Assembly (NCBI RefSeq): GCF_006345805.1
Contig: NC_042999.1
Span: forward strand, 148,428,001 to 148,492,000
DNA: 64,000 nt
Direction: 5' to 3'
Source: Octopus sinensis
Taxonomy: Eukaryota
Shown: in pieces, positions 1 to 64,000 of the stretch
Numbering within the stretch: position 1 is the first letter of the stretch
Layout: each line of letters opens with the position of its first letter
Position numbers and translations under genes: made by a program
The notes under the pieces: generated by a model
Database searches by the model: none
Told to the model about the DNA's origin: nothing
The model's input: only the letters and a program-made list of their open reading frames with translations

Positions 1-524
1 TTACTTGAAAAGCAGATAAGACCAGAGCATTTGACCATATAATCATCCCTCAAATAGACTCCCTTTCTAATCTAGGCCAGCATGGAAAAGCACACACACA
101 CACATATATATATATAAAAGCAAACATTAGCTTATCTTTAACCTACATTATGTAACAAATGTTGTTACGAGTCATTGACATTTCAAATCTGATTGATCAG
201 CAAGAAAATAAGGACACACAAAATTGCTTAATTTTGACTGGCAGACTTATGACTAAAGGGCATTTTAATCAGGAACTCTTGTGTTTTTAGGGTTAGGGTT
301 AAGCTTTTAGAGGCATCAAAAACTAGCAAAAGCAACTTTTTTTTCTTCTTTTTCTTAGACAGTAGATATAATAGATGTGACAACTATTTCTACTAGGCCC
401 ACATAAAAGCTCTACCATTGGCTCATAACTAAAGGCTACATATTTCAAACCCATATGGTCCTTTTTTGTTTGCTGTGGTGAGTTGCCAATCAGAATATTT
501 TAAGTAACATATAAATAAACTTAC

Positions 525-620
525 TCTGTCAACAATAGCTTCTGGTGCAGCCCATTTTATAGGAAACTTAATCCTTTTATCTAAAGCTCCAGTGTGATTG
601 GATAAACCAAAATCAGATAT
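525..620 (-). CDS. CSK: Activation-segment exon (96 nt): [32 protein letters not shown]
   Basis: Acceptor ttttacag|ATA and donor AGA|gtaagt. Contains DFG and APE; the short tyrosine-free activation loop is Csk-like. Confidence 0.93.
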
Positions 621-3600
621 CTGTAAAAGAAAACCTACATACAATAAACTTACAGTTACTAACATTTGACTCTGGCTTTCTGCATTTATAAAACAGGTGA
701 AAATACCCTAAATTAGATGGTGATGAGCAGTTTGAAATATAATACATCTATATTTGAATAGTATATAAATATCATATATACAAACATGTTGAGTAGATAA
801 AAACCTTATATAGACTGGAAACCAATAAAGAGACAAAAATTGGTACTCCATCAATTACGATAACAAGGGTTCCAGTTGATCCAATCAACGGAACAGACTG
901 CTCGTGAAATTATCATGCAAGTAACTGAGCACTCCACAGACATGTGTACCCTTAATGTAGTTCTTAGGGAAATTCAATGTGACAAGGCTGGCCCTTTGAA
1001 TTACAGGTACAATTCATTTTTGCCAACTGAGTGGACTAGAGTAACATGAAATAAAGCACATTGTTCAAGGACACAATGCACAACCAGGTATTGAACTCAC
1101 GGCCTTATGATCATGAGTCAAATACCCTAACCACTAAGCCATGTGCTTCATGACTGGAAACCTACATGTATATATGAACTGCATTGCTATCATGTATATA
1201 ATACAACATGCTTGTTTTTGAAACTGCATCCTCATTTGTATCCAACACTGTTTAACAAGGACAGAAAAGTATGAAACAGAGAAAAACAGATACAAAATAA
1301 TTTGTATATTTTAAGAGAGAGCTATTCTTTTAAACATTATTACACCAACATCAAAATAAAAATCAAATGGAAATTGTAGTTAAGATACCTGTGCCAGTGA
1401 CATGTAAAAAGCACTGTCCGAACATGGCAGATGCCAGTGCCGCCTGACTGGCGTCCGTGTTGGTGACACGTAAAAGCACCAACTGATCATGGCTGTTTGC
1501 CAGCCTCCTCTGGCCCCTGTGCCGGTGGCACATAAAAAATCACCCACTACACTCATGGAGTGGCTAGCATGGAAAACGGACGTTAAATGATGATGATGAT
1601 TATTACTGTTTATGTCTACTTTTTCCATGTTGTTATGGACTGGACCGTTTCACTTGTTAGCCATTCTTCAGCCATTAATATTGTTCTCTCCACCCAAATG
1701 TTACACTGATCATTCCCCCACCCCCACCACTGTACCACCAAATTATCTCTCCTCAAGCACACTTCTGCAGCCTACCCAACCACATGTCATCTCTCTCTCT
1801 CCTATCATCTCCCTGTCAACTGTATCATCATTATAATCCTGCTGCTGATTCCCCTACTTTCTTCTGCATCCCTTTACTTTTCCCAATTCATGGATCATTG
1901 GTCATTCCCCCATACCTTATCCAACACTCCTTACATCTGCCCTTCAACCCTACCCAATCTTTACAGTTGTTGCCTGCCTCCCCTCTCCTTGTCTCTTGCT
2001 CCCCTATAAACTCTTACAAACCTACAACTTTCCACACACCTAGTTCCTCTCTCCCCACTCACTTTTGTTTACCTCATTCCTTGAGGAGTCACCTGGACAC
2101 CTTAGCAGCATTATTAATCTCTATGCAGCTCCTACTTATCATTCTCACCCTTTCTTCTACATATGAATAGCCATGCAGCTCTCCTACACGAACCTGCTCT
2201 GCTACCCTCTTCTCTCATATTTAAACCCCTTCAAGAGTATCAGCTGTGGGAACTATGCCAAAGCAGACACTGGATTGTTATGCAATATTTGATGCATCAG
2301 ATCCTGTCAAATGTCCAACCCATGCTAGTATGGAATATGGACATTAAACAATGATGATATATATGACAAGATACCATACAGTTTTTGTCTAATAAATTTC
2401 ACTAACAAGGTACATGCTGTTAAGCGGTTGGCAATTAGAAAGATATTTAACTATTGAAGTTATGCCATAAATGAAACATACTAGTGAGACATAGCCCCAT
2501 CTTAACTACAATAATGACTCACCCAAACCATACCAACATGGAAAAAATGCAAAAGGGTTATTGTGGTGATAGTGTGTATGTGTGTATGAGAGAGAAATAT
2601 GCAAAACAGTCACAGTCATGTGACTACAGCTGGATGTCATTCTTAATGCCAACCACTTTACAAAATGTATTGGTTGCTTCCGTAACTCCAACTGAGTTGG
2701 GTATGGTACTGAAGAATATGAAAGGAGAGGGGAAGGTGTCTTGCTGAAGAGGTGAACACATGGTTTCTCTGTATTTATATAAATATTAAGAGGTAGACTT
2801 AATAGGCACAGGAGTGGCTGTGTGGTAAGTAGCTTGCTAACCAACCACATGGTTCCGGGTTCAGTTCCACTGCGTGGCATCTTGGGCAAGTGTCTTCTGC
2901 TATAGCCCCGGGCCGACCAATGCCTTGTGAGTGGATTTGGCAGATGGAAACTGAAAGAAGCCTGTCGTATATATCGTATATATATATATATATGTGTGTC
3001 TGTGTTTGTCCCCCTAGCACTGCTTGACAACCGATGCTGGTGTGTTTACGTCCCCGTCACTTAGCGGTTCGGCAAAAGAGACCGATAGAATAAGTACTGG
3101 GCTTACAAAGAATAAGTCCCGGGGTCGATTTGCTCAACTAAAGGCAGTGCTCCAGCATGGCCACAGTCAAATGACTGAAACAAGTAAAAGAGTAAAGAGA
3201 CTCAAATAACTTACCTTTACTTTGCCACAATTACTCAAAAGAATGTTCCGAGCAGCAAGATCACAATGGACCAGATGCTTACCTTCCAGATATTCCATTC
3301 CTACACAAATATCACTACAGTCAGACACATGCAAAATGAAAAGAAGAAAAATAGAAAAGGAATTAACTAAACTTTTCAAAGTAAAATATATTAGACATTA
3401 TCAGCATTGACTTGAGACAGAAAAAGAAAGAAACAAGCTACTGGAGGGATCTGGATTACATATCTATCACTTGTTTTAATTTCCAAGAGGTAAAGCATTT
3501 AATGCCCTAGCCAAAGTTGTATATACTGTGCCGGCCAAAATGCCATTACGTTCTGAGTTCAAATTCCGCCAAGGTCGATTTAGCCTTTCATCCTTTCGGG

Positions 3601-6600
3601 GTCGATTAAATAAGTACCAGTTACACACTGGGGTCGATATAATCGATTTAATCCATTTGTCTGTCCTTGTTTGTCCCCTCTGTGGGTTTGTCCCCTTGTG
3701 GGTAGTAAAGAAATATGTATTAGATGACATAAGAAAAAACAAGGATATATTAGCAGCAAAAAGCTTTTAGAACATTCAAGCATGAAATATAGGCTCAACT
3801 TCACAAATAGGGCTTGGTGGGATTTTTATTTTAAACACTGCTTTTTTTTTAAAAAAAAAGTGCGTCTATTCCACCAACAACAGTATGTCTGATATCGTCA
3901 ATTTATGTCAGAAAGATAAAGAGATAGATATGCAGATTAAGTCTTTTTAATTTCTTTTCCTATCTAAAATTAGTGCATATAATGTGTAAGAGAGAAAATG
4001 TTAACTCTAGTGTAAATTGTTTAATGACCATTTTCAATAGTGGCATGTTAGTTGAATGATGTGACAGGAGCCAACAAGCCAGAAAAGTATGAAAAGAGAG
4101 TGACAGATGGATAGAGATGGGAATAAAGGTGAAGAATGAACACAAGTAAAGATGTGGTCAATGGTAAATACCAGTTTAGAGGAGAAAAAATTTATGAAAT
4201 TTATCTTCAATGTTTATGCTAATACAAGACAGGCAGAACAAGAAAACATTTCCACAAGAAATTACAGATCTTTGGATGCCATTTAATGATTAACAACCAT
4301 TTTTCCATGCCCAACATGCTGAGATCTGATCTCACCACCTTTTAGAACAGGGGAGGAGAAACCCCCACCCATGGGTGCAATTGTACAGGCGAGCCCATTT
4401 TATTGCACCCACAGGCTGGCATATTTGTATGTACAAAATATAGTCAATTTTTCCATTATAAAATTGATACAATACTCGTATGCCTCTTTGCGACATAGAT
4501 TGCATTTCCACAACTTAAAACAGTTAGACTCAAACAGAAAACCGTCCAGCAATTGCCATTTGAATGGAAATTTTTTGTTTTCACTATAAAACACATATTG
4601 CTAGGTTTGTACCACCCCCTTGAGACCCAACTACACTCTAGCTAAAAAATATAAAATACCTCATAAGTAATATAAACGTCCTAAATTCAGTGGCGGCATG
4701 TTACATGTTAATTGAATATGTTAAACTTATCTTTATTAATGTATATCAAATTATACATGGATATATACAAGATATATACACAGATATAAGAGTTAAAACT
4801 TGTGATCTACCTGTGGACCTTTTTTTGAAAATTTTTGCCTGCCACACTAAAAAGTTTCCCCACCCCTGTTTTAGAACTTCAGGAGCTTTGATAATCCTTT
4901 CATTTCTAGTGGTCTGGAAAAGAAAGATTTGGAAGCTTATGGATTCTTTGAATACGATGTGGACCCAACAGAGGGACTGGCTATCCAAGTTGACAGCAGC
5001 CTGATGGATAAAACGATATGAAGACTGGGAAAGCCCTTGGCCCCTTAGGAATTATTATTGAGATGCTTAAAATAGCTGGCTGAGTGGGATATAGCCCAGT
5101 CATCTAAAAAGTTAATCAGGTTATCCAGAAGGGTCATATCCCAATGACTGGTGTAGCAGCATTATAGTCAAGTGCCACAAAGGTAAAGGAGATGCCGTAC
5201 ACAGAAGTAATCACAAAGGTATCAAAGTGCTGGACCAAGTCATGAAAGTTACAAAAAGGGTTGAAGCCCATCTGATTAAGAAGAGCATTAACCTAGATGA
5301 AATGCAGTTTGATTTTGTACTAAGGAGAAGTACTACTGGCACTATCTTCCTAGTAAGAGAAGCATTTAACAAAAAAATAAACTACACCCTCTTGCAGACT
5401 AACTCATCGACAATAACAGGGATCTTCTCTTTGTGGCTGGCAACTTCAATGGTCATGTTGAACAACATCCAGGGAGCTTCCACAGTGTATATGTTGGCAA
5501 TAATTTTGGCTCCTGCAATGGGGAGGGAATAAGGCTGCTGGAGTTCTGTGATGCAAATGATCTTATGATCTGTAATAGTAACTTCAGAAAACCTGCCAGT
5601 CACCTGTTCACCTACAAGTCTGGTTAACTACATTCTGGCCAGGAAACAGGAAAGATGGCTACTCATAAATACCAAAATTTCCCAGATGAAGAATGCACCC
5701 CTCCCTACATAGGTTAGTAGTTAGCAACTTCAGGATCAGGGCTAAATGGCTACCCAGAAGACAACCAGCATGGAAAAGAAGGGTCTGGAAGCTTAAGGAT
5801 CCTCTGAATGGACAGAGATTTAGAGACATATTGCTTGAAGCTTTTGACAAAAAAGAGGTGGATATAGCATCACACAATGTGGAGGACAACTGGAAGTTCC
5901 TACAGGACAACCTGTTGAAGTCTACTGACCAGACCTGTGGTTGGTGCAAAGTCCCCTCTCACCCTAAGGTAACATAATGGTGGAACAATGTAGTTGACAG
6001 GGCCATTACGAAAAAGAAACAGGCACGGAAGGACTGGAAGTGTGGTTGTAGCAGGGAACTGTATCAGATTGCCAGAAGGGAAGCTAGGAGACAGGTTTAC
6101 TTAGCCAGAGGGGAAGCAGAAAAATTTGCCAATGTTCTGCATCGTGAGGACCAAAGACTTGAAGTGTCTCGTATTGCAAGACAGTCTGTGAGAGAGAATC
6201 ATGATGTCATAGGAGAGAAAAATATATCTGCATGGATAATGCAGAAAAATATATCTGCATGGATAATGACTCACTTGCATTTAATGAGGCTGCAAAGAGA
6301 GAGACTTGGAGACACCACTATGAATGATTGCTAAATGAAGAGAATGAATGGGAGAAAGAGTCTGCCAAATGTTGACCCAACAGAGGGACCAGCTATTTGT
6401 GCGTGTTTATTTCTCCTTTCCTTGAAGTTAAGTAATAGTTGTAAATGAGCCTGACTATCACTTAAACAGTGTTGTTTGTTCCTCATTTTCCATGAAAACA
6501 TGTTCGACCACAGGAAAATATTTTCTATTTTTAATATCACATATATCAAATTTTGCTGTTGTTTATTTATTTTTTTCAAGTTGAAAGCGTTTAGTCACTT

Positions 6601-7005
6601 AGCTTCTCAACCTTTATCCTTAGTCAGAGGTAATGATTCAGCAAGAAAACATACAAAAATAATCAAAGAGGATTACAATAACAAAAATTATATATATAAA
6701 GACACAGAAGTGGCTGTGTGATGAGTAGCTTGTTCACCAACCACATGATTCCAGGTTCACCTTGGGCAAGTGTCTTCTACTATAGCCTTGGGCCGACCGA
6801 AAACTGTGTGTGTGTGTTTGTCCCCCCACCATCACTTGATAACCGATGATGTGTTTACAACCCCATAACTTAGTTGTTTGGCAAAGGAGACCAATAGAAT
6901 AAGTACTAGGCATACAAAGAATAAGTCCTGGGGTCGATTTGTTTGACTAAAGGCAACAGTCAAGACAACTAAAAGAAAAAAAAATATATATATATACATA
7001 CATAT

Positions 7006-7044
<39 letters not shown>

Positions 7045-10000
7045 CAATGCTAGTATCTTACAATGATGAATTCAGTTGCCATTCCTCAGTGATGCTATCT
7101 CTACCTCGAGACCGTAGGTAGTTTGCGAGATTTCCTTCATCCATATATTCCATAACTAGGTAAACATCCTTGTCAAGCACGACGCCAATTAGCTGTAATA
7201 CATTTCGGTGATTCAACGTACTGCAAAATAAAAAATGAGAAACAGTTAATGTAATCTGCTGTAGCTAGTGTAGTACAGTATTGTACTTATAGTCACTAAA
7301 ATATAGCTACTCTATCTCTGACAAAATGGCTGTCAGTGCAACTTTTTGTCCCCGTCAAATTTTATCCAACAAATGAATGTCTCAGTTGTTTAAGCCAGTG
7401 ATGCCCTAACTTTTTCGGGCTGCAGCCCCCTTGACACCCAGGCCACATTCCTAGCATCCCCACCCTAACTAACCATCACAAACATAGATCACTTTCTGAA
7501 GCAAATTCAAAACAACTGCATTTCACAAATAAAACTTAACCTAATGAACCCATTATTTTGTTGTTTTTACGTGAATTGCTACCCCATTATCACCCCAATT
7601 TTTACATGAATCACTACTCCATTATGGGCCCCACTTTTCTTCAACACCCTCTTGGAACTTTCACTGCTCCTAGCAAGGCAATACCGCTTACTTTGGGAAC
7701 CACTGGTTTAATCAACAGAATTATTTCTGTTAATTCTGGATTATACTGTACTTACTCAGTGCAACTGGTTGAGTATTCCAAGAAAACTATTACACCCCTA
7801 ACGTAACCTTCAGGCTGACTATGAAGATGCATAGCTTAGTGGTTTGAGTATTTGGGTCACAATCATAAGGTTTTGAGTTCAATTCCCGGCAACGCGTTGT
7901 ATCCTTAGACAAGACACTTTATTTCACATTGCTCTGGTCCACTCAGCTGGCAAAAATGAATTGTGCTAGCAATTCAAAGGGTCGGCCTTATCACATTTTG
8001 TGTTATGCTGAATCTCCTTGTGAACTACATTAACGGTATGTGTGTCTGTGGAGTGGCACAACCACTTGCATGTTAATGTCACGAGCTGATTGTTCCATCA
8101 ATAAGGTCAACTGAAACCTTCATTGTCATAACTGATGGAGAGCCAGCTTATAAATAACAGGTACGCTTAACCCTGATAGGCTTTCTGTCTGTCAAACTTT
8201 CCTTATTTGACTTGGGGGTCATCCAGTGATGCAGAAATCAAACAGTATCATTGTGCTAAGCAATGGAACCAGAGTCAGAACCTAACAATTGTAACTGAAC
8301 TTCTGAACCCCTCAACCATGCACCCTTAAGAATTAAGTAATATAAAGTTTATTAACCTTGAGAGATCCTCTCATACAGATACTTGATTTCCAGTAGAATA
8401 AAATCACATGATACAGGTGTTTCAGCACTCATGACAGATGATTCACAACTGCTATGATCTATGTGCATGCTTTTATGAACAAAGTGCCTATAAGAGAGGG
8501 TCTTCTAAGGCTATTAATGCACTATTTGGTGTTCTTGCATAGTAAGGTGTATATAAGGATTACTTCTGTCACTAATAATTAACTTATAATAAAGATTATG
8601 CTAATTAACTAATCCATTATTTGTGGAGATAAAAATTAGCAGAAAAATATATACAATATAGGCACAGCTGTGGCCATGTAGGCACAGGTGTAGTTATATA
8701 GGTGCAGGTGTGGCTGTGTAATAAGTAGCTTGCTTACCAACCACATGGTTCCAGGTTCAGTCCCACTGCATGGCAGCTTGGGCAGGTGTCCTCTACTATG
8801 ACCTTGGGCCAACCAAAGCCTTGTGAGTGGATTTCATAAACAGAAACTGAAAGAAGCCCATTGTATATATATGTGTATGTGTATATATATACGTGTGTGT
8901 ATGTATGTGTTTTGTGTGTCTGCATTTGTACCCCCAACATCACTTGACAACCGTTGTTGGTGTGTTTATGTCCGCATAACTTAGCAGTTCAGCAAAAGAG
9001 ACTGATAGAATAAGTACTCGCACCTTGGGCAGGTGTCTTCTACTATAGCCTCGGGCCGACCAAAGCCCTGCGAGTGGATTTGGTAGACAGAAACTGAAAG
9101 AAGCCAGTCGTATATATGTATGTGCGTGTGTGTGTCTGTGTTTGTACCCCCAAAATCACTTGACAACCAATGCTGGTGTGTTTACGCTCCCGTAACTTAG
9201 CAGTTCGGCAAAAGAGACCGATAGAATAAGTACTAGGCTTACAAAGAATAAGTTGTGGGGTCAATTTGCTCGACTAAAGGCGGTGCACCAGCATGGCCGC
9301 AGCCAAATGGCTGAAACAAATAAAAGAGTAAAAGAGTAAGAGTCTTCAATAAGGAGTTCCCCAACAGTGTACTAAGCTTTATTTAGTTTCTTAATTCTTA
9401 AACAGATAGAAGTGGTGAAAATGTCACTCACTGTTTGTTGGTTGATAGTTGACTATAACAGAGGTTAATGCTTTTCAATAAATGTATCTATAAAAATCAC
9501 TGCATGATGTAATACATATACAGTACACAACATAAACACTACACTGCCTAATACTATTAAGTGGTATAACATGTATAGTGCTAATTATAATGCAGTCTAG
9601 AATAATTATTATGTGAACTGATACCAGAAGACTCACAACCTCTCATTCTTCATGATAACCCACCACACCTGTAGCAATGTTAAAGTATCAATGGCTAAGG
9701 CCTTCTGCATGAGTAGAAATTATTTAAGTTCTGTTAGAAAAAGCAACTAAATCTCCTTTGAATTACACCTAACCTTTTCAAATGATATATTCAGTAATAT
9801 AACTCCTAACTATTGCTGAATAAAATATGGAATGACACAGCTGGAATATCCCAATCATTGTTTACCTGAGGTTTAACAACTTCAGCTCTGAACAACTGCT
9901 GATTGTCTCCATAGTAAAAAGATGACCCAGATTAAGTTACTATTCAAATATTTAGGACAACGCTGCTACCACACACAGACAAATATCACAGACTGGAGAA

Positions 10001-13000
10001 AAAGTACACATGGATAACTGGCAAAAATTACCTCACTAATGTTTTACAATTATGACTCATAAATGCATTATTTTCTGTCTCTTTTAACCCTTTTGATACC
10101 AACCTGACCAAAACCCGCCTCTGGCTCTGTAGTACAAATGTCTTGTTTTCATAAGTATTGAATTAAAATCTTCCACCAAACTTTAGTCACAATTTATGTT
10201 CCCAACACTAGCTTAATGATAACTAAGTTCTTTTACTAAATTCTTTGTTATATTTAAAATTAATTGAATGAAACACAGAGCATCTCAAAATAAATACGGT
10301 AATGAAAGGGTTAATGTTGGTGAAATTATTTCTGTTCTTATGGAACAACAAGCTGTCTACTATTCACCTATTTTTTTCACCCATCTCTACTTTGTCTCAC
10401 TTCTCCAATCCTGTCATCTAGAACTGCAATCTTCTGAATCTCTCTGTCTATTCATTTTTTTTTCATGGATATACAAAATATTCAAGCTGAACATGAACCA
10501 CAACAGTTTTGGAGGGTTTTCAATGGCTATAGGTAGCGGTCCTTTCCCTAGGACCAAATAAAAATACAAAAAGTTAAAAATACTAAGTTATCTGAAGACA
10601 CTATACTAAGTAGAGTACTGGTTTATTGTGCATACGACAGTAATTACGCTATATTACAATATTTGTGCCAACCTGTCACTACTGCAATATCTGCAACAAC
10701 TCATCTGTACAACAGCTGTACCTAATTAACTAGACTGTAATCCATAATTTCAAGCTGTCTAGAAATTAGACAGCTTGAAATCATGGACACATCAGAGACA
10801 TATTTCACATTCCAGTTGTCAACAAATGAAGTCACTTTATCCACTTTTTATAGCAAACAGGGTATTGTATTATCGTTTCAAATGACCGAGAACTTTGGCA
10901 TTATGTCCTGTTTGAGAAGTAGGCTCATCAAGCCAAGTAAAATCACAACTGTGGCAGATACTGGTGTCACGCAAATGGCACCCATGCTGACACATAATAG
11001 CACCCATTACACTCTCGGACCAGCTGTAGAAACCATGCCAAATCAGACTGGAGGCTGGTGCAGATAATGGACGTATGATAATGATGATGATAGTATATAT
11101 AAGCATAACATTATCACATGATTTTTACTTCTTGTAATTTGTATGATAATATAATATAATTATAGTATGTCTAATACTACATTCTCCTACATAACTAAAG
11201 AAAGAACCATTTAGAAAAAATGCCAAAAAGATATTCACAAGGAAAAAATATTAATAATCAACAACACAAAATTTATCAAAGATTATTCATAGTTTATCAT
11301 TAAGGCATGTCAAAAATCATTCAAAACAGGCAGTTCTTTTTCTCTTGGTTTATCAAGATTATTGTTTGTCACAATTATATAATTTACAATGTCAAAGGTA
11401 TCTTATTTTAATCAGTGTATAAATAGTATTTACTAAAAAAAAGTGTATGCTTTGGCCAAAGGTTTGCAAGCTTCATCAGTGTTATCTTGAGTTTTAGGTT
11501 CAGAAACTGAATATAAAATTATTTGTTAAAACTGTACAAGGGGTACTCAAAAGTAACCAGGAAGCGTTCTCTGTGGGACAAGCCTGTTGTAGTTCAGGTT
11601 TCCGCCACTAGAAGCCACTTGATGTGACCCTCAGGCATCAGTATGCTGACTGGCAGCATTGAGTGTAGTCCAACTGCCATGTAGTGCATCTTTGTTTTGC
11701 AGTGCTTCTCTCCTATTTGTCAATTTTTACAATGGCTGAAACAAAGGAACAGCATGCTTCCATGAATTTCTGTTTTCTGCTGGGGAAAACAGCAGCCGAA
11801 ACAGTTGTCATGCTTCTAACAGCTTACGAAGTACACTGCCATGATTAAAACACAAGTTTACATGTGGTTTTCACACTTTAGGAATGGTCATTTGTTGCTT
11901 GAAGACCAACCTCATTCAGGGCATCCATCGACCTCCCAAACAAATGAAAACATCATGATTTTGGAGGACTATTAATGAATAATTGACAAACATTGATATG
12001 ACTGGTGTGTCCTGGAGCTCCTGCCAACAAATTTTGAACGTAAAAAGCACCCACTACACTCACGGAGTGGTTGGCGTTAGGAAGGGCATCCAGCTGTAGA
12101 AACACTGCCAAATCTGACTGGGCCTGATGAAGCCTTCCGGCTTCACAGACCCCAGTTAAACCGTCCAACCCATGCTAGCATGGAAAACGGACGCTTGATG
12201 ATGATGATGATGATGAATTGTGAATGAAGAGTTGCAGAAAATTTGTGCCCTGCTTGCTCACAGAAAATAAAAAGCAGTCACGACTGAATGCTTGTCATGA
12301 ACCGAAAGAAGTTGGAAGTTGATCCCGATCTTTTTTCGAATATCATCATTGGCGATAACAACTGGTGCTATGGAATTTGCAGATGTGGAAGAGGTGAAGA
12401 AAAAATGACAGAGGCTTTAAAAGGAATCACTTTGCAAGAGTTCCATCACAGTTTTGAGCAGTGGAAAACACATTTGGACTGATGGATTGCTTGAAATGGA
12501 GAATACTTTGAAGGTGATAAAAGTGTAAGTGAATAAAATATTACAAAATTCTGGTTTCTTCTGGATACCTCCTTGTATCATGCCTCAGTATCATTATTGC
12601 CACTCATTTAATAATTGATCTAGTACTTAATGGTGAGAGAGGGCTTCAACCATTAGCATATCACATTTTAACCAATTGATCATTTTCCAGGAGTTTTTTT
12701 TTTATTCAAGCTACACTGATTTTCCATGGAAAGCTCAATCAGGAAGTAGTTTCATCAATGTCGGAGAATTATGAACCAAATCATTTGAATCTCCAGTGTT
12801 AAATACCATGTAAAGCTTAACTTTATGCAAGGAGATGATTGCATGTTTAAAGCACAAAAAGGCAACGACCATCTAATATTTATTAAAGCAAGTAGGAGTG
12901 GATGTGTTGGATAAAATGCTTTGCAGTATTTGTGCCAGGTCTTAATATTCTGAGTTTAAATCCTGCCACAATCAACTTGCATTATTTTAAGATCAATTAA

Positions 13001-13192
13001 GGTGGCAAGCTAGTAGAATTGTTAGCGGTATTTTACCCATTGCTACGTTCCGAGTTCAAATTCCACTGAGGTCGACTTTACCTTTCATCCTTTTGGGGTT
13101 GATAAAATAAGTATCAGTTGAACACTGGGGTCAATGTAATTGACAGGTCCTCCTCCCCTAAAGTTTCAGGCTTTGTGTCTCCAGCAGAAAGG

Positions 13193-13232
<40 letters not shown>

Positions 13233-16200
13233 CAACGAACTGGTAGAATGTTAGCACACTGGACAAAATGCATAGCAGTATTTCATCTGTCTTTACGTTC
13301 TGAGTTCATCCTTTTGGGGTCGATAAAATAAGTACCAGTTGAACACAGTGTTCAACTGGTACTTATTTAATCAACCCTCAAAGGATGAAAGGTAAAGTCG
13401 ACCTTAACGGAATTTGAACTCAGAACGTAGTGACAGGTGAAATACCGCTAAGCATTTTCTCCAGCGTGCTAACAGTTCTGCCAGCTCGCTGCCTGAATAA
13501 TAATAATAATAATAATCCTTTCTACTGGAGGCTCAAAGCCTGAAATTTTGCAGGAGAGGACCTGCTGATTACATCGACCTCAGCATTCAACTTGTGCTTA
13601 TTTTATTGACCCCAAAAGGATGAAAGGAAGAATCGACTTTGACAGAGTCCCTAAACTTGCTGCCCTTGTGGTAAAATCTGAAACCATTATTTTAAGGTCA
13701 ATTAAGATGGCACGTTGGCAGAAGTATTAACATGCAGGGCTAAATACTTAGCAGCATTTTGTCCATCATTACATTCTAAGTTTGCCTTTCATCGTTTCAG
13801 GGGTCAATGAAATAAGTACCAGTTGAGCACTAGAAGTCACTGTAATTAACTTCCACATCCCTCAGAATTTCTGGCCTTGTCCCAAAATAAGAAAGGATTA
13901 TTTTAAGGTTATCATCATCATTGTCGTCGTTTAACTCCACTTTCCATGCTGGTATAGGTTGGACGGTTTGACTGAAGGCTGCACCAGGCTCCAATTTGAT
14001 CTGGCAAGTTTCTACAGCTGGATACCCTTCCTAACACCAGCCACTCCAAGAGTGTAGTGGAGTGCTTTTTATGTACCACCGGCATGAGGGCCAGTCAGGT
14101 GGCACTGGCAAACAATCATGCTTGAACGGTGCTTTTTACATGCTGCCGGCACAGGACCAGTCAGGCGACACTGGTATCAACCATGCTCAAATGTTGCTTT
14201 TTATGTGCCACAGACACAGGTGCCAATCAGGCAGTACTGCCATCATCCGAAACAACGATTTCACTTGCCTCAACAGGTCTTTAAGCACAGCTTAAAACAA
14301 AATATTCGTCTAGTACCAAGATCTGTGATATCAATTAACCCCTGCCACCAAAATTTCATGCCTTGTGTCAATGGTAGAAACCTATTATTATTAACTAAAT
14401 CATAGGCCTTTTAATATACTTTTCAATTTTCTTCTGCCACAATATTTATAATCACTTCCTAACATCTTAGTACATCTATAATATCCAGTTGATGAAATAG
14501 CCTCCACACAATTGCCTGAGTTGCTGAAACTAGCAGACAAATCTCCCTCAAATTACATGCTACCAATGTAAAGAAGGAGACTGTAGTACAAAAAGATACA
14601 ACTGACACACTTGAAGTGTGTTTCATCATAAATCTGCTGGATTCCTGTCTGATTCAAGATTAAACTGCAAAACCACCGTTCTCAGAACTCTCGCTTAAAC
14701 TCAGTCAAGATTAATATTTAAAAAGAAAGGCACCGACAAAAAAGCAGCAGTAGTTACCATAAGATTCATTAGTCCTAAATAATATTTAGGTATGCATACC
14801 ATGAATGATAAATGCAGATCAGCAAATGTCACATGCTAAGACCATCTTTTCTACCATAGCTACCATCAGAACAAAGAGGCCAATAAAATATACTGGAACT
14901 ATAAAGAGTTTGCAATACCCACATGATAAATCAATGCATATTGGAGTGTATAGATTTGGACTCAACTAGATGAAGGCAAAGAATACCTAAAGCATGAGCT
15001 TTGTTGACTGTGCTAAGTCATTTGACTAACAACCTACATGCAATCCAGTTTGATAAGAACTACACAAGAAATTTATATACCAAGTTTAATGGCTTGCCTT
15101 CATTCAGTATGTAGCAAAAGAAATTCCAAAATGATTTTTATAGGAAGTGCACTCAAATGACAGAGCCAGTAACTAAGCTGTCTGACGTTGAAACAAAATC
15201 AAAATCAATTTGTTGTTTCTCATCTTATGTTTACAGATACCTTCAAAGCTGCTACAAATGCTGGACTGCACTATCTCAGATTATCTTTTCTGGTGACTTC
15301 TGGCTAGAAGGATATTGAGCTTAATTTGATAACCAGCTGATCTAGCAAGCAAGGCCTCATATCAGTGAGGGGGCCCGGTATGCATTGATGCCGTCAAGAG
15401 GTAGGCCCCGAAACAGTGCGCATTCTCTCCTGATGACCCCATACACTTGCTGGCTTCCAGTATACGGAGCTTTTGACTGGTAGCACTTGCATGTGCAAGT
15501 TGTTTGAAAGACATAGATAATGTAGCAAAAATTGCATCCAAAATAATAATCAGCTTTCTTTCTTTGAACCAGACGCAATTACAGCTCTTGTGCAACTGCT
15601 GATGATCTACAAAGCTCATGTAAACTGGATATTGCTACCACATAAAGGGCAGTACAGCTGCTACAATCCCTAGGACATAGGTATCGGTGTTTCTCCACTC
15701 TATTCTATCACTACTACAATAGGCTCTGCTTCCCTGAACCAGCTAATTGGATATCGTCTCCAACCAAGTCCATACCCTGACACACTTATCTTTCCCCTCT
15801 TGTCACCCATTTGGAGTCTCTTCTCCCAGAGACTCCACACTGACCACTATGCCCTACCTTTACCTTCACACCTCATAATGTCAAATTTCTGATTCTCTTC
15901 CTCCCCCACCCTTAGATAATCAAATCCAACTTAAATCTTATCAGCTCCACCAATCTCAGAGGTCAAGGAATCTGCCCTATTCTCCTGACCAAGCAGAAAA
16001 AATATATAAACAGAAAAAAAAATGGAAGTTCCTTACGTCATTACATTAGCTTCTTGAACAAACTGGTCAGTATATTCCATGTTTACTAACTTTTTCACAG
16101 CAACTGGCTTTGATTTGTAACAGGCTTCATACACTTCTATGTATGACAATAACAATAAAAGATAAAAATAAAATAAGCAGAAAAAAAAAATTAACAAAGG

Positions 16201-19200
16201 TGATATTAAAAAAAATTTTTTAACAATTCTTCATCACTAACTTAGCAAATTGTAGTTAAACATTGTCTTTTATGAACTTAAAAATAAAGCTTCTTATTTA
16301 ATATGATTTCAATACGTTTTTCATAATGACAACTGTTATACAAAGAGTTTACTTTGCCCACCTTTACAGCAGTGATTATCTTAGAGGCCAACAGGAATAT
16401 AATGGACAGTTAAGGGAATGCAACATATTTTGATTAATACACACTACTCTATATGATAACTCACTGTTAGATTTTACTGGTCTCAACAAAGACAAGTCAA
16501 GATATATCTGGAGTTCCAGATCTGCAAACTATATAAATGTCAGGTCCACATTTTCTCTGAGGCTTATAGCTCAGAAATATTTTAGAGCAGAGTTAGAAAT
16601 GTTTTTCTGTAAAAATAATTCACATGAGATATGGTACATTTTATAAAATTTGCATGCATCATTACCAAAACAGATCTATTTGCTAAAGAAAACCTTCAGC
16701 ATTTGTACAAAGTGACAAGCGCAAGTGGTAAAAATGATAGCATTCAGACTGCTAACTGAAAAATCTTCTCCACTTCATATTAAATCATTGATGTGCAGTG
16801 TACATAACCAAGATAACTAGAAATGGTTCAATTCACCTAGTTGTAAGTAATTACCAAATATCATTAAAGTAAGTAACAGACACAACATAAAAATAATAAT
16901 AATGAAATTATTGTATACAGTGCTCAGGTGCACCACAACTTGTCAAAAAGTGCATATAAAATATATGCAGTAATGTACAAATGTCTGGAAAGCAAACAGT
17001 GTATGAGTCAGATACATGCTTGCGTGTGTATGGAGGGGAGAAAATCAGGTGTAGTGTTGGCGAATCTCAGGAAGCATGGAGTTTTGAAGGATGCAGTGCT
17101 CTGACAACTAACAACTGATGCCGGCAGTTTGTTCCATGCTTCAGCAACTCTCAGCGTGAAAGAATGTTTCCAAAAGTGATGGGAGCTGTGCTGTTTTCTG
17201 ACTTTGTAAACATGTCCACAGGTGTTAGACAGGTGGAGTTTGAAAAGGTGCTCAGAGTTATTGTTTGTAAGATGGTTAATAATTTTATGGGTGTCTGCCA
17301 AGTCAGCTGCCAGACGTTGGAGTTTCAATATATCCATACCCAGGGAAGTAAGGCGTTCAGAATATGGCAAATGCCTGATGGAGAGTATTCTGTTGGTTGC
17401 ACGTCGCTGAACGACTTCCAGACGATTAATATCCTGGGCAAGATAGGGGTTCCAGACCGGTGATGTAAATTCCAGGTGAGGTCTTACCATGGCTATATAA
17501 AGCCGCAGATAGATAGCTGGAGAGCGGCTCACAAAGGACTTGGTGAGTGATGCCATAGTCAAAGAATACTTCATTAGCTGACTGTGTTTGTTAAAAACCA
17601 CCTATCAGCAAGCTTGGAGAGCAATGGGTCCTGCAAAGCTGACTTTGTCTAGATATTTTTGTTAAAATAAGCTGATAACACTTCCACAATACGCAAAATA
17701 TTTTAACTATTTTTTAATACAATTCCCCATAATATTTAATTATTAAAATATATGATTTTTTAAAAACAGTGACTGGCTAGGAGGGTCCATTTAAGTATAA
17801 AAGGAATAAAAGTGGTCCATATATAAAAAAAAAATGGTTGAGAAAAACTGGTCTAGATACTAAAATAAAGATGAAGTTTACAGTGAGTTTCAAACAGACA
17901 TACATACATCATATATATATATATATAGTCCCTCAGGAAGCCCAACATGGTGAGGAGAGTGATTGTTGGACACCCTGTGGGATGAAAAATAGACCTGTCA
18001 AAGAGCAGAACTACTACTGTGTAGTCAGCAGACAATTCAACAAGTACCTTGCCGCGGTGAAGTGCTTGTGTGCTCCATTGACCTGGAGAGCTATGCTTGA
18101 GGGAGAGAAATCTTCAGGCAGGCCTTACCAGGCCAGACAGGTTGAAGGGTAGGAGACAGACAAAACCTTAACCATTAGAGGAGTAGGCCTCAATGACAAT
18201 AAATCAAAGCGTCAGCAGCAGGGCATGGATTTAGTTATTGGTAGGACCTAACAGATCAGATCCATTGCTTTGAACTAACAGGATGTCATGCAGAGGATCT
18301 TGAATACAAGACAATGTATAAGACCCTAATATTCCAAGTTAGATGGAAACTGTGGGACCATACGGAGCAGTGCCTTACAACTCTTATAGTATGCACAACC
18401 AAAATATATAAATACAGTTAGATAAGGCCAGTTTCTGGTATTACACTGGGTTTCACATCATAAAGTGCTTAGCGTTGCGGCATATCATCAGATCCCAGCC
18501 TGTTGGCTTATGGCCTCTCTAGAAAATGGAGGAGAAAAGGACCTTGCTACTCAATGTCAACAACAAGGGATTGTCTTCTTTTGGCTGTTGATCACAAATG
18601 ACCCTGTTATCTTGTGGGTTCCAAAAGGCCAGCAGGAATTTCCTGAAATGTGAGCACAGTCCAAAGACCTCCATTCTGAAGTTAAGGATGTTCCTCGGGT
18701 CAAGGGTATCCTTTAGCATCCTTGCCCATTCTGCTATGCACATTTATGTAGGGGCTTAGTTTTTCTAGAATTCTCCATGATATTGTGTGTGGGATCCCAT
18801 CATCCTTCAGCTGCCATACATGGCTGGCTAATGACATAATGTATCTCCTTTCTGGTATCCTGAAGGAGGATCTGTAATTGGAGAGGTTCTGCTTGAATGT
18901 GTTACCAGAGCAACAGATGTATCTGTGCTCAGGTGTTGGCAGTACTGCATCTGTTGGTGTTTTCATTGCTGCTAATGCTGTTGTTGGTACTGGCACAAAC
19001 TAATATCCGCAACTGGATAAATTTTTTTACACGAAATATTTGCAAGATTTGGCGTTCAAGACATGATAGTGTTTGACAACGGAATGCAATTTGTATCAAG
19101 TGAATTTTTAAAATTTTGTGAAATGTTCACAGTTGAACATGTAACTACAGTGCCATACCATCCTAGGTCTAACGGACAGGCAAAACACTTATTTTAACTA

Positions 19201-21426
19201 TTTTTTTAAGAAAAGCAAATAAGGGAAGCATGGATGAGGTAGCTCTTCAACATATGACACCAAATTTGAATACAAATTGCTACCTGGCAGGAAAAGAAAA
19301 TGTGCCAGGGAAGATGTAGCAAGATTTTTTAAAGTTGGTGAAAGGGTTTATCTGAGGACATACAAAGATGGAAAGCAGAATTAGGAAGAGGGCAAAATTA
19401 TCAAATACATAGGTAAAATGATGTATTGGGTAAAAAGCAGAAAAGGCATACAAAAGAGACACAGGAACCAACTGAGAAAGAGATTTGTGGAAAGCAAACC
19501 AAAGTCCAAGAAACCCATGGAATGATTATACAATTGTACGATATGTGATTGAACCCAGTTGTACAACTGAAAAGAAAAGAAAACATACAGAGTTCTTGAA
19601 AATAGATGCCAAGAGAAAAAAATATTAAATTGTTTGAGAAAAAAAAAACTTAAAAACAGGGAAGTGGAGTGAATAAAAATATTATTGCTGAATAAAATGA
19701 CACTTCCTAAGAAAAATTTAAAAGGAGAAATGTTGTAGGGAATTAGTATTAATGGTAAGCCCCTCCCACATGATGAGTGGAATGAGTTGGTCACTATAAG
19801 TAAGGTGATGTCGGTCAGTATTGAGAGAGTACATGTAGACTATGTTGATAGTCATGTCTGTGCTGATATAGTAATTATACTGTGATACTGAGTGGACATT
19901 ATAATAATCCAACCCTTTGAAGATAATAACACAGTACAACTGAGGGGGTCATACAGTGACAAATAGAAACATTCTATTGACAACTTTGGAATATAACAAC
20001 ATCTGTCAGAGTGACAACCATTGTACAAAGACAGATACAACATATATGTACAGTATTTCACAGAAGTATGTACTCCTGAAAAATTTCAGTAAAATTGTCA
20101 TTACTCTGATAATATCAAAGGAAATGAAACGAAATTTATGCTGAATAAAATATATTATACATGCAAACATTATACAAATTTTGAACACAAAACAATAAAC
20201 ATTTTCAAAGATATGAACGAAATATTAATTTTCGAATGATACAAAAATATGTACTCTAAAGGATTATTTGCTATATTCAATATTTGGTGTGACCACTCTT
20301 GCTTTCAATGACCGCATTAAGACTTATGGGCATAGAATCGGCTAAATTTCCGCATATAACAGATAAAATTGAGCTCCATTTATCCTAAATGATGTCTTTC
20401 AACTGTGTTACATTGCAGGGTTTTTTCTCATCAATTTTCCCTTTCAAAACACCACACAGATGTTCTATTGGGTTTAAATCAGGTGTCATGGTAGGCCAAG
20501 GCAATACCTTTACCTTTTTATCTAATAAAAACTTAATCATCATCTTTGAAGTGTGTTTAGGGTCATTATCATGTTGGAATGTGGAATGTCTCCCTAGTTC
20601 CTTAATGCTTTTCAATATTGTTTTCTGCAATATGTCACAATAAAGCCTTGAATCCATTGTTCTCTCAATAAATGTGAATCCTCCCACACCAGCTGCACTC
20701 ATGCATCCCCAAAGCATAAGACTTCCACCACCATGTTTCATTTGTTACTATTATCTTCACCTAGCCATTGCCATATTCATTTAATACCGTCTGACCCAAA
20801 GAAATTGATTTTAGTCTTGTCAGAAAAAGAACTTTATTCTAAAATTCCTTCCTCTTACTCACATAGGTTTTGGCAAAAGAAAGACGACTTGATTTATGCC
20901 CGATTGTGAGGAGAGTCTTCCTACGAGGAATGCGTCCATGAAGACCACACTGGTTCAAACATTGGTGAATTGGTTGGGCAGATACACTCTTTCCACTAAC
21001 AGAAGACACTTCTTTGGCCAAAGCTGAAATGGTATGATGCCTGTCGTCCATCACACAATGTTGGATGTAGCGAATATCACCCACAATTAATATAGGACAA
21101 CCTGGATAATGTTCATTGTTTAGCCATCCAGTAGCTTTGTAGTTCTGAATTACTTTGTGTTCGTGCTAATATGTATTCGTTTGCTAATTAACTTGTATCC
21201 TAAACCATTCTTGTGCAAATTAAAAATAATTTTCTTCAAATCTTCAGACAATTATTTTCCTATTGGTGTCATTTTAATCACAATGAAGATTTTCACCACA
21301 TTATTCAAATCAGAATTCCTGCAGATGGGATAACAATGACTGGGGCATAAATGCCAGGAGAATAATTTACTAGAGTTCAAATTATCAGCAATATCTGAAT
21401 TTAGTAAAAAAATGTGGATAGAATAT

Positions 21427-21464
<38 letters not shown>

Positions 21465-24400
21465 TGTGTACAGTGCTCAGGTGCACTACAACTCATCTAA
21501 AGTGTATATATAATCAGGTGTAGTTTCGGCGGATTTCGGAAAGCATGAGTGCCTTAAAAGATGCAGTGTCATGGCAGTCAACAACTGACGCAGGCAGTTT
21601 ATTCCATGCTTCAGCAACTCTGAGCGTGAAAAAATGTTTCCGAAAGTCATGGGAGCTGTATTGTTTTCTGACTTTGTAGGCATGTCCACGTGTGTTAGAC
21701 ACATGGAGATCAAAAAGGTGTTCAGTGTGTTGTTGGTGAGGTGGTTGATAACTTTGTGGGTATTTACCAAGTCCGTCGCCAAACGCCGGAGCTTCAGTGA
21801 ATCCATGCCCAGGGAAACAAGGCGCTCAGAATATGGTAGGTGTCTGATGGAGGGTATGCGTTTGGTTGCACGTCTCTGGACAGATTCCAGGAGGTCAATG
21901 TTCTGTGCAAGATAGGGGTTCCAAACTGATGATGCGAATTCCAAGTGTGGTCGTACCATAGCTGTATACAGTTTTAATAGATGGCTGGAGAGCGGCTAAC
22001 AAAAGACCTGCTGAGTGATGCCAAGACACCTCGGCCTTCCTGACAATCTTAGAGATATGCTTTGACCAACGCAAATCACTGCTGACAGTGATGCCTAGGT
22101 CACGCTCGCAAGAGGATTTCTTGATATCAGTGTTGTGGAGGGAGTAAGTGAACGCAGGGTTTTTTCTCCCAAAATGCATGGTGGTACACTTGTCCACAGC
22201 CAGTTTCAGTTGCCAGTCTGTGATCCATTGCTGCATTGTGTCTAGGTCTGATTGCAGGAAAGAGTTGTAGACATCAGGATCTGTCCTCTTGATTTCAAGG
22301 TACAGCTTGATGTCGTCTGCATATTTCAATACTGTGGCATTCTTTAAATTGGCATAGCAAATTTCCTTTAGGGTGTACATATTTTTGTAACGTTTGAAAA
22401 TTAATATTTCATTCATATCTTTGAAAATGTTTACTGTTTTGTGTTCTAAATTTGTATTGTTTGCATGTATAATATATTTTATTCAGTATAAATTTTGTTT
22501 GGTTTCCTTTGATATTATCAGAGTAATGACAATTTTACTGAAATGCTTTTAGGGATGTACATAATCCTGAGATACTATATATATATATAGTTAATCCAAA
22601 CATGAACAAAGAGAAAACACAACAACGTGAGGATGTGTAATAAGTATATATATATATATGTGTGTGTGAGTGTGTGTATGTATGTATATATCAGAGTAAA
22701 AGGTAGACTGTACGACGCATATGTACGAACAGCCATGCTACATGGCAGTGAAACATGGGCCATGACTGCTGAGAACATGCGTAAGTTCACAAGGAATGAA
22801 TCCAACATGCTCTGATGGATGTGTAATGTCAGTGTGCATACTCGACAGAGTGTTAGTGCCTTGAGAGAAAGGTTGGACCTAAGAAGCATCAGATGTGGTG
22901 TGCAAGAGAGACGACTGCGCTGGTCATGTGGCGAGAATGGATGTGGATAGCTGAGTGAAAAAGTTCCACACCCTAGCAGTTGAGGGAACCTGTGGAAGAG
23001 ATAGACCCAGGAAGACATGGGATGAGGTGGTGAAGCATGACCTTCAAACACTGGGCCTCACCAAGGCAATGACTAGTGACTGGGACCTCTGGAAATATGC
23101 TGTGTTTGAGAAGACTCAGCAAGCGCAAGTGAGACCATAACCTTGTGACCTACATCAGGAGTGTAACCAGTCCACTTATGCGTGCCTTTCCTTCAATGGA
23201 TACTAAACTCTGCTTGTGAAGACTTGTTGAGGCAAGTGAAATCGAAAGCAAATTCGATGACTGGCATCCGTGCTAGTGGAGCACTAAGAGTACCATACGA
23301 GTGAAATCAGGACCAGAACAACAAGATGGCCTCTGTGCCAATTGCACATTAAAAACAGCATTCGAGCATGATCATTACCTGTATCGCCTTACTAGCACTT
23401 ATTTTTTGTGTAATGCAATGACTTTTCCTAAGTATTACAATATATGTAGAAAAATAAAGAAACGTTTAGTTGAATAAAATACTTTGGAAATGTTCACACA
23501 TTCTAAATGAAACAGGATACAAAAGTGCACCTGTTATATAAAGTGAACATTGTTAAAAAAACCACAGCATCGTGTTTTTTCATGATAAAAGGCATATTAC
23601 ATGCAAATAAATGTAGTAACTATGCTAATTTTCAGAATAATTAACATATACGTATTATACATGTAAAGACTGAGTTGTATCAGGCTGACTTTTCTTTTTA
23701 AAGATAAGGTAAAGAAGGAAGAGGTAAGATACATGACCACTGTAAGTCTTCTGAGACCAGTGAGCTTGATATTGTTAATGTTCCATTTAAACTATTGTAG
23801 GTCAACACTGGCTGGAAAGACATGCGCAGAGAGAAGGCTCAAGAGAGGCAATATTTGGGGGAGAGAGGACTGGTTAGTGGTTGGTGCAGGGCCAAGTGTG
23901 TTGGATACAACAAGGATGATGAGAGATAGAAAGAGTAGCAAGCTCCAAGGAAGAGAGACCAGCAGAGTAACAGCAGAAAAAACAGAGAAAGGAGACAGAG
24001 TACCAATGGATCAGAGGCAAGAGAATATCAATTAATGATTGAATGCTAATTAATCAAGAGGCCCTTCACTAGATGCAGTCCAGCATATATGGGTGCTATT
24101 TGATGTAAGAATCTTCTATATAATCTGCTTGATTGTTTTCATCATGGAATTCTTTATAGTTTTGCTTCCCTGGGCATGAATACATTACAACTCTTGTCTT
24201 CTTCTTGTCTTGAGACAACATTCACCTGGGGTGGGTTGAGCTGGCTTCATTCATCCTTAATGCTGCATCGCTCACAAGCGCCAACCAGACCTGGTGATTT
24301 GATGCTAACAACCGCTTGATCTCCAACCACTCCTTATTTCAGCAGCGAACACCATAGATATGGAGGCCTAGGTTGGGTTCCAGATCAGCCTTGACTGTCA

Positions 24401-27037
24401 TCAGCCATGTTTTTCGTTGCCTACCACATCGCTTTCACAAGCCATGAAGGGGAGCTGGGGCAATTGCTTCGTAGATGAATTCTCCTGGTTGATGATGAAG
24501 GGCATGACCCAGCCAACGCAGATGTCTCGTTAGGATGACTTGTCGGAGGGAGGTGATTTTGCACTGGTGCTGCACCGAATTGTTGGAGACAAAGTGATGC
24601 CATCGGACACAAAGGATGCAGCGTAGACAGAGGTGATAGAAGGATTCTAGTTGCTTAATATCTTCCACCCTCATCAGCCATGAGAACAATGGAAGAAAAT
24701 TAAAGCTCTGATATCTGGCAACTGACTTGGTAGACACCCACAAGATTATCCATCATCTTTTCAACAACAACCTTGGACACCTTTTTGAATTCCATGTATA
24801 ACACTCATGAGCAGCTTTAACTTGTGTTTTTCTTGGTTATATTGTCAAGCTGAAAAGTGCTTATTTTGCTTTTGGCAATTAATTTTTATTTTTGATGTTG
24901 CATAAAAAAACGTCTGCATTCTGTTGAAATGTGGGTTCACATTTAGGTTATTATTGTGAGAGAAGTTTGTTGTTGATGCTGCTAGGAGCCTCTGATGTGA
25001 AATATATTTGTGATGTCGAGTATATCAATAAGTTCCAATAAGGAATGTTGGTGGAGCATTCTCAAAAAAATGGTCTGAAATAGATCTGATGTTGTTTGAA
25101 ATATAAAAAAAATATGTAATGGTACTTTTTACATGCCACCAGCATGGGTGGAAGACAGGAGGCACTGGCATTAGCCATGACTATGATTCCACTTGATTCA
25201 ACATGTCTTCTCAAGCACAGGATGTTGCCCAACAATTGAAGGGTACTTTTAATCGAGTTGGTAATGCAACACTGACATTGGCCATGGCTGCAATCTCACT
25301 TGGCTTGCTGGGTCTTTTCAATCACAGGATATCTTCAAAGGTTTTGGTCACAGGTCATTGCATCTGTGAGGCTCAACGTTTGGAGGTCAGGCTTCACCAC
25401 CTCATTCCATGTCTTCAACAGATCCCCTCCACTGTTAGGATGTCATACTTCTTCACACAGCTGTCCTCGTCCATACACAACACATGACCATACCAGCACA
25501 GTTGTCTCTCTTGCACACCACATCTGGTGCTTCGTATGTCTAGCTTTTCTTTCAGGGTGCACACTGACATCATACATCCAGTGGAGAATACTAGCTTCAT
25601 TTCTTTCAAGCCTATGTATGTCCTCAGCAGTCACAGCCCATATTTCACTGCCGTGTAGCATGGCTGTTCACACACATGCATCATACAGTCTACCTTTCAC
25701 TCTGAGCAAGAGGCCTTTTGTTAGCAGCAGTGGTAGAACTCTCTGAACTTTTCCCAAGTTATTCTTATTCTAGCAGCCACACTCTCAGAGCATCCACTCC
25801 TGCTACCAACGTGGTCAACTAGGTAACGGAAGCTATGAACTTCTAGTTTTTCCCCCTGGCATGTGATAGAATCTGTTTTCTGTACATCTTTGGTGTTTAT
25901 TGCTCCTGTGCATCTGCCACACAAAAACTATCTTTCCAGTTAGCCTTCTTTTGATATTGCTGCACCTCTTATGTGTCCATAGCTTACACCGAGTACATCT
26001 TATGGAGTTTCTACCTATGCCTTTTCTACAGATTAAGCAGGACCATCTACCTGAAGGGATTTGTGATTTGTCTGCCTTCCTACTTAGTGAGATTGGAATG
26101 ACATTGTAGAGTAGGTGTGAGAGGTTAATTCTAGCCAGTTTGAACATAAAACAGGTAGAATATTTAAGCCAGATATAACTCGTTTAAATGCTAAAGGACT
26201 AAATATTTTCACATGTCATAGCAATTCCAATAATAACTTAAATATCAGCTGGCTGATACCCTAGCATCTTAAGCCTTCATGCTCTCCTTAGAAATATTGG
26301 TTTCAAATTTTGGCACAAGGCCAACAATTTCGAGGAATGGGGTAAATCAATTACATTTATCCCAGTGCTTAACTAGTACTTATTATATTGACCCACGAAG
26401 GGATGAAAGGCAAAGTTGACCATGGCAGAATTTGAACTCGGATGGACAAAATGCCACTAAATGTTTAGCTCAGTGAGCTAACAACTCTGCCAACTCACCA
26501 CCTTTCTCCTTAGGAATACTATTGGATTGGTGCATAATTATTGCAGCATTTTTCCAACAAATTTTATTCAACAAAAAAAATAACAACATGTAACAAAAAA
26601 AATCTTTAAATGATTATTCCAGAGCATATTCACCATCTACTTCAATTACTGCTTCCCATTTGCTCAGCAGATGGTCAGACCATCATTTAAAAATGTTTTT
26701 GTTAAATATTGTTATTGTTTTTGTTGAATAAAATTTGTTGAAAAAACGCCGCAATGATTATGCACCAACCCAATAAATCTAATACTTACCACTAAACTCT
26801 CCTTTGTCAAGAAAGTCCTTCAACTCAATCGCATCAGAATTCAGTATGCAGCCAAGGTCTTTCAAATTTGATCTTAAAGAATTAGTGTCGCAAACAGGAT
26901 GAGTGAGACAAATGTTCAAATGTAAAACGCAGTTATAATACTAAAATGATAAAAAACAAAAAAAGGTAAGTAGAAGATTATATAGAATTCAAGGTATCTA
27001 ACAACTTAATATCTTAACATCAATATACACACACACA

Positions 27038-27097
<60 letters not shown>

Positions 27098-30081
27098 TAC
27101 ACACACATACACACACATACACACACATACATACATATATACATGCACATCATCATCATTTAACGTCCGTTTTCCATGCTGGCATGGGTTGGACGGTTTG
27201 GTTGAGGTCTGGCAAGCCAGGAGGCCACACCAGGCTTCAATCTGATCTGGCACTGTTTCTACAGTGGGACAGGACTAATGGGATCTTTCAACCCTACTTT
27301 TTTTCTGTTCGCTCACCAATTACATGCAGGAGTGGTGGGGGGAGACAGCTTTTGTCATGGGACCAGCACAGGAATAGGTGTCTTGTATGCTGTAAGTGTA
27401 CAGAGCACTGAAATAACCTGACCAAGGAGAGAGACAGAGAGCAATGAGAGAAGGAAGGTTAGAATGAATAGTTGAAAGGAACAAGATTAGAGACAGAGTA
27501 ATTGGAGTGAAAATAGAGGAGAGTAGTAATTGTCCACTTCTGCAATGGCAAAAGTGGACAAACACAAGAGTGATGAATGACAAAAGAAATGTTGCAGGAG
27601 GAAGAGAATGATGATTGCAGTACAGAAACGGTGAAGTTAGAGTGTGTTAGGTACAGGTGTGTTCCATGTAGACTCTTATACACAGACCTAGTGAAAGGTG
27701 AGAGAGAGAGGAATGAAGGATGACAGTAGAGGGTTTTCAATATAGGTAGACCCTGTATCATTCATTGTCATGTTAATGCATGTTGTTCAGTGGCTAGGGT
27801 ATTCAACTCAAGGCTCTGAGTTCAATTCCCAGTGGAACATGGTGTCCCTGAGCAAGACACTTTATTTTCATGTTGCTCCAATCCAACCAGTTAACAAAAG
27901 TAGTACCTGTATTTCAAAGGACCACTCTTGTCACATTCTGTGTCACGCTGAACCATCCTCAGAACTACTTTAAAGGTATGTGCATTTGTGGAGTGCTCAG
28001 TCATTTGCATGTTAATTTCACAAGCAGGCTGTTCCATTGATAAGATCAACTGGAACTCTGGTTGTCATAATCAACAGAGTGCCATTGTCACACAAGCTGA
28101 GCAGGCAGTGAGGAAACAATCATCATCATCATCATCATTTAACGTCCATTTTCCATGCTTGCACGGGTTGGACGGTTCGACCAGGGTCTGGGAAGCCAGG
28201 AGGCCGCACCAGGCTCCAGTCTGATCTGGCAGTGTTTCTACAGTTGGATGCCCTTCCTAACGCCAACCACTCCATGAGTGTAGTGGGTGCTTTTTACGTG
28301 CCACCGGCACAGGTGCCAGGGGAGGCTGGCAGCGGCCACGATCGGTTGGTGCTTTTATGTGCTACCGGCACAGAAGCCAGTCAAGGCGGTGCTGGCAAGA
28401 AGAAGATATACATATATTAGAGAACAGAGTGAAGTAATACCACTCTTTTACCAGCATCTAATGTGTCTCCTTTCATTATGATGTGCGAGCATCAAGACAC
28501 TGCATCAGAGATGTTGGAATCTAATACCCTCTAGCTCTCTCCTTCCTACCAACACTATATTGTTACCAATGTCTCTGTCCATCATAACGCCTGGTTAATA
28601 AGAGGGTGCATTATACCCAAGAAGCCCCACATCAACTTTCACTTTCTCTGCTATAGTACCATCAGTGTCTTTCCATCACCATCTCAACCACTCATTACTC
28701 ATGTCTTCACTTACTAGCTAACATTACCCTTCTATACTCCTAGTATCTGCTACATTTTCATCATGTAGTCACTACTGGTACCTATCATACTCTTATCACC
28801 AACCATTTTACAACTATACATCACTTGCTCTATATATAAGGCAGCGAGCTGGCAGAAACGTTAGCACGCCGGGCGAAATGCGTAGCCATATTTCGTCTGT
28901 CATTACGTTCTGAGTTCAAATTCCAGTGAGGTCAACTTTGCCTTTCATCCTTTCGGGGCCGATAAATAAAGTACCAGTTACGCACTGGGTCGATGTAGTT
29001 GACAATCCCTTTGTCTGTCTTTGTTTGTCCCCTCTATGTTTAGCCCCTTGCAGGCAATAAAGAAATACATACATCACTTGCTCTCTCCCATTACCCTGTG
29101 CCATTAATCTCATTACACTATCAATACTATCTCTTCGATTACTTCTAGCAAGCTCTTTCCCTTTCCTCCCTCCTATTCAAACTGTCAACCTCAATCACGT
29201 CTCCACCTTCATACACTCAATTCTTTCTCTTTCATCCAAATTGTTCTGCAATCTCCCTCATTTCTACTCATTCTTTTAGCCAAATTGCTTTGTAAAATAT
29301 AAGACAATGTAGAATAGTGAAGATTTCCATTTTAATGCTGGTCTCGTGACAAATGCAGCCAGTTCTGTCTGTAAAGCAGTTGCCAAATGAGTTGAGAAGA
29401 GTATGAGATGTTTAAGCACAGTGTTTTTAGCATAGATTATTTGGCATCACTGATTGAATTCAGACTTCTTTGACATCGGGCACTTTTATGTTTCTCTCAT
29501 GTGGTATGGGTTCCTCTCATAATGTCGATCCTTTCCATCTTGGATATATCCAGAACCTAACAGCAATTTCTCACATGGCAGATCTTTGTGGTTTTTGTCA
29601 CGGTTTACAATTTTGTTCCATTTGTTTTCAAGTTTAGTATATGGATTAAGTTTTGTATACTAATTATAAAAATGAACTCTCTTTACTCTTTTACTCAGTC
29701 ATTTGACTGTGGCCATGCTGGAGCACTGCCTTTAGTCAAGCAAATCGACCCCAGGACTTATTCTTTGTAAGCCTAGTACTTATTCTATTGGTCTCTTTTG
29801 CCGAACTGCTAAGTTACAGGGAGGTAAACACACCAGCATCGGTTGTCAAGTGATGTTGGGGGGACAAACACAGACACACAAACATATACACACACATACA
29901 TACATACATATATATATACATATATACAACAGGCTTCTTTCAGTTTCCATCTACTAAATCCACTCACAAAGCTTTGGTCAGCCTGAGGCTATAGTAGAAG
30001 ACACTTGTCCAAGGGACTGAACCTGGAACCATGTGGTTGATAAGCAAGCTACTTACTACAAAGCCACTCCTGCACTTTGTT

Positions 30082-30136
<55 letters not shown>

Positions 30137-33100
30137 TAAATATAAAGAAACCCTTGTTAATTATATGTATATATAGGATATGCAAGTTAGGCAGGTCAAT
30201 ATACAAAGAAGATTAAATACATTAAATATCAAAAAAGAAAAAAAGTATATATGTTTACATGTAAAAAGGTCCAACTTACACAGGAGAGAAATGATATCAA
30301 GAATTAAGGGGTTCCTCAAATAATGGCAATTCCCTTTCTCACTATTTCAACCATTAATTTTATAGCCTTCATACAAACTAACACAAAGGTCACCATTCAC
30401 ATACTAAACCACTCTCCACTTTTCCTCCTACTTTATACTTCTAGTACTATAACTCCCTACCAGCATTCTTATTAACCCCTAACCCTTGAAATTTATTTTC
30501 TCCCCCTCACTATTCTCTATCTGAATACTTCCCCAATTCCCCCTCTTCACAAAATCATCCCATTTTAATCTGTTTTCTGTCAACACCTCAAATGGAAAAT
30601 TTCTTCCCTGAAGACAGAGGCTCATATTGTCCAAAGATGGAATCAATTTACAAATTTAAAGGCGGCGAGCTGACAGAAACGTTAGCACGCCTGGCAAAAT
30701 GCCTTGCAGTATTTCGTCTGCCGTTATGTTCTGAGTTCAAATTCCGCCAAGGTCGACTTTGCCTTTCATCCTTTCAGGGTCAATAAATTAAGTACCAGTT
30801 ACGCACTGGGGTAGATATAATCGACTTAATCGGTTTGTCTGTCCTTATTTGTCCTCTCTGTGTTTAGCCCCTTGTGGGTAGTAAAGAAATAGGAATCAAT
30901 TTACAATCATTATTTTGGACCACTCAGCCAGCAGAAACAGCTCCTGGATTTGTAATATCTTCTTCAAACCCATTAATATTTCTATTCTTTGTAAGTGGGA
31001 CCTTTTTATATGTAAACATATATACTTCTTTTGTATTAAATATTCTTTGTACATCAACCTGCCTAATTTGCTTACCCTTAAATTTACTTCTCTACCCATT
31101 CAAATTTAAACCTCTTGAGCACTAAGTGTAGTCTATACGGAAAATATCTAGTTCTCGTCTATGAGCTATACATACATACTGTGGCAGAGTGGCTAGGTTT
31201 CCAGCTTGCCCGATGGCAAGTGGGCCCCTACACCATTAGAATCCATATATGGTGGGGCAGGGCATGTTAGTATCTAAGGGGTCCATCCCCTCAAGTTTGA
31301 AAATTTTTATTCACTCCTGGCAGAATGCATTAATTATTTCAGCCTGGCTGTGTTTGTAGACAATTGAAAAGAATACTTTTAACAAAACAAAAAAAAAATT
31401 AAATGATAGCATTGTAGTTTCAAGTGGGCCCCCTTAGTCTCCTGGCAACCAATACTTTTAGACCCAGTCTGCCACTGCATACATATATACACACACATAC
31501 ATATATATATACACATACACACACACATACACATATATACACACATACACATATATACACACATACACACATATACACATATATATATATATAAGTATTA
31601 GCCATGCAAATTCCTCAGAAAATTAACTTAAAAGTACAAAGTGAGATAGGGGTTATGAGTGTAACCCACTATGGGATATCAGTTATCCAATATACTGCCA
31701 GTGAAGTACCCAAAAGGCTAATACATAAATGCTTACAATTGCAATGCAATTAGTTCATTGATTGTATTAGATGGGTGAAGGAAAATGTTTTACCTCAAAT
31801 CATAATACAAATAAGAAAATGGAGGAACAGATTCCTTTCAATCATCAACTTACAGATAATACCAATTCATATAATTTATTAACTAATTAAATAGGATCAT
31901 CCAAATCCAACAGAATAAAATAGAATAAAAAAATACGTAAGATAATACCATAAAAATATTACATATAAAATGGATCTTACAGCTGTTTCAGCCTGTAGAT
32001 AAAGGTATCTCATTGTGCCTATATTAGTCAAATGTATTGAGGTAATATGCAGTTAAAAATGAGTTACTTATATATATATCTCAAGGCCTCGTCAGAGATT
32101 ATAAAGTACAATTATGAAAATATAAAATGCAAATATAAATATGAAACAAAATACACATACACAAGAATATATTCAAGAATATGTAAATATATATACATAT
32201 ATATATAAGTGTACATACATATATATATACATATATATAAGTATATATATAATAATATACATACACATAAGGTTACAGATAATCAAATATATATACTGGA
32301 GTATACATATATATCCACATCAACATGTGAACTGCTGTAAGATCCATTTTATATGTAATATTTTTATGGTATTATCTTACATATTGATGTATATTGTTTT
32401 AATATGTTTTATTCTGTTGGATTTGGATGATCCTATTTAATTAGTTAATAAATTATATGAATTGGTATTATCTGTAAATTGATGATTGAAAGGAATCTGT
32501 TCCTCCATTTTCTTATTTGTATTATATATATATATATATATATATAATTAATTAAGGGTAGAAATTGATATTTATCAATTAAGACCAGTGGTCTAGCATA
32601 TTAAAAAAGAATCCGAAGATTAAAATATTTATATATACCAATTAAGGACTGAACACGAAAAGTGGACAGTCAACATGCTAGATATAGACGTCAAATCGCC
32701 ATTCACCACAAAAGATTATGTTCTCAGATCAAACTCAACACAAAACCATAGCAATAAACAAGTGAAAAATATACGAAATTATTTTATTTCGTATATTTTT
32801 CACTTGTTTATTGCTATGGTTTTGTGTTGAGTTTGATCTGAGAACATAATCTTTTGTGGTGAATGGCGATTTGACGTCTATATCTAGCATGTTGACTGTC
32901 CACTTTTCGTGTTCAGTCCTTAATTGGTATATATATATATATATATATATTTTCTTTCTTTCTGGGTCTGACCGTGGTCCGTGCAACATCGATATTCTTC
33001 CCAGTGTTTGTGAAATATTTGTATTTCTGCCTTAAAGCTTCATTTCCACACGCGCCAGCTTAATTCAATTCATCCTTAGTCGAAAGACACCTGTTATTAT

Positions 33101-34087
33101 ATACTGTTATTATTTTTATTGTATTTATATTTCTGTAACATTGTCTGTTTTTTTTCCATCCACATTAATCCATAAGGACCATAGGGCTGGTTTCCTTGTT
33201 TCTCTGGCATATAATTTCCTCCTTACATGGGATGCCAATCAATCACAGGATTACTCATTTTACCAGCTGAGTAAACCAGAGCAGCAGGAAATAAAGTGTT
33301 TTCCTCAAGAACACAATACATTGCCCAGTCCGGGAACTGAAACCAGAGTTTTATAAATCAGAAGTCCAACAGCCTAATAACCACTAGTACATCCACAATT
33401 TCCTCTACTGCCATTGTTTTATTGTCTAGTCTCATTTTAAACTCAATATTTCTGTAGTAAGTCAAGAAGGCTATTTCATTACAATCACTCAACTTGCAAG
33501 AAATATCAGCCAAATCTGTCTCAGATCATAACCTGTGAGGGGATGAGCATGACTGGAGCACATTTGATTGTTATGCTTTATCAGAATTGAACTGGGACTA
33601 AACAATGCAAGGTTCCTGCAATGAGCCAAAGCAAGCCAACCTGATAGAAATATTTGCTGAATCACCGTCCAGTCACACAGAAACATCTTAAAAAAGTAAG
33701 AGAATATTGGATAATGTAACTTTAGACCATTTCTGTGCTTGAAATTAAAGACAGGGACGATCATAGCTGGAATGCCTTTGTTCAAAGGTCTATTTGATTA
33801 GGGCTTCCCCAAGACTAAACAATAACATATATGAAAATAAGAAGAAAGTAATGAAACATAGCCATACCTCAATTAATTTATATAAATTTTTAAAATAATT
33901 CTTAGCATCCAATGAAATTTGTTTATTTTTAAATTGTATATGGTAATGTATTATTTCTGATTGATGATACACACTTAAAGAATATTCTCCAATGTTTGTT
34001 TTACTTTCTCGTATCAAAAAAGAACCATCAATGTTTTCTTTTAAGATTCCTTCTGCTTCCTGTCGAGTTATATTACCATGAAACCAT
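525..34087 (-). CDS. CSK: Partial multi-exon gene: divergent Csk-family non-receptor tyrosine kinase (SH2 + kinase); 3' end outside the window
   Basis: Six exons join in frame with GT-AG sites and matching phases (2,0,1,2,2,0,0). The product aligns by eye with Csk: WFHG...[37 protein letters not shown]. Orthologue versus paralogue is not resolved. Confidence 0.9.
1650..2230 (+). mobile_element. Old L2/Crack-like LINE relic (similar pyrimidine-rich relics near 15620-16000, 27400-27760, 28500-29290, 30330-30600)
   Basis: Recurrent CT-rich degenerate sequence with no intact motifs. Confidence 0.3.
2807..3198 (+). mobile_element. tRNA-derived SINE family A (other copies near 6706, 8706-9340, 29690-30072, 44820-45220, 51295-51757, 61740-62100)
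   Basis: A box tggctgtgtgg, B box gggttcagtccc, CORE-like ccttgggcaagtg, an internal (AT)/(GT) microsatellite and an (AGTAAAAG)n tail. Confidence 0.85.
3215..3314 (-). CDS. CSK: Catalytic-loop exon (100 nt): [33 protein letters not shown]
   Basis: Acceptor ctgtag|T GAT and donor AAG|gtaagt. Lies within ORF 3167..3379. Confidence 0.93.
4910..6390 (+). mobile_element. Two adjacent decayed RTE-clade LINE fragments (RT N-terminal piece, then endonuclease/linker piece)
   Basis: ORFs 5227 (LDQVMKV...EMQF.F), 5433 (FNGHV...[24 protein letters not shown]) and 5693 (RRVWKLKDP), with many stops. Confidence 0.85.
7062..7220 (-). CDS. CSK: Kinase subdomains IV-VIa exon (159 nt): [52 protein letters not shown]
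   Basis: Acceptor ttttgcag|T and donor TT|gtaaga. Contains the Csk hallmark YLRSRGR. Confidence 0.92.
7825..8150 (+). mobile_element. tRNA-derived SINE family C (other copies near 835-1150, 27780-28085, 60027-60332; related heads at 33170, 39120, 52500)
   Basis: tagtggtt A box, gagttcaattccc B box and cctt.agcaagacactttatttcac core. Confidence 0.8.
10088..10310 (+). mobile_element. piggyBac-type MITE
   Basis: TTAA|CCCTTT...AAAGGG|TTAA (TSDs 10084-10087 and 10311-10314). Related copies at 62489-62708 and about 49748-49955. Confidence 0.8.
11537..12575 (+). mobile_element. Internally deleted mariner element interrupted by an RTE 3' fragment (about 12035-12215)
   Basis: TA-flanked TIRs caaggggtactc.../...gatacctccttg. 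HTH remnant [13 protein letters not shown]...VYMWF...[11 protein letters not shown] and C-terminal NGEYFEGD. Confidence 0.75.
16037..16136 (-). CDS. CSK: Kinase subdomains I-III exon (100 nt): [34 protein letters not shown]
   Basis: Acceptor catacatag|AA and donor AC|gtaagg. Contains the VAVK lysine and the alphaC Glu (QEA). Confidence 0.92.
16892..17600 (-). mobile_element. 5'-truncated CR1-type LINE
   Basis: ORF 17008..17601 ([19 protein letters not shown]...LE.VQRRAT), followed by a 3' UTR and (TTA)n tail. Confidence 0.9.
18745..18930 (-). mobile_element. Penelope-like element GIY-YIG endonuclease remnant
   Basis: ORF 18700..18996: YIC...TFKQ...N..SSFR.PERRY..SLA.HVWQLKD.GIP..ISW.ILEK..PY, typical of the PLE GIY-YIG region. 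Confidence 0.75.
18996..19730 (+). mobile_element. Gypsy LTR retrotransposon integrase remnant with polypurine tract
   Basis: [30 protein letters not shown]...[16 protein letters not shown] (about 19023-19190) and a C-terminal FKVGERVY...[11 protein letters not shown] aaaaggagaaa ends at 19730. Confidence 0.88.
19731..20001 (+). mobile_element. 3' LTR of the Gypsy element
   Basis: Starts TGTTGT right after the PPT and ends ACAACA (inverted terminal hexamers). Confidence 0.7.
20051..22577 (-). mobile_element. IR/DR-type Tc1 transposon (DD34E), inactive, with a nested CR1
   Basis: TIRs of about 230 bp (20051-20280 and 22350-22577), TA-flanked, with inner and outer direct repeats (a.tatgtac). 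Transposase pieces in ORFs 20839..21084 and 20385..20741 (QHDNDPKH...PDLNPIE). Confidence 0.9.
21431..22355 (-). mobile_element. 5'-truncated CR1-type LINE inserted in the Tc1
   Basis: ORFs 21895..22416 (KYADDIKLY) and 21486..21959; (TTA)n tail at 21431-21463. Confidence 0.92.
22690..23400 (+). mobile_element. RTE LINE 3' fragment
   Basis: [22 protein letters not shown] and [17 protein letters not shown], followed by the RTE 3' UTR. Confidence 0.85.
24200..24800 (-). mobile_element. Decayed RTE LINE C-terminal fragment of a second family
   Basis: ORF 24435..24743: [23 protein letters not shown]...[10 protein letters not shown]. Confidence 0.7.
25130..26100 (-). mobile_element. RTE LINE 3' fragment including the PHD-like finger
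   Basis: ORFs 25833..26147, 25721..25924 and 25443..25661 match the 40660 copy. Confidence 0.85.
26522..26773. mobile_element. mariner-derived MITE
   Basis: TA-flanked TIRs ttggattggtgcataatta / tgattatgcaccaacccaa of Hsmar1/MADE1 type. Minus-strand remnant [12 protein letters not shown]. Confidence 0.8.
26790..26940 (-). CDS. CSK: SH2-kinase linker and Gly-loop exon (151 nt): [50 protein letters not shown]
   Basis: Acceptor cattttag|TAT and donor AGT G|gtaagt. Phase 0 in and phase 1 out match both neighbours. Corresponds to Csk HY...LIKP...GW.L....L.....IGKGEFG. Too short for the ORF track. Confidence 0.85.
28840..29066 (+). mobile_element. tRNA-derived SINE family B (other copies near 3520, 13003-13890, 26290-26500, 30660-30893, 47700-47905, 56070-56692)
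   Basis: ggc.gcgagctggcagaa head, gagttcaaattcc B box and a conserved gcctttcatcctttcggggtcgataaa core. Confidence 0.85.
31180..31477. mobile_element. Decayed hAT-like MITE
   Basis: gtggcaga.../...tctgccactg termini and subterminal gggccc motifs. Confidence 0.35.
31802..32526 (-). mobile_element. Fold-back, Penelope-terminus-like element with hammerhead
   Basis: Imperfect inverted arms at about 31802-31985 and 32333-32526. The right arm abuts (TA)n, and the left side carries the hammerhead on the minus strand. Confidence 0.65.
31974..32099 (-). ncRNA. Type I hammerhead ribozyme motif with an extended stem II
   Basis: Minus strand reads atct-CTGACGA-ggcct...(about 90 nt)...aggct-GAAAC-agct-GTA-agat. 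Stem I is 4 bp, stem II is closed by G-U, stem III is the palindrome acagctgt, and the cleavage triplet is GUA. Confidence 0.7.
32546..32935. repeat. Perfect 150-bp-arm palindrome with a one-sided extension between (TA)n tracts
   Basis: Arms 32630-32779 and 32786-32935 are exact reverse complements by my comparison, with a 6-nt loop tatttt. Confidence 0.9.
33868..34087 (-). CDS. CSK: SH2 exon (220 nt): [73 protein letters not shown]
   Basis: Acceptor tttttcag|A TGG at 34088 and donor GAG|gtatgg at 33867. Lies within ORF 33790..34113 and carries the FLxRES signature. Confidence 0.93.
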
Positions 34088-36296
34088 CTGAAAAATACAA
34101 AGAAAAATATCAAGAAAAATGTTGGGATTTTTTCTTATTTAAATGGATAATTTTTATATGGTAGCTAGCTCCAGCATGGCCGCCGTCAAATGACTGAAAC
34201 AAGTAAAAGAGTACTTGTTCTGACTTCTATTATAATTCCATTCCCAACTAGGATTGTTTACAGGACTATTAATGTAACACCAGAAAGAATTACAAAAAAA
34301 AGCAATATTCATTTCAGGAGGATTTGAATTTAGAATATAAAGGGCTGTAACTAAATACCAAGTGGCTTTTAATTCCATTCAGCCACTGATGAGAACTCAA
34401 CAAGCTGTGGCTTTTTTCTATACTGGTTGTAGGCCTAGCTGACTTGGTTGGGATGCTTACATATTTGGATGATTAGCTTTGGGTGTCAGTACCTAGGTAG
34501 AATTTGAATTTAAAGTGCAAATCAACTGCAACAGACATTGCAAAGTATCTCATCTGATGCCCTAGTGATCTGTAAGCCCATAGCTTTAAACAGGTGTTTT
34601 ATAGATCAACCTTCAAAGGACAAAAGGTAAAATTGACCTTGACAGTGTTTGAATACAACAAAGAGAGCTGGAATGGATATTTTGAGTCACTCTATCCAAC
34701 CTTTCATTTTCAAACCTGACGCTAACAAGCCCTTAAAGAGAATTAAAAGAAGACACAGCCACGTTAGCAACTGGAAAATTATTATCCCTCCCACCAATAC
34801 TTCACATCCCACTCAAAAGAAAAAAGAAGAGGTGGCATTTCATGATATCCCATCCACTGCAATGAAAGATCCATTGTCTGTTTGCCATTACAAGGCCTTA
34901 TAAGTCCTGACTTGTGCTGGACGTGTATTATAGCAAAAGGAAAACAATAGTGGAGAACCAGACTTAATCTCTCGTCTTTAACTTCCTGGAGTAGTGCAAG
35001 CAGAGCCAAGACACCTGAAAGTAAATCAGGGATGCAGTAGGACAGCCAGAGTGATTTATGTTTCACATTATCTCAATGTTGCTGGATATTACCATTTTAC
35101 CCATAAACACACACACACTACCACAACTTCACTCTTCTAATGTGTAGGTGACAAGATATTAAAGATTTTAACAAAAAAAGTTTAAAGCTCATCCACCTTA
35201 TCAATGTCATTTGTTTGTGCTGAACATAGTGCACTGTTACAGAAAATAGCATATGGAGTTACAGGTGAGAGGTGGGGGCCATTGGTTGATAAACTATGGA
35301 AGTGGTAGTATTTAATTGTTGAAGCTGTAGTGAGGCACAAAGAAGCCAGCGTCATTTTGAAATAGCGAGATCTCGCCTGCAACCATTATTTAAGGAAAAA
35401 AAACAACATTTCTCTCTCATTCTTCTCATGCTGACACCAAGCAAGACTTCGAAGCCAGGAGCTCACAGCAGACTTTTGTCCCGCTGTGATACCACGTGCA
35501 TTGTCTCCAGAGGTTATTGAACCTCATGTGTATGGGAGAGAAGGTTAACTACGCACTGCTGTGAAGACGGTTACTGAAAGCAAACCCCTTGTACAAAGCA
35601 CCTGTGAATAAACGGTTATTGAATTTACTCCGTCTGAGAACCTCATTCTTCCTATTTCCAGCTCCTTGAATCAACAGAATAATTATAATAGAAGATATAT
35701 GTACCACCTAACTGGCCCTCGTGCCGGTGGCACGTAAAAACTCCCACTACACTCTCGGAGTGGTTGGCATTAGGAAGGGCATCCAGCTGTAGAAACTCTG
35801 CCAGATCAGATTGGAGTCTGGTTCGCCAGACCTCAGTCAAATCGTCCAACCCATGCTAGCATGGAAAGCGGACGTTAAATGGTGATGATGATGATGATGA
35901 TGATACCCCAAAAGTATCATAAAAACCTTCCCTCCATTTATAAAGCATTTGATAACAGTAATAACAATCAAAGAATTTGCCAGCAAAATCTTATAAAATG
36001 ACAATGTTCTAAAAGATGTACATGATAAATAAAGGTTTTTAGTTAAATGTTCATTTTGAGACGATTAAATAAACATCGGTTATCCTGCCACCTTTCATAC
36101 TGATTTTTTAATTTTCCTTTCTTTTATAATTTAATTTTTTTTTATTCCATAAAAATAAAGAAAATGTAAATCAAAGCAGGCTGTATTTAGTACAATTAAG
36201 AGGTTATTTGCTTAAAGGTAATCCGGTTCTGACCTCACTACACAGTACGAGAATGCTTTTACCCTCCAGCCTTTTACACTTACGTTGAGATCTTAC

Positions 36297-36314
36297 CGGG
36301 AAGTATTGATGCGT
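36297..36314 (-). CDS. Candidate 18-nt frame-preserving microexon (R-RINTS-R); an alternative donor gives a 31-nt form ending at 36284
   Basis: Pyrimidine tract tttttttctctaaaag| at 36315, with donors CG|gtaaga (36296) and AC|gtaagt (36283). Confidence 0.28.
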
Positions 36315-37264
36315 CTTTTAGAGAAAAAAAATACAAAAGTTAAGAAAATAACGTATATAGCCTAATGCGCACCTGAATATAAGTATAGAAAGAACTTTAG
36401 GTATTCATGAAAACTATTCACTGCAACACTAAGCCATTTCAAAACTCACAGCAACTACTAAAAAGTTAGAACAGGGCTGGCGAACCCAATCACAACTGCC
36501 CCATTCAGTATTTGTGTTACTGTTGTTTGGCTCAGCCCTGATCAAACATATTTATCAACGAAAGACATTCCAACTGAAGTAAACCTGTCTTTTTGTATTT
36601 TTCAGACAGTTATTCATAAAATTACATAATCGAATGAGTTCTCCCCTTCTTTTGAAAACGGCAGAGTTTAATTTGAGGGATTTGTTTGTTGTTTCTTGCA
36701 GGTGAAATGACCACGTAGAGCCTCTTTCGTTAGCTCACAAGTTGCAGACGTATTTATAAGGGCGTAGACATATGGAGAACGGAATGTACCTGACTTATCT
36801 CAAGTTTTATTCATATACATAGTCACTTCTTTTTATAATGAAGCCCCCACCAATGTTGTCTAATCACAGCGGATTTATCACGATCAATAAAAACTTCCGT
36901 CTTTCATATATTTTTGTTTGACTTTTTTCAGAATTAATGTATTTCTAACTACATTATTTATCCTTCTTTTTTTAAAACTGTCTCGGGTGATTTAAGGGAT
37001 AGTTATTATTTCCAAGAAATTAAGCGACTGAGAAGAGATATCTCACACAAACATTAATTTAGTAGGTGGGTGCATATATACGAAGGTGGTTTTTCTGCAG
37101 GTGTGTGTTAAAGTGTTCACACAAGACACATGTATAAGGTAAAAGTGAAATTAACAATGTATACGTATGTATGTTATATATATATATATATAATATATAT
37201 ATTATTATATATGTGTGTGTGTGTGTGTTTTGACATATTAAAGTCACGGAAAGTCATAACTTAC

Positions 37265-37305
37265 CTCCAATCTTTCAAAGCATCCAGTTGTGTCATGATT
37301 TCTCT
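37265..37305 (-). CDS. Candidate N-terminal exon of the kinase: (REI)MTQLDALKDW-R
   Basis: ATG at 37296 with A at -3, and a strong donor AG|gtaagt at 37264. Phase 2 fits the SH2 exon directly. A possible acceptor ttttag| lies at 37306. No homology support. Confidence 0.45.
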
Positions 37306-37554
37306 CTAAAACTGTTGCTCGAATTTATTCGAAGAGAAAAGAAAAGTTATTAAAATGCAGAGATAAGCGATTTAAAAAAAAAGGCACTCTCTTTGACGTC
37401 GTTAATAAAACTATTCAGTCATACTGGAATTGTAGTTAATAAATATATGTAACCTGGAGAAACTATAACAAGGTAACTGCAGATTAAATGGCAAAACAGT
37501 CATCTCTGTCCCTCTCTCTCTCTCTCTCTCCCCCCACAGTATGCGTGTTTAAGT

Positions 37555-37728
37555 ATGTATAGATATATGTAAATGCGCGCGCATATGTGTGTATATATAT
37601 ACTTACATATATATATATGTGTGTATATATATATACTTACATATATATATGTGTGTGTGTGTGGATATATAAGTATGTATCTGTATATATATGTTTATAT
37701 GTGCACATATATATACTTACATATATAA

Positions 37729-37763
<35 letters not shown>

Positions 37764-37850
37764 TATACATACTTATATATCCACACACACATACATACAT
37801 ACATACATACATACATACATGCATACATACATATATACATACATATATGG
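37555..37850. repeat. Compound (AT)/(GT)/(ACAT) microsatellite; similar tracts near 27020-27140, 31480-31590, 47420-47480, 51505-51595, 52050-52085, 55640-55865
   Basis: Direct inspection. These tracts produce the low-complexity ORFs in the track. Confidence 0.95.
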
Positions 37851-37963
37851 GGTGCGGGCAAAATGAGGCGTTTTTATTGAATTTTCTTTGTAAAAAAAAT
37901 ATATATCTTAAAGATATATATTTTTTTTACAAATGTTCACTACTTTACAAAAACTATATCAGC

Positions 37964-38548
37964 TAGGGGATTAGGATTAATGTTTAACTCCTGCTCACCA
38001 AAAAAAAAAAAAAAAAAAGCTCAAATAGGTGGTAAAGAAATGTGTAGAGAACGAATGAGAACAAGAATTTGCGTAAACGAATGGGGGTGAGGAGAGGACT
38101 TTCGGAAAATTTACACGATTCGATTTTTGCCTCATAACTTTCAGGAAAATCGATATATATTGATGAAATTTTATAGAAATACTTTTCAAAAGGCATAGAT
38201 TACGATTATAAAGAAAATTATGGAGAAAATGTTTTCCGATAGGGTGGGAAGAGGATTTTGGGAAAATTCACGCGATCCGGTTTCCCCCCACAAATTTCCT
38301 TATAATCGTAATCTATGTGGTTTGAAGGTATTTCCATAAAAGTTCATCAATAGATATCGATTTTCCTACAAGTTATGAGGGAAAAATCGGATCGTGTGAA
38401 TTTTCCGAAAGTCCTCTCCTCACCCACCCCGTTCGTTTGCGCAAATTTTTGTTTCCGTTCATTATCTACACATTTTTTTACACCTATTAGACTGAGTTTT
38501 TTGTTTGTTTTGGCGACCGGAAGTTAGAGTAAACATTAACCTTCCCTA
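37964..38548. mobile_element. MITE / fold-back element with long imperfect TIRs
   Basis: taggg...cccta termini; arms of roughly 250 bp pair imperfectly (e.g. ggagaggactttcggaaaat / attttccgaaagtcctctcc). Confidence 0.75.
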
Positions 38549-40659
38549 AATGTATTAAAAGCATTATAACATAATTTGATCACTTTCAGAAAACTATCGC
38601 CGTTTTCTTTGAGCATATAAAAGACAAATTTAGATGGGGCAAAATGAGTAAGACAAGATAAGGTGAATTTGCTGCTTTGGTTCTCCAGAATTACATTTGA
38701 AAACAGACTCATACACATCAATATCCATCCCTAGATATTACAAAGATAAGAGATGGAAAAAAATTTAATATCTTGGTCAAATAAAAGAGGATCAGGGAAA
38801 AACAGAACAATAATATGAAATTAATGAAACTCAACTAAAAGCAAAAAATAAAAAATCAACATCAAATATTCCCTATAGCTTCTTCACAATCTGCTGGAGT
38901 GTCCTCTGCATGATATATTTACACACCATGCATTTAAGGAGAAGAAATTATTGAAATTAGTGACTACTCATTTTACCCCATTTTAGACATCATGTTTTGA
39001 AACTTGAAAATTATCAAATTAGTCGTTAATGTGGGGAAAATTGACTTGAAATCTAACAGAGAAAAGTATATTGACTGTTAAACATCAAAAATTATCCAGA
39101 TTTTTGTTTGTTCCTTCTCAAGCCATGCCTGGCTCATAAGGGCCAGTTTCTCAGTTTCAATGGCATACAGGTTCCCCACCTGGATGGGACACCAGTCTAT
39201 CACAGGTGAGCTGCTAGATGCAGGAGAAAAGAGTGAGAGAAAGTTGTGGCAAAAGAGTCAGCAGAAGTTCACCATTACGTTCTGCCAGAGCTGCATGGAG
39301 CTTAAGTGTTTTGCTCATAAACACACAAATCACCCAGTCTGAGATTTGAACCTGTAGTCCCTCAACCACGAGTCCACTGCTCTAACCACTAGGACATATA
39401 CCTCCATAGATATTTTGTTAGCAACCTCAATGACAATCTGGTTGAAGTTGAGGAAAAATTTCTTGATAAAAGACAACCTGCAATCTGACTGTTTCAAACT
39501 CCCTCATCTTCAACAAGTAATATGACCAATTGCCACTCCTAAACATAATGTAGCAATATAAAATGATGATGCAATATTTGCTATGTAATGATCTCAAAAA
39601 GGTAGGGAGAAAATAACGAAAAATAATTTTGCCTTACCCCCATATATATATATATGTGTGGTTGGCGTTAGAAAAGGCATCCAGCTGTAGAAACACTGCC
39701 AAATCAGACTAGAGCCTGGTGCAGCCTCCATGGCTTCCAGACCCCAGTTGAACTGTCCAACCCATGATAGCGTGGAAAATGGACATTAAATGATGATGAT
39801 GATGATATATATATATATGTATATGTATGTATATGTATCTGTAGCATATGCTTAGTGAAATTCTCTCTCTCTGTTATATATAACATAAATATGGACGTAG
39901 CAGATAACAGCTAGCCTTCGGTCACTTGGACCCTGTTGTGTCCACTACTCTGATTGGTTGGTATTGGCACAGTTTGTCTCTTGCTCTATTACGCGCCAAT
40001 ATGCAACCCAACCAATTTCAGCCTTCTGATAAGGTCACGCGAGAGTCTTTTCAAAATCTTCATTTTGAGCCAATAATTTACTATAAAACTTCAGCGATTC
40101 ATCGAGTTGAAGATTTTGGTTCTAGACCTTCTAAGGTCTAATCACTGACCACAGAGCACACAGCCAATTCCAGTGACAACACCAACAGCAGCCCACATGG
40201 AGACTCAACTTCGTCCAGCAGTACCAGGACCTCTATCACTGTCGTCTCCATCTTAATGTCAAAACATCTTTACGTACACTGCCACATTTGCTCAGGCTCA
40301 ACTCCACACTGTTTGTGAATTACTTCACCATGGTTAACAGCAAGTACAACCTGCAAATCTTCCTGTATCAAGTAACCAGCAGCGGCATAGTAGCCACAAC
40401 TTCTTACATGACACGTGCTTCAACTGGCTCTGCTTCTACGCCAGAACTTCTTGTTACAGCTCTTCAACTATTGTGTACCTTACTATGAACTGGTATTTAT
40501 CTTCATTGTACGAGAACATTCGTCTAACGTCCTGTTATAGACTCTTTCTATGCTCTGTATTTTATCTCACATGCATATACCCTTGTTTGTACACACATAC
40601 ACATTATGTATGCATGACAGCCTGTCTATTGTTATTATTATATATGTACTTATGACGTC

Positions 40660-42525
40660 ACCTTTAAAGGTAAAGGTGATGCCTTAGATACAAATAATTA
40701 CAGAGGTATCAAGTTGCTGGATCAAGTAATGAAGGTCACGGAGAGGGTCATAGCCCAACTAATTAGAGAAAGAGTCAGTTTAGGTGAGATGCAGTTTGGG
40801 TTCGTGCCAGGGAAAAGCACCACTGATGCTATATTCCTGGTAAGACAACTGCAGGAGAAATACCTAACCAAAGATAAACCTCTGTACCTGGCTTTCGTTG
40901 ACATGGAGAAAGCCTTTGGCAGGGTCCCCCAATCCCTTATCTGGTGGTCAATGAGGAAACTAGGGATAGATGAATGGTTAGTAAGAGCTGTGTGAGCCAT
41001 GTACAGGGATGCTGTTAGTAAGGTGAGGGTTGGCAACGAGTACAGTGAAGAATTCCGGGTAGAAGTAGGGGTCCACCAAGGTTCAGTCCTCAGCCCCCTC
41101 CTATTTATCATAGTTCTCCAGGCAATAACAGAGGAATTCAAGACAGGATGACCCTGGGAGCTCCTCTATGCTGATGACCTTGCTCTAATTGCTGAGTCAC
41201 TATCAGAACTGGAGAAGTTTCAGGTGTGGAAGCAAGGATTAGAATCCAAGGGCCTTAGAGTCAACCTAGCTAAAACCAAAGTCCTAATAAGTAGGAAGGT
41301 AGACAAATCACAAACACCTTCAGGTAGATGGCTCTGCTCGATCTGTAGAAAAGGTGTAGGTAGAAACTCTATAAGATGTACCAAGTGTAAGCTATGGACA
41401 CATAAGAGGTGCAGCAATGTCAAAGGAAGGCTAACTAGGAAGATAGTTTTTGTATGTGGCAGATGCTCAGGAGCAATAAACACTGAAAATGTGCAGAGAA
41501 CAACTTCTGCCACATTCCAGGGAGAAAAACTAGAAGTAGTTGATAGCTTCCGTTACGTAGGTGACCAAGTCAGTAGCGGGGGCGGGTGTGCTGAAAGTGT
41601 AACTGTTAGAGTAAGAATAGCCTGGGTAAAGTTCAGAGAACTCTTACCTCTGCTAGTGACAAAAGGCCTTTCGCTCAGAGTAAAAGGCAGACTGTATAAC
41701 ACATGTGTATGAACAGCCATGCTACATGGCAGTGAAACATGGGTCGTGACTGTTGAGGATAAGCGTAAGCTCCCAAGAAATGAAGCCAGTATGCTCTGAT
41801 AGATGTGTAATGTCAGTGCTCATACTCGACAGAGTGTAAGTACCTTGAGAGAAAAGTTGGACCTAAGAAGCATCAGTTGTGGTGTGCACGAGAGACGATA
41901 GCGCTGGTATGGTCATGTGGCGAGAATGGATGAAGATAGTTGTGTGAAAAAGTGCCACACCCTAGCGGTTGAGGGAATCTGTGGAAGAGGTAGACCCAGG
42001 AAAACCTGGGATGAGGTGGTGAAGCACAACCTTCGAACAATGACTAGTGACCGTGACCATTGGAAGTATGCTGTGCGTGAGAAGACCTGGCAAGAAAAGT
42101 GAGACCATAACCTGTGGCCTCTACCTGGGATGTAGCCAGCCCACTTATGCATACCTTTCCTTCTTGGGACACAAAACTCTGCTTGCGAAGACCTGTTGAG
42201 GCAAGTGAAATCGAAATCCAGATTGCTCAAAAATCAATGGAAATTGTAGCTGTGATACCAGTGCCGGTAGCATGTAAAAGAACCATCTGAAGGTGGCCAT
42301 TTCCAGCGCCACCCAAACTGGCCTCTGTGCCAGTGGCATGTAAAAAGCACCCACTACACTCACAAAGTGGTTGGCATTAGGAAGGGCATCCAGCTGTAGA
42401 AACACTGCCAGATCGGACTGGGCCTGGTGCAGCCTCCTGGCTTCCCAGACCCCAGTTGAACCATCCAACCCATGCTAGCATGGAAAGCGGACATTAAATG
42501 ATGATGATGATGATGATGATGATGC
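40660..42525 (+). mobile_element. 5'-truncated RTE LINE: RT core, PHD-like finger, C-terminus, 3' UTR and (GAT)n tail; inactivated
   Basis: MQFGFVPGKSTTDAIF, AFVDMEKAF, GVHQGSVLSPLLF and LYADDL, with in-frame TGA stops (e.g. 40993). Confidence 0.93.
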
Positions 42526-42710
42526 ACACACACACACACATGTTAACACATAAATAAAATCTTCTCTTAAACTTTCTATTGGTTTTGTCTCTTCCTTTTC
42601 CTTCTGGCACTTGTACTCATTTATCCATTTTGCTTTCATTGTAAGCGACCATGTGGTGTATTAAAGGAGTCATTCGTTCGTCACCTCTCCTTTCGCACAG
42701 TCATTCTTAC

Positions 42711-42754
<44 letters not shown>

Positions 42755-42919
42755 TAAAGTAAAGTTGTAAGGTACTGCACGAATGGAATTATATATGAAA
42801 GAAGGTTTGAAAATGCAATTTTAAAAGATGTTTATTCACTTGACCAGTTTCACTTATTTAGAAAAAGATTGTCAAAAGTAACATGTAAAAGCTTTGTTGT
42901 GTTAAGTACTGGTTGGCAC

Positions 42920-43145
42920 AAAATATTACAATGCATATATACATTCTTTGATAATAATAAGAACATGTTAAAAACAGTTTACAAGGAAAAATCTTGGGAA
43001 AATATTAAAAAGTCCATTGAAATATTAGGCACAAAAAATTACAATACATATATACATTCTTTGATAATAATAAGAAAATGTTAAAAACAGTTTACAGAAA
43101 AAATCTTGAGAAATTATTAAAAAGTTCATAAAAAATATTAGGATT
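42920..43145 (+). repeat. Tandem repeat of about 113 bp, roughly 2 copies
   Basis: acattctttgataataataag.a.atgttaaaaacagtttaca occurs at about 42941 and 43054. Confidence 0.75.
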
Positions 43146-43280
43146 TCATTAAAAATCATGTTTGTTCGGATGTATCTATATATATACACAGATAATTATA
43201 AGTTCAAAAAGGTCATATTTTGGTAGTGTATATATATATATATATATAAATACTTTATTTAAAGCAGCAGAAAATTCAAC

Positions 43281-43328
43281 AAAACCTGTTACTCTGAGTT
43301 TCCCGTCACCGTTCATCAGACAGGTTTT
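43281..43328 (-). ncRNA. Minimal type I hammerhead ribozyme motif
   Basis: aaaacctgt-CTGATGA-acg-gtga-cgg-GAAAC-tcaga-GTA-acaggtttt. Stem I is at least 9 bp, with a GNRA-capped short stem II (A.G first pair) and a short stem III. Confidence 0.75.
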
Positions 43329-43341
43329 GCTAGAATCTAGC

Positions 43342-43389
43342 AAAAACTGTCCGATGAACGGCAACGGGAAACTCAGAGTAACAGGTTTT
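43342..43389 (+). ncRNA. Mirror-copy hammerhead motif with a core variant (CCGATGA)
   Basis: aaaaactgt-CCGATGA-acg-gcaa-cgg-GAAAC-tcaga-GTA-acaggtttt. U4 is changed to C, so activity is probably reduced. Confidence 0.6.
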
Positions 43390-43719
43390 GTTGAATTTTC
43401 TGCTGCTTTAAATAAAGCATATTACTCTACCACTGGTATTTGAGTACTCTTTTTTCCACCTTGTTTCACATTTATGTGTTTACTCCGGTATATATATAAA
43501 TATATATATATAGTTAATCCAAACATGAAAACACAAAGAGAAAACACAACAACGCAAGGACGTGGAACAAATATAGTATTATTGGACGCTCAGGAAGGAA
43601 GGGAAGAAGGAGGGTTTGACATTTCGAGTGGAGCTCTTCGTTGGAAACATAGGTTAAGGAAAGATCCAGAGAAGGGAAGACAGAGGAAAAAAAATCGACA
43701 ACGGTACACACGTGGTCAC

Positions 43720-44510
43720 CTCCACTGCTAGGTGTGTGAAAAAATGCCAATCCCTAGCAGTGGAGGGAACCCGTGGAAGAGGTAGACCCAGGAAAACTTG
43801 GGACGAGGTGGTGAAGCACGACCTTCAAACTTTAGGTCTCACTGAGGAAATGACCAGCGACCGAGACCTTTGGAAATATGCTGTGCGTGAAAAGACCAGG
43901 CAGGACAAGTGAGTCCAGCCCACTTATGCATGCCTTTCCTCCCTTGGACACACAAAGAGCTGTTGAGGCAAGCGAAGTCGATATCGAACCTCATCTGACG
44001 ACAGGCACCTATACTTACTCCCCTTTGCTTGCGAAGACCTGTTGGGGCAAGTGAAATCGAAATCGAAATTGAACCAATCCTATGACTGGCACCCGGCAGA
44101 TGCCAGGACCCCTGGACTGGAGATACGTAAAAAGCACTATCCGAATCGTGGCCGATGCCAGCGCCGCCTCGACTGGCTTCTGTGTCGGTGGCACGTAAAA
44201 AGCACCATCCGAATCGTGGCCGAAGCCAGTGCCGCCTCGACTGGCTTCCGTGCAGGTGGCACGTAAAATGCACCAATCCGACCGTGGCCGATGCCAGCCT
44301 CGCCTGGCACCAGTGCAGGGGGCACGTAAAAAGCACCCACTACACTCACGGAGTGGTTGACGTTAGGAAGAGCATCCAGCTGTAGAAACATTGCCAGATA
44401 AGACCGGAGCCTGGTGCAGCCTTCTGGCTTCCCAGATCCCTGGTCGAACCGTCCAACCCGTGCTAGCATGGAGAACGGACGTTAAACGATGATGATGATG
44501 ATGATGATAC
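43720..44510 (+). mobile_element. RTE 3' end with an internal tandem repeat of about 62 bp and a (GAT)n tail
   Basis: ORF 43712 [17 protein letters not shown]; repeated ggcacgtaaaaagcac units at 44090-44340. Confidence 0.88.
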
Positions 44511-45227
44511 ACAGAAGGAGATATATTTAGTAATTTACAAAGAATTTGGGATGAACAGACCTGTTTCACCATTTTATCATAAAAGACTATTTTCTATTTC
44601 AAGGAACGGTGTAGGAGGTGTGTTTGGGTGGGGGGAAGGGAGAGCAATGTGGGAATTGAAAGGAGGTTTTTGTTTCTCTTTCGAGGTTCAGTGGTTTTGG
44701 GGATTGGTCTTTAGAGGTCAGAATGGTGTGAGTGTGTGTATATATATGTGTTTGTGTTTGTGTGTGTATATATATATATATATATATGTTGTATATGTAT
44801 GTATATATATATATATATAGGTGCAGGCGTGGCTGTATGGTAAGATGCTTGCTTCCCAACCACATGGTTCTTGGTTCAGTCCCACTGCGTGACACCTTGG
44901 GCAAGTGATGCCTCAAGCCGACCAAAGCCTTATGGGTGGATTTGGTAGACAGAAACCGAAAGAATCCTGTCTCACACACACATATATATATATGTGTGTG
45001 TGTGTGTGTGTATTTATGTGTCTGTGTTTGTCCCCCACCATTGCTTGACAACCAATGTTGGTGTGTTTATGTCCCCACAACTTAGCGGTTTGGCAAAAGA
45101 AACTGATAGATGAAGTACTAAACTTACAAAGAATAAGTCCTGGAGCTGATTTGTTTGACTAAACATGGTACTCCAGCATGGCCACAGTTAAATGATTGAA
45201 ACAAGTAAATGAATAAAAGAATATATA

Positions 45228-46483
45228 CAGGGGTTCAACAAAATAATGGAAACACCTTAAAATTTCAAACAAATTTATTTTAATATGGGGTAGGACCGCA
45301 TTAGCAGTAATTACAGCTTGAATTCTACAAGGTATGGGCTTATACAAAGTTTAAATTGTTTTCCAAAGAATTTTTGTCCATTCTTCAGCTTAAACAGTCT
45401 CAAGTTTTTGTAGTGATGGTGGTGGATATTGACTCCTTATTTGTTTTTCTAAAATGCACCATAAACATTTGATAATATTGAGATCTGGGGGCTGTGATGG
45501 CCTGATAAGATGTTCAATTTCACTAGAATGTTCCTCGTGCCATTCAGTGACAACTTTAGCAGTGTGAATTGGTGCATTACCATCCTGAAAGATTGTATTT
45601 CCTTCTGGAAATAGTTCTGCAACCATAGGTTGAATTTGATCAGATAAAATGCTTAAATAGTCTTGACTATTAATTCTGCCATGAAAGGAAACCATTGGGC
45701 TGGTGGATTTCCAAGATATACCCTCCCCCCAGATCATTACAGATTCTCCTCCATGTATAACAGTTGGAAGAAGGCAGTCTGGGTCAAATGCTTCTTTTGG
45801 CTGTCTCCACACATATACACAGTCACTGTCTGGAAATAAGGTAAAGGATGACTCGTCCAAGAAAATAACATTCTTCCACTGCTCTAGGGACCAATTCTGT
45901 AGGTTTTTACTCCATTGTAAACGCTTTGCAATGTTTGTTTTTGAAAGTAGTGGTTTTCTGATTACAACCCTCCTGTGAATCCAGCTTTGTGCAGCTCCTG
46001 GTGAACAGTTTTATGGAAACTGGGTTCTCGAGGTAGTCATTAAGTTCTGTAGTAATTTTGGGAGCTGTACTTTTGTGATCCTTTCTAACAATTTGATGGT
46101 CCCTATCTGAAAGTTATGGTTTTCTACCAGAGTTTTGTTTCGACAAGGAGGTTTTTTCCCTCTTTCTGAAAATCTGTCATTACTTTTGAGACTACTTCTT
46201 CAAACACCAAACATTTCAGCTGTTTTTGTTACGCTAGTGTCTGCCATATGAGCACCAACAATTTGACCTCTTTGAAATCCAATAGATCTGTCATTTTAAT
46301 GAATTTTAATTACCTTTTTCTGATGATATCTGAAAGGAAACAGCAATTTTAGCAAAACATATTAAGCAATACTAATAATAAATAAAAAAATATAAAAATA
46401 AACAAGCTTTTGATGGTTTTATAGATATTTCCAAATTATGATGCTGTGATGCTAGATGTTTCCATTATTTTGTCCAACCCCTG
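45228..46483 (-). mobile_element. Tc1-like transposon with short TIRs, inactive
   Basis: TA|caggggtt...aacccctg|TA. ORF 45390..45860: DES.F...HGG.SVMIWG...FQDGNAPIH...PDLNIIK. Confidence 0.88.
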
Positions 46484-47413
46484 TATATATATATATATAT
46501 ATATTCATCATCATCATCATCATCATTTAACGGCTATTCTCCATGCTGGCATGGATTAGACAGTTTGGTTAGGGCTGGTAAGTTGGAAGGCTGCACCAGA
46601 CACCAGTCTGATTTGGCATGGTTTTCTATGGCTGGATGCCCTTCTTAACGCTAACCACTCCAAGAGTGTAATGGGTGCTTTTATGTGCCACCAGCATGGA
46701 TGCCATTTGCATGACACTGGCATCTGTCACAACAGTGATTTTGTTCAGCTTGATGGGTCTTCTTCTCAAGTACCACATTATGCCAAAGGTTTTGGTCATT
46801 GCCTTCATATATACACATTATTTTTCACTTATTTCAATCATTGGATTGCAGCCATGCTTGGACATCACCTCAAAGAATTTTAATCAAATGAATCAACTCC
46901 AGCATTTAATTTTGTTTTAAAGTCTAGAACTTATTCTATCAGTCTTTTTTGCCAAACCACTAAGTTATGGGGTACATAAACACACAAACACCAGTTGTCA
47001 AGTGGTGGAACAGACACACCATACCAGCATGGAAAACAGATATATGATGATGATGCTATATATATATAGGTAGGGGGCTCCGAAAGGGGTCTCAGGAAGT
47101 GGTGTCCTGCCTTCCTGAGCTACTTTTCCACCACATTTCTTAAAAGTCGTGGTAGAGTTCTTGGTCTCGAGGCCACTCACTCATGTCTAGAAAATGAGGT
47201 TGTGGGTAAGCAAGGACATGCTCTCCATAGAAAATCCAACTCCAAAAAAAGCCTCATAATAGCAAAGGAGAATGGGCACCAGCCAGCCCAAAAGTTGGGG
47301 TGGGCCGCACCTGCCTACCTCGGTTGCTATGGCATTGAGGTAGATCCAGCCACCCCTGTTAATGGGGACAAAACCTGGATTTAAAACACTGGATGATGAT
47401 TACGATAATGATG

Positions 47414-47483
<70 letters not shown>

Positions 47484-47984
47484 AATGTAAGTGTCAGTGT
47501 GTCACACTTTTTCAACTTTACTCCTAGAGGCTGTAACCCAGCACATCATACTATTTTGGAATCAGACCAACTCTGTAAGTAAATTAAGAACATTCCAGGC
47601 CAAATCCAGACCTGCAATCTTGAAATTTTGGATTCCCAAGTTTTCATTACTGCGATTGATTTTATATCAGACAATAAATATTGAAATATTCTTTTCTACT
47701 TTAGGTACAAGGCTCGAAATTTTTTGGGAGGGGGCCAGTTGATTAGATCGACCCCAGTATGCAACTGGTACTTAATTTATTGACCTTGAAAGAATAAAAA
47801 ACAAATTCAACCTTGCCAGAATTTGAACTCAGAATGTAACAGCAGATGAAATACTGCTAAGCATTTCATCCAGTGTGCTAATGTTTCTGCCAGCTCGTTG
47901 CTTTTCAGGTAATAAATATTAGCACAATAAATCAAATATCTGGTTAAAAACCACTTTTTAGTTACAGGTAACATTATTCTTATT

Positions 47985-49341
47985 ATTACCTCCACTGAGG
48001 AAGGAGGTTATGTTTTCATTGGCGTTGGTTTGTCCATTTGTATGCAAAATAACTCAAAAAGTTATGAATGATATTTGATGAAACTTGCAGAAAAAGTTGG
48101 TAATGACACAAAGAACAGATGATGAAATTTTAGTACTGATCCAGGGATTTTTATGGATTCATGAAGGATTTTTCATTTGTTATATTTACTTTACATGAAG
48201 TATTAGTTACATTCTTTGATTATCTCCCTTGAAAACACGTTCATTGTTTCCACGTTACCTATGGTGGCGTTGCTGTTTCTAAAGTTTATTTTTGTTTCTT
48301 TATTAATAATTTTACTCGCGTATCTATCTTAAAATGAGCTGCTTGGCGGAAGTCTGCAGAGGATGACATGACAAGCCTTGACTATTGGGATTGATTCAAA
48401 AAGCTTAGGCTTTGCTCCCTCCACGGCCGCTGTCAGCTCTATATCATTTGTATGATGTGGAAATATTCCATCAACATTGCCCATCTTTAAAATTCGTCCA
48501 AGGCTTGGCCCCCATGCCATCCATCCACTACAGAAATGTTCGTGTCGTATCACAACGCTATGACAGAACTATTTCACCTCAATTGGCCCTGCTCTCTTCA
48601 ACATCATGCCAGACACACATAAAGGAGGAAAGTGACTTCATGGCATTCAAACAATCCCTAGATGATTACCCCCAACAAATACCAGATAAACTACCCACAC
48701 CCAGATATGTCTCTGAAAACAATAACCTTCTGCTTGAATGGGCTACGGTTCCCTAGAGCTGACTGTGTATCTCTTCCAGGTGGTGCTATTAAATTAGACA
48801 TGGCCTGAGTCAACTTTGGCCGAAACTTATCTAAATAATCTAATCTATGTTGTAACCTTCTAATCAAAGCATAACGACGTGGGTAGAGGCTGATATCTTA
48901 ACATTTCTGATGGTCTTGAGTATAAAAAAAATTATTAAAGATTTATATAGAATTACATTCTGAGTATGTCTGTAAGGTATTGTGTTTAGACCTGGTTTCT
49001 ATCCTCAAACTGTTCTGTTTTGTAGATGCAATTTTTTTTTTTTAATAAAGCATTCCAAAATTAGAAAAATCAAAAATCTGCTACAATCTCGGTCCCATGA
49101 GTATTGGATGGATTTCCAACTGTGTAAAGAAACTGATTGTGGTGATCGTAGTTTTTAAGGTGATTGTAGTTTTGATGGTGATTGTGGTGAAAGTAGAGAC
49201 AGTGTTGATGATGACGATGGTCGAGATAAGTATGGGATTTGCCAGCGTTGGTTTGGGAAATTGGGCGATTTTCAGCATGCATGTACATGGGTGGAAATGA
49301 GCTGCTTGGTGGAGGTCTGCACTCTCCGAGTGCTTTTCTAG
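47985..49341 (+). mobile_element. Helentron/HINE-like non-autonomous element(s) interrupted by a CR1
   Basis: 5' ttattacctcc...ggaggttatgtttt. 3' cttggtggagg, hairpin gcactctccgagtgc, then ttttctag. The 3' motif also appears at 48333-48359. Confidence 0.45.
48360..48845 (+). mobile_element. CR1/L2-like LINE 3' fragment
   Basis: YWD.FKKLRL.SL...YIICMMWK and FKQSLD....QIPD..PTP.YVS.NNN.LLEW, with a 3' stem-loop ggcc...ggccgaaac. Confidence 0.65.
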
Positions 49342-50335
49342 TTTAAATATTGCTACTATTATATAAACATGGTAACTTATTATTTAAATATTGCTACTTA
49401 TTTCACTTTTAAAGGTATTACACCAAATAAAAACTGACTTTAATTTTTTGGAAAATAAACAGAAGCCTGCTGTGTGAAAAATCAATAGTGAAGTGGCCAC
49501 TAAAAAAATACAAAGAAAAATACTAGATGGAAGTGTATCAGCAGCCAAGTGAACCAAGAAATATGTTAGCAAGTTTCTTTTGTTGTATTATTCTGCCTCA
49601 AGTAACCCAGTTTTATTACAAGTGAAACATGCTTTGTGTCCTAAATAAAATTCAATGGTTTTTAGTTACAGTCTAACATTTATAATACTGAACATCTAAG
49701 TTGCCTTGTTCAATAAATGATATGAATGTATTTGTGGCTCTGCTTAGTCCTTTAGTTACCAACATGGCTGAAACCAGCTCTGGCTTTGAGTACAAATGTC
49801 TTGTTTTGATAAGTTTTGAACTAAAATCTTCCACCAAACCTTAGTCACAGTTTATGTTCCTAAAACTAGCTTAGTAATAACTAAGTTATTTCACTAAATT
49901 CTTTGTTATATTTAATGTCATTGAAAGAAACACAGAGCATCTCAAAATTAATACAATATATTTATATGATATTAAGATTGCATGCTGCCCCATGATAAAA
50001 CCAATTCCCAACACTACTTAAATAACATTTATTTTAACAGAAGTATGTAACAATATCTTACTATAATGGGCTTTATGTCCGTCTCTCTGTCTGTTTGTTC
50101 CCTCTTCATGGTCAAATGGCTGGACCAATGGTCATGATGTTTTCCAGGTGGTGATGATGATGATGATGATGATGCAAATTAGTCTAAAACTAAATAAAAT
50201 ACAAGCATGGAACAAGTTTCTTCAGATACATCATCACCAAAGAGTTCTTCAATGCATTTCTTACTGTGACAGACCAATTTTGTCTGATTTTATTTTGATA
50301 TTTTTATCACCAAGACATCTTACAAATATTTGGAG

Positions 50336-51032
50336 CAGTGGTGGCTCGTAGATAAAATTAGTGGGGGTGCCGCTTCTGAAAATTTTTAGCCTATGTTTTA
50401 ATACTGTGTAAAAGGAACAAACATATAAAAAGAAAACTTACATATAAACTTGATCAGTTCGTGATTTAGCCACTGCCAGGTAGTGTGTTTCATTTGTTCA
50501 CTGAACACTGTCACAAATTCCCCCTTGTTTTTCTAAAATCCCCCCATAATTACAAAATTAAGTGTGGTGGAGGAAATGTACCCTATTTTTCAAATCCTGG
50601 CAGCAACACTGAAGCTGAAAGCAAGATAATAATATAATTCTACACTTTATCACATTAAAGAATATAAACACGATTTTAAGCACAACACACGTGGAGTCAA
50701 AAAGAAACACAACCGTTCACCTGGAAATATCATTCACGCAGTACTCTCACTCCCTTGTATGATGCTTCTTACCTTGAACATGTGAGCATACGCACAACAG
50801 CCAAACACCACGTTGCTGGAACTGTGAAGTGCACAGTTCTATACAAGGATTTTTGTATTTCTTTCATAAACTAGAGGATGGCTACTGACATTAAGCATAA
50901 GGATTATATAATGTACATGTATAAAGAAAGAATTAAAGAAAAAAGGACTCATTATATTGAATGTTATCAATAATATTGAGAGGAAATAGGGGGTGCTGCA
51001 GTTCCACAGTTCCTATATATGAGAGTTCACTG
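50336..51032. mobile_element. hAT-like MITE
   Basis: cagtggtggctc / gagttcactg termini, with a degenerate 8-bp TSD (atttggag / ctatggag). Confidence 0.45.
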
Positions 51033-51504
51033 CTATGGAGACAAAGCCAAACAATTTCTTTTCCATTTCAGAGAGGCTTCAGGATTGGAGGATGACTTGA
51101 AAGCAATTTCATGTGTCTCTTCTCTCAACAAATATTTGCCTGCTTTTAATTTCTTTCGTTTTCTTAACTAAATATTATTTACCTATATTTTCCTTAAATA
51201 TTTTCTTAACTAAATATTCCTTCTGTAACTCAAAGTGAAGTATTCGCTTTGGTTTCCTTTCTATTTTAATCGAATACTGTTTTGTAATACTTTTACTCTT
51301 TACTTTTTTACTTGTTTCAGTCATTTGACTGTGGCCATGCTGGAGCACCGCCTTTAGTCGAGCAAATCGACCCCAGGACTTATTCTTTGTAAGCCTAAAA
51401 CTTATTCTATCGGTCTCTTTTGCCGAACCGCTAAGTTACGGGGACGTAAACACACCAGCATCGGTTGTGAAGCGATGTTGGGGGGGACAAACACAGACAT
51501 ACAA

Positions 51505-51593
<89 letters not shown>

Positions 51594-52047
51594 TACGACG
51601 GGCTTCTTTCAGTTTCTGTCTACCATATCCACTCACAAGGCTTTGGTCGGCCTGAGGCTGTAGTAGAAGACCCTTGTCCAAGGTGCCACATAGTGGGACT
51701 GAACCCGGAAGCATGTGGTTGGTAAGCAAGCTACTTACAACACAGCCACTCTTGTGCCTATTTTAATGTCTATTAAAATCACAAGAAATTATTTTCACAA
51801 AGAATTCACAAAAGTTTTCCTGAAGGACCTACAACAAACAGGAAGGAATTTTCCCATTAGTCATTGAATTTTTACTTTCTACTTTCATACTTTACTGCTC
51901 ATTCTTTCTCCTTTCCTTTGACTCATTTTCTTTTGCAATGCGATAGGCTTGATTTTCAAAGCACAAATATGTGACTGTTCTCAAAGGACAAAACAAAAAC
52001 TTGCGATATAAGAGTGTCAACTGTAAACTAACACAAAAAAGAAAAAT

Positions 52048-52086
<39 letters not shown>

Positions 52087-53589
52087 CTGACTGATTGACA
52101 GACAGACTCAGAAAGCAAGACAGTCAGACAGAGAAGTCAAGATAAACAGGCTCTGGTGGTCATCTCAAAAAAAAATTATCAAATGTGTAGAAAACAATAA
52201 TGGATTAGTGTGCAATGCAACATTTCTAGTCCTTCAAATGCACCATGGATTAGCTATCCATGAAATAGAAGCTGGCTTATGTTGTGAACATTAACTGGTG
52301 GTTGTTCAGTTTATGTACATAATAACAAAATTAAACTTTCATTTTTGCTTACCACAAAAGCTGTCAGTTGCACAAAAGGCAGGATGCCATGAAAAGAATG
52401 CCAAGGCATTTGTTATGTAAAACACATGATTGTCTTTCTCAATAATATCATTATTGTTGTTAATGGAGTCCTCTTATAGATCTGCTGAGTCTGTCATAAA
52501 CCCAAAGGTGGCTACTTTTGCACAAATCATGCCATCTTAGTTTGAGACCCCCTTCGGTCACGACACAGACCATGGGATTGCACCTAGAAAGTTACCTTCC
52601 CAGGCACAAGTCCAGTCAAGGTTGTTTATGGAAGACCAGCAGTCGCCCATGCATACCGGCCTCCCCTCTCCATGCCACTAGTGTTATCCAAGGGAAAGGC
52701 AAAGGCCGATACAATTTGGCACCTGTGATGTCGCAACTCATTTCTACAGCTAGTGAACTGGAGCAACGTGAAATAAAGTGTCTTGCTCAAGAACACAACA
52801 CGCAGCCTGGTCTGGGATTTTAACTCACAACCTCGCGATCGTAAGCTCGACGCTCTAACCACTGAGCCATACGCCTTCACAAGCCATCTTAGTATCTAGG
52901 ACATTAATACATAATATCAGTTACATAATACAGAAAGCAGGAAGTTTGTAGAGATAGCTTTAAGAAAATGTAAAGTGTCAAGTTTTAACTTTATGTTGCA
53001 CATATTTAGTAGCTATGAAATGCAGGATACAATGCAGAATACAAAGCAGTATTATGCACACCAGCAAATGAGATCAAAAAGTTACGAAGCAAACATACTA
53101 TCCAGTAATTTTCAAAATACCATTTGAAAATACTATTTGATTAAGTTGTATTATCACAAAAAAATTTGAAATTAATGATTGACCTAATTTTTTCCAAGTT
53201 TGTCTTTATTATATTTTCCCAGATGGATGGTTTTTTGTTGGATCAATTACTAAGCACACTACTTAGTGTTAACCACTCAGATACAGTGTAAAGAGTAAAG
53301 CCTATCTTATGTTAAGCAAATTGGAAGTAAGTTATTTGATCAGAAATAGCTGTGAAACCTTCTTTGTCTTAAATAGGGAAATAAATGCATGTATCAAGAA
53401 TACATTATAATTTAGTTGTGCATACATTATAGAATAGTCCTGCATACACTATACTTTAAACAAAGATGGAACGATCACTCTCTAGACATCTTTAATAATA
53501 GTTTTACTCAGTACTGAGCTGGGTTAAACAATAACAGCAATGTCCTAGTACATTGGTTGTCAGTAATAGGGTTTGAACTCATGACATTG

Positions 53590-53597
53590 TGTGTGTA

Positions 53598-53650
<53 letters not shown>

Positions 53651-55865
53651 ATGTTTGTATGTATGAATATCATTATTCAGTTTATTCCAAAATATTTTTG
53701 CCAATAGTTAAACAACCGGTTTCTAACCTAGATATAATAATAATAATAATAATAATAATGAAATTATTGTATACAGTGCTCAGGTGCACCACAACTTGTC
53801 AGAAAGTGTGTATAAAGCATATGCAGTAATGTACAAATGTCTGGAAAGCGAACAATGCATGAGTCAGATACATGCTTGTGTGTGTATGGAGGGGAGAAAA
53901 TCAGGTGTAGTGTTGGCGAATCTCAGAAAGCATCCGATCATGGCCATTGCCAGCCTTGTCTGGCACCTGTGCTGGTGGCACGTAAAAAGCACCCACTACA
54001 CTCATGGAGTGGTTGGCATTAGGAAGGGCATCCAGCCGTAGAAACATTGCCAGATCAGACTGGGCCTGGTGCAGCCTTCTGGCTTCCCAGACCCCAGTTG
54101 AACCATCCAACTGGTTGAAGTCCTTTATTTTCGGCTGAAAAGAGGTTGTCACAGTTTTAGGACAGCACTCTTCACCCTATGAGATGACATCTGGTGTACC
54201 ACAGGGATCTGTTCTTGGCCCCTTTTATTTGTTGCATATGTTAATGACATAGATGCCAACTTAAAGAATGCCACAGTGCTGAAATATGCAGATGACATCA
54301 AGCTGTACCTCGAAATAAATAGGTCAGATCCTCCTGTACACTATAGATCTCTATTGCAAGCAGACCTGGACACAATGCAGCAGTGGATCATGGACCACTA
54401 TTTGACAACTGATGTTAGTTTATTTATTTCTTTTTAACTTAGCAGTGCAGCAAAGGAAACTGATAAAATATGCACGAGGCTTAAAAAATAAGTACTGGGT
54501 GAATTAGTTCGACTAAAAATTTTTCTTGGCAGTAGTCCAGCATGGCCACAGTCTAATGACTGAAACAGTTAGAAAGTGTGTGTAGTGTTGTGGGTGTCTG
54601 TGTGTGTGTGTATATGTGTGAGTGTGTGGTGTCTGTGAGTGTGTTGTGTGGTGTGTTGAGGTGTGATGAGTGTTGTGTGGGTGTGCGTTGTGTGTGTGGT
54701 AAATGTATGTATGTGTGTGTGTGTGTGTGTGTGTATACATGTTTGTATGTATGATATCATTATTCAGTTTATCCAAAATATTTTGCAATAGTAAGAATGG
54801 TGATATAATAATAATAATAATAATAATAATGAAATTATTGTATACAGTGCTCAGGTGCACCACAACTTGTCAGAAAGTGTGTATAAAGCATATGCAGTAA
54901 TGTACAAATGTCTGGAAAGCGAACAATGCATGAGTCAGATACATGCTTGTGTGTGTATGGAGGGGAGAAAATCAGGTGTAGTGTTGGCGAATCTCAGAAA
55001 GCATCCGATCATGGCCATTGCCAGCCTCGTCTGGCACCTGTGCTGGTGGCACGTAAAAAGCACCCACTACACTCATGAAGTGGTTGGCATTAGGAAGGGC
55101 ATCCAGCCGTAGAAACATTGCCAGATCAGACTGGGCCTGGTGCAGCCTTCTGGCTTCCCAGACCCCAGTTGAACCATCCAACTGGTTGAAGTCCTTTATT
55201 TTCGGCTGAAAAGAGGTTGTCACAGTTTTAGGACAGCACTCTTCACCCTATGAGATGACATCTGGTGTACCACAGGGATCTGTTCTTGGCCCCCTTTTAT
55301 TTGTTGTATATGTTAATGACATAGATGCCAACTTAAAGAATGCCACAGTGCTGAAATATGCAGATGACATCAAGCTGTACCTCGAAATAAATAGGTCAGA
55401 TCCTCCTGTACACTATAGATCTCTATTGCAAGCAGACCTGGACACAATGCAGCAGTGGATCATGGACCACTATTTGACAACTGATGTTAGTTTATTTATT
55501 TCTTTTTAACTTAGCAGTGCAGCAAAGGAAACTGATAAAATATGCACGAGGCTTAAAAAATAAGTACTGGGTGAATTAGTTCGACTAAAAAATTTTCAAG
55601 GCAGTAGTCCAGCATGGCCACAGTCTAATGACTGAAACAAGTTAGAAAGTGTGTGTATGTGAGTGTGTGTGTGTGTGTGTGTATATGTGTGAGTGTGTGT
55701 GTTGTGTCTGTGTGAGTGTGTGTTGTGTGTGTGTGTTGTGTGTGTGTGTGAATGTGTGTGTGTGTGTGTGAGTGTGCGTTGTGTGTGAATGAGTGAATGT
55801 GTGTGTGTGTGTGAGTGTGTGTGTGAGTGTGTGAGTGTGTGTGTGTATGTGTGTGTGAGTGTCTA
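53590..55865. repeat. Tandem duplication with a unit of about 1071 bp bounded by GT-rich tracts
   Basis: ORF pairs 53784/54855 and 53901/54972 are offset by exactly 1071 nt, with only a few substitutions and indels in the core. Confidence 0.9.
55182..55467 (+). mobile_element. CR1 RT internal fragment (duplicate at about 54111-54395)
   Basis: ORF 55255: MTSGVPQGSVLGPLLF..YVNDID...KYADDIKLY. Confidence 0.9.
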
Positions 55866-56970
55866 TTATTCTTGATGTTGCATGATAGCTGCAAGCAAAC
55901 ACCATCATCTTACAAGCAGTGTCTTTTGTGTCCAATCTTTCACTAAAACATGTCTGGCCACGGCAAAATATTAGCCTTGCTTGGAAAGAGATGAGTGTTA
56001 GTGACTGGAAGGGCATCCAGCCATAGAAAATATGTCTTAATAAACTTAATCTGACCCATACAATGAAATATTGATTTCAAATTTTGGCACAAGGCCAACA
56101 GGTTCAAAGGAAGGGAGGGAGTAGGTTGATTATATCGACCCCAGTGTTCAATTGGTATGTATATTATCAATGCCAAAAGGAAGAAAAACAAAGTCTACCT
56201 AGGTGGAATTTGAACTCAGAACATGGAAACGGATGAAATGCCACAAAGTGTTTGGTCCAGCATGGAAATAATTCTGCTAGCTCGCTGCTTTCATGCAATG
56301 GAAAATTCTTTTCTACTCTAGGAAATTTTTGGCGAGGGTGCCAGTCGATTAGATTGACCCCAATATGCAACTGGTACTTAATTTATCGACCCCCAAAGGA
56401 TGAGAGTAAAATCAACCTCAGCGGAATTTGAACTCAGAATGTAAAGACAGACAAAATACCTATTTCTTTACTGCCCTCAAGGGGCTAAATACAGAGAGGA
56501 CAAACAAGGACAGACAAACGGATTAAGTCGATCATATCGACCCCAGTGCATAACTGGTACTTATTTAATCGACCCCGAAAGGATGAAAGGCAAAGTCGAC
56601 TTCAGCAGAACTTGAACTCAGAACGTAAAGACAGACAAAATACTGCTAAGCATTTCACCCGGCATGCTAATGTTTCTTCCAGCTCACCGCCTTCATGCAA
56701 TGAAATATTAAAACAATGATGTTGATTATGTTTTTGTTTTTTTTTTAATTAGGTTTATGACTTTAGATAAGATAATTAAGATACATCAAATTTTAGGCAG
56801 AAGTTAACTGTCTTATTAATAGCATTATTTTATCTTAACCAAGACCTTGAATAATTTGGCTTTGTGAAAAGTTAAACACTTCCTACTTAATTACCTTGTT
56901 GAATCAGAGAATAGGAAGAGTGGTTTGTTTCATGAAGTACTTTACAAATACACAAACACACGCGTGCACG

Positions 56971-57008
<38 letters not shown>

Positions 57009-57069
57009 AGAGGCATGTGTACTTGTGTTAAAAACAATGTGAGAAAATATACAATACATAAAGCTATAT

Positions 57070-58965
57070 CATCATTATCATCATCATCATTATTTTGTAT
57101 CCACTTTCCATGCTGGCATGGGTTAAACGGTTTGACTGGAACTGGTAAATCAGAAGGCTGCACCAAATTCCAGTCTGATTTATCATGTGCCAGCAGTACA
57201 AGTGTTATTTACATGACACCAGCAATGTCTATGATTATGGTTTCACTTGGCTTGATAAGTCTTCTCAAGCATAGTATATCACCAAAGGCCTCAGTCACTA
57301 GTCATTACTTCCATAAGGTCGAGTATGCAAAGAGCATGCTTCACCACCTTGTCCCATGTCTTCCAGGGTCTAGCTCTTCCACAGTTACAGATTGACACTT
57401 CTTTACACAGCTGTTCTCATCCATACACATCACATGATGATGCCAGTGCATTCGTCTCTCTTGCACACCACATCTGATGCCTCTTATGCCCAGTTTTTCT
57501 CTCAAGACACTTACATTCTGTCACTCATGCACACTGACATTGCACACCCAGTGACGCATACTAGCTTCATATCTTTCAAGCCTTTGTATGTCCTCAGCAG
57601 TCATAGGCCATGTTTCACTGCCATGGAGCATGGCTGTTTGCACACAGCCAACATACAGTCTGCCTTTCTTCATGAGGAAGAGACCCTTTCTTACCAACAG
57701 AGGTAAAAGCTCTCTAAACTTAGCTCAGCCTCTTCTTATTCTAGCAGCCACACTCTTGGAACATCTGCCTCCACTACTGACTTAGTCACTTAGATAATGG
57801 AATCTATCAACCACTTCTAGCTTTCCCTGCTGGCATTTTTGTACATTTGTAGTGTTTATTGTATCTGTACATCTGCTACACACAAAGACTATTTTCCCTG
57901 TTAACTTTCCTCTGATATTGCTGCAACACTTATGCATCCATAGCTTGCACTGGGAACATCTTATGGAGTTTCTACTGATGTTTTTTCTACATATCAAGCA
58001 GGGCCATCTACCTGAAGGGATTTGTGATTTGTCTGTCTTCCTACTTACTAAGACTTTGGTTTTTGCTAGGTTAACTCTAAGACCCTTTGATTCTAGACCT
58101 TGCTTCCACATCTGGAATTTCTTCTCTAGTTCTGGTTGTAAATCAGCTATAAGAACAAGGTCACCAGCATAGAGACGTTCCCAGGAGCAGGCTGACTTAA
58201 ATTCCTCTGTTACTGCCTGGAAGACTATGATGAACAAGAGGAGGCTGAGGAATGATCCTTGGTGAACACCTTCTTGTACCCAGAATTCATCGCTATACTT
58301 GTTGTCGACCCTCACCTTACTGATAGAATCCCTGTACATGTCTTGTACAGCTCTCACCAACTACTCATCTATTCCTAGCTTCTGCATTGATAAGAGAGCA
58401 AAGTACTCTGTCCAAGGCTTTTCCATGTTGACAAAAGCCAAATACAGAGGTTTATTTTTGGCTAAGTACTTCTCCTGCAGATGCCTTAACAGGGATATAG
58501 TATCACTGGTGCTTCTTCTTGGCACAAAACCAAATTGCATCTCATCTAGACTAACTCACTTCCTAATTAGTTGAGCTATGGTCTTCTCTCATCATCTGGC
58601 CCAACTGTTTGATACCTCTGTAATTATTTCTGTCTAAGGCATTACCTTTATCTTTTTAGCATTTGACTATGGTGCTGCTACACCAGTCATTGGGTAGACT
58701 CCCTTGTGGACAATCTGATTAACTATACAGGTGACTCGACCATAACTCACACCACCAGATATTTTATGCATCTCAGCAGCTATTCCTAATAAGCCAGGGG
58801 CTTTCCCTGTCTTCATATCCTTCTTAGCTTTATCTACCAAGTTACTGTCTATTTGGATTGCTGGTCCCTTTGTTAGATCCATATTAGGCACACTCTCCTT
58901 CTTCCATAAGTTCTCTACATCAAGTAGCCTTTTATAGTGGCATTTCTGAGCTTCTTTCTTTGTAG
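57070..58965 (-). mobile_element. Decayed 5'-truncated RTE LINE
   Basis: ORFs 58667..59014 and 57782..58360 (GVHQGS.LS.LLF, LYAGDL, PHD-like finger); 3' UTR and (GAT)n tail near 57070. Confidence 0.9.
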
Positions 58966-59085
58966 AGTCGCTGCAAGTGAACCATTCATTCATGCAAACA
59001 CATTTCTCTCCCACAACATAATTTTCCCTGGCACAGTCTTATAAACCGAAACACTTCAAGCCACTGGTCCTCACCTGGCAGAACA

Positions 59086-59124
<39 letters not shown>

Positions 59125-59126
<2 letters not shown>

Positions 59127-59590
59127 CATCATCATCGTTTAATGCCCGCTTTCCATGCTAGCATGGGTTGGACGATTTGACTGAGGTCTGGCGAACCAGA
59201 TGGCTGCACCAGGCTCCAATCTGATCTGGCAGAGTTTCTACAGCTGGATGCCCTTCCTAACGCCAACCACTCCGAGAGTGTACTGGGTGCTTTTATGTGC
59301 CACTGGCACGAGGGCCAGTCAGGCAGTACTGGCAATGGCCATGCTCAAGTGGTGTTTTTTACGTGCCACCTGCACAGGAGCCAGTCCAGCGACAGTGGCA
59401 ACGACCTCGCTCGAATGTTTTTCATGAGTCACTGGCACAAGTGCCAGTAAGACGATGCTGGTAACGATCACGTTTGAATGGTGCTTTTTACGTGCCACCG
59501 GCATGGAAGCCAGTCGGATGGTTCTCTTAGCGCTCCACTGGCACGGGAGCCAGTCATCGAATTTGCGAATTTGATTTGATTTCAATTTCA
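59125..59590 (-). mobile_element. Isolated RTE 3' UTR / RTE-dependent short element (at least 15 copies, e.g. 1380, 10900, 12035, 13915, 28118, 35700, 39655, 46505)
   Basis: Shared ...ttaggaagggcatccagctgtagaaac...catgctagcatggaaa.cggacgttaaa(tga)n, matching the 3' end of the RTE at 40660-42525. Confidence 0.85.
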
Positions 59591-60430
59591 CATCGAAGTG
59601 TACAGTATTATATATCCATTACAGCCAATCTTACCAATTGGTTTCACACGAGGAGATGAACAGGGTGTTAAATAACATCTCAATTATTTAACCCTGAGTT
59701 CTTCAGAGATGTCAGTTATGGAAGAAAATATAGCGACTGCTTTCTATTGTTGGAGTTTAAAAGACACATCTGGTTAAGTAGTTGCTGTGAAAGACGACAA
59801 AATGAACAAGCAAGTGTTCAATTAAGAGTTATGTCCCTTGGCACAAAAAAATCCTGGGGGTGTTGGAAGACAAAAGCTTGCATCCAAACCACACACTTCC
59901 GGATTTAGTCCGACTGCATGGCACCTGAGACAAGTGTCCTCTACTATAGCCAAGGGCCATCCAAAGTCTTGTGAGTGGTTTCGGTAGACAGACACAGAAA
60001 AAAAGCCCATCATGTACAATATATTAGGAGCACTCAGTTGGTTACAACGAGGGTCCCAGCTGATACGATCAACGGAAATTAGCGTGCAAGTGGCTGACCA
60101 CTCCAAAGACACATGTACCCTTAAAGCAGTTCTCATGGGGAGATTCAGCGTGACACAGAGTATGACAGGGCTGGCCCTTTGAAATACAGGTACTACACAT
60201 TTTTGCCAGCTGAATGGACTGGAGCAACATGAAATAAAGTGTCTTGCTGAAGGACATAATGTGTCGCTGGGAATTGAACTCACGACCTTACGATTCTGAG
60301 CTGAATGCCCAAACCACTAAACCGTGTGCCTTCACATGTGTCTGTGGAATGCTCAGCCACTTGCACGTTAATTTCACAAGCAAGTTGTTCCGTTGATCAG
60401 CTGGGACCCTCGTTGTTGTAACTGAGTGCT

Positions 60431-60475
<45 letters not shown>

Positions 60476-60562
60476 TATTCGAGACAAAACCACTATTTTG
60501 CAAAACAAACAAGGAAAGACTTAATCAATACATAAAATTTTAATAAATAGTCAAAAAAACCG

Positions 60563-60605
60563 CCACTACAATCGTTTCTTGTCTTGATCGACAATCTTCA
60601 GGTGG
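60563..60605 (-). ncRNA. Type I hammerhead ribozyme motif (left arm of palindrome)
   Basis: ccac-CTGAAGA-ttgtc-gatcaa-gacaa-GAAAC-gatt-GTA-gtgg; the core is intact. Confidence 0.8.
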
Positions 60606-60665
60606 ACTTCCAATAATTCAGTGTCAAATTATGCACTTCATAATTTGACACTGAATTATGGAAGT

Positions 60666-60708
60666 CCACCTGAAGATTGTCGATCAAGACAAGAAACGAT
60701 TGTAGTGG
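60666..60708 (+). ncRNA. Type I hammerhead ribozyme motif (right arm of palindrome)
   Basis: Identical to the minus copy: core 60670-60676, stem II 60677-60692, GAAA 60693-60696, GUA 60702-60704. Confidence 0.8.
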
Positions 60709-61025
60709 CGGTTTTTTTGACTATTTATTAAAATTTTATGTATTAAGTCTTTCCTTGTTTGTTTTGCAAAATAGTGGTTTTGTCTCGAATAATATTTTAT
60801 AATATTTTACTATAAAATCGATTTAATCCTAAATCTGATTTTTTCCCTGTAAATTTGGATTTATTCCCTAATATTTATTATTATATATATATATATATAT
60901 ATGTTCAACGTTTTTTTTTATGTCCTGTAACCAAATATGCATGTATATATACATATATGTATGTATATATGCATATTATTTCATTTATATTGTTATATGA
61001 TCGAACACCAGTCATCCTTTTCCAA

Positions 61026-61066
<41 letters not shown>

Positions 61067-61084
61067 AAATAAAACAAAACTATA

Positions 61085-61625
61085 GATCTCTGCTTCAACC
61101 AGTTTATTTCCCAGACCTTGCTCTACTCACCAATCACTTTTGCAAGCATCTTAATAATTTCCTGCAGAAGAAGGTCTTTAACAATCAGATAACATCTGAA
61201 AATGCCTTTGAAGAACTCATCACTTCTAGTACTCCAGAATTTTGTTTTCTTTTAATCGAGACATCATCCAGTCGGGCTGATTGCCCCTGCCAGCCTAACT
61301 ATCTCTCTCCATCCCTCCCGATCTTCCATTAGTGTTCTTAGGTCTTCAACGTGTCATCCAACGTCTGCAAGCTGTTGTATATACGTCTTTCATGGTCTTC
61401 CAGCCGCTGTGGTACCATGATTTGGTGTCCATAGCAACACATTACTCACAAGTTCTTTACTTCTCCAGCAGTGGCCAGAATTTTAAGTTACTGAAATAAA
61501 AGGATTTGTTTCTTGTTGGCAAAAATATGTAGATTTTTGATGGTTTTTACTTTTAGTTAATAAAATTTATTTTGGACTTAGATATTAAAATATTATTACT
61601 TTAAAAGTGATGATTAAAAACTATA
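61085..61625 (+). mobile_element. mariner C-terminal remnant with a nested RTE 3' fragment (61244-61474, minus strand)
   Basis: QPVYFPDLA...HF.KHL.NFLQ.K.FNNQ...ENAFEE resumes as F.SCWQK.VD after the insert. 10-bp TSD ccagaatttt at 61234-61243 and 61475-61484. Confidence 0.75.
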
Positions 61626-62488
61626 GTTATTTTATAACATTAACCAAGTAACCTGATGTGAGTGTGTGTGTGTTTGTGTGAAGAAGCTCATCTATGTTCC
61701 AGACTTTCTCTCTTCTAGTTTTGTAATGTTGTGTATATCTTTTATCTTTTACTCATTTCAGTCATTAGGATGTGGCCATGCTGGGGCACTGCCTTCAAGA
61801 ATTTTTAGTCAAAACAATCAACACCAGTATCTGTAGTCTTTTTTTAAAGCCTAGTACTTATTCTTTCAATCTCTTTTACCAAACAACTAAGTTATGAGGA
61901 TGTAAATACACTGACACTGGTTGTCAAGCAGTGGTGGGGACAAACAGACACATACACATCAATATATATATATGATGGGCTTCTTACAGTTTCCATCAAT
62001 CAAATCCACACACAAAGTTTTGGTTGGCCCAAAGGTGCCACATAGTAGGACTGAACCTGGAACCATATGGTTGGGAAGCAAACTTCTTACCACACAGCTA
62101 TATGTACATTTCATAAGATATTGACTGACTGGTCATTCACCTTCTTGCCTTCTCTCAGATCTTTTTTGAAAGCTCAGAAATATACATGCATGTTGTGCCA
62201 AACATTTAATTTTCTATTGAATAAGTTCAACTTTTCCAGTGAATGTGTGAGTGAGAGATGATAAATGGAACCTTGGTTGGAAGGAAGTTCACAAATGTTA
62301 GGAAAGAAAATTCTGCCATTGCTTTTTAAAGAAATATGTTTGTATTTCTTGTATTTTTAATATATGTGAAATGTATGATGCTGTATATTAAAGGCAAAAT
62401 ACTTCCTAAAAAAACAAATTGAAGCTTTTTGATCTACACAAACACAAACATGCAATACATATATGAATGCATTTGTGTGCATGTTTAA

Positions 62489-62708
62489 CCCTTCATTACT
62501 GTATTTATTTTAAGAAGCTCTGTGTTTCTTTCAATTACTTTAAATATGACAAAGAATTTAGTAAAATAACTTAGTTATCATTCAGCTAGTATTAGGAACA
62601 TAAATTGTGACTAAAGTTTGGTGGAAGATTTTGATTCAAAACTTATGAAAACAAGACATCTGTACTAAAGAGCCAGAGCCGGTTTCAGCTGGGTTGGTAA
62701 CGAAAGGG
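62489..62708 (-). mobile_element. piggyBac-type MITE, second full copy
   Basis: TTAA|CCCTTC...AAAGGG|TTAA; reverse-complement homologue of 10088-10310. Confidence 0.8.
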
Positions 62709-63499
62709 TTAATGTTGGATAGCCTTGATGCAGCTGACCCGTGATCTTTTTAACCATCACCAAACTGTTTTTATTCAAACTGCTTCTTAAATTAAATTTG
62801 AGAGATTTGGTTGTTGTTTCTAGCTGGTCAAGCAACCACTTAGATACCCTCACTGATTGCTTTTTGTGTATTTGGTGAATGACATGCTGACAGGCGTGTA
62901 CTTAGGGCACCAAAGAATGTGAGCATGACAAATGGTTAATTTTAAAAGTAAGTTTTTAAAAACAATGCAATTTGTGTTTTTACCTGTTTCCTTAATTATA
63001 AGTAAAAACATTGCTTATATTGTTTGTTTTAAATAATATAATAAAAAAAAAACAGTATATGTAATTGTGAATGGAAAAAATCTGAATCTATGACCTTGTA
63101 ATTTGACACACAGCACTTATATTTTAGGTTTTATCAGTTATTCAATGAAAAAGTCAAGGAGGCATTGTTCGTTAAGGCCACCAGTTGACCTGAATCCAGT
63201 TTTGTGAGTTGGAGGATGAGAAGTTAATTGTGGCTTGAGTAGGAAAAGAGTCAATACTTAGGATAAACAAATAACCAGAGCCAACAAAGGAGGCCCTAAG
63301 AAGTCAGTCGATCTACTAGAAATAGTAAACAACAAAAAACTAGAAACGTCAAATGACACCTCTCCATCTTAAAAGGTTATATTGTATGATGTTGTCCTAG
63401 ATACACCATCACTATTTTTAGATTGATTTTTTCCATGCTGACATTGACTGATCAGGTTGTTAAAGTTCAAATTAGTTCTTATTTAGAGTTACTATCCTT

Positions 63500-64000
63500 C
63501 TATAGAGAGTTGGACCATGTCTCATGTGCACTTACTATTTTGGCATGTTTTCCCTTACTATCAGCAACCCCTTGATACAATGGGTGCAAACCACCTGGAG
63601 TCTCAGTCCCTTGCCATCCTTTTTTTTAGTCCTAACATCATAGACCCTTTCTCACCACTTCATCCCATGTCTTCCTGGGTCTACACTTTCCACATTCTCA
63701 CTACAATTAGAGATTGGCACCTCTTGATGCAACTGTATTTACTCATACATATCACACGACTGTACCAGAACAGTCTTCTCTCTTGCATGCTACATCTGAT
63801 GCTATGTATACCCAGTTTTTCTCTCAAATCCCTTACACTCTGTCATATACACACACTGACATTAGCCATCCAGCCATTGCATATATCCTCAATAGCCACA
63901 GCCCATGTAGCATAGCTATTCATACACAGGCCTCATACTATCTACCTTTCACTCTGAAGGAAAAGCCCTTCATTACTAACAAAGGCAGTAGCTCTCTGAA
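63500..64000 (-). mobile_element. RTE LINE C-terminal fragment continuing past the window edge
   Basis: Minus strand RELLPLLVMKGFSFRVKGR..., homologous to the other RTE copies. Confidence 0.75.

What the first reader, a model, noticed from the sequence alone, without database searches (positions are those of the whole stretch)
3215..26940. Csk-like kinase with an HCD catalytic loop and eroded Gly loop but intact Src-docking motif
Seen: HRD is HCD (TGT at 3263-3265, one C-to-T step from CGT), GxGxxG is DKGEFS, and the gatekeeper is Met (LVMEY versus Csk IVTEY). VAVK, the alphaC Glu, catalytic Asp, AARN, DFG, APE, SH2 FLIRES and RSRGR are retained, and the exons are open and spliceable. Established: Csk represses Src-family kinases, docks them through R279/R281/R283 and has no activation-loop phosphotyrosine, so the HRD Arg is less needed. 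Inference: either a non-RD active kinase or a low-activity scaffold or non-catalytic Src inhibitor.
Basis: partly seen in the sequence, partly recalled or inferred. Interest (0 to 1): 0.7.

Follow-up and report, generated by a model that had tools for sequence, protein, structure and literature searches.

The report
Fast-evolving SH3-less octopus Csk duplicate
This is a real, intact octopus gene: a second, SH3-less copy of the Src-repressing kinase Csk that sits on the same chromosome as the normal copy, carries His-Cys-Asp instead of His-Arg-Asp in four octopod genomes, and changes about ten times faster than the normal copy; whether it still works as an enzyme is untested.

Summary
On the minus strand of the window (Octopus sinensis CM016861.1) lie seven of the nine coding exons of RefSeq XP_029633376.1, named "tyrosine-protein kinase CSK". 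It has HCD (TGT at 3263-3265), DKGEFS and LVMEY. VAVK, the alphaC Glu, the catalytic Asp, AARN, DFG, APE, FLIRES and RSRGR are intact.

HCD is not a read error. It is present in O. sinensis, O. vulgaris, O. bimaculoides (all TGT) and Argonauta hians (TGC).

- A canonical SH3-SH2-kinase Csk with GKGEFG, HRD and a Thr gatekeeper exists on the same chromosome, apparently as the neighbouring gene.
- This copy has no SH3 domain and no Trp188 equivalent.
- It evolves very fast: 81% amino-acid identity between two Octopus species against about 98% for canonical Csk, with dN/dS about 0.8. It has no stop or indel.
- The Met gatekeeper is private to O. sinensis, and the first-Gly change is reversed in O. 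bimaculoides.

HRD-to-HCD left Drosophila Src64 fully active, so HCD alone says little about activity. My best reading is a weak but competent, SH3-independent, Chk-like Csk paralog that acts on Src-family kinases. This is a new variant of a known kind, of moderate interest.

The parts
37265..37296 (-). Coding exon 1 (ATG at 37294-37296; MTQLDALKDW + 2 nt), GT donor
   Evidence: Identical to O. vulgaris exon 1. The same short start peptide type is found in Argonauta (MEKHRGDLTDWR). No SH3 is encoded upstream in the window.
33868..34087 (-). Exon 2: SH2 domain (WFHG...FLIRES at 34003-34020...HYHIQ)
   Evidence: Pfam SH2 matches residues 12-86 with E 1e-23. The FLVRES Arg (CSK R107) is kept.
26790..26940 (-). 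Exon 3: end of SH2, shortened SH2-kinase linker (GC at the Trp188 position, 26842-26853) and Gly loop DKGEFS (26791-26808; Asp codon GAC 26806-26808)
16037..16136 (-). Exon 4: beta3 VAVK (16093-16104) and alphaC Glu (QEANVM 16039-16056)
   Evidence: K222 and E236 equivalents are kept.
7062..7220 (-). Exon 5: gatekeeper Met (ATG 7151-7153, Leu in the other species), hinge, and alphaD docking motif RSRGR (7100-7114)
3215..3314 (-). Exon 6: catalytic loop HCDLAARN (3245-3268; Cys codon TGT 3263-3265)
525..620 (-). Exon 7: DFG (606-614), activation loop without Tyr, PIKWAAPE (540-563). Exons 8-9 lie beyond window position 1.
   Evidence: The remaining exons were seen in L004/L001.

Best explanation
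The window holds most of an intact, selectively maintained gene (RefSeq XP_029633376.1 of Octopus sinensis). It is an octopod paralog of C-terminal Src kinase, with an SH2-kinase architecture and no SH3 domain. It lies on the same chromosome as the canonical Csk and is apparently its neighbour.

Shown here:
- The nine-exon structure and the synteny with GART are conserved from Octopus to Argonauta.
- HCD is fixed in all four genomes.
- The catalytic Lys, Glu, Asp, Asn and DFG, the tyrosine-kinase signatures AARN and PIKWxAPE, the SH2 phosphotyrosine-binding Arg, and all five Csk substrate-docking residues are kept.
- Amino-acid change is about tenfold faster than in canonical Csk.

Inferred mechanism: the protein is still a phosphotransferase. 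It is recruited through its SH2 domain, docks Src-family kinases through the alphaD RSRGR/F382 surface, and phosphorylates their C-terminal tail tyrosine. It probably does this weakly, because it lacks the SH3/Arg68-Trp188 contact that activates the Csk catalytic domain and has Asp at the first Gly-loop position. Stoichiometric, Chk-like binding may therefore contribute to inhibition.

My estimates are about 0.95 that the identity and paralog status are right, about 0.65 that measurable kinase activity is retained, and about 0.6 that Src-family kinases are the target. The confidence given for this explanation (0.55) is for the whole statement, mechanism included.
For: Gene model and identity:
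- The window is 100% identical to O. sinensis L004 over positions 1-47296.
- The encoded protein matches P0502 = XP_029633376.1.
- Exons 2-9 have identical lengths in O. vulgaris, O. bimaculoides and Argonauta. In O. sinensis this was checked for exons 2-7 only. GART lies convergent downstream in all four.

Canonical copy:
- P0327, P0329 and P0508 are SH3-SH2-kinase proteins with GKGEFG, HRD and a Thr gatekeeper. Each is on the same chromosome as the paralog.
- The O. vulgaris accessions are consecutive: CAI9720293 (paralog) and CAI9720294 (canonical).

Family placement:
- The protein falls inside Csk/MATK with 100% bootstrap against Src and Abl.
- The best PDB sequence hit is Csk 1k9a, E 8e-91.
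- The AF2 model has pLDDT 86. Its best fold hit is 1k9a, and its kinase domain matches Csk 3d7u_A with TM 0.93 and rmsd 1.3 A.

Residue map.

Constraint:
- There are no indels in 1086 coding nt, against 7.6 gap openings per kb in 14 kb of aligned introns.
- P(no stop | 103 random substitutions) = 0.004.
- dN/dS falls from 1.86 at sites variable in canonical Csk to 0.54 at sites conserved in canonical Csk for O. vulgaris vs O. bimaculoides. For Octopus vs Argonauta it falls from 0.96 to 0.17.
- The Cys codon differs synonymously, TGT vs TGC.

Precedents from the literature:
- Src64 R403C has kinase activity indistinguishable from wild type (PMC3223231).
- Substitutions of the first Gly of EGFR, G719X including G719D, are reported as sensitising/driver mutations of lung cancer (PMC9953181). 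That they activate the kinase is my own knowledge.
- The docking residues and the Arg68-Trp188/SH3 activation of Csk are described in PMC10016382.
- Chk is a poor catalyst but an efficient non-catalytic inhibitor (PMC5547543).
Against: - No transcript or protein evidence was examined. The close protein clusters have NCBI, UniRef, eukprot and MetaClust sources only, and no Logan transcript contig, whereas canonical Csk has one.
- dN/dS is about 0.8 between the two Octopus species. About a third of the positions that are at least 90% conserved in canonical Csk have changed, so constraint is weak.
- Retention of the five core catalytic residues is only mildly improbable by chance given that background: p about 0.11 for five residues and about 0.02 for nine.
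[quoted passage not shown] This protein lacks SH3, the Arg68 linker and Trp188.
- Neighbour status of the two genes rests on accession order and a shared chromosome, not on seen sequence. The canonical gene is not within the 26.7 kb upstream that the window covers.
Confidence: 0.55

Rival explanations
1. Catalytically dead or near-dead pseudokinase. It works only by binding: a stoichiometric, Chk-like non-catalytic inhibitor or SH2-guided scaffold for Src-family kinases.
For: - The SH3 domain, the Arg68 linker and Trp188 are lost, and these are needed to activate the Csk catalytic domain (PMC10016382).
- The first Gly-loop residue is Asp in three of four species.
- 40 positions that are at least 90% conserved in canonical Csk are changed in all three paralogs.
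- The docking surface is fully retained.
- Chk shows that a Csk-family member can inhibit mainly without catalysis (PMC5547543).
Against: - None of the residues whose loss defines pseudokinases is missing. The beta3 Lys, the HxD Asp, Asn and the DFG Asp are kept through about 41% protein divergence.
- The tyrosine-substrate motifs AARN and PIKWxAPE are kept.
- HCD and first-Gly changes are compatible with activity in other tyrosine kinases (PMC3223231, PMC9953181).
Confidence: 0.25
2. Neofunctionalised active kinase under positive selection. It has left the Src-repression role and phosphorylates other, lineage-specific partners, for example in immunity or reproduction, which are typical settings for fast-evolving genes.
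For: - Nonsynonymous divergence between O. vulgaris and O. bimaculoides (0.096) exceeds intron divergence in the same gene (0.070).
- dN/dS is 1.86 at positions that are variable in canonical Csk.
- 34 of the 67 differing residues also differ in Argonauta, which suggests repeated change at the same sites.
- The SH2 domain diverges fastest: dN/dS 0.6-0.8.
Against: - dN/dS against the gene's own dS is below 1 (0.79).
- The class with dN/dS above 1 rests on only 3.5 synonymous differences.
- Intron divergence from blastn chains may be biased low.
- The five Src-docking residues are invariant, which argues that Src-family kinases are still the partner.
- Only three or four sequences are available, so no site test was possible.
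Confidence: 0.12
3. Decaying duplicate, unexpressed pseudogene, or artefact of gene prediction or assembly.
For: High dN/dS within Octopus. No transcript evidence was seen here. The O. bimaculoides model uses a different first exon with a GC donor.
Against: - The reading frame is open, and exons 2-9 have identical lengths in three species (exons 2-7 checked in O. sinensis) across dS about 0.8.
- There are zero indels where about 8 are expected from the intron rate (P about 3e-4), and P(no stop) = 0.004 for the Octopus pair alone.
- The constraint gradient follows the Csk fold.
- Four independent assemblies agree on HCD.
Confidence: 0.03

Closest known systems
Canonical C-terminal Src kinase (Csk), e.g. 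octopus XP_029633373.1 / rat Csk PDB 1k9a
   Same: - SH2 plus tyrosine-kinase domains.
- Docking residues R279/S280/R281/R283/F382.
- No activation-loop Tyr, and an activation loop of the same length.
- No regulatory tail Tyr and no myristoylation site.
- Catalytic K/E/D/N/DFG.
- 44-47% identity to mollusc Csk. The model's kinase domain superposes on Csk 3d7u_A at 1.3 A.
   Different: - No SH3 domain or SH3-SH2 linker (so no Arg68).
- Trp188 is Cys or Tyr.
- The SH2-kinase linker is 5 residues shorter.
- G202 is Asp, G207 is Ser or Cys, T266 is Leu or Met, R313 is Cys.
- About one third of the universally conserved Csk positions are changed.
- Roughly tenfold faster protein evolution: 81.5% vs 97.5% identity between O. 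vulgaris and O. bimaculoides.
Csk-homologous kinase Chk/MATK of vertebrates
   Same: A second, more divergent Csk-family copy that coexists with Csk. Chk is a poor catalyst that inhibits Src-family kinases largely by tight binding (PMC5547543). That is the functional model that best fits a handicapped but docking-competent paralog.
   Different: The octopod gene comes from an independent duplication. It does not group with vertebrate MATK, which clusters with vertebrate CSK. Chk keeps SH3 and HRD, and this protein has neither.
Non-RD kinases and the Drosophila Src64 R403C allele
   Same: The catalytic loop is HxD with Cys in place of Arg. Src64 R403C keeps wild-type kinase activity (PMC3223231). 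Non-RD kinases as a class are functional signalling kinases (PMC8463890).
   Different: Src64 R403C is an induced allele in a kinase with an activation-loop phosphotyrosine. Here the Cys is a fixed natural state in a kinase without that site. Natural HCD Csk-like proteins also occur in Mesocestoides corti and Neoechinorhynchus agilis. Those arose independently and keep other differences.

Membership tests
Csk family (Csk/Chk non-receptor tyrosine kinases) | Kinase domain groups with Csk/MATK rather than with Src, Abl or other SH2 kinases | tested here: met
   NJ tree: all Csk/MATK plus the paralogs separate from Src-like and Abl-like outgroups in 100% of 200 bootstraps. The best PDB sequence match is 1k9a Csk. 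The best fold matches are 1k9a and 3d7u.
Csk family (Csk/Chk non-receptor tyrosine kinases) | SH3-SH2-kinase domain order | tested here: not met
   Pfam finds SH2 plus PK_Tyr_Ser-Thr only in the O. sinensis, O. bimaculoides and Argonauta proteins. It finds SH3 in the canonical octopus Csk. There is no SH3-like exon in the window.
Csk family (Csk/Chk non-receptor tyrosine kinases) | Substrate-docking residues Arg279, Ser280, Arg281, Arg283, Phe382 (PMC10016382) | tested here: met
   All five are identical in O. vulgaris, O. bimaculoides and Argonauta. RSRGR is at window 7100-7114.
Csk family (Csk/Chk non-receptor tyrosine kinases) | No activation-loop autophosphorylation Tyr, short activation loop, no C-terminal regulatory Tyr | tested here: met
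   The loop reads [21 protein letters not shown]. It has no Tyr and aligns without gaps to canonical Csk. The C-terminus is ...TPLFGSLV.
Csk family (Csk/Chk non-receptor tyrosine kinases) | Activation of the catalytic domain by the SH3-SH2 linker Arg68-Trp188 contact | tested here: not met
   No residue aligns to Arg68. Trp188 is Cys in O. vulgaris and O. sinensis, and Tyr in O. bimaculoides and Argonauta.
Csk family (Csk/Chk non-receptor tyrosine kinases) | [quoted passage not shown] | not testable with these tools
   This needs a kinase assay with octopus Src.
Catalytically competent eukaryotic protein kinase (canonical motif set) | beta3 Lys, alphaC Glu, HxD Asp, catalytic-loop Asn, DFG Asp | tested here: met
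   The K222, E236, D314, N319 and D332 equivalents are kept in all species.
Catalytically competent eukaryotic protein kinase (canonical motif set) | GxGxxG and HRD Arg | tested here: not met
   The loop is [12 protein letters not shown] or DKGESC, and the catalytic loop is HCD. Both positions tolerate substitution in active tyrosine kinases (PMC3223231, PMC9953181).
Pseudokinase (sequence definition) | Loss of at least one of the beta3 Lys, the HRD Asp or the DFG Asp | tested here: not met
   All three are present in all four genomes.
Pseudogene | Stops, frameshifts or loss of splice sites | tested here: not met
   The ORF is open with AG/GT sites (one GC donor, in the O. bimaculoides first exon). 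Lengths of exons 2-9 are identical in three species (exons 2-7 checked in O. sinensis).
Vertebrate Chk/MATK orthologue | Groups with MATK in a phylogeny | tested here: not met
   MATK sequences cluster with vertebrate CSK. The octopod clade stands apart on a long branch.

The most novel reading that the evidence does not exclude
Octopods independently evolved their own Chk-like second Csk. It is an SH3-less, non-RD paralog under recurrent positive selection that restrains Src-family kinases mainly by docking rather than catalysis, in convergence with the vertebrate Csk/Chk division of labour. A further untested twist concerns the Asp codon GAC at the first Gly-loop position. A-to-I editing of the A at window 26807 on the minus strand would make it read as Gly, which is the state hard-wired as GGC in O. 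bimaculoides. ATP-site competence could then be tuned at the RNA level.
Probability: 0.15. Interest if true: 0.65.

Novelty: new variant of a known kind. Interest (0 to 1): 0.4.

Why it matters
Csk is the universal brake on Src-family kinases and is normally among the most conserved tyrosine kinases. Octopus Csk is about 70% identical to oyster, snail and brachiopod Csk.

A second copy has been kept for the whole Octopus-Argonauta history. It has shed the SH3 domain and the HRD arginine, keeps the Src-docking surface, and changes almost as fast as neutral sequence. That makes it a natural experiment on which parts of Csk are needed for what. It is also a possible parallel to the vertebrate Csk/Chk pair.

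HCD has now been seen independently in three Csk-like lineages and in an active Src64 allele. This supports the view that the HRD arginine is dispensable in this kinase group.

The practical stakes are modest. The gene is already in RefSeq under a generic name, and its function is unknown.

Tried and rejected
1. Read error or private allele for HCD: rejected. Four assemblies agree, and one carries a synonymous codon change.

2. 'This is the octopus Csk': rejected. Canonical copies were found.

3. SH3 remnant in the window: tblastn with the canonical octopus SH3 and linker gave only chance-level hits, E above 1.

4. Retrogene origin: rejected, because the coding region has eight introns.

5. 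Placing the duplication in the tree: failed. The NJ tree puts the long octopod branch at the base of the family, next to another long-branch HCD protein. This is most likely long-branch attraction. Origin from a mollusc Csk rests only on best identity (46-47% to octopus and Littorina Csk) and on chromosomal proximity.

6. Fetching the canonical Csk loci to prove adjacency and to get its dN/dS: the three look-ups found no record. I used protein identity instead, plus a small GART yardstick of 63-100 codons.

7. Orthologues outside Octopoda: none in the exhaustive search or the family-profile search. Scores drop from 760 to 382 bits. This is absence of evidence only.

8. RNA structure around the candidate editing site: no excess stability (z +0.4 to +0.8), and the A is unpaired with P(paired) 0.08.

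9. Literature: nothing on cephalopod Csk or on the accession numbers.

10. The look-up of the old partial O. bimaculoides model failed. The full model XP_052822685.1 was used instead.


Full report
WHAT IS IN THE WINDOW

The window is eukaryotic, about 38% GC. Positions 1-47296 are 100% identical to Octopus sinensis chromosome CM016861.1 of assembly GCA_006345805.1 (locus L004). It is about 99.2% identical to O. vulgaris OX597816.1.

The feature lies on the minus strand. I mapped the O. vulgaris coding sequence exon by exon. This gives seven coding exons in the window:
- 37265-37296 (ATG at 37296)
- 33868-34087
- 26790-26940
- 16037-16136
- 7062-7220
- 3215-3314
- 525-620

All internal boundaries are AG/GT. 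Two more exons (87 residues) lie beyond the left edge of the window.

The 286 residues encoded in the window equal RefSeq XP_029633376.1, 'tyrosine-protein kinase CSK [Octopus sinensis]' (P0502). The gene is therefore already predicted, under a generic name. I found no paper that mentions it or a cephalopod Csk paralog.

CHECK OF THE OBSERVATION

| Motif | Window position |
|---|---|
| HCDLAARN (TGT 3263-3265) | 3245-3268 |
| DKGEFS | 26791-26808 |
| VAVK | 16093-16104 |
| alphaC Glu (QEANVM) | 16039-16056 |
| LVMEY | 7145-7159 |
| RSRGR | 7100-7114 |
| FLIRES | 34003-34020 |
| DFG | 606-614 |
| PIKWAAPE | 540-563 |

HCD is not an error or a private allele. The codon is TGT in O. sinensis, O. 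vulgaris and O. bimaculoides, and TGC in Argonauta hians.

- The Met gatekeeper is specific to O. sinensis (ATG). The other three species have Leu.
- The Gly loop is less 'eroded' than stated. The middle Gly is kept. Ser or Cys at the third Gly also occurs in canonical HRD-bearing Csk, for example GKGEFC in beetles. The first position is Asp (GAC) in three species but Gly (GGC) in O. bimaculoides. With Argonauta as outgroup, that looks like a reversion on the O. bimaculoides lineage.

IT IS A PARALOG, NOT THE OCTOPUS CSK

A search with a canonical invertebrate Csk returned canonical copies in two Octopus species. These are 448-450 aa proteins with SH3-SH2-kinase order, GKGEFG, a Thr gatekeeper, RSRGR and HRD. 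The O. bimaculoides copy (459 aa) came from a cluster look-up.

In each species the canonical protein is on the same chromosome as the paralog. In O. vulgaris the two have consecutive accessions, CAI9720293 (paralog) and CAI9720294 (canonical). I infer that they are neighbouring genes and so a tandem duplication. I did not see the interval. The canonical gene is not within the 26.7 kb upstream that the window covers, and three look-ups of the canonical loci failed.

The paralog sits convergent to GART in O. sinensis, O. vulgaris, O. bimaculoides and Argonauta. In O. vulgaris, O. bimaculoides and Argonauta it has nine coding exons, and exons 2-9 have identical lengths: 220, 151, 100, 159, 100, 96, 87 and 177 nt. 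In O. sinensis I checked exons 1-7 in the window and saw the last two exons as protein matches in L004. These are orthologues, and the duplication predates the Octopus-Argonauta split.

Neither the exhaustive representative search nor the family-profile search found any member outside Octopoda. The score drops from 760 bits for Argonauta to at most 382 bits for any single-domain Csk/MATK. Unannotated copies in squids cannot be excluded.

FAMILY PLACEMENT

- Pfam sees SH2 (residues 12-86) and a tyrosine-kinase domain (123-363), and no SH3 in any of the three paralogs. It sees SH3 in the canonical copy.
- A relaxed tblastn with the canonical SH3 finds nothing in the window.
- The best solved sequence relative is full-length Csk 1k9a, E 8e-91.
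- An AlphaFold model of the O. vulgaris protein is confident: pLDDT 86, pTM 0.83, low only in the activation loop.
- The model's best fold match is 1k9a. Its kinase domain superposes on the Csk chain of the Csk-Src complex 3d7u_A with TM 0.93 and rmsd 1.3 A.
- In an NJ tree the octopod clade is inside Csk/MATK against Src-like and Abl-like outgroups in 100% of bootstraps. It sits on a very long branch at the base, next to another long-branch protein, which I read as long-branch attraction. The tree does not date the duplication.
- The paralog is not a MATK orthologue.

RESIDUE MAP IN CSK NUMBERING

Kept in all three full-length species:
- R107 (the SH2 FLVRES Arg)
- K222, E236, H312, D314, R318, N319, D332-F-G
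- the docking residues R279, S280, R281, R283 and F382

Changed:

| CSK position | State in the paralog |
|---|---|
| R68 | no equivalent (no SH3-SH2 linker) |
| W188 | Cys or Tyr |
| G202 | Asp or Gly |
| G207 | Ser or Cys |
| T266 | Leu (Met in the window) |
| R313 | Cys |
| D227, T229, E258, M150 | also changed |

The SH2-kinase linker is five residues shorter.

According to the Csk review PMC10016382:
- The five docking residues are what make Csk recognise Src.
- The isolated catalytic domain is intrinsically inactive.
- The Arg68-Trp188 cation-pi contact mediates activation by SH3.
- R68A, or SH3 deletion, costs more than 10-fold in activity.

RATE AND SELECTION

Protein identity:

| Comparison | Paralog | Canonical Csk |
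|---|---|---|
| O. vulgaris vs O. bimaculoides | 81.5% (67 of 362 residues differ) | 97.5% |
| Octopus vs Argonauta | 59% | not available |
| Octopus vs oyster, snails, Lingula | not applicable | 67-71% |

Nei-Gojobori estimates:

| Pair | dN | dS | dN/dS |
|---|---|---|---|
| O. vulgaris vs O. bimaculoides | 0.096 | 0.121 | 0.79 |
| Octopus vs Argonauta | 0.31 | 0.83 (near saturation) | 0.37 |

Comparison with the introns:
- Introns of the same gene, over 14.2 kb of collinear alignment, differ by only 0.070 and have 7.6 gap openings per kb.
- Nonsynonymous sites therefore change at least as fast as introns. Yet the 1086 coding nucleotides have no indel, where about 8 are expected, and no stop.
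- The probability of no stop under 103 random substitutions is 0.004.

The constraint still has the shape of the Csk fold:

| Site class in canonical Csk | dN/dS, Octopus pair | dN/dS, Octopus vs Argonauta |
|---|---|---|
| at least 90% conserved | 0.54 | 0.17 |
| 50-90% conserved | 0.66 | 0.45 |
| variable | 1.86 | 0.96 |

Both Octopus lineages are accelerated. About half of the differing sites also differ in Argonauta.

A small yardstick from the neighbouring GART gene (63-100 codons) gives 96% identity for the Octopus pair, and 90.5% identity with dN 0.05-0.06 for Octopus vs Argonauta.

I conclude that the gene is under selection to stay open and folded. Purifying selection is very relaxed, and positive selection may act on part of the surface. 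With three or four sequences I cannot separate relaxation from adaptation.

HOW IT MOST LIKELY WORKS

HCD by itself is weak evidence for loss of activity:
- The same substitution in Drosophila Src64 (R403C) leaves kinase activity indistinguishable from wild type and almost no phenotype (PMC3223231).
- Non-RD kinases are functional as a class (PMC8463890).
- HCD has arisen independently in Csk-like proteins of the cestode Mesocestoides corti and the acanthocephalan Neoechinorhynchus agilis.
- Substitution of the first Gly of the loop, including to Asp, occurs in the EGFR G719X mutations of lung cancer (PMC9953181). That these activate the kinase is from my own knowledge.

The residues whose loss defines pseudokinases are all kept. 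So are the tyrosine-kinase substrate motifs, the SH2 phosphotyrosine Arg and the docking surface.

Against full activity stands the loss of SH3, the Arg68 linker and Trp188. About a third of the universally conserved Csk positions are also replaced. Keeping five or nine catalytic residues is only mildly improbable against that background: p about 0.11 and about 0.02.

My best reading is a Chk-like second Csk. It is recruited through its SH2 domain, docks on Src-family kinases through RSRGR/F382, and remains able to phosphorylate their tail but probably weakly. Binding itself may contribute to inhibition, as shown for vertebrate Chk (PMC5547543).

Steps shown: the gene model, orthology, paralog status, the residue map, the fold and the rates. 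Steps inferred: transcription, activity, Src as the target and tandem origin.

NOVELTY AND SCORE

The gene is annotated but undescribed. It fails one defining feature of the Csk family (the SH3 domain) and one canonical kinase motif (the RD Arg), and it meets the others. I therefore file it as a new variant of a known kind.

A kinase specialist would find the HCD unsurprising. The parallel with Csk/Chk, the speed of evolution and the recurrence of HCD in Csk-like proteins are moderately interesting.

A SPECULATIVE SIDE IDEA

The Asp codon GAC at the first Gly-loop position would read as Gly if its A (window 26807, minus strand) were A-to-I edited. O. bimaculoides encodes GGC there. I found no supporting RNA structure, and I have no read data.

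Noticed in passing
window 17008-17601(-), 21486-22416(-), 41224-41712(+), 57782-58360(-), 45390-45860(-): ORF fragments that by eye look like non-LTR retrotransposon reverse-transcriptase pieces, plus one Tc1/mariner-type transposase piece. They lie in the introns and upstream region of the gene.
   Followed up: no
window 22691-23247, 25412-26086, 41288-42216, 57235-58053; also 40666-42275: Several copies of one dispersed repeat family, 76-90% identical to each other and to copies elsewhere in the O. vulgaris and O. sinensis loci.
   Followed up: no
P0245 (Mesocestoides corti), P0247/P0269 (Neoechinorhynchus agilis), P0264 (Pomphorhynchus laevis), P0088 (Hydra Ret-like): HCD catalytic loops occur independently in other animal tyrosine kinases, including two Csk-like proteins of fast-evolving parasites. 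The sample is biased, because the query itself has HCD.
   Followed up: partly
P0420-P0460 (beetle Csk), P0330/P0332, P0012/P0168: Otherwise canonical HRD-bearing Csk proteins have Cys or Ser at the third Gly of the Gly loop (GKGEFC, GKGEFS). That position is therefore loosely constrained in the family.
   Followed up: partly
window 26806-26808 (Asp codon GAC, minus strand; A at 26807): A-to-I editing of this A would recode Asp to Gly and restore the first Gly of GxGxxG. O. bimaculoides has genomic GGC here. No unusual RNA structure was found around it.
   Followed up: partly
L003 10001-10185 (O. bimaculoides): The O. bimaculoides model XP_052822685.1 starts with a different, longer first exon (185 nt, GC donor) that encodes 62 residues with no recognisable domain. 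The O. sinensis exon-1 region has no match in that locus.
   Followed up: partly
P0311 (Haliotis rubra CSK-like): An otherwise canonical abalone Csk model reads HEDLS in the catalytic loop. This could be a real variant or a model or assembly error.
   Followed up: no
L004 61310-64890; L001 59527-65432; L002 41013-42456; L003 41290-49795: The trifunctional purine-synthesis gene GART lies convergent just downstream of the paralog in all four octopods. It is a useful synteny anchor, and it lies outside the window.
   Followed up: partly
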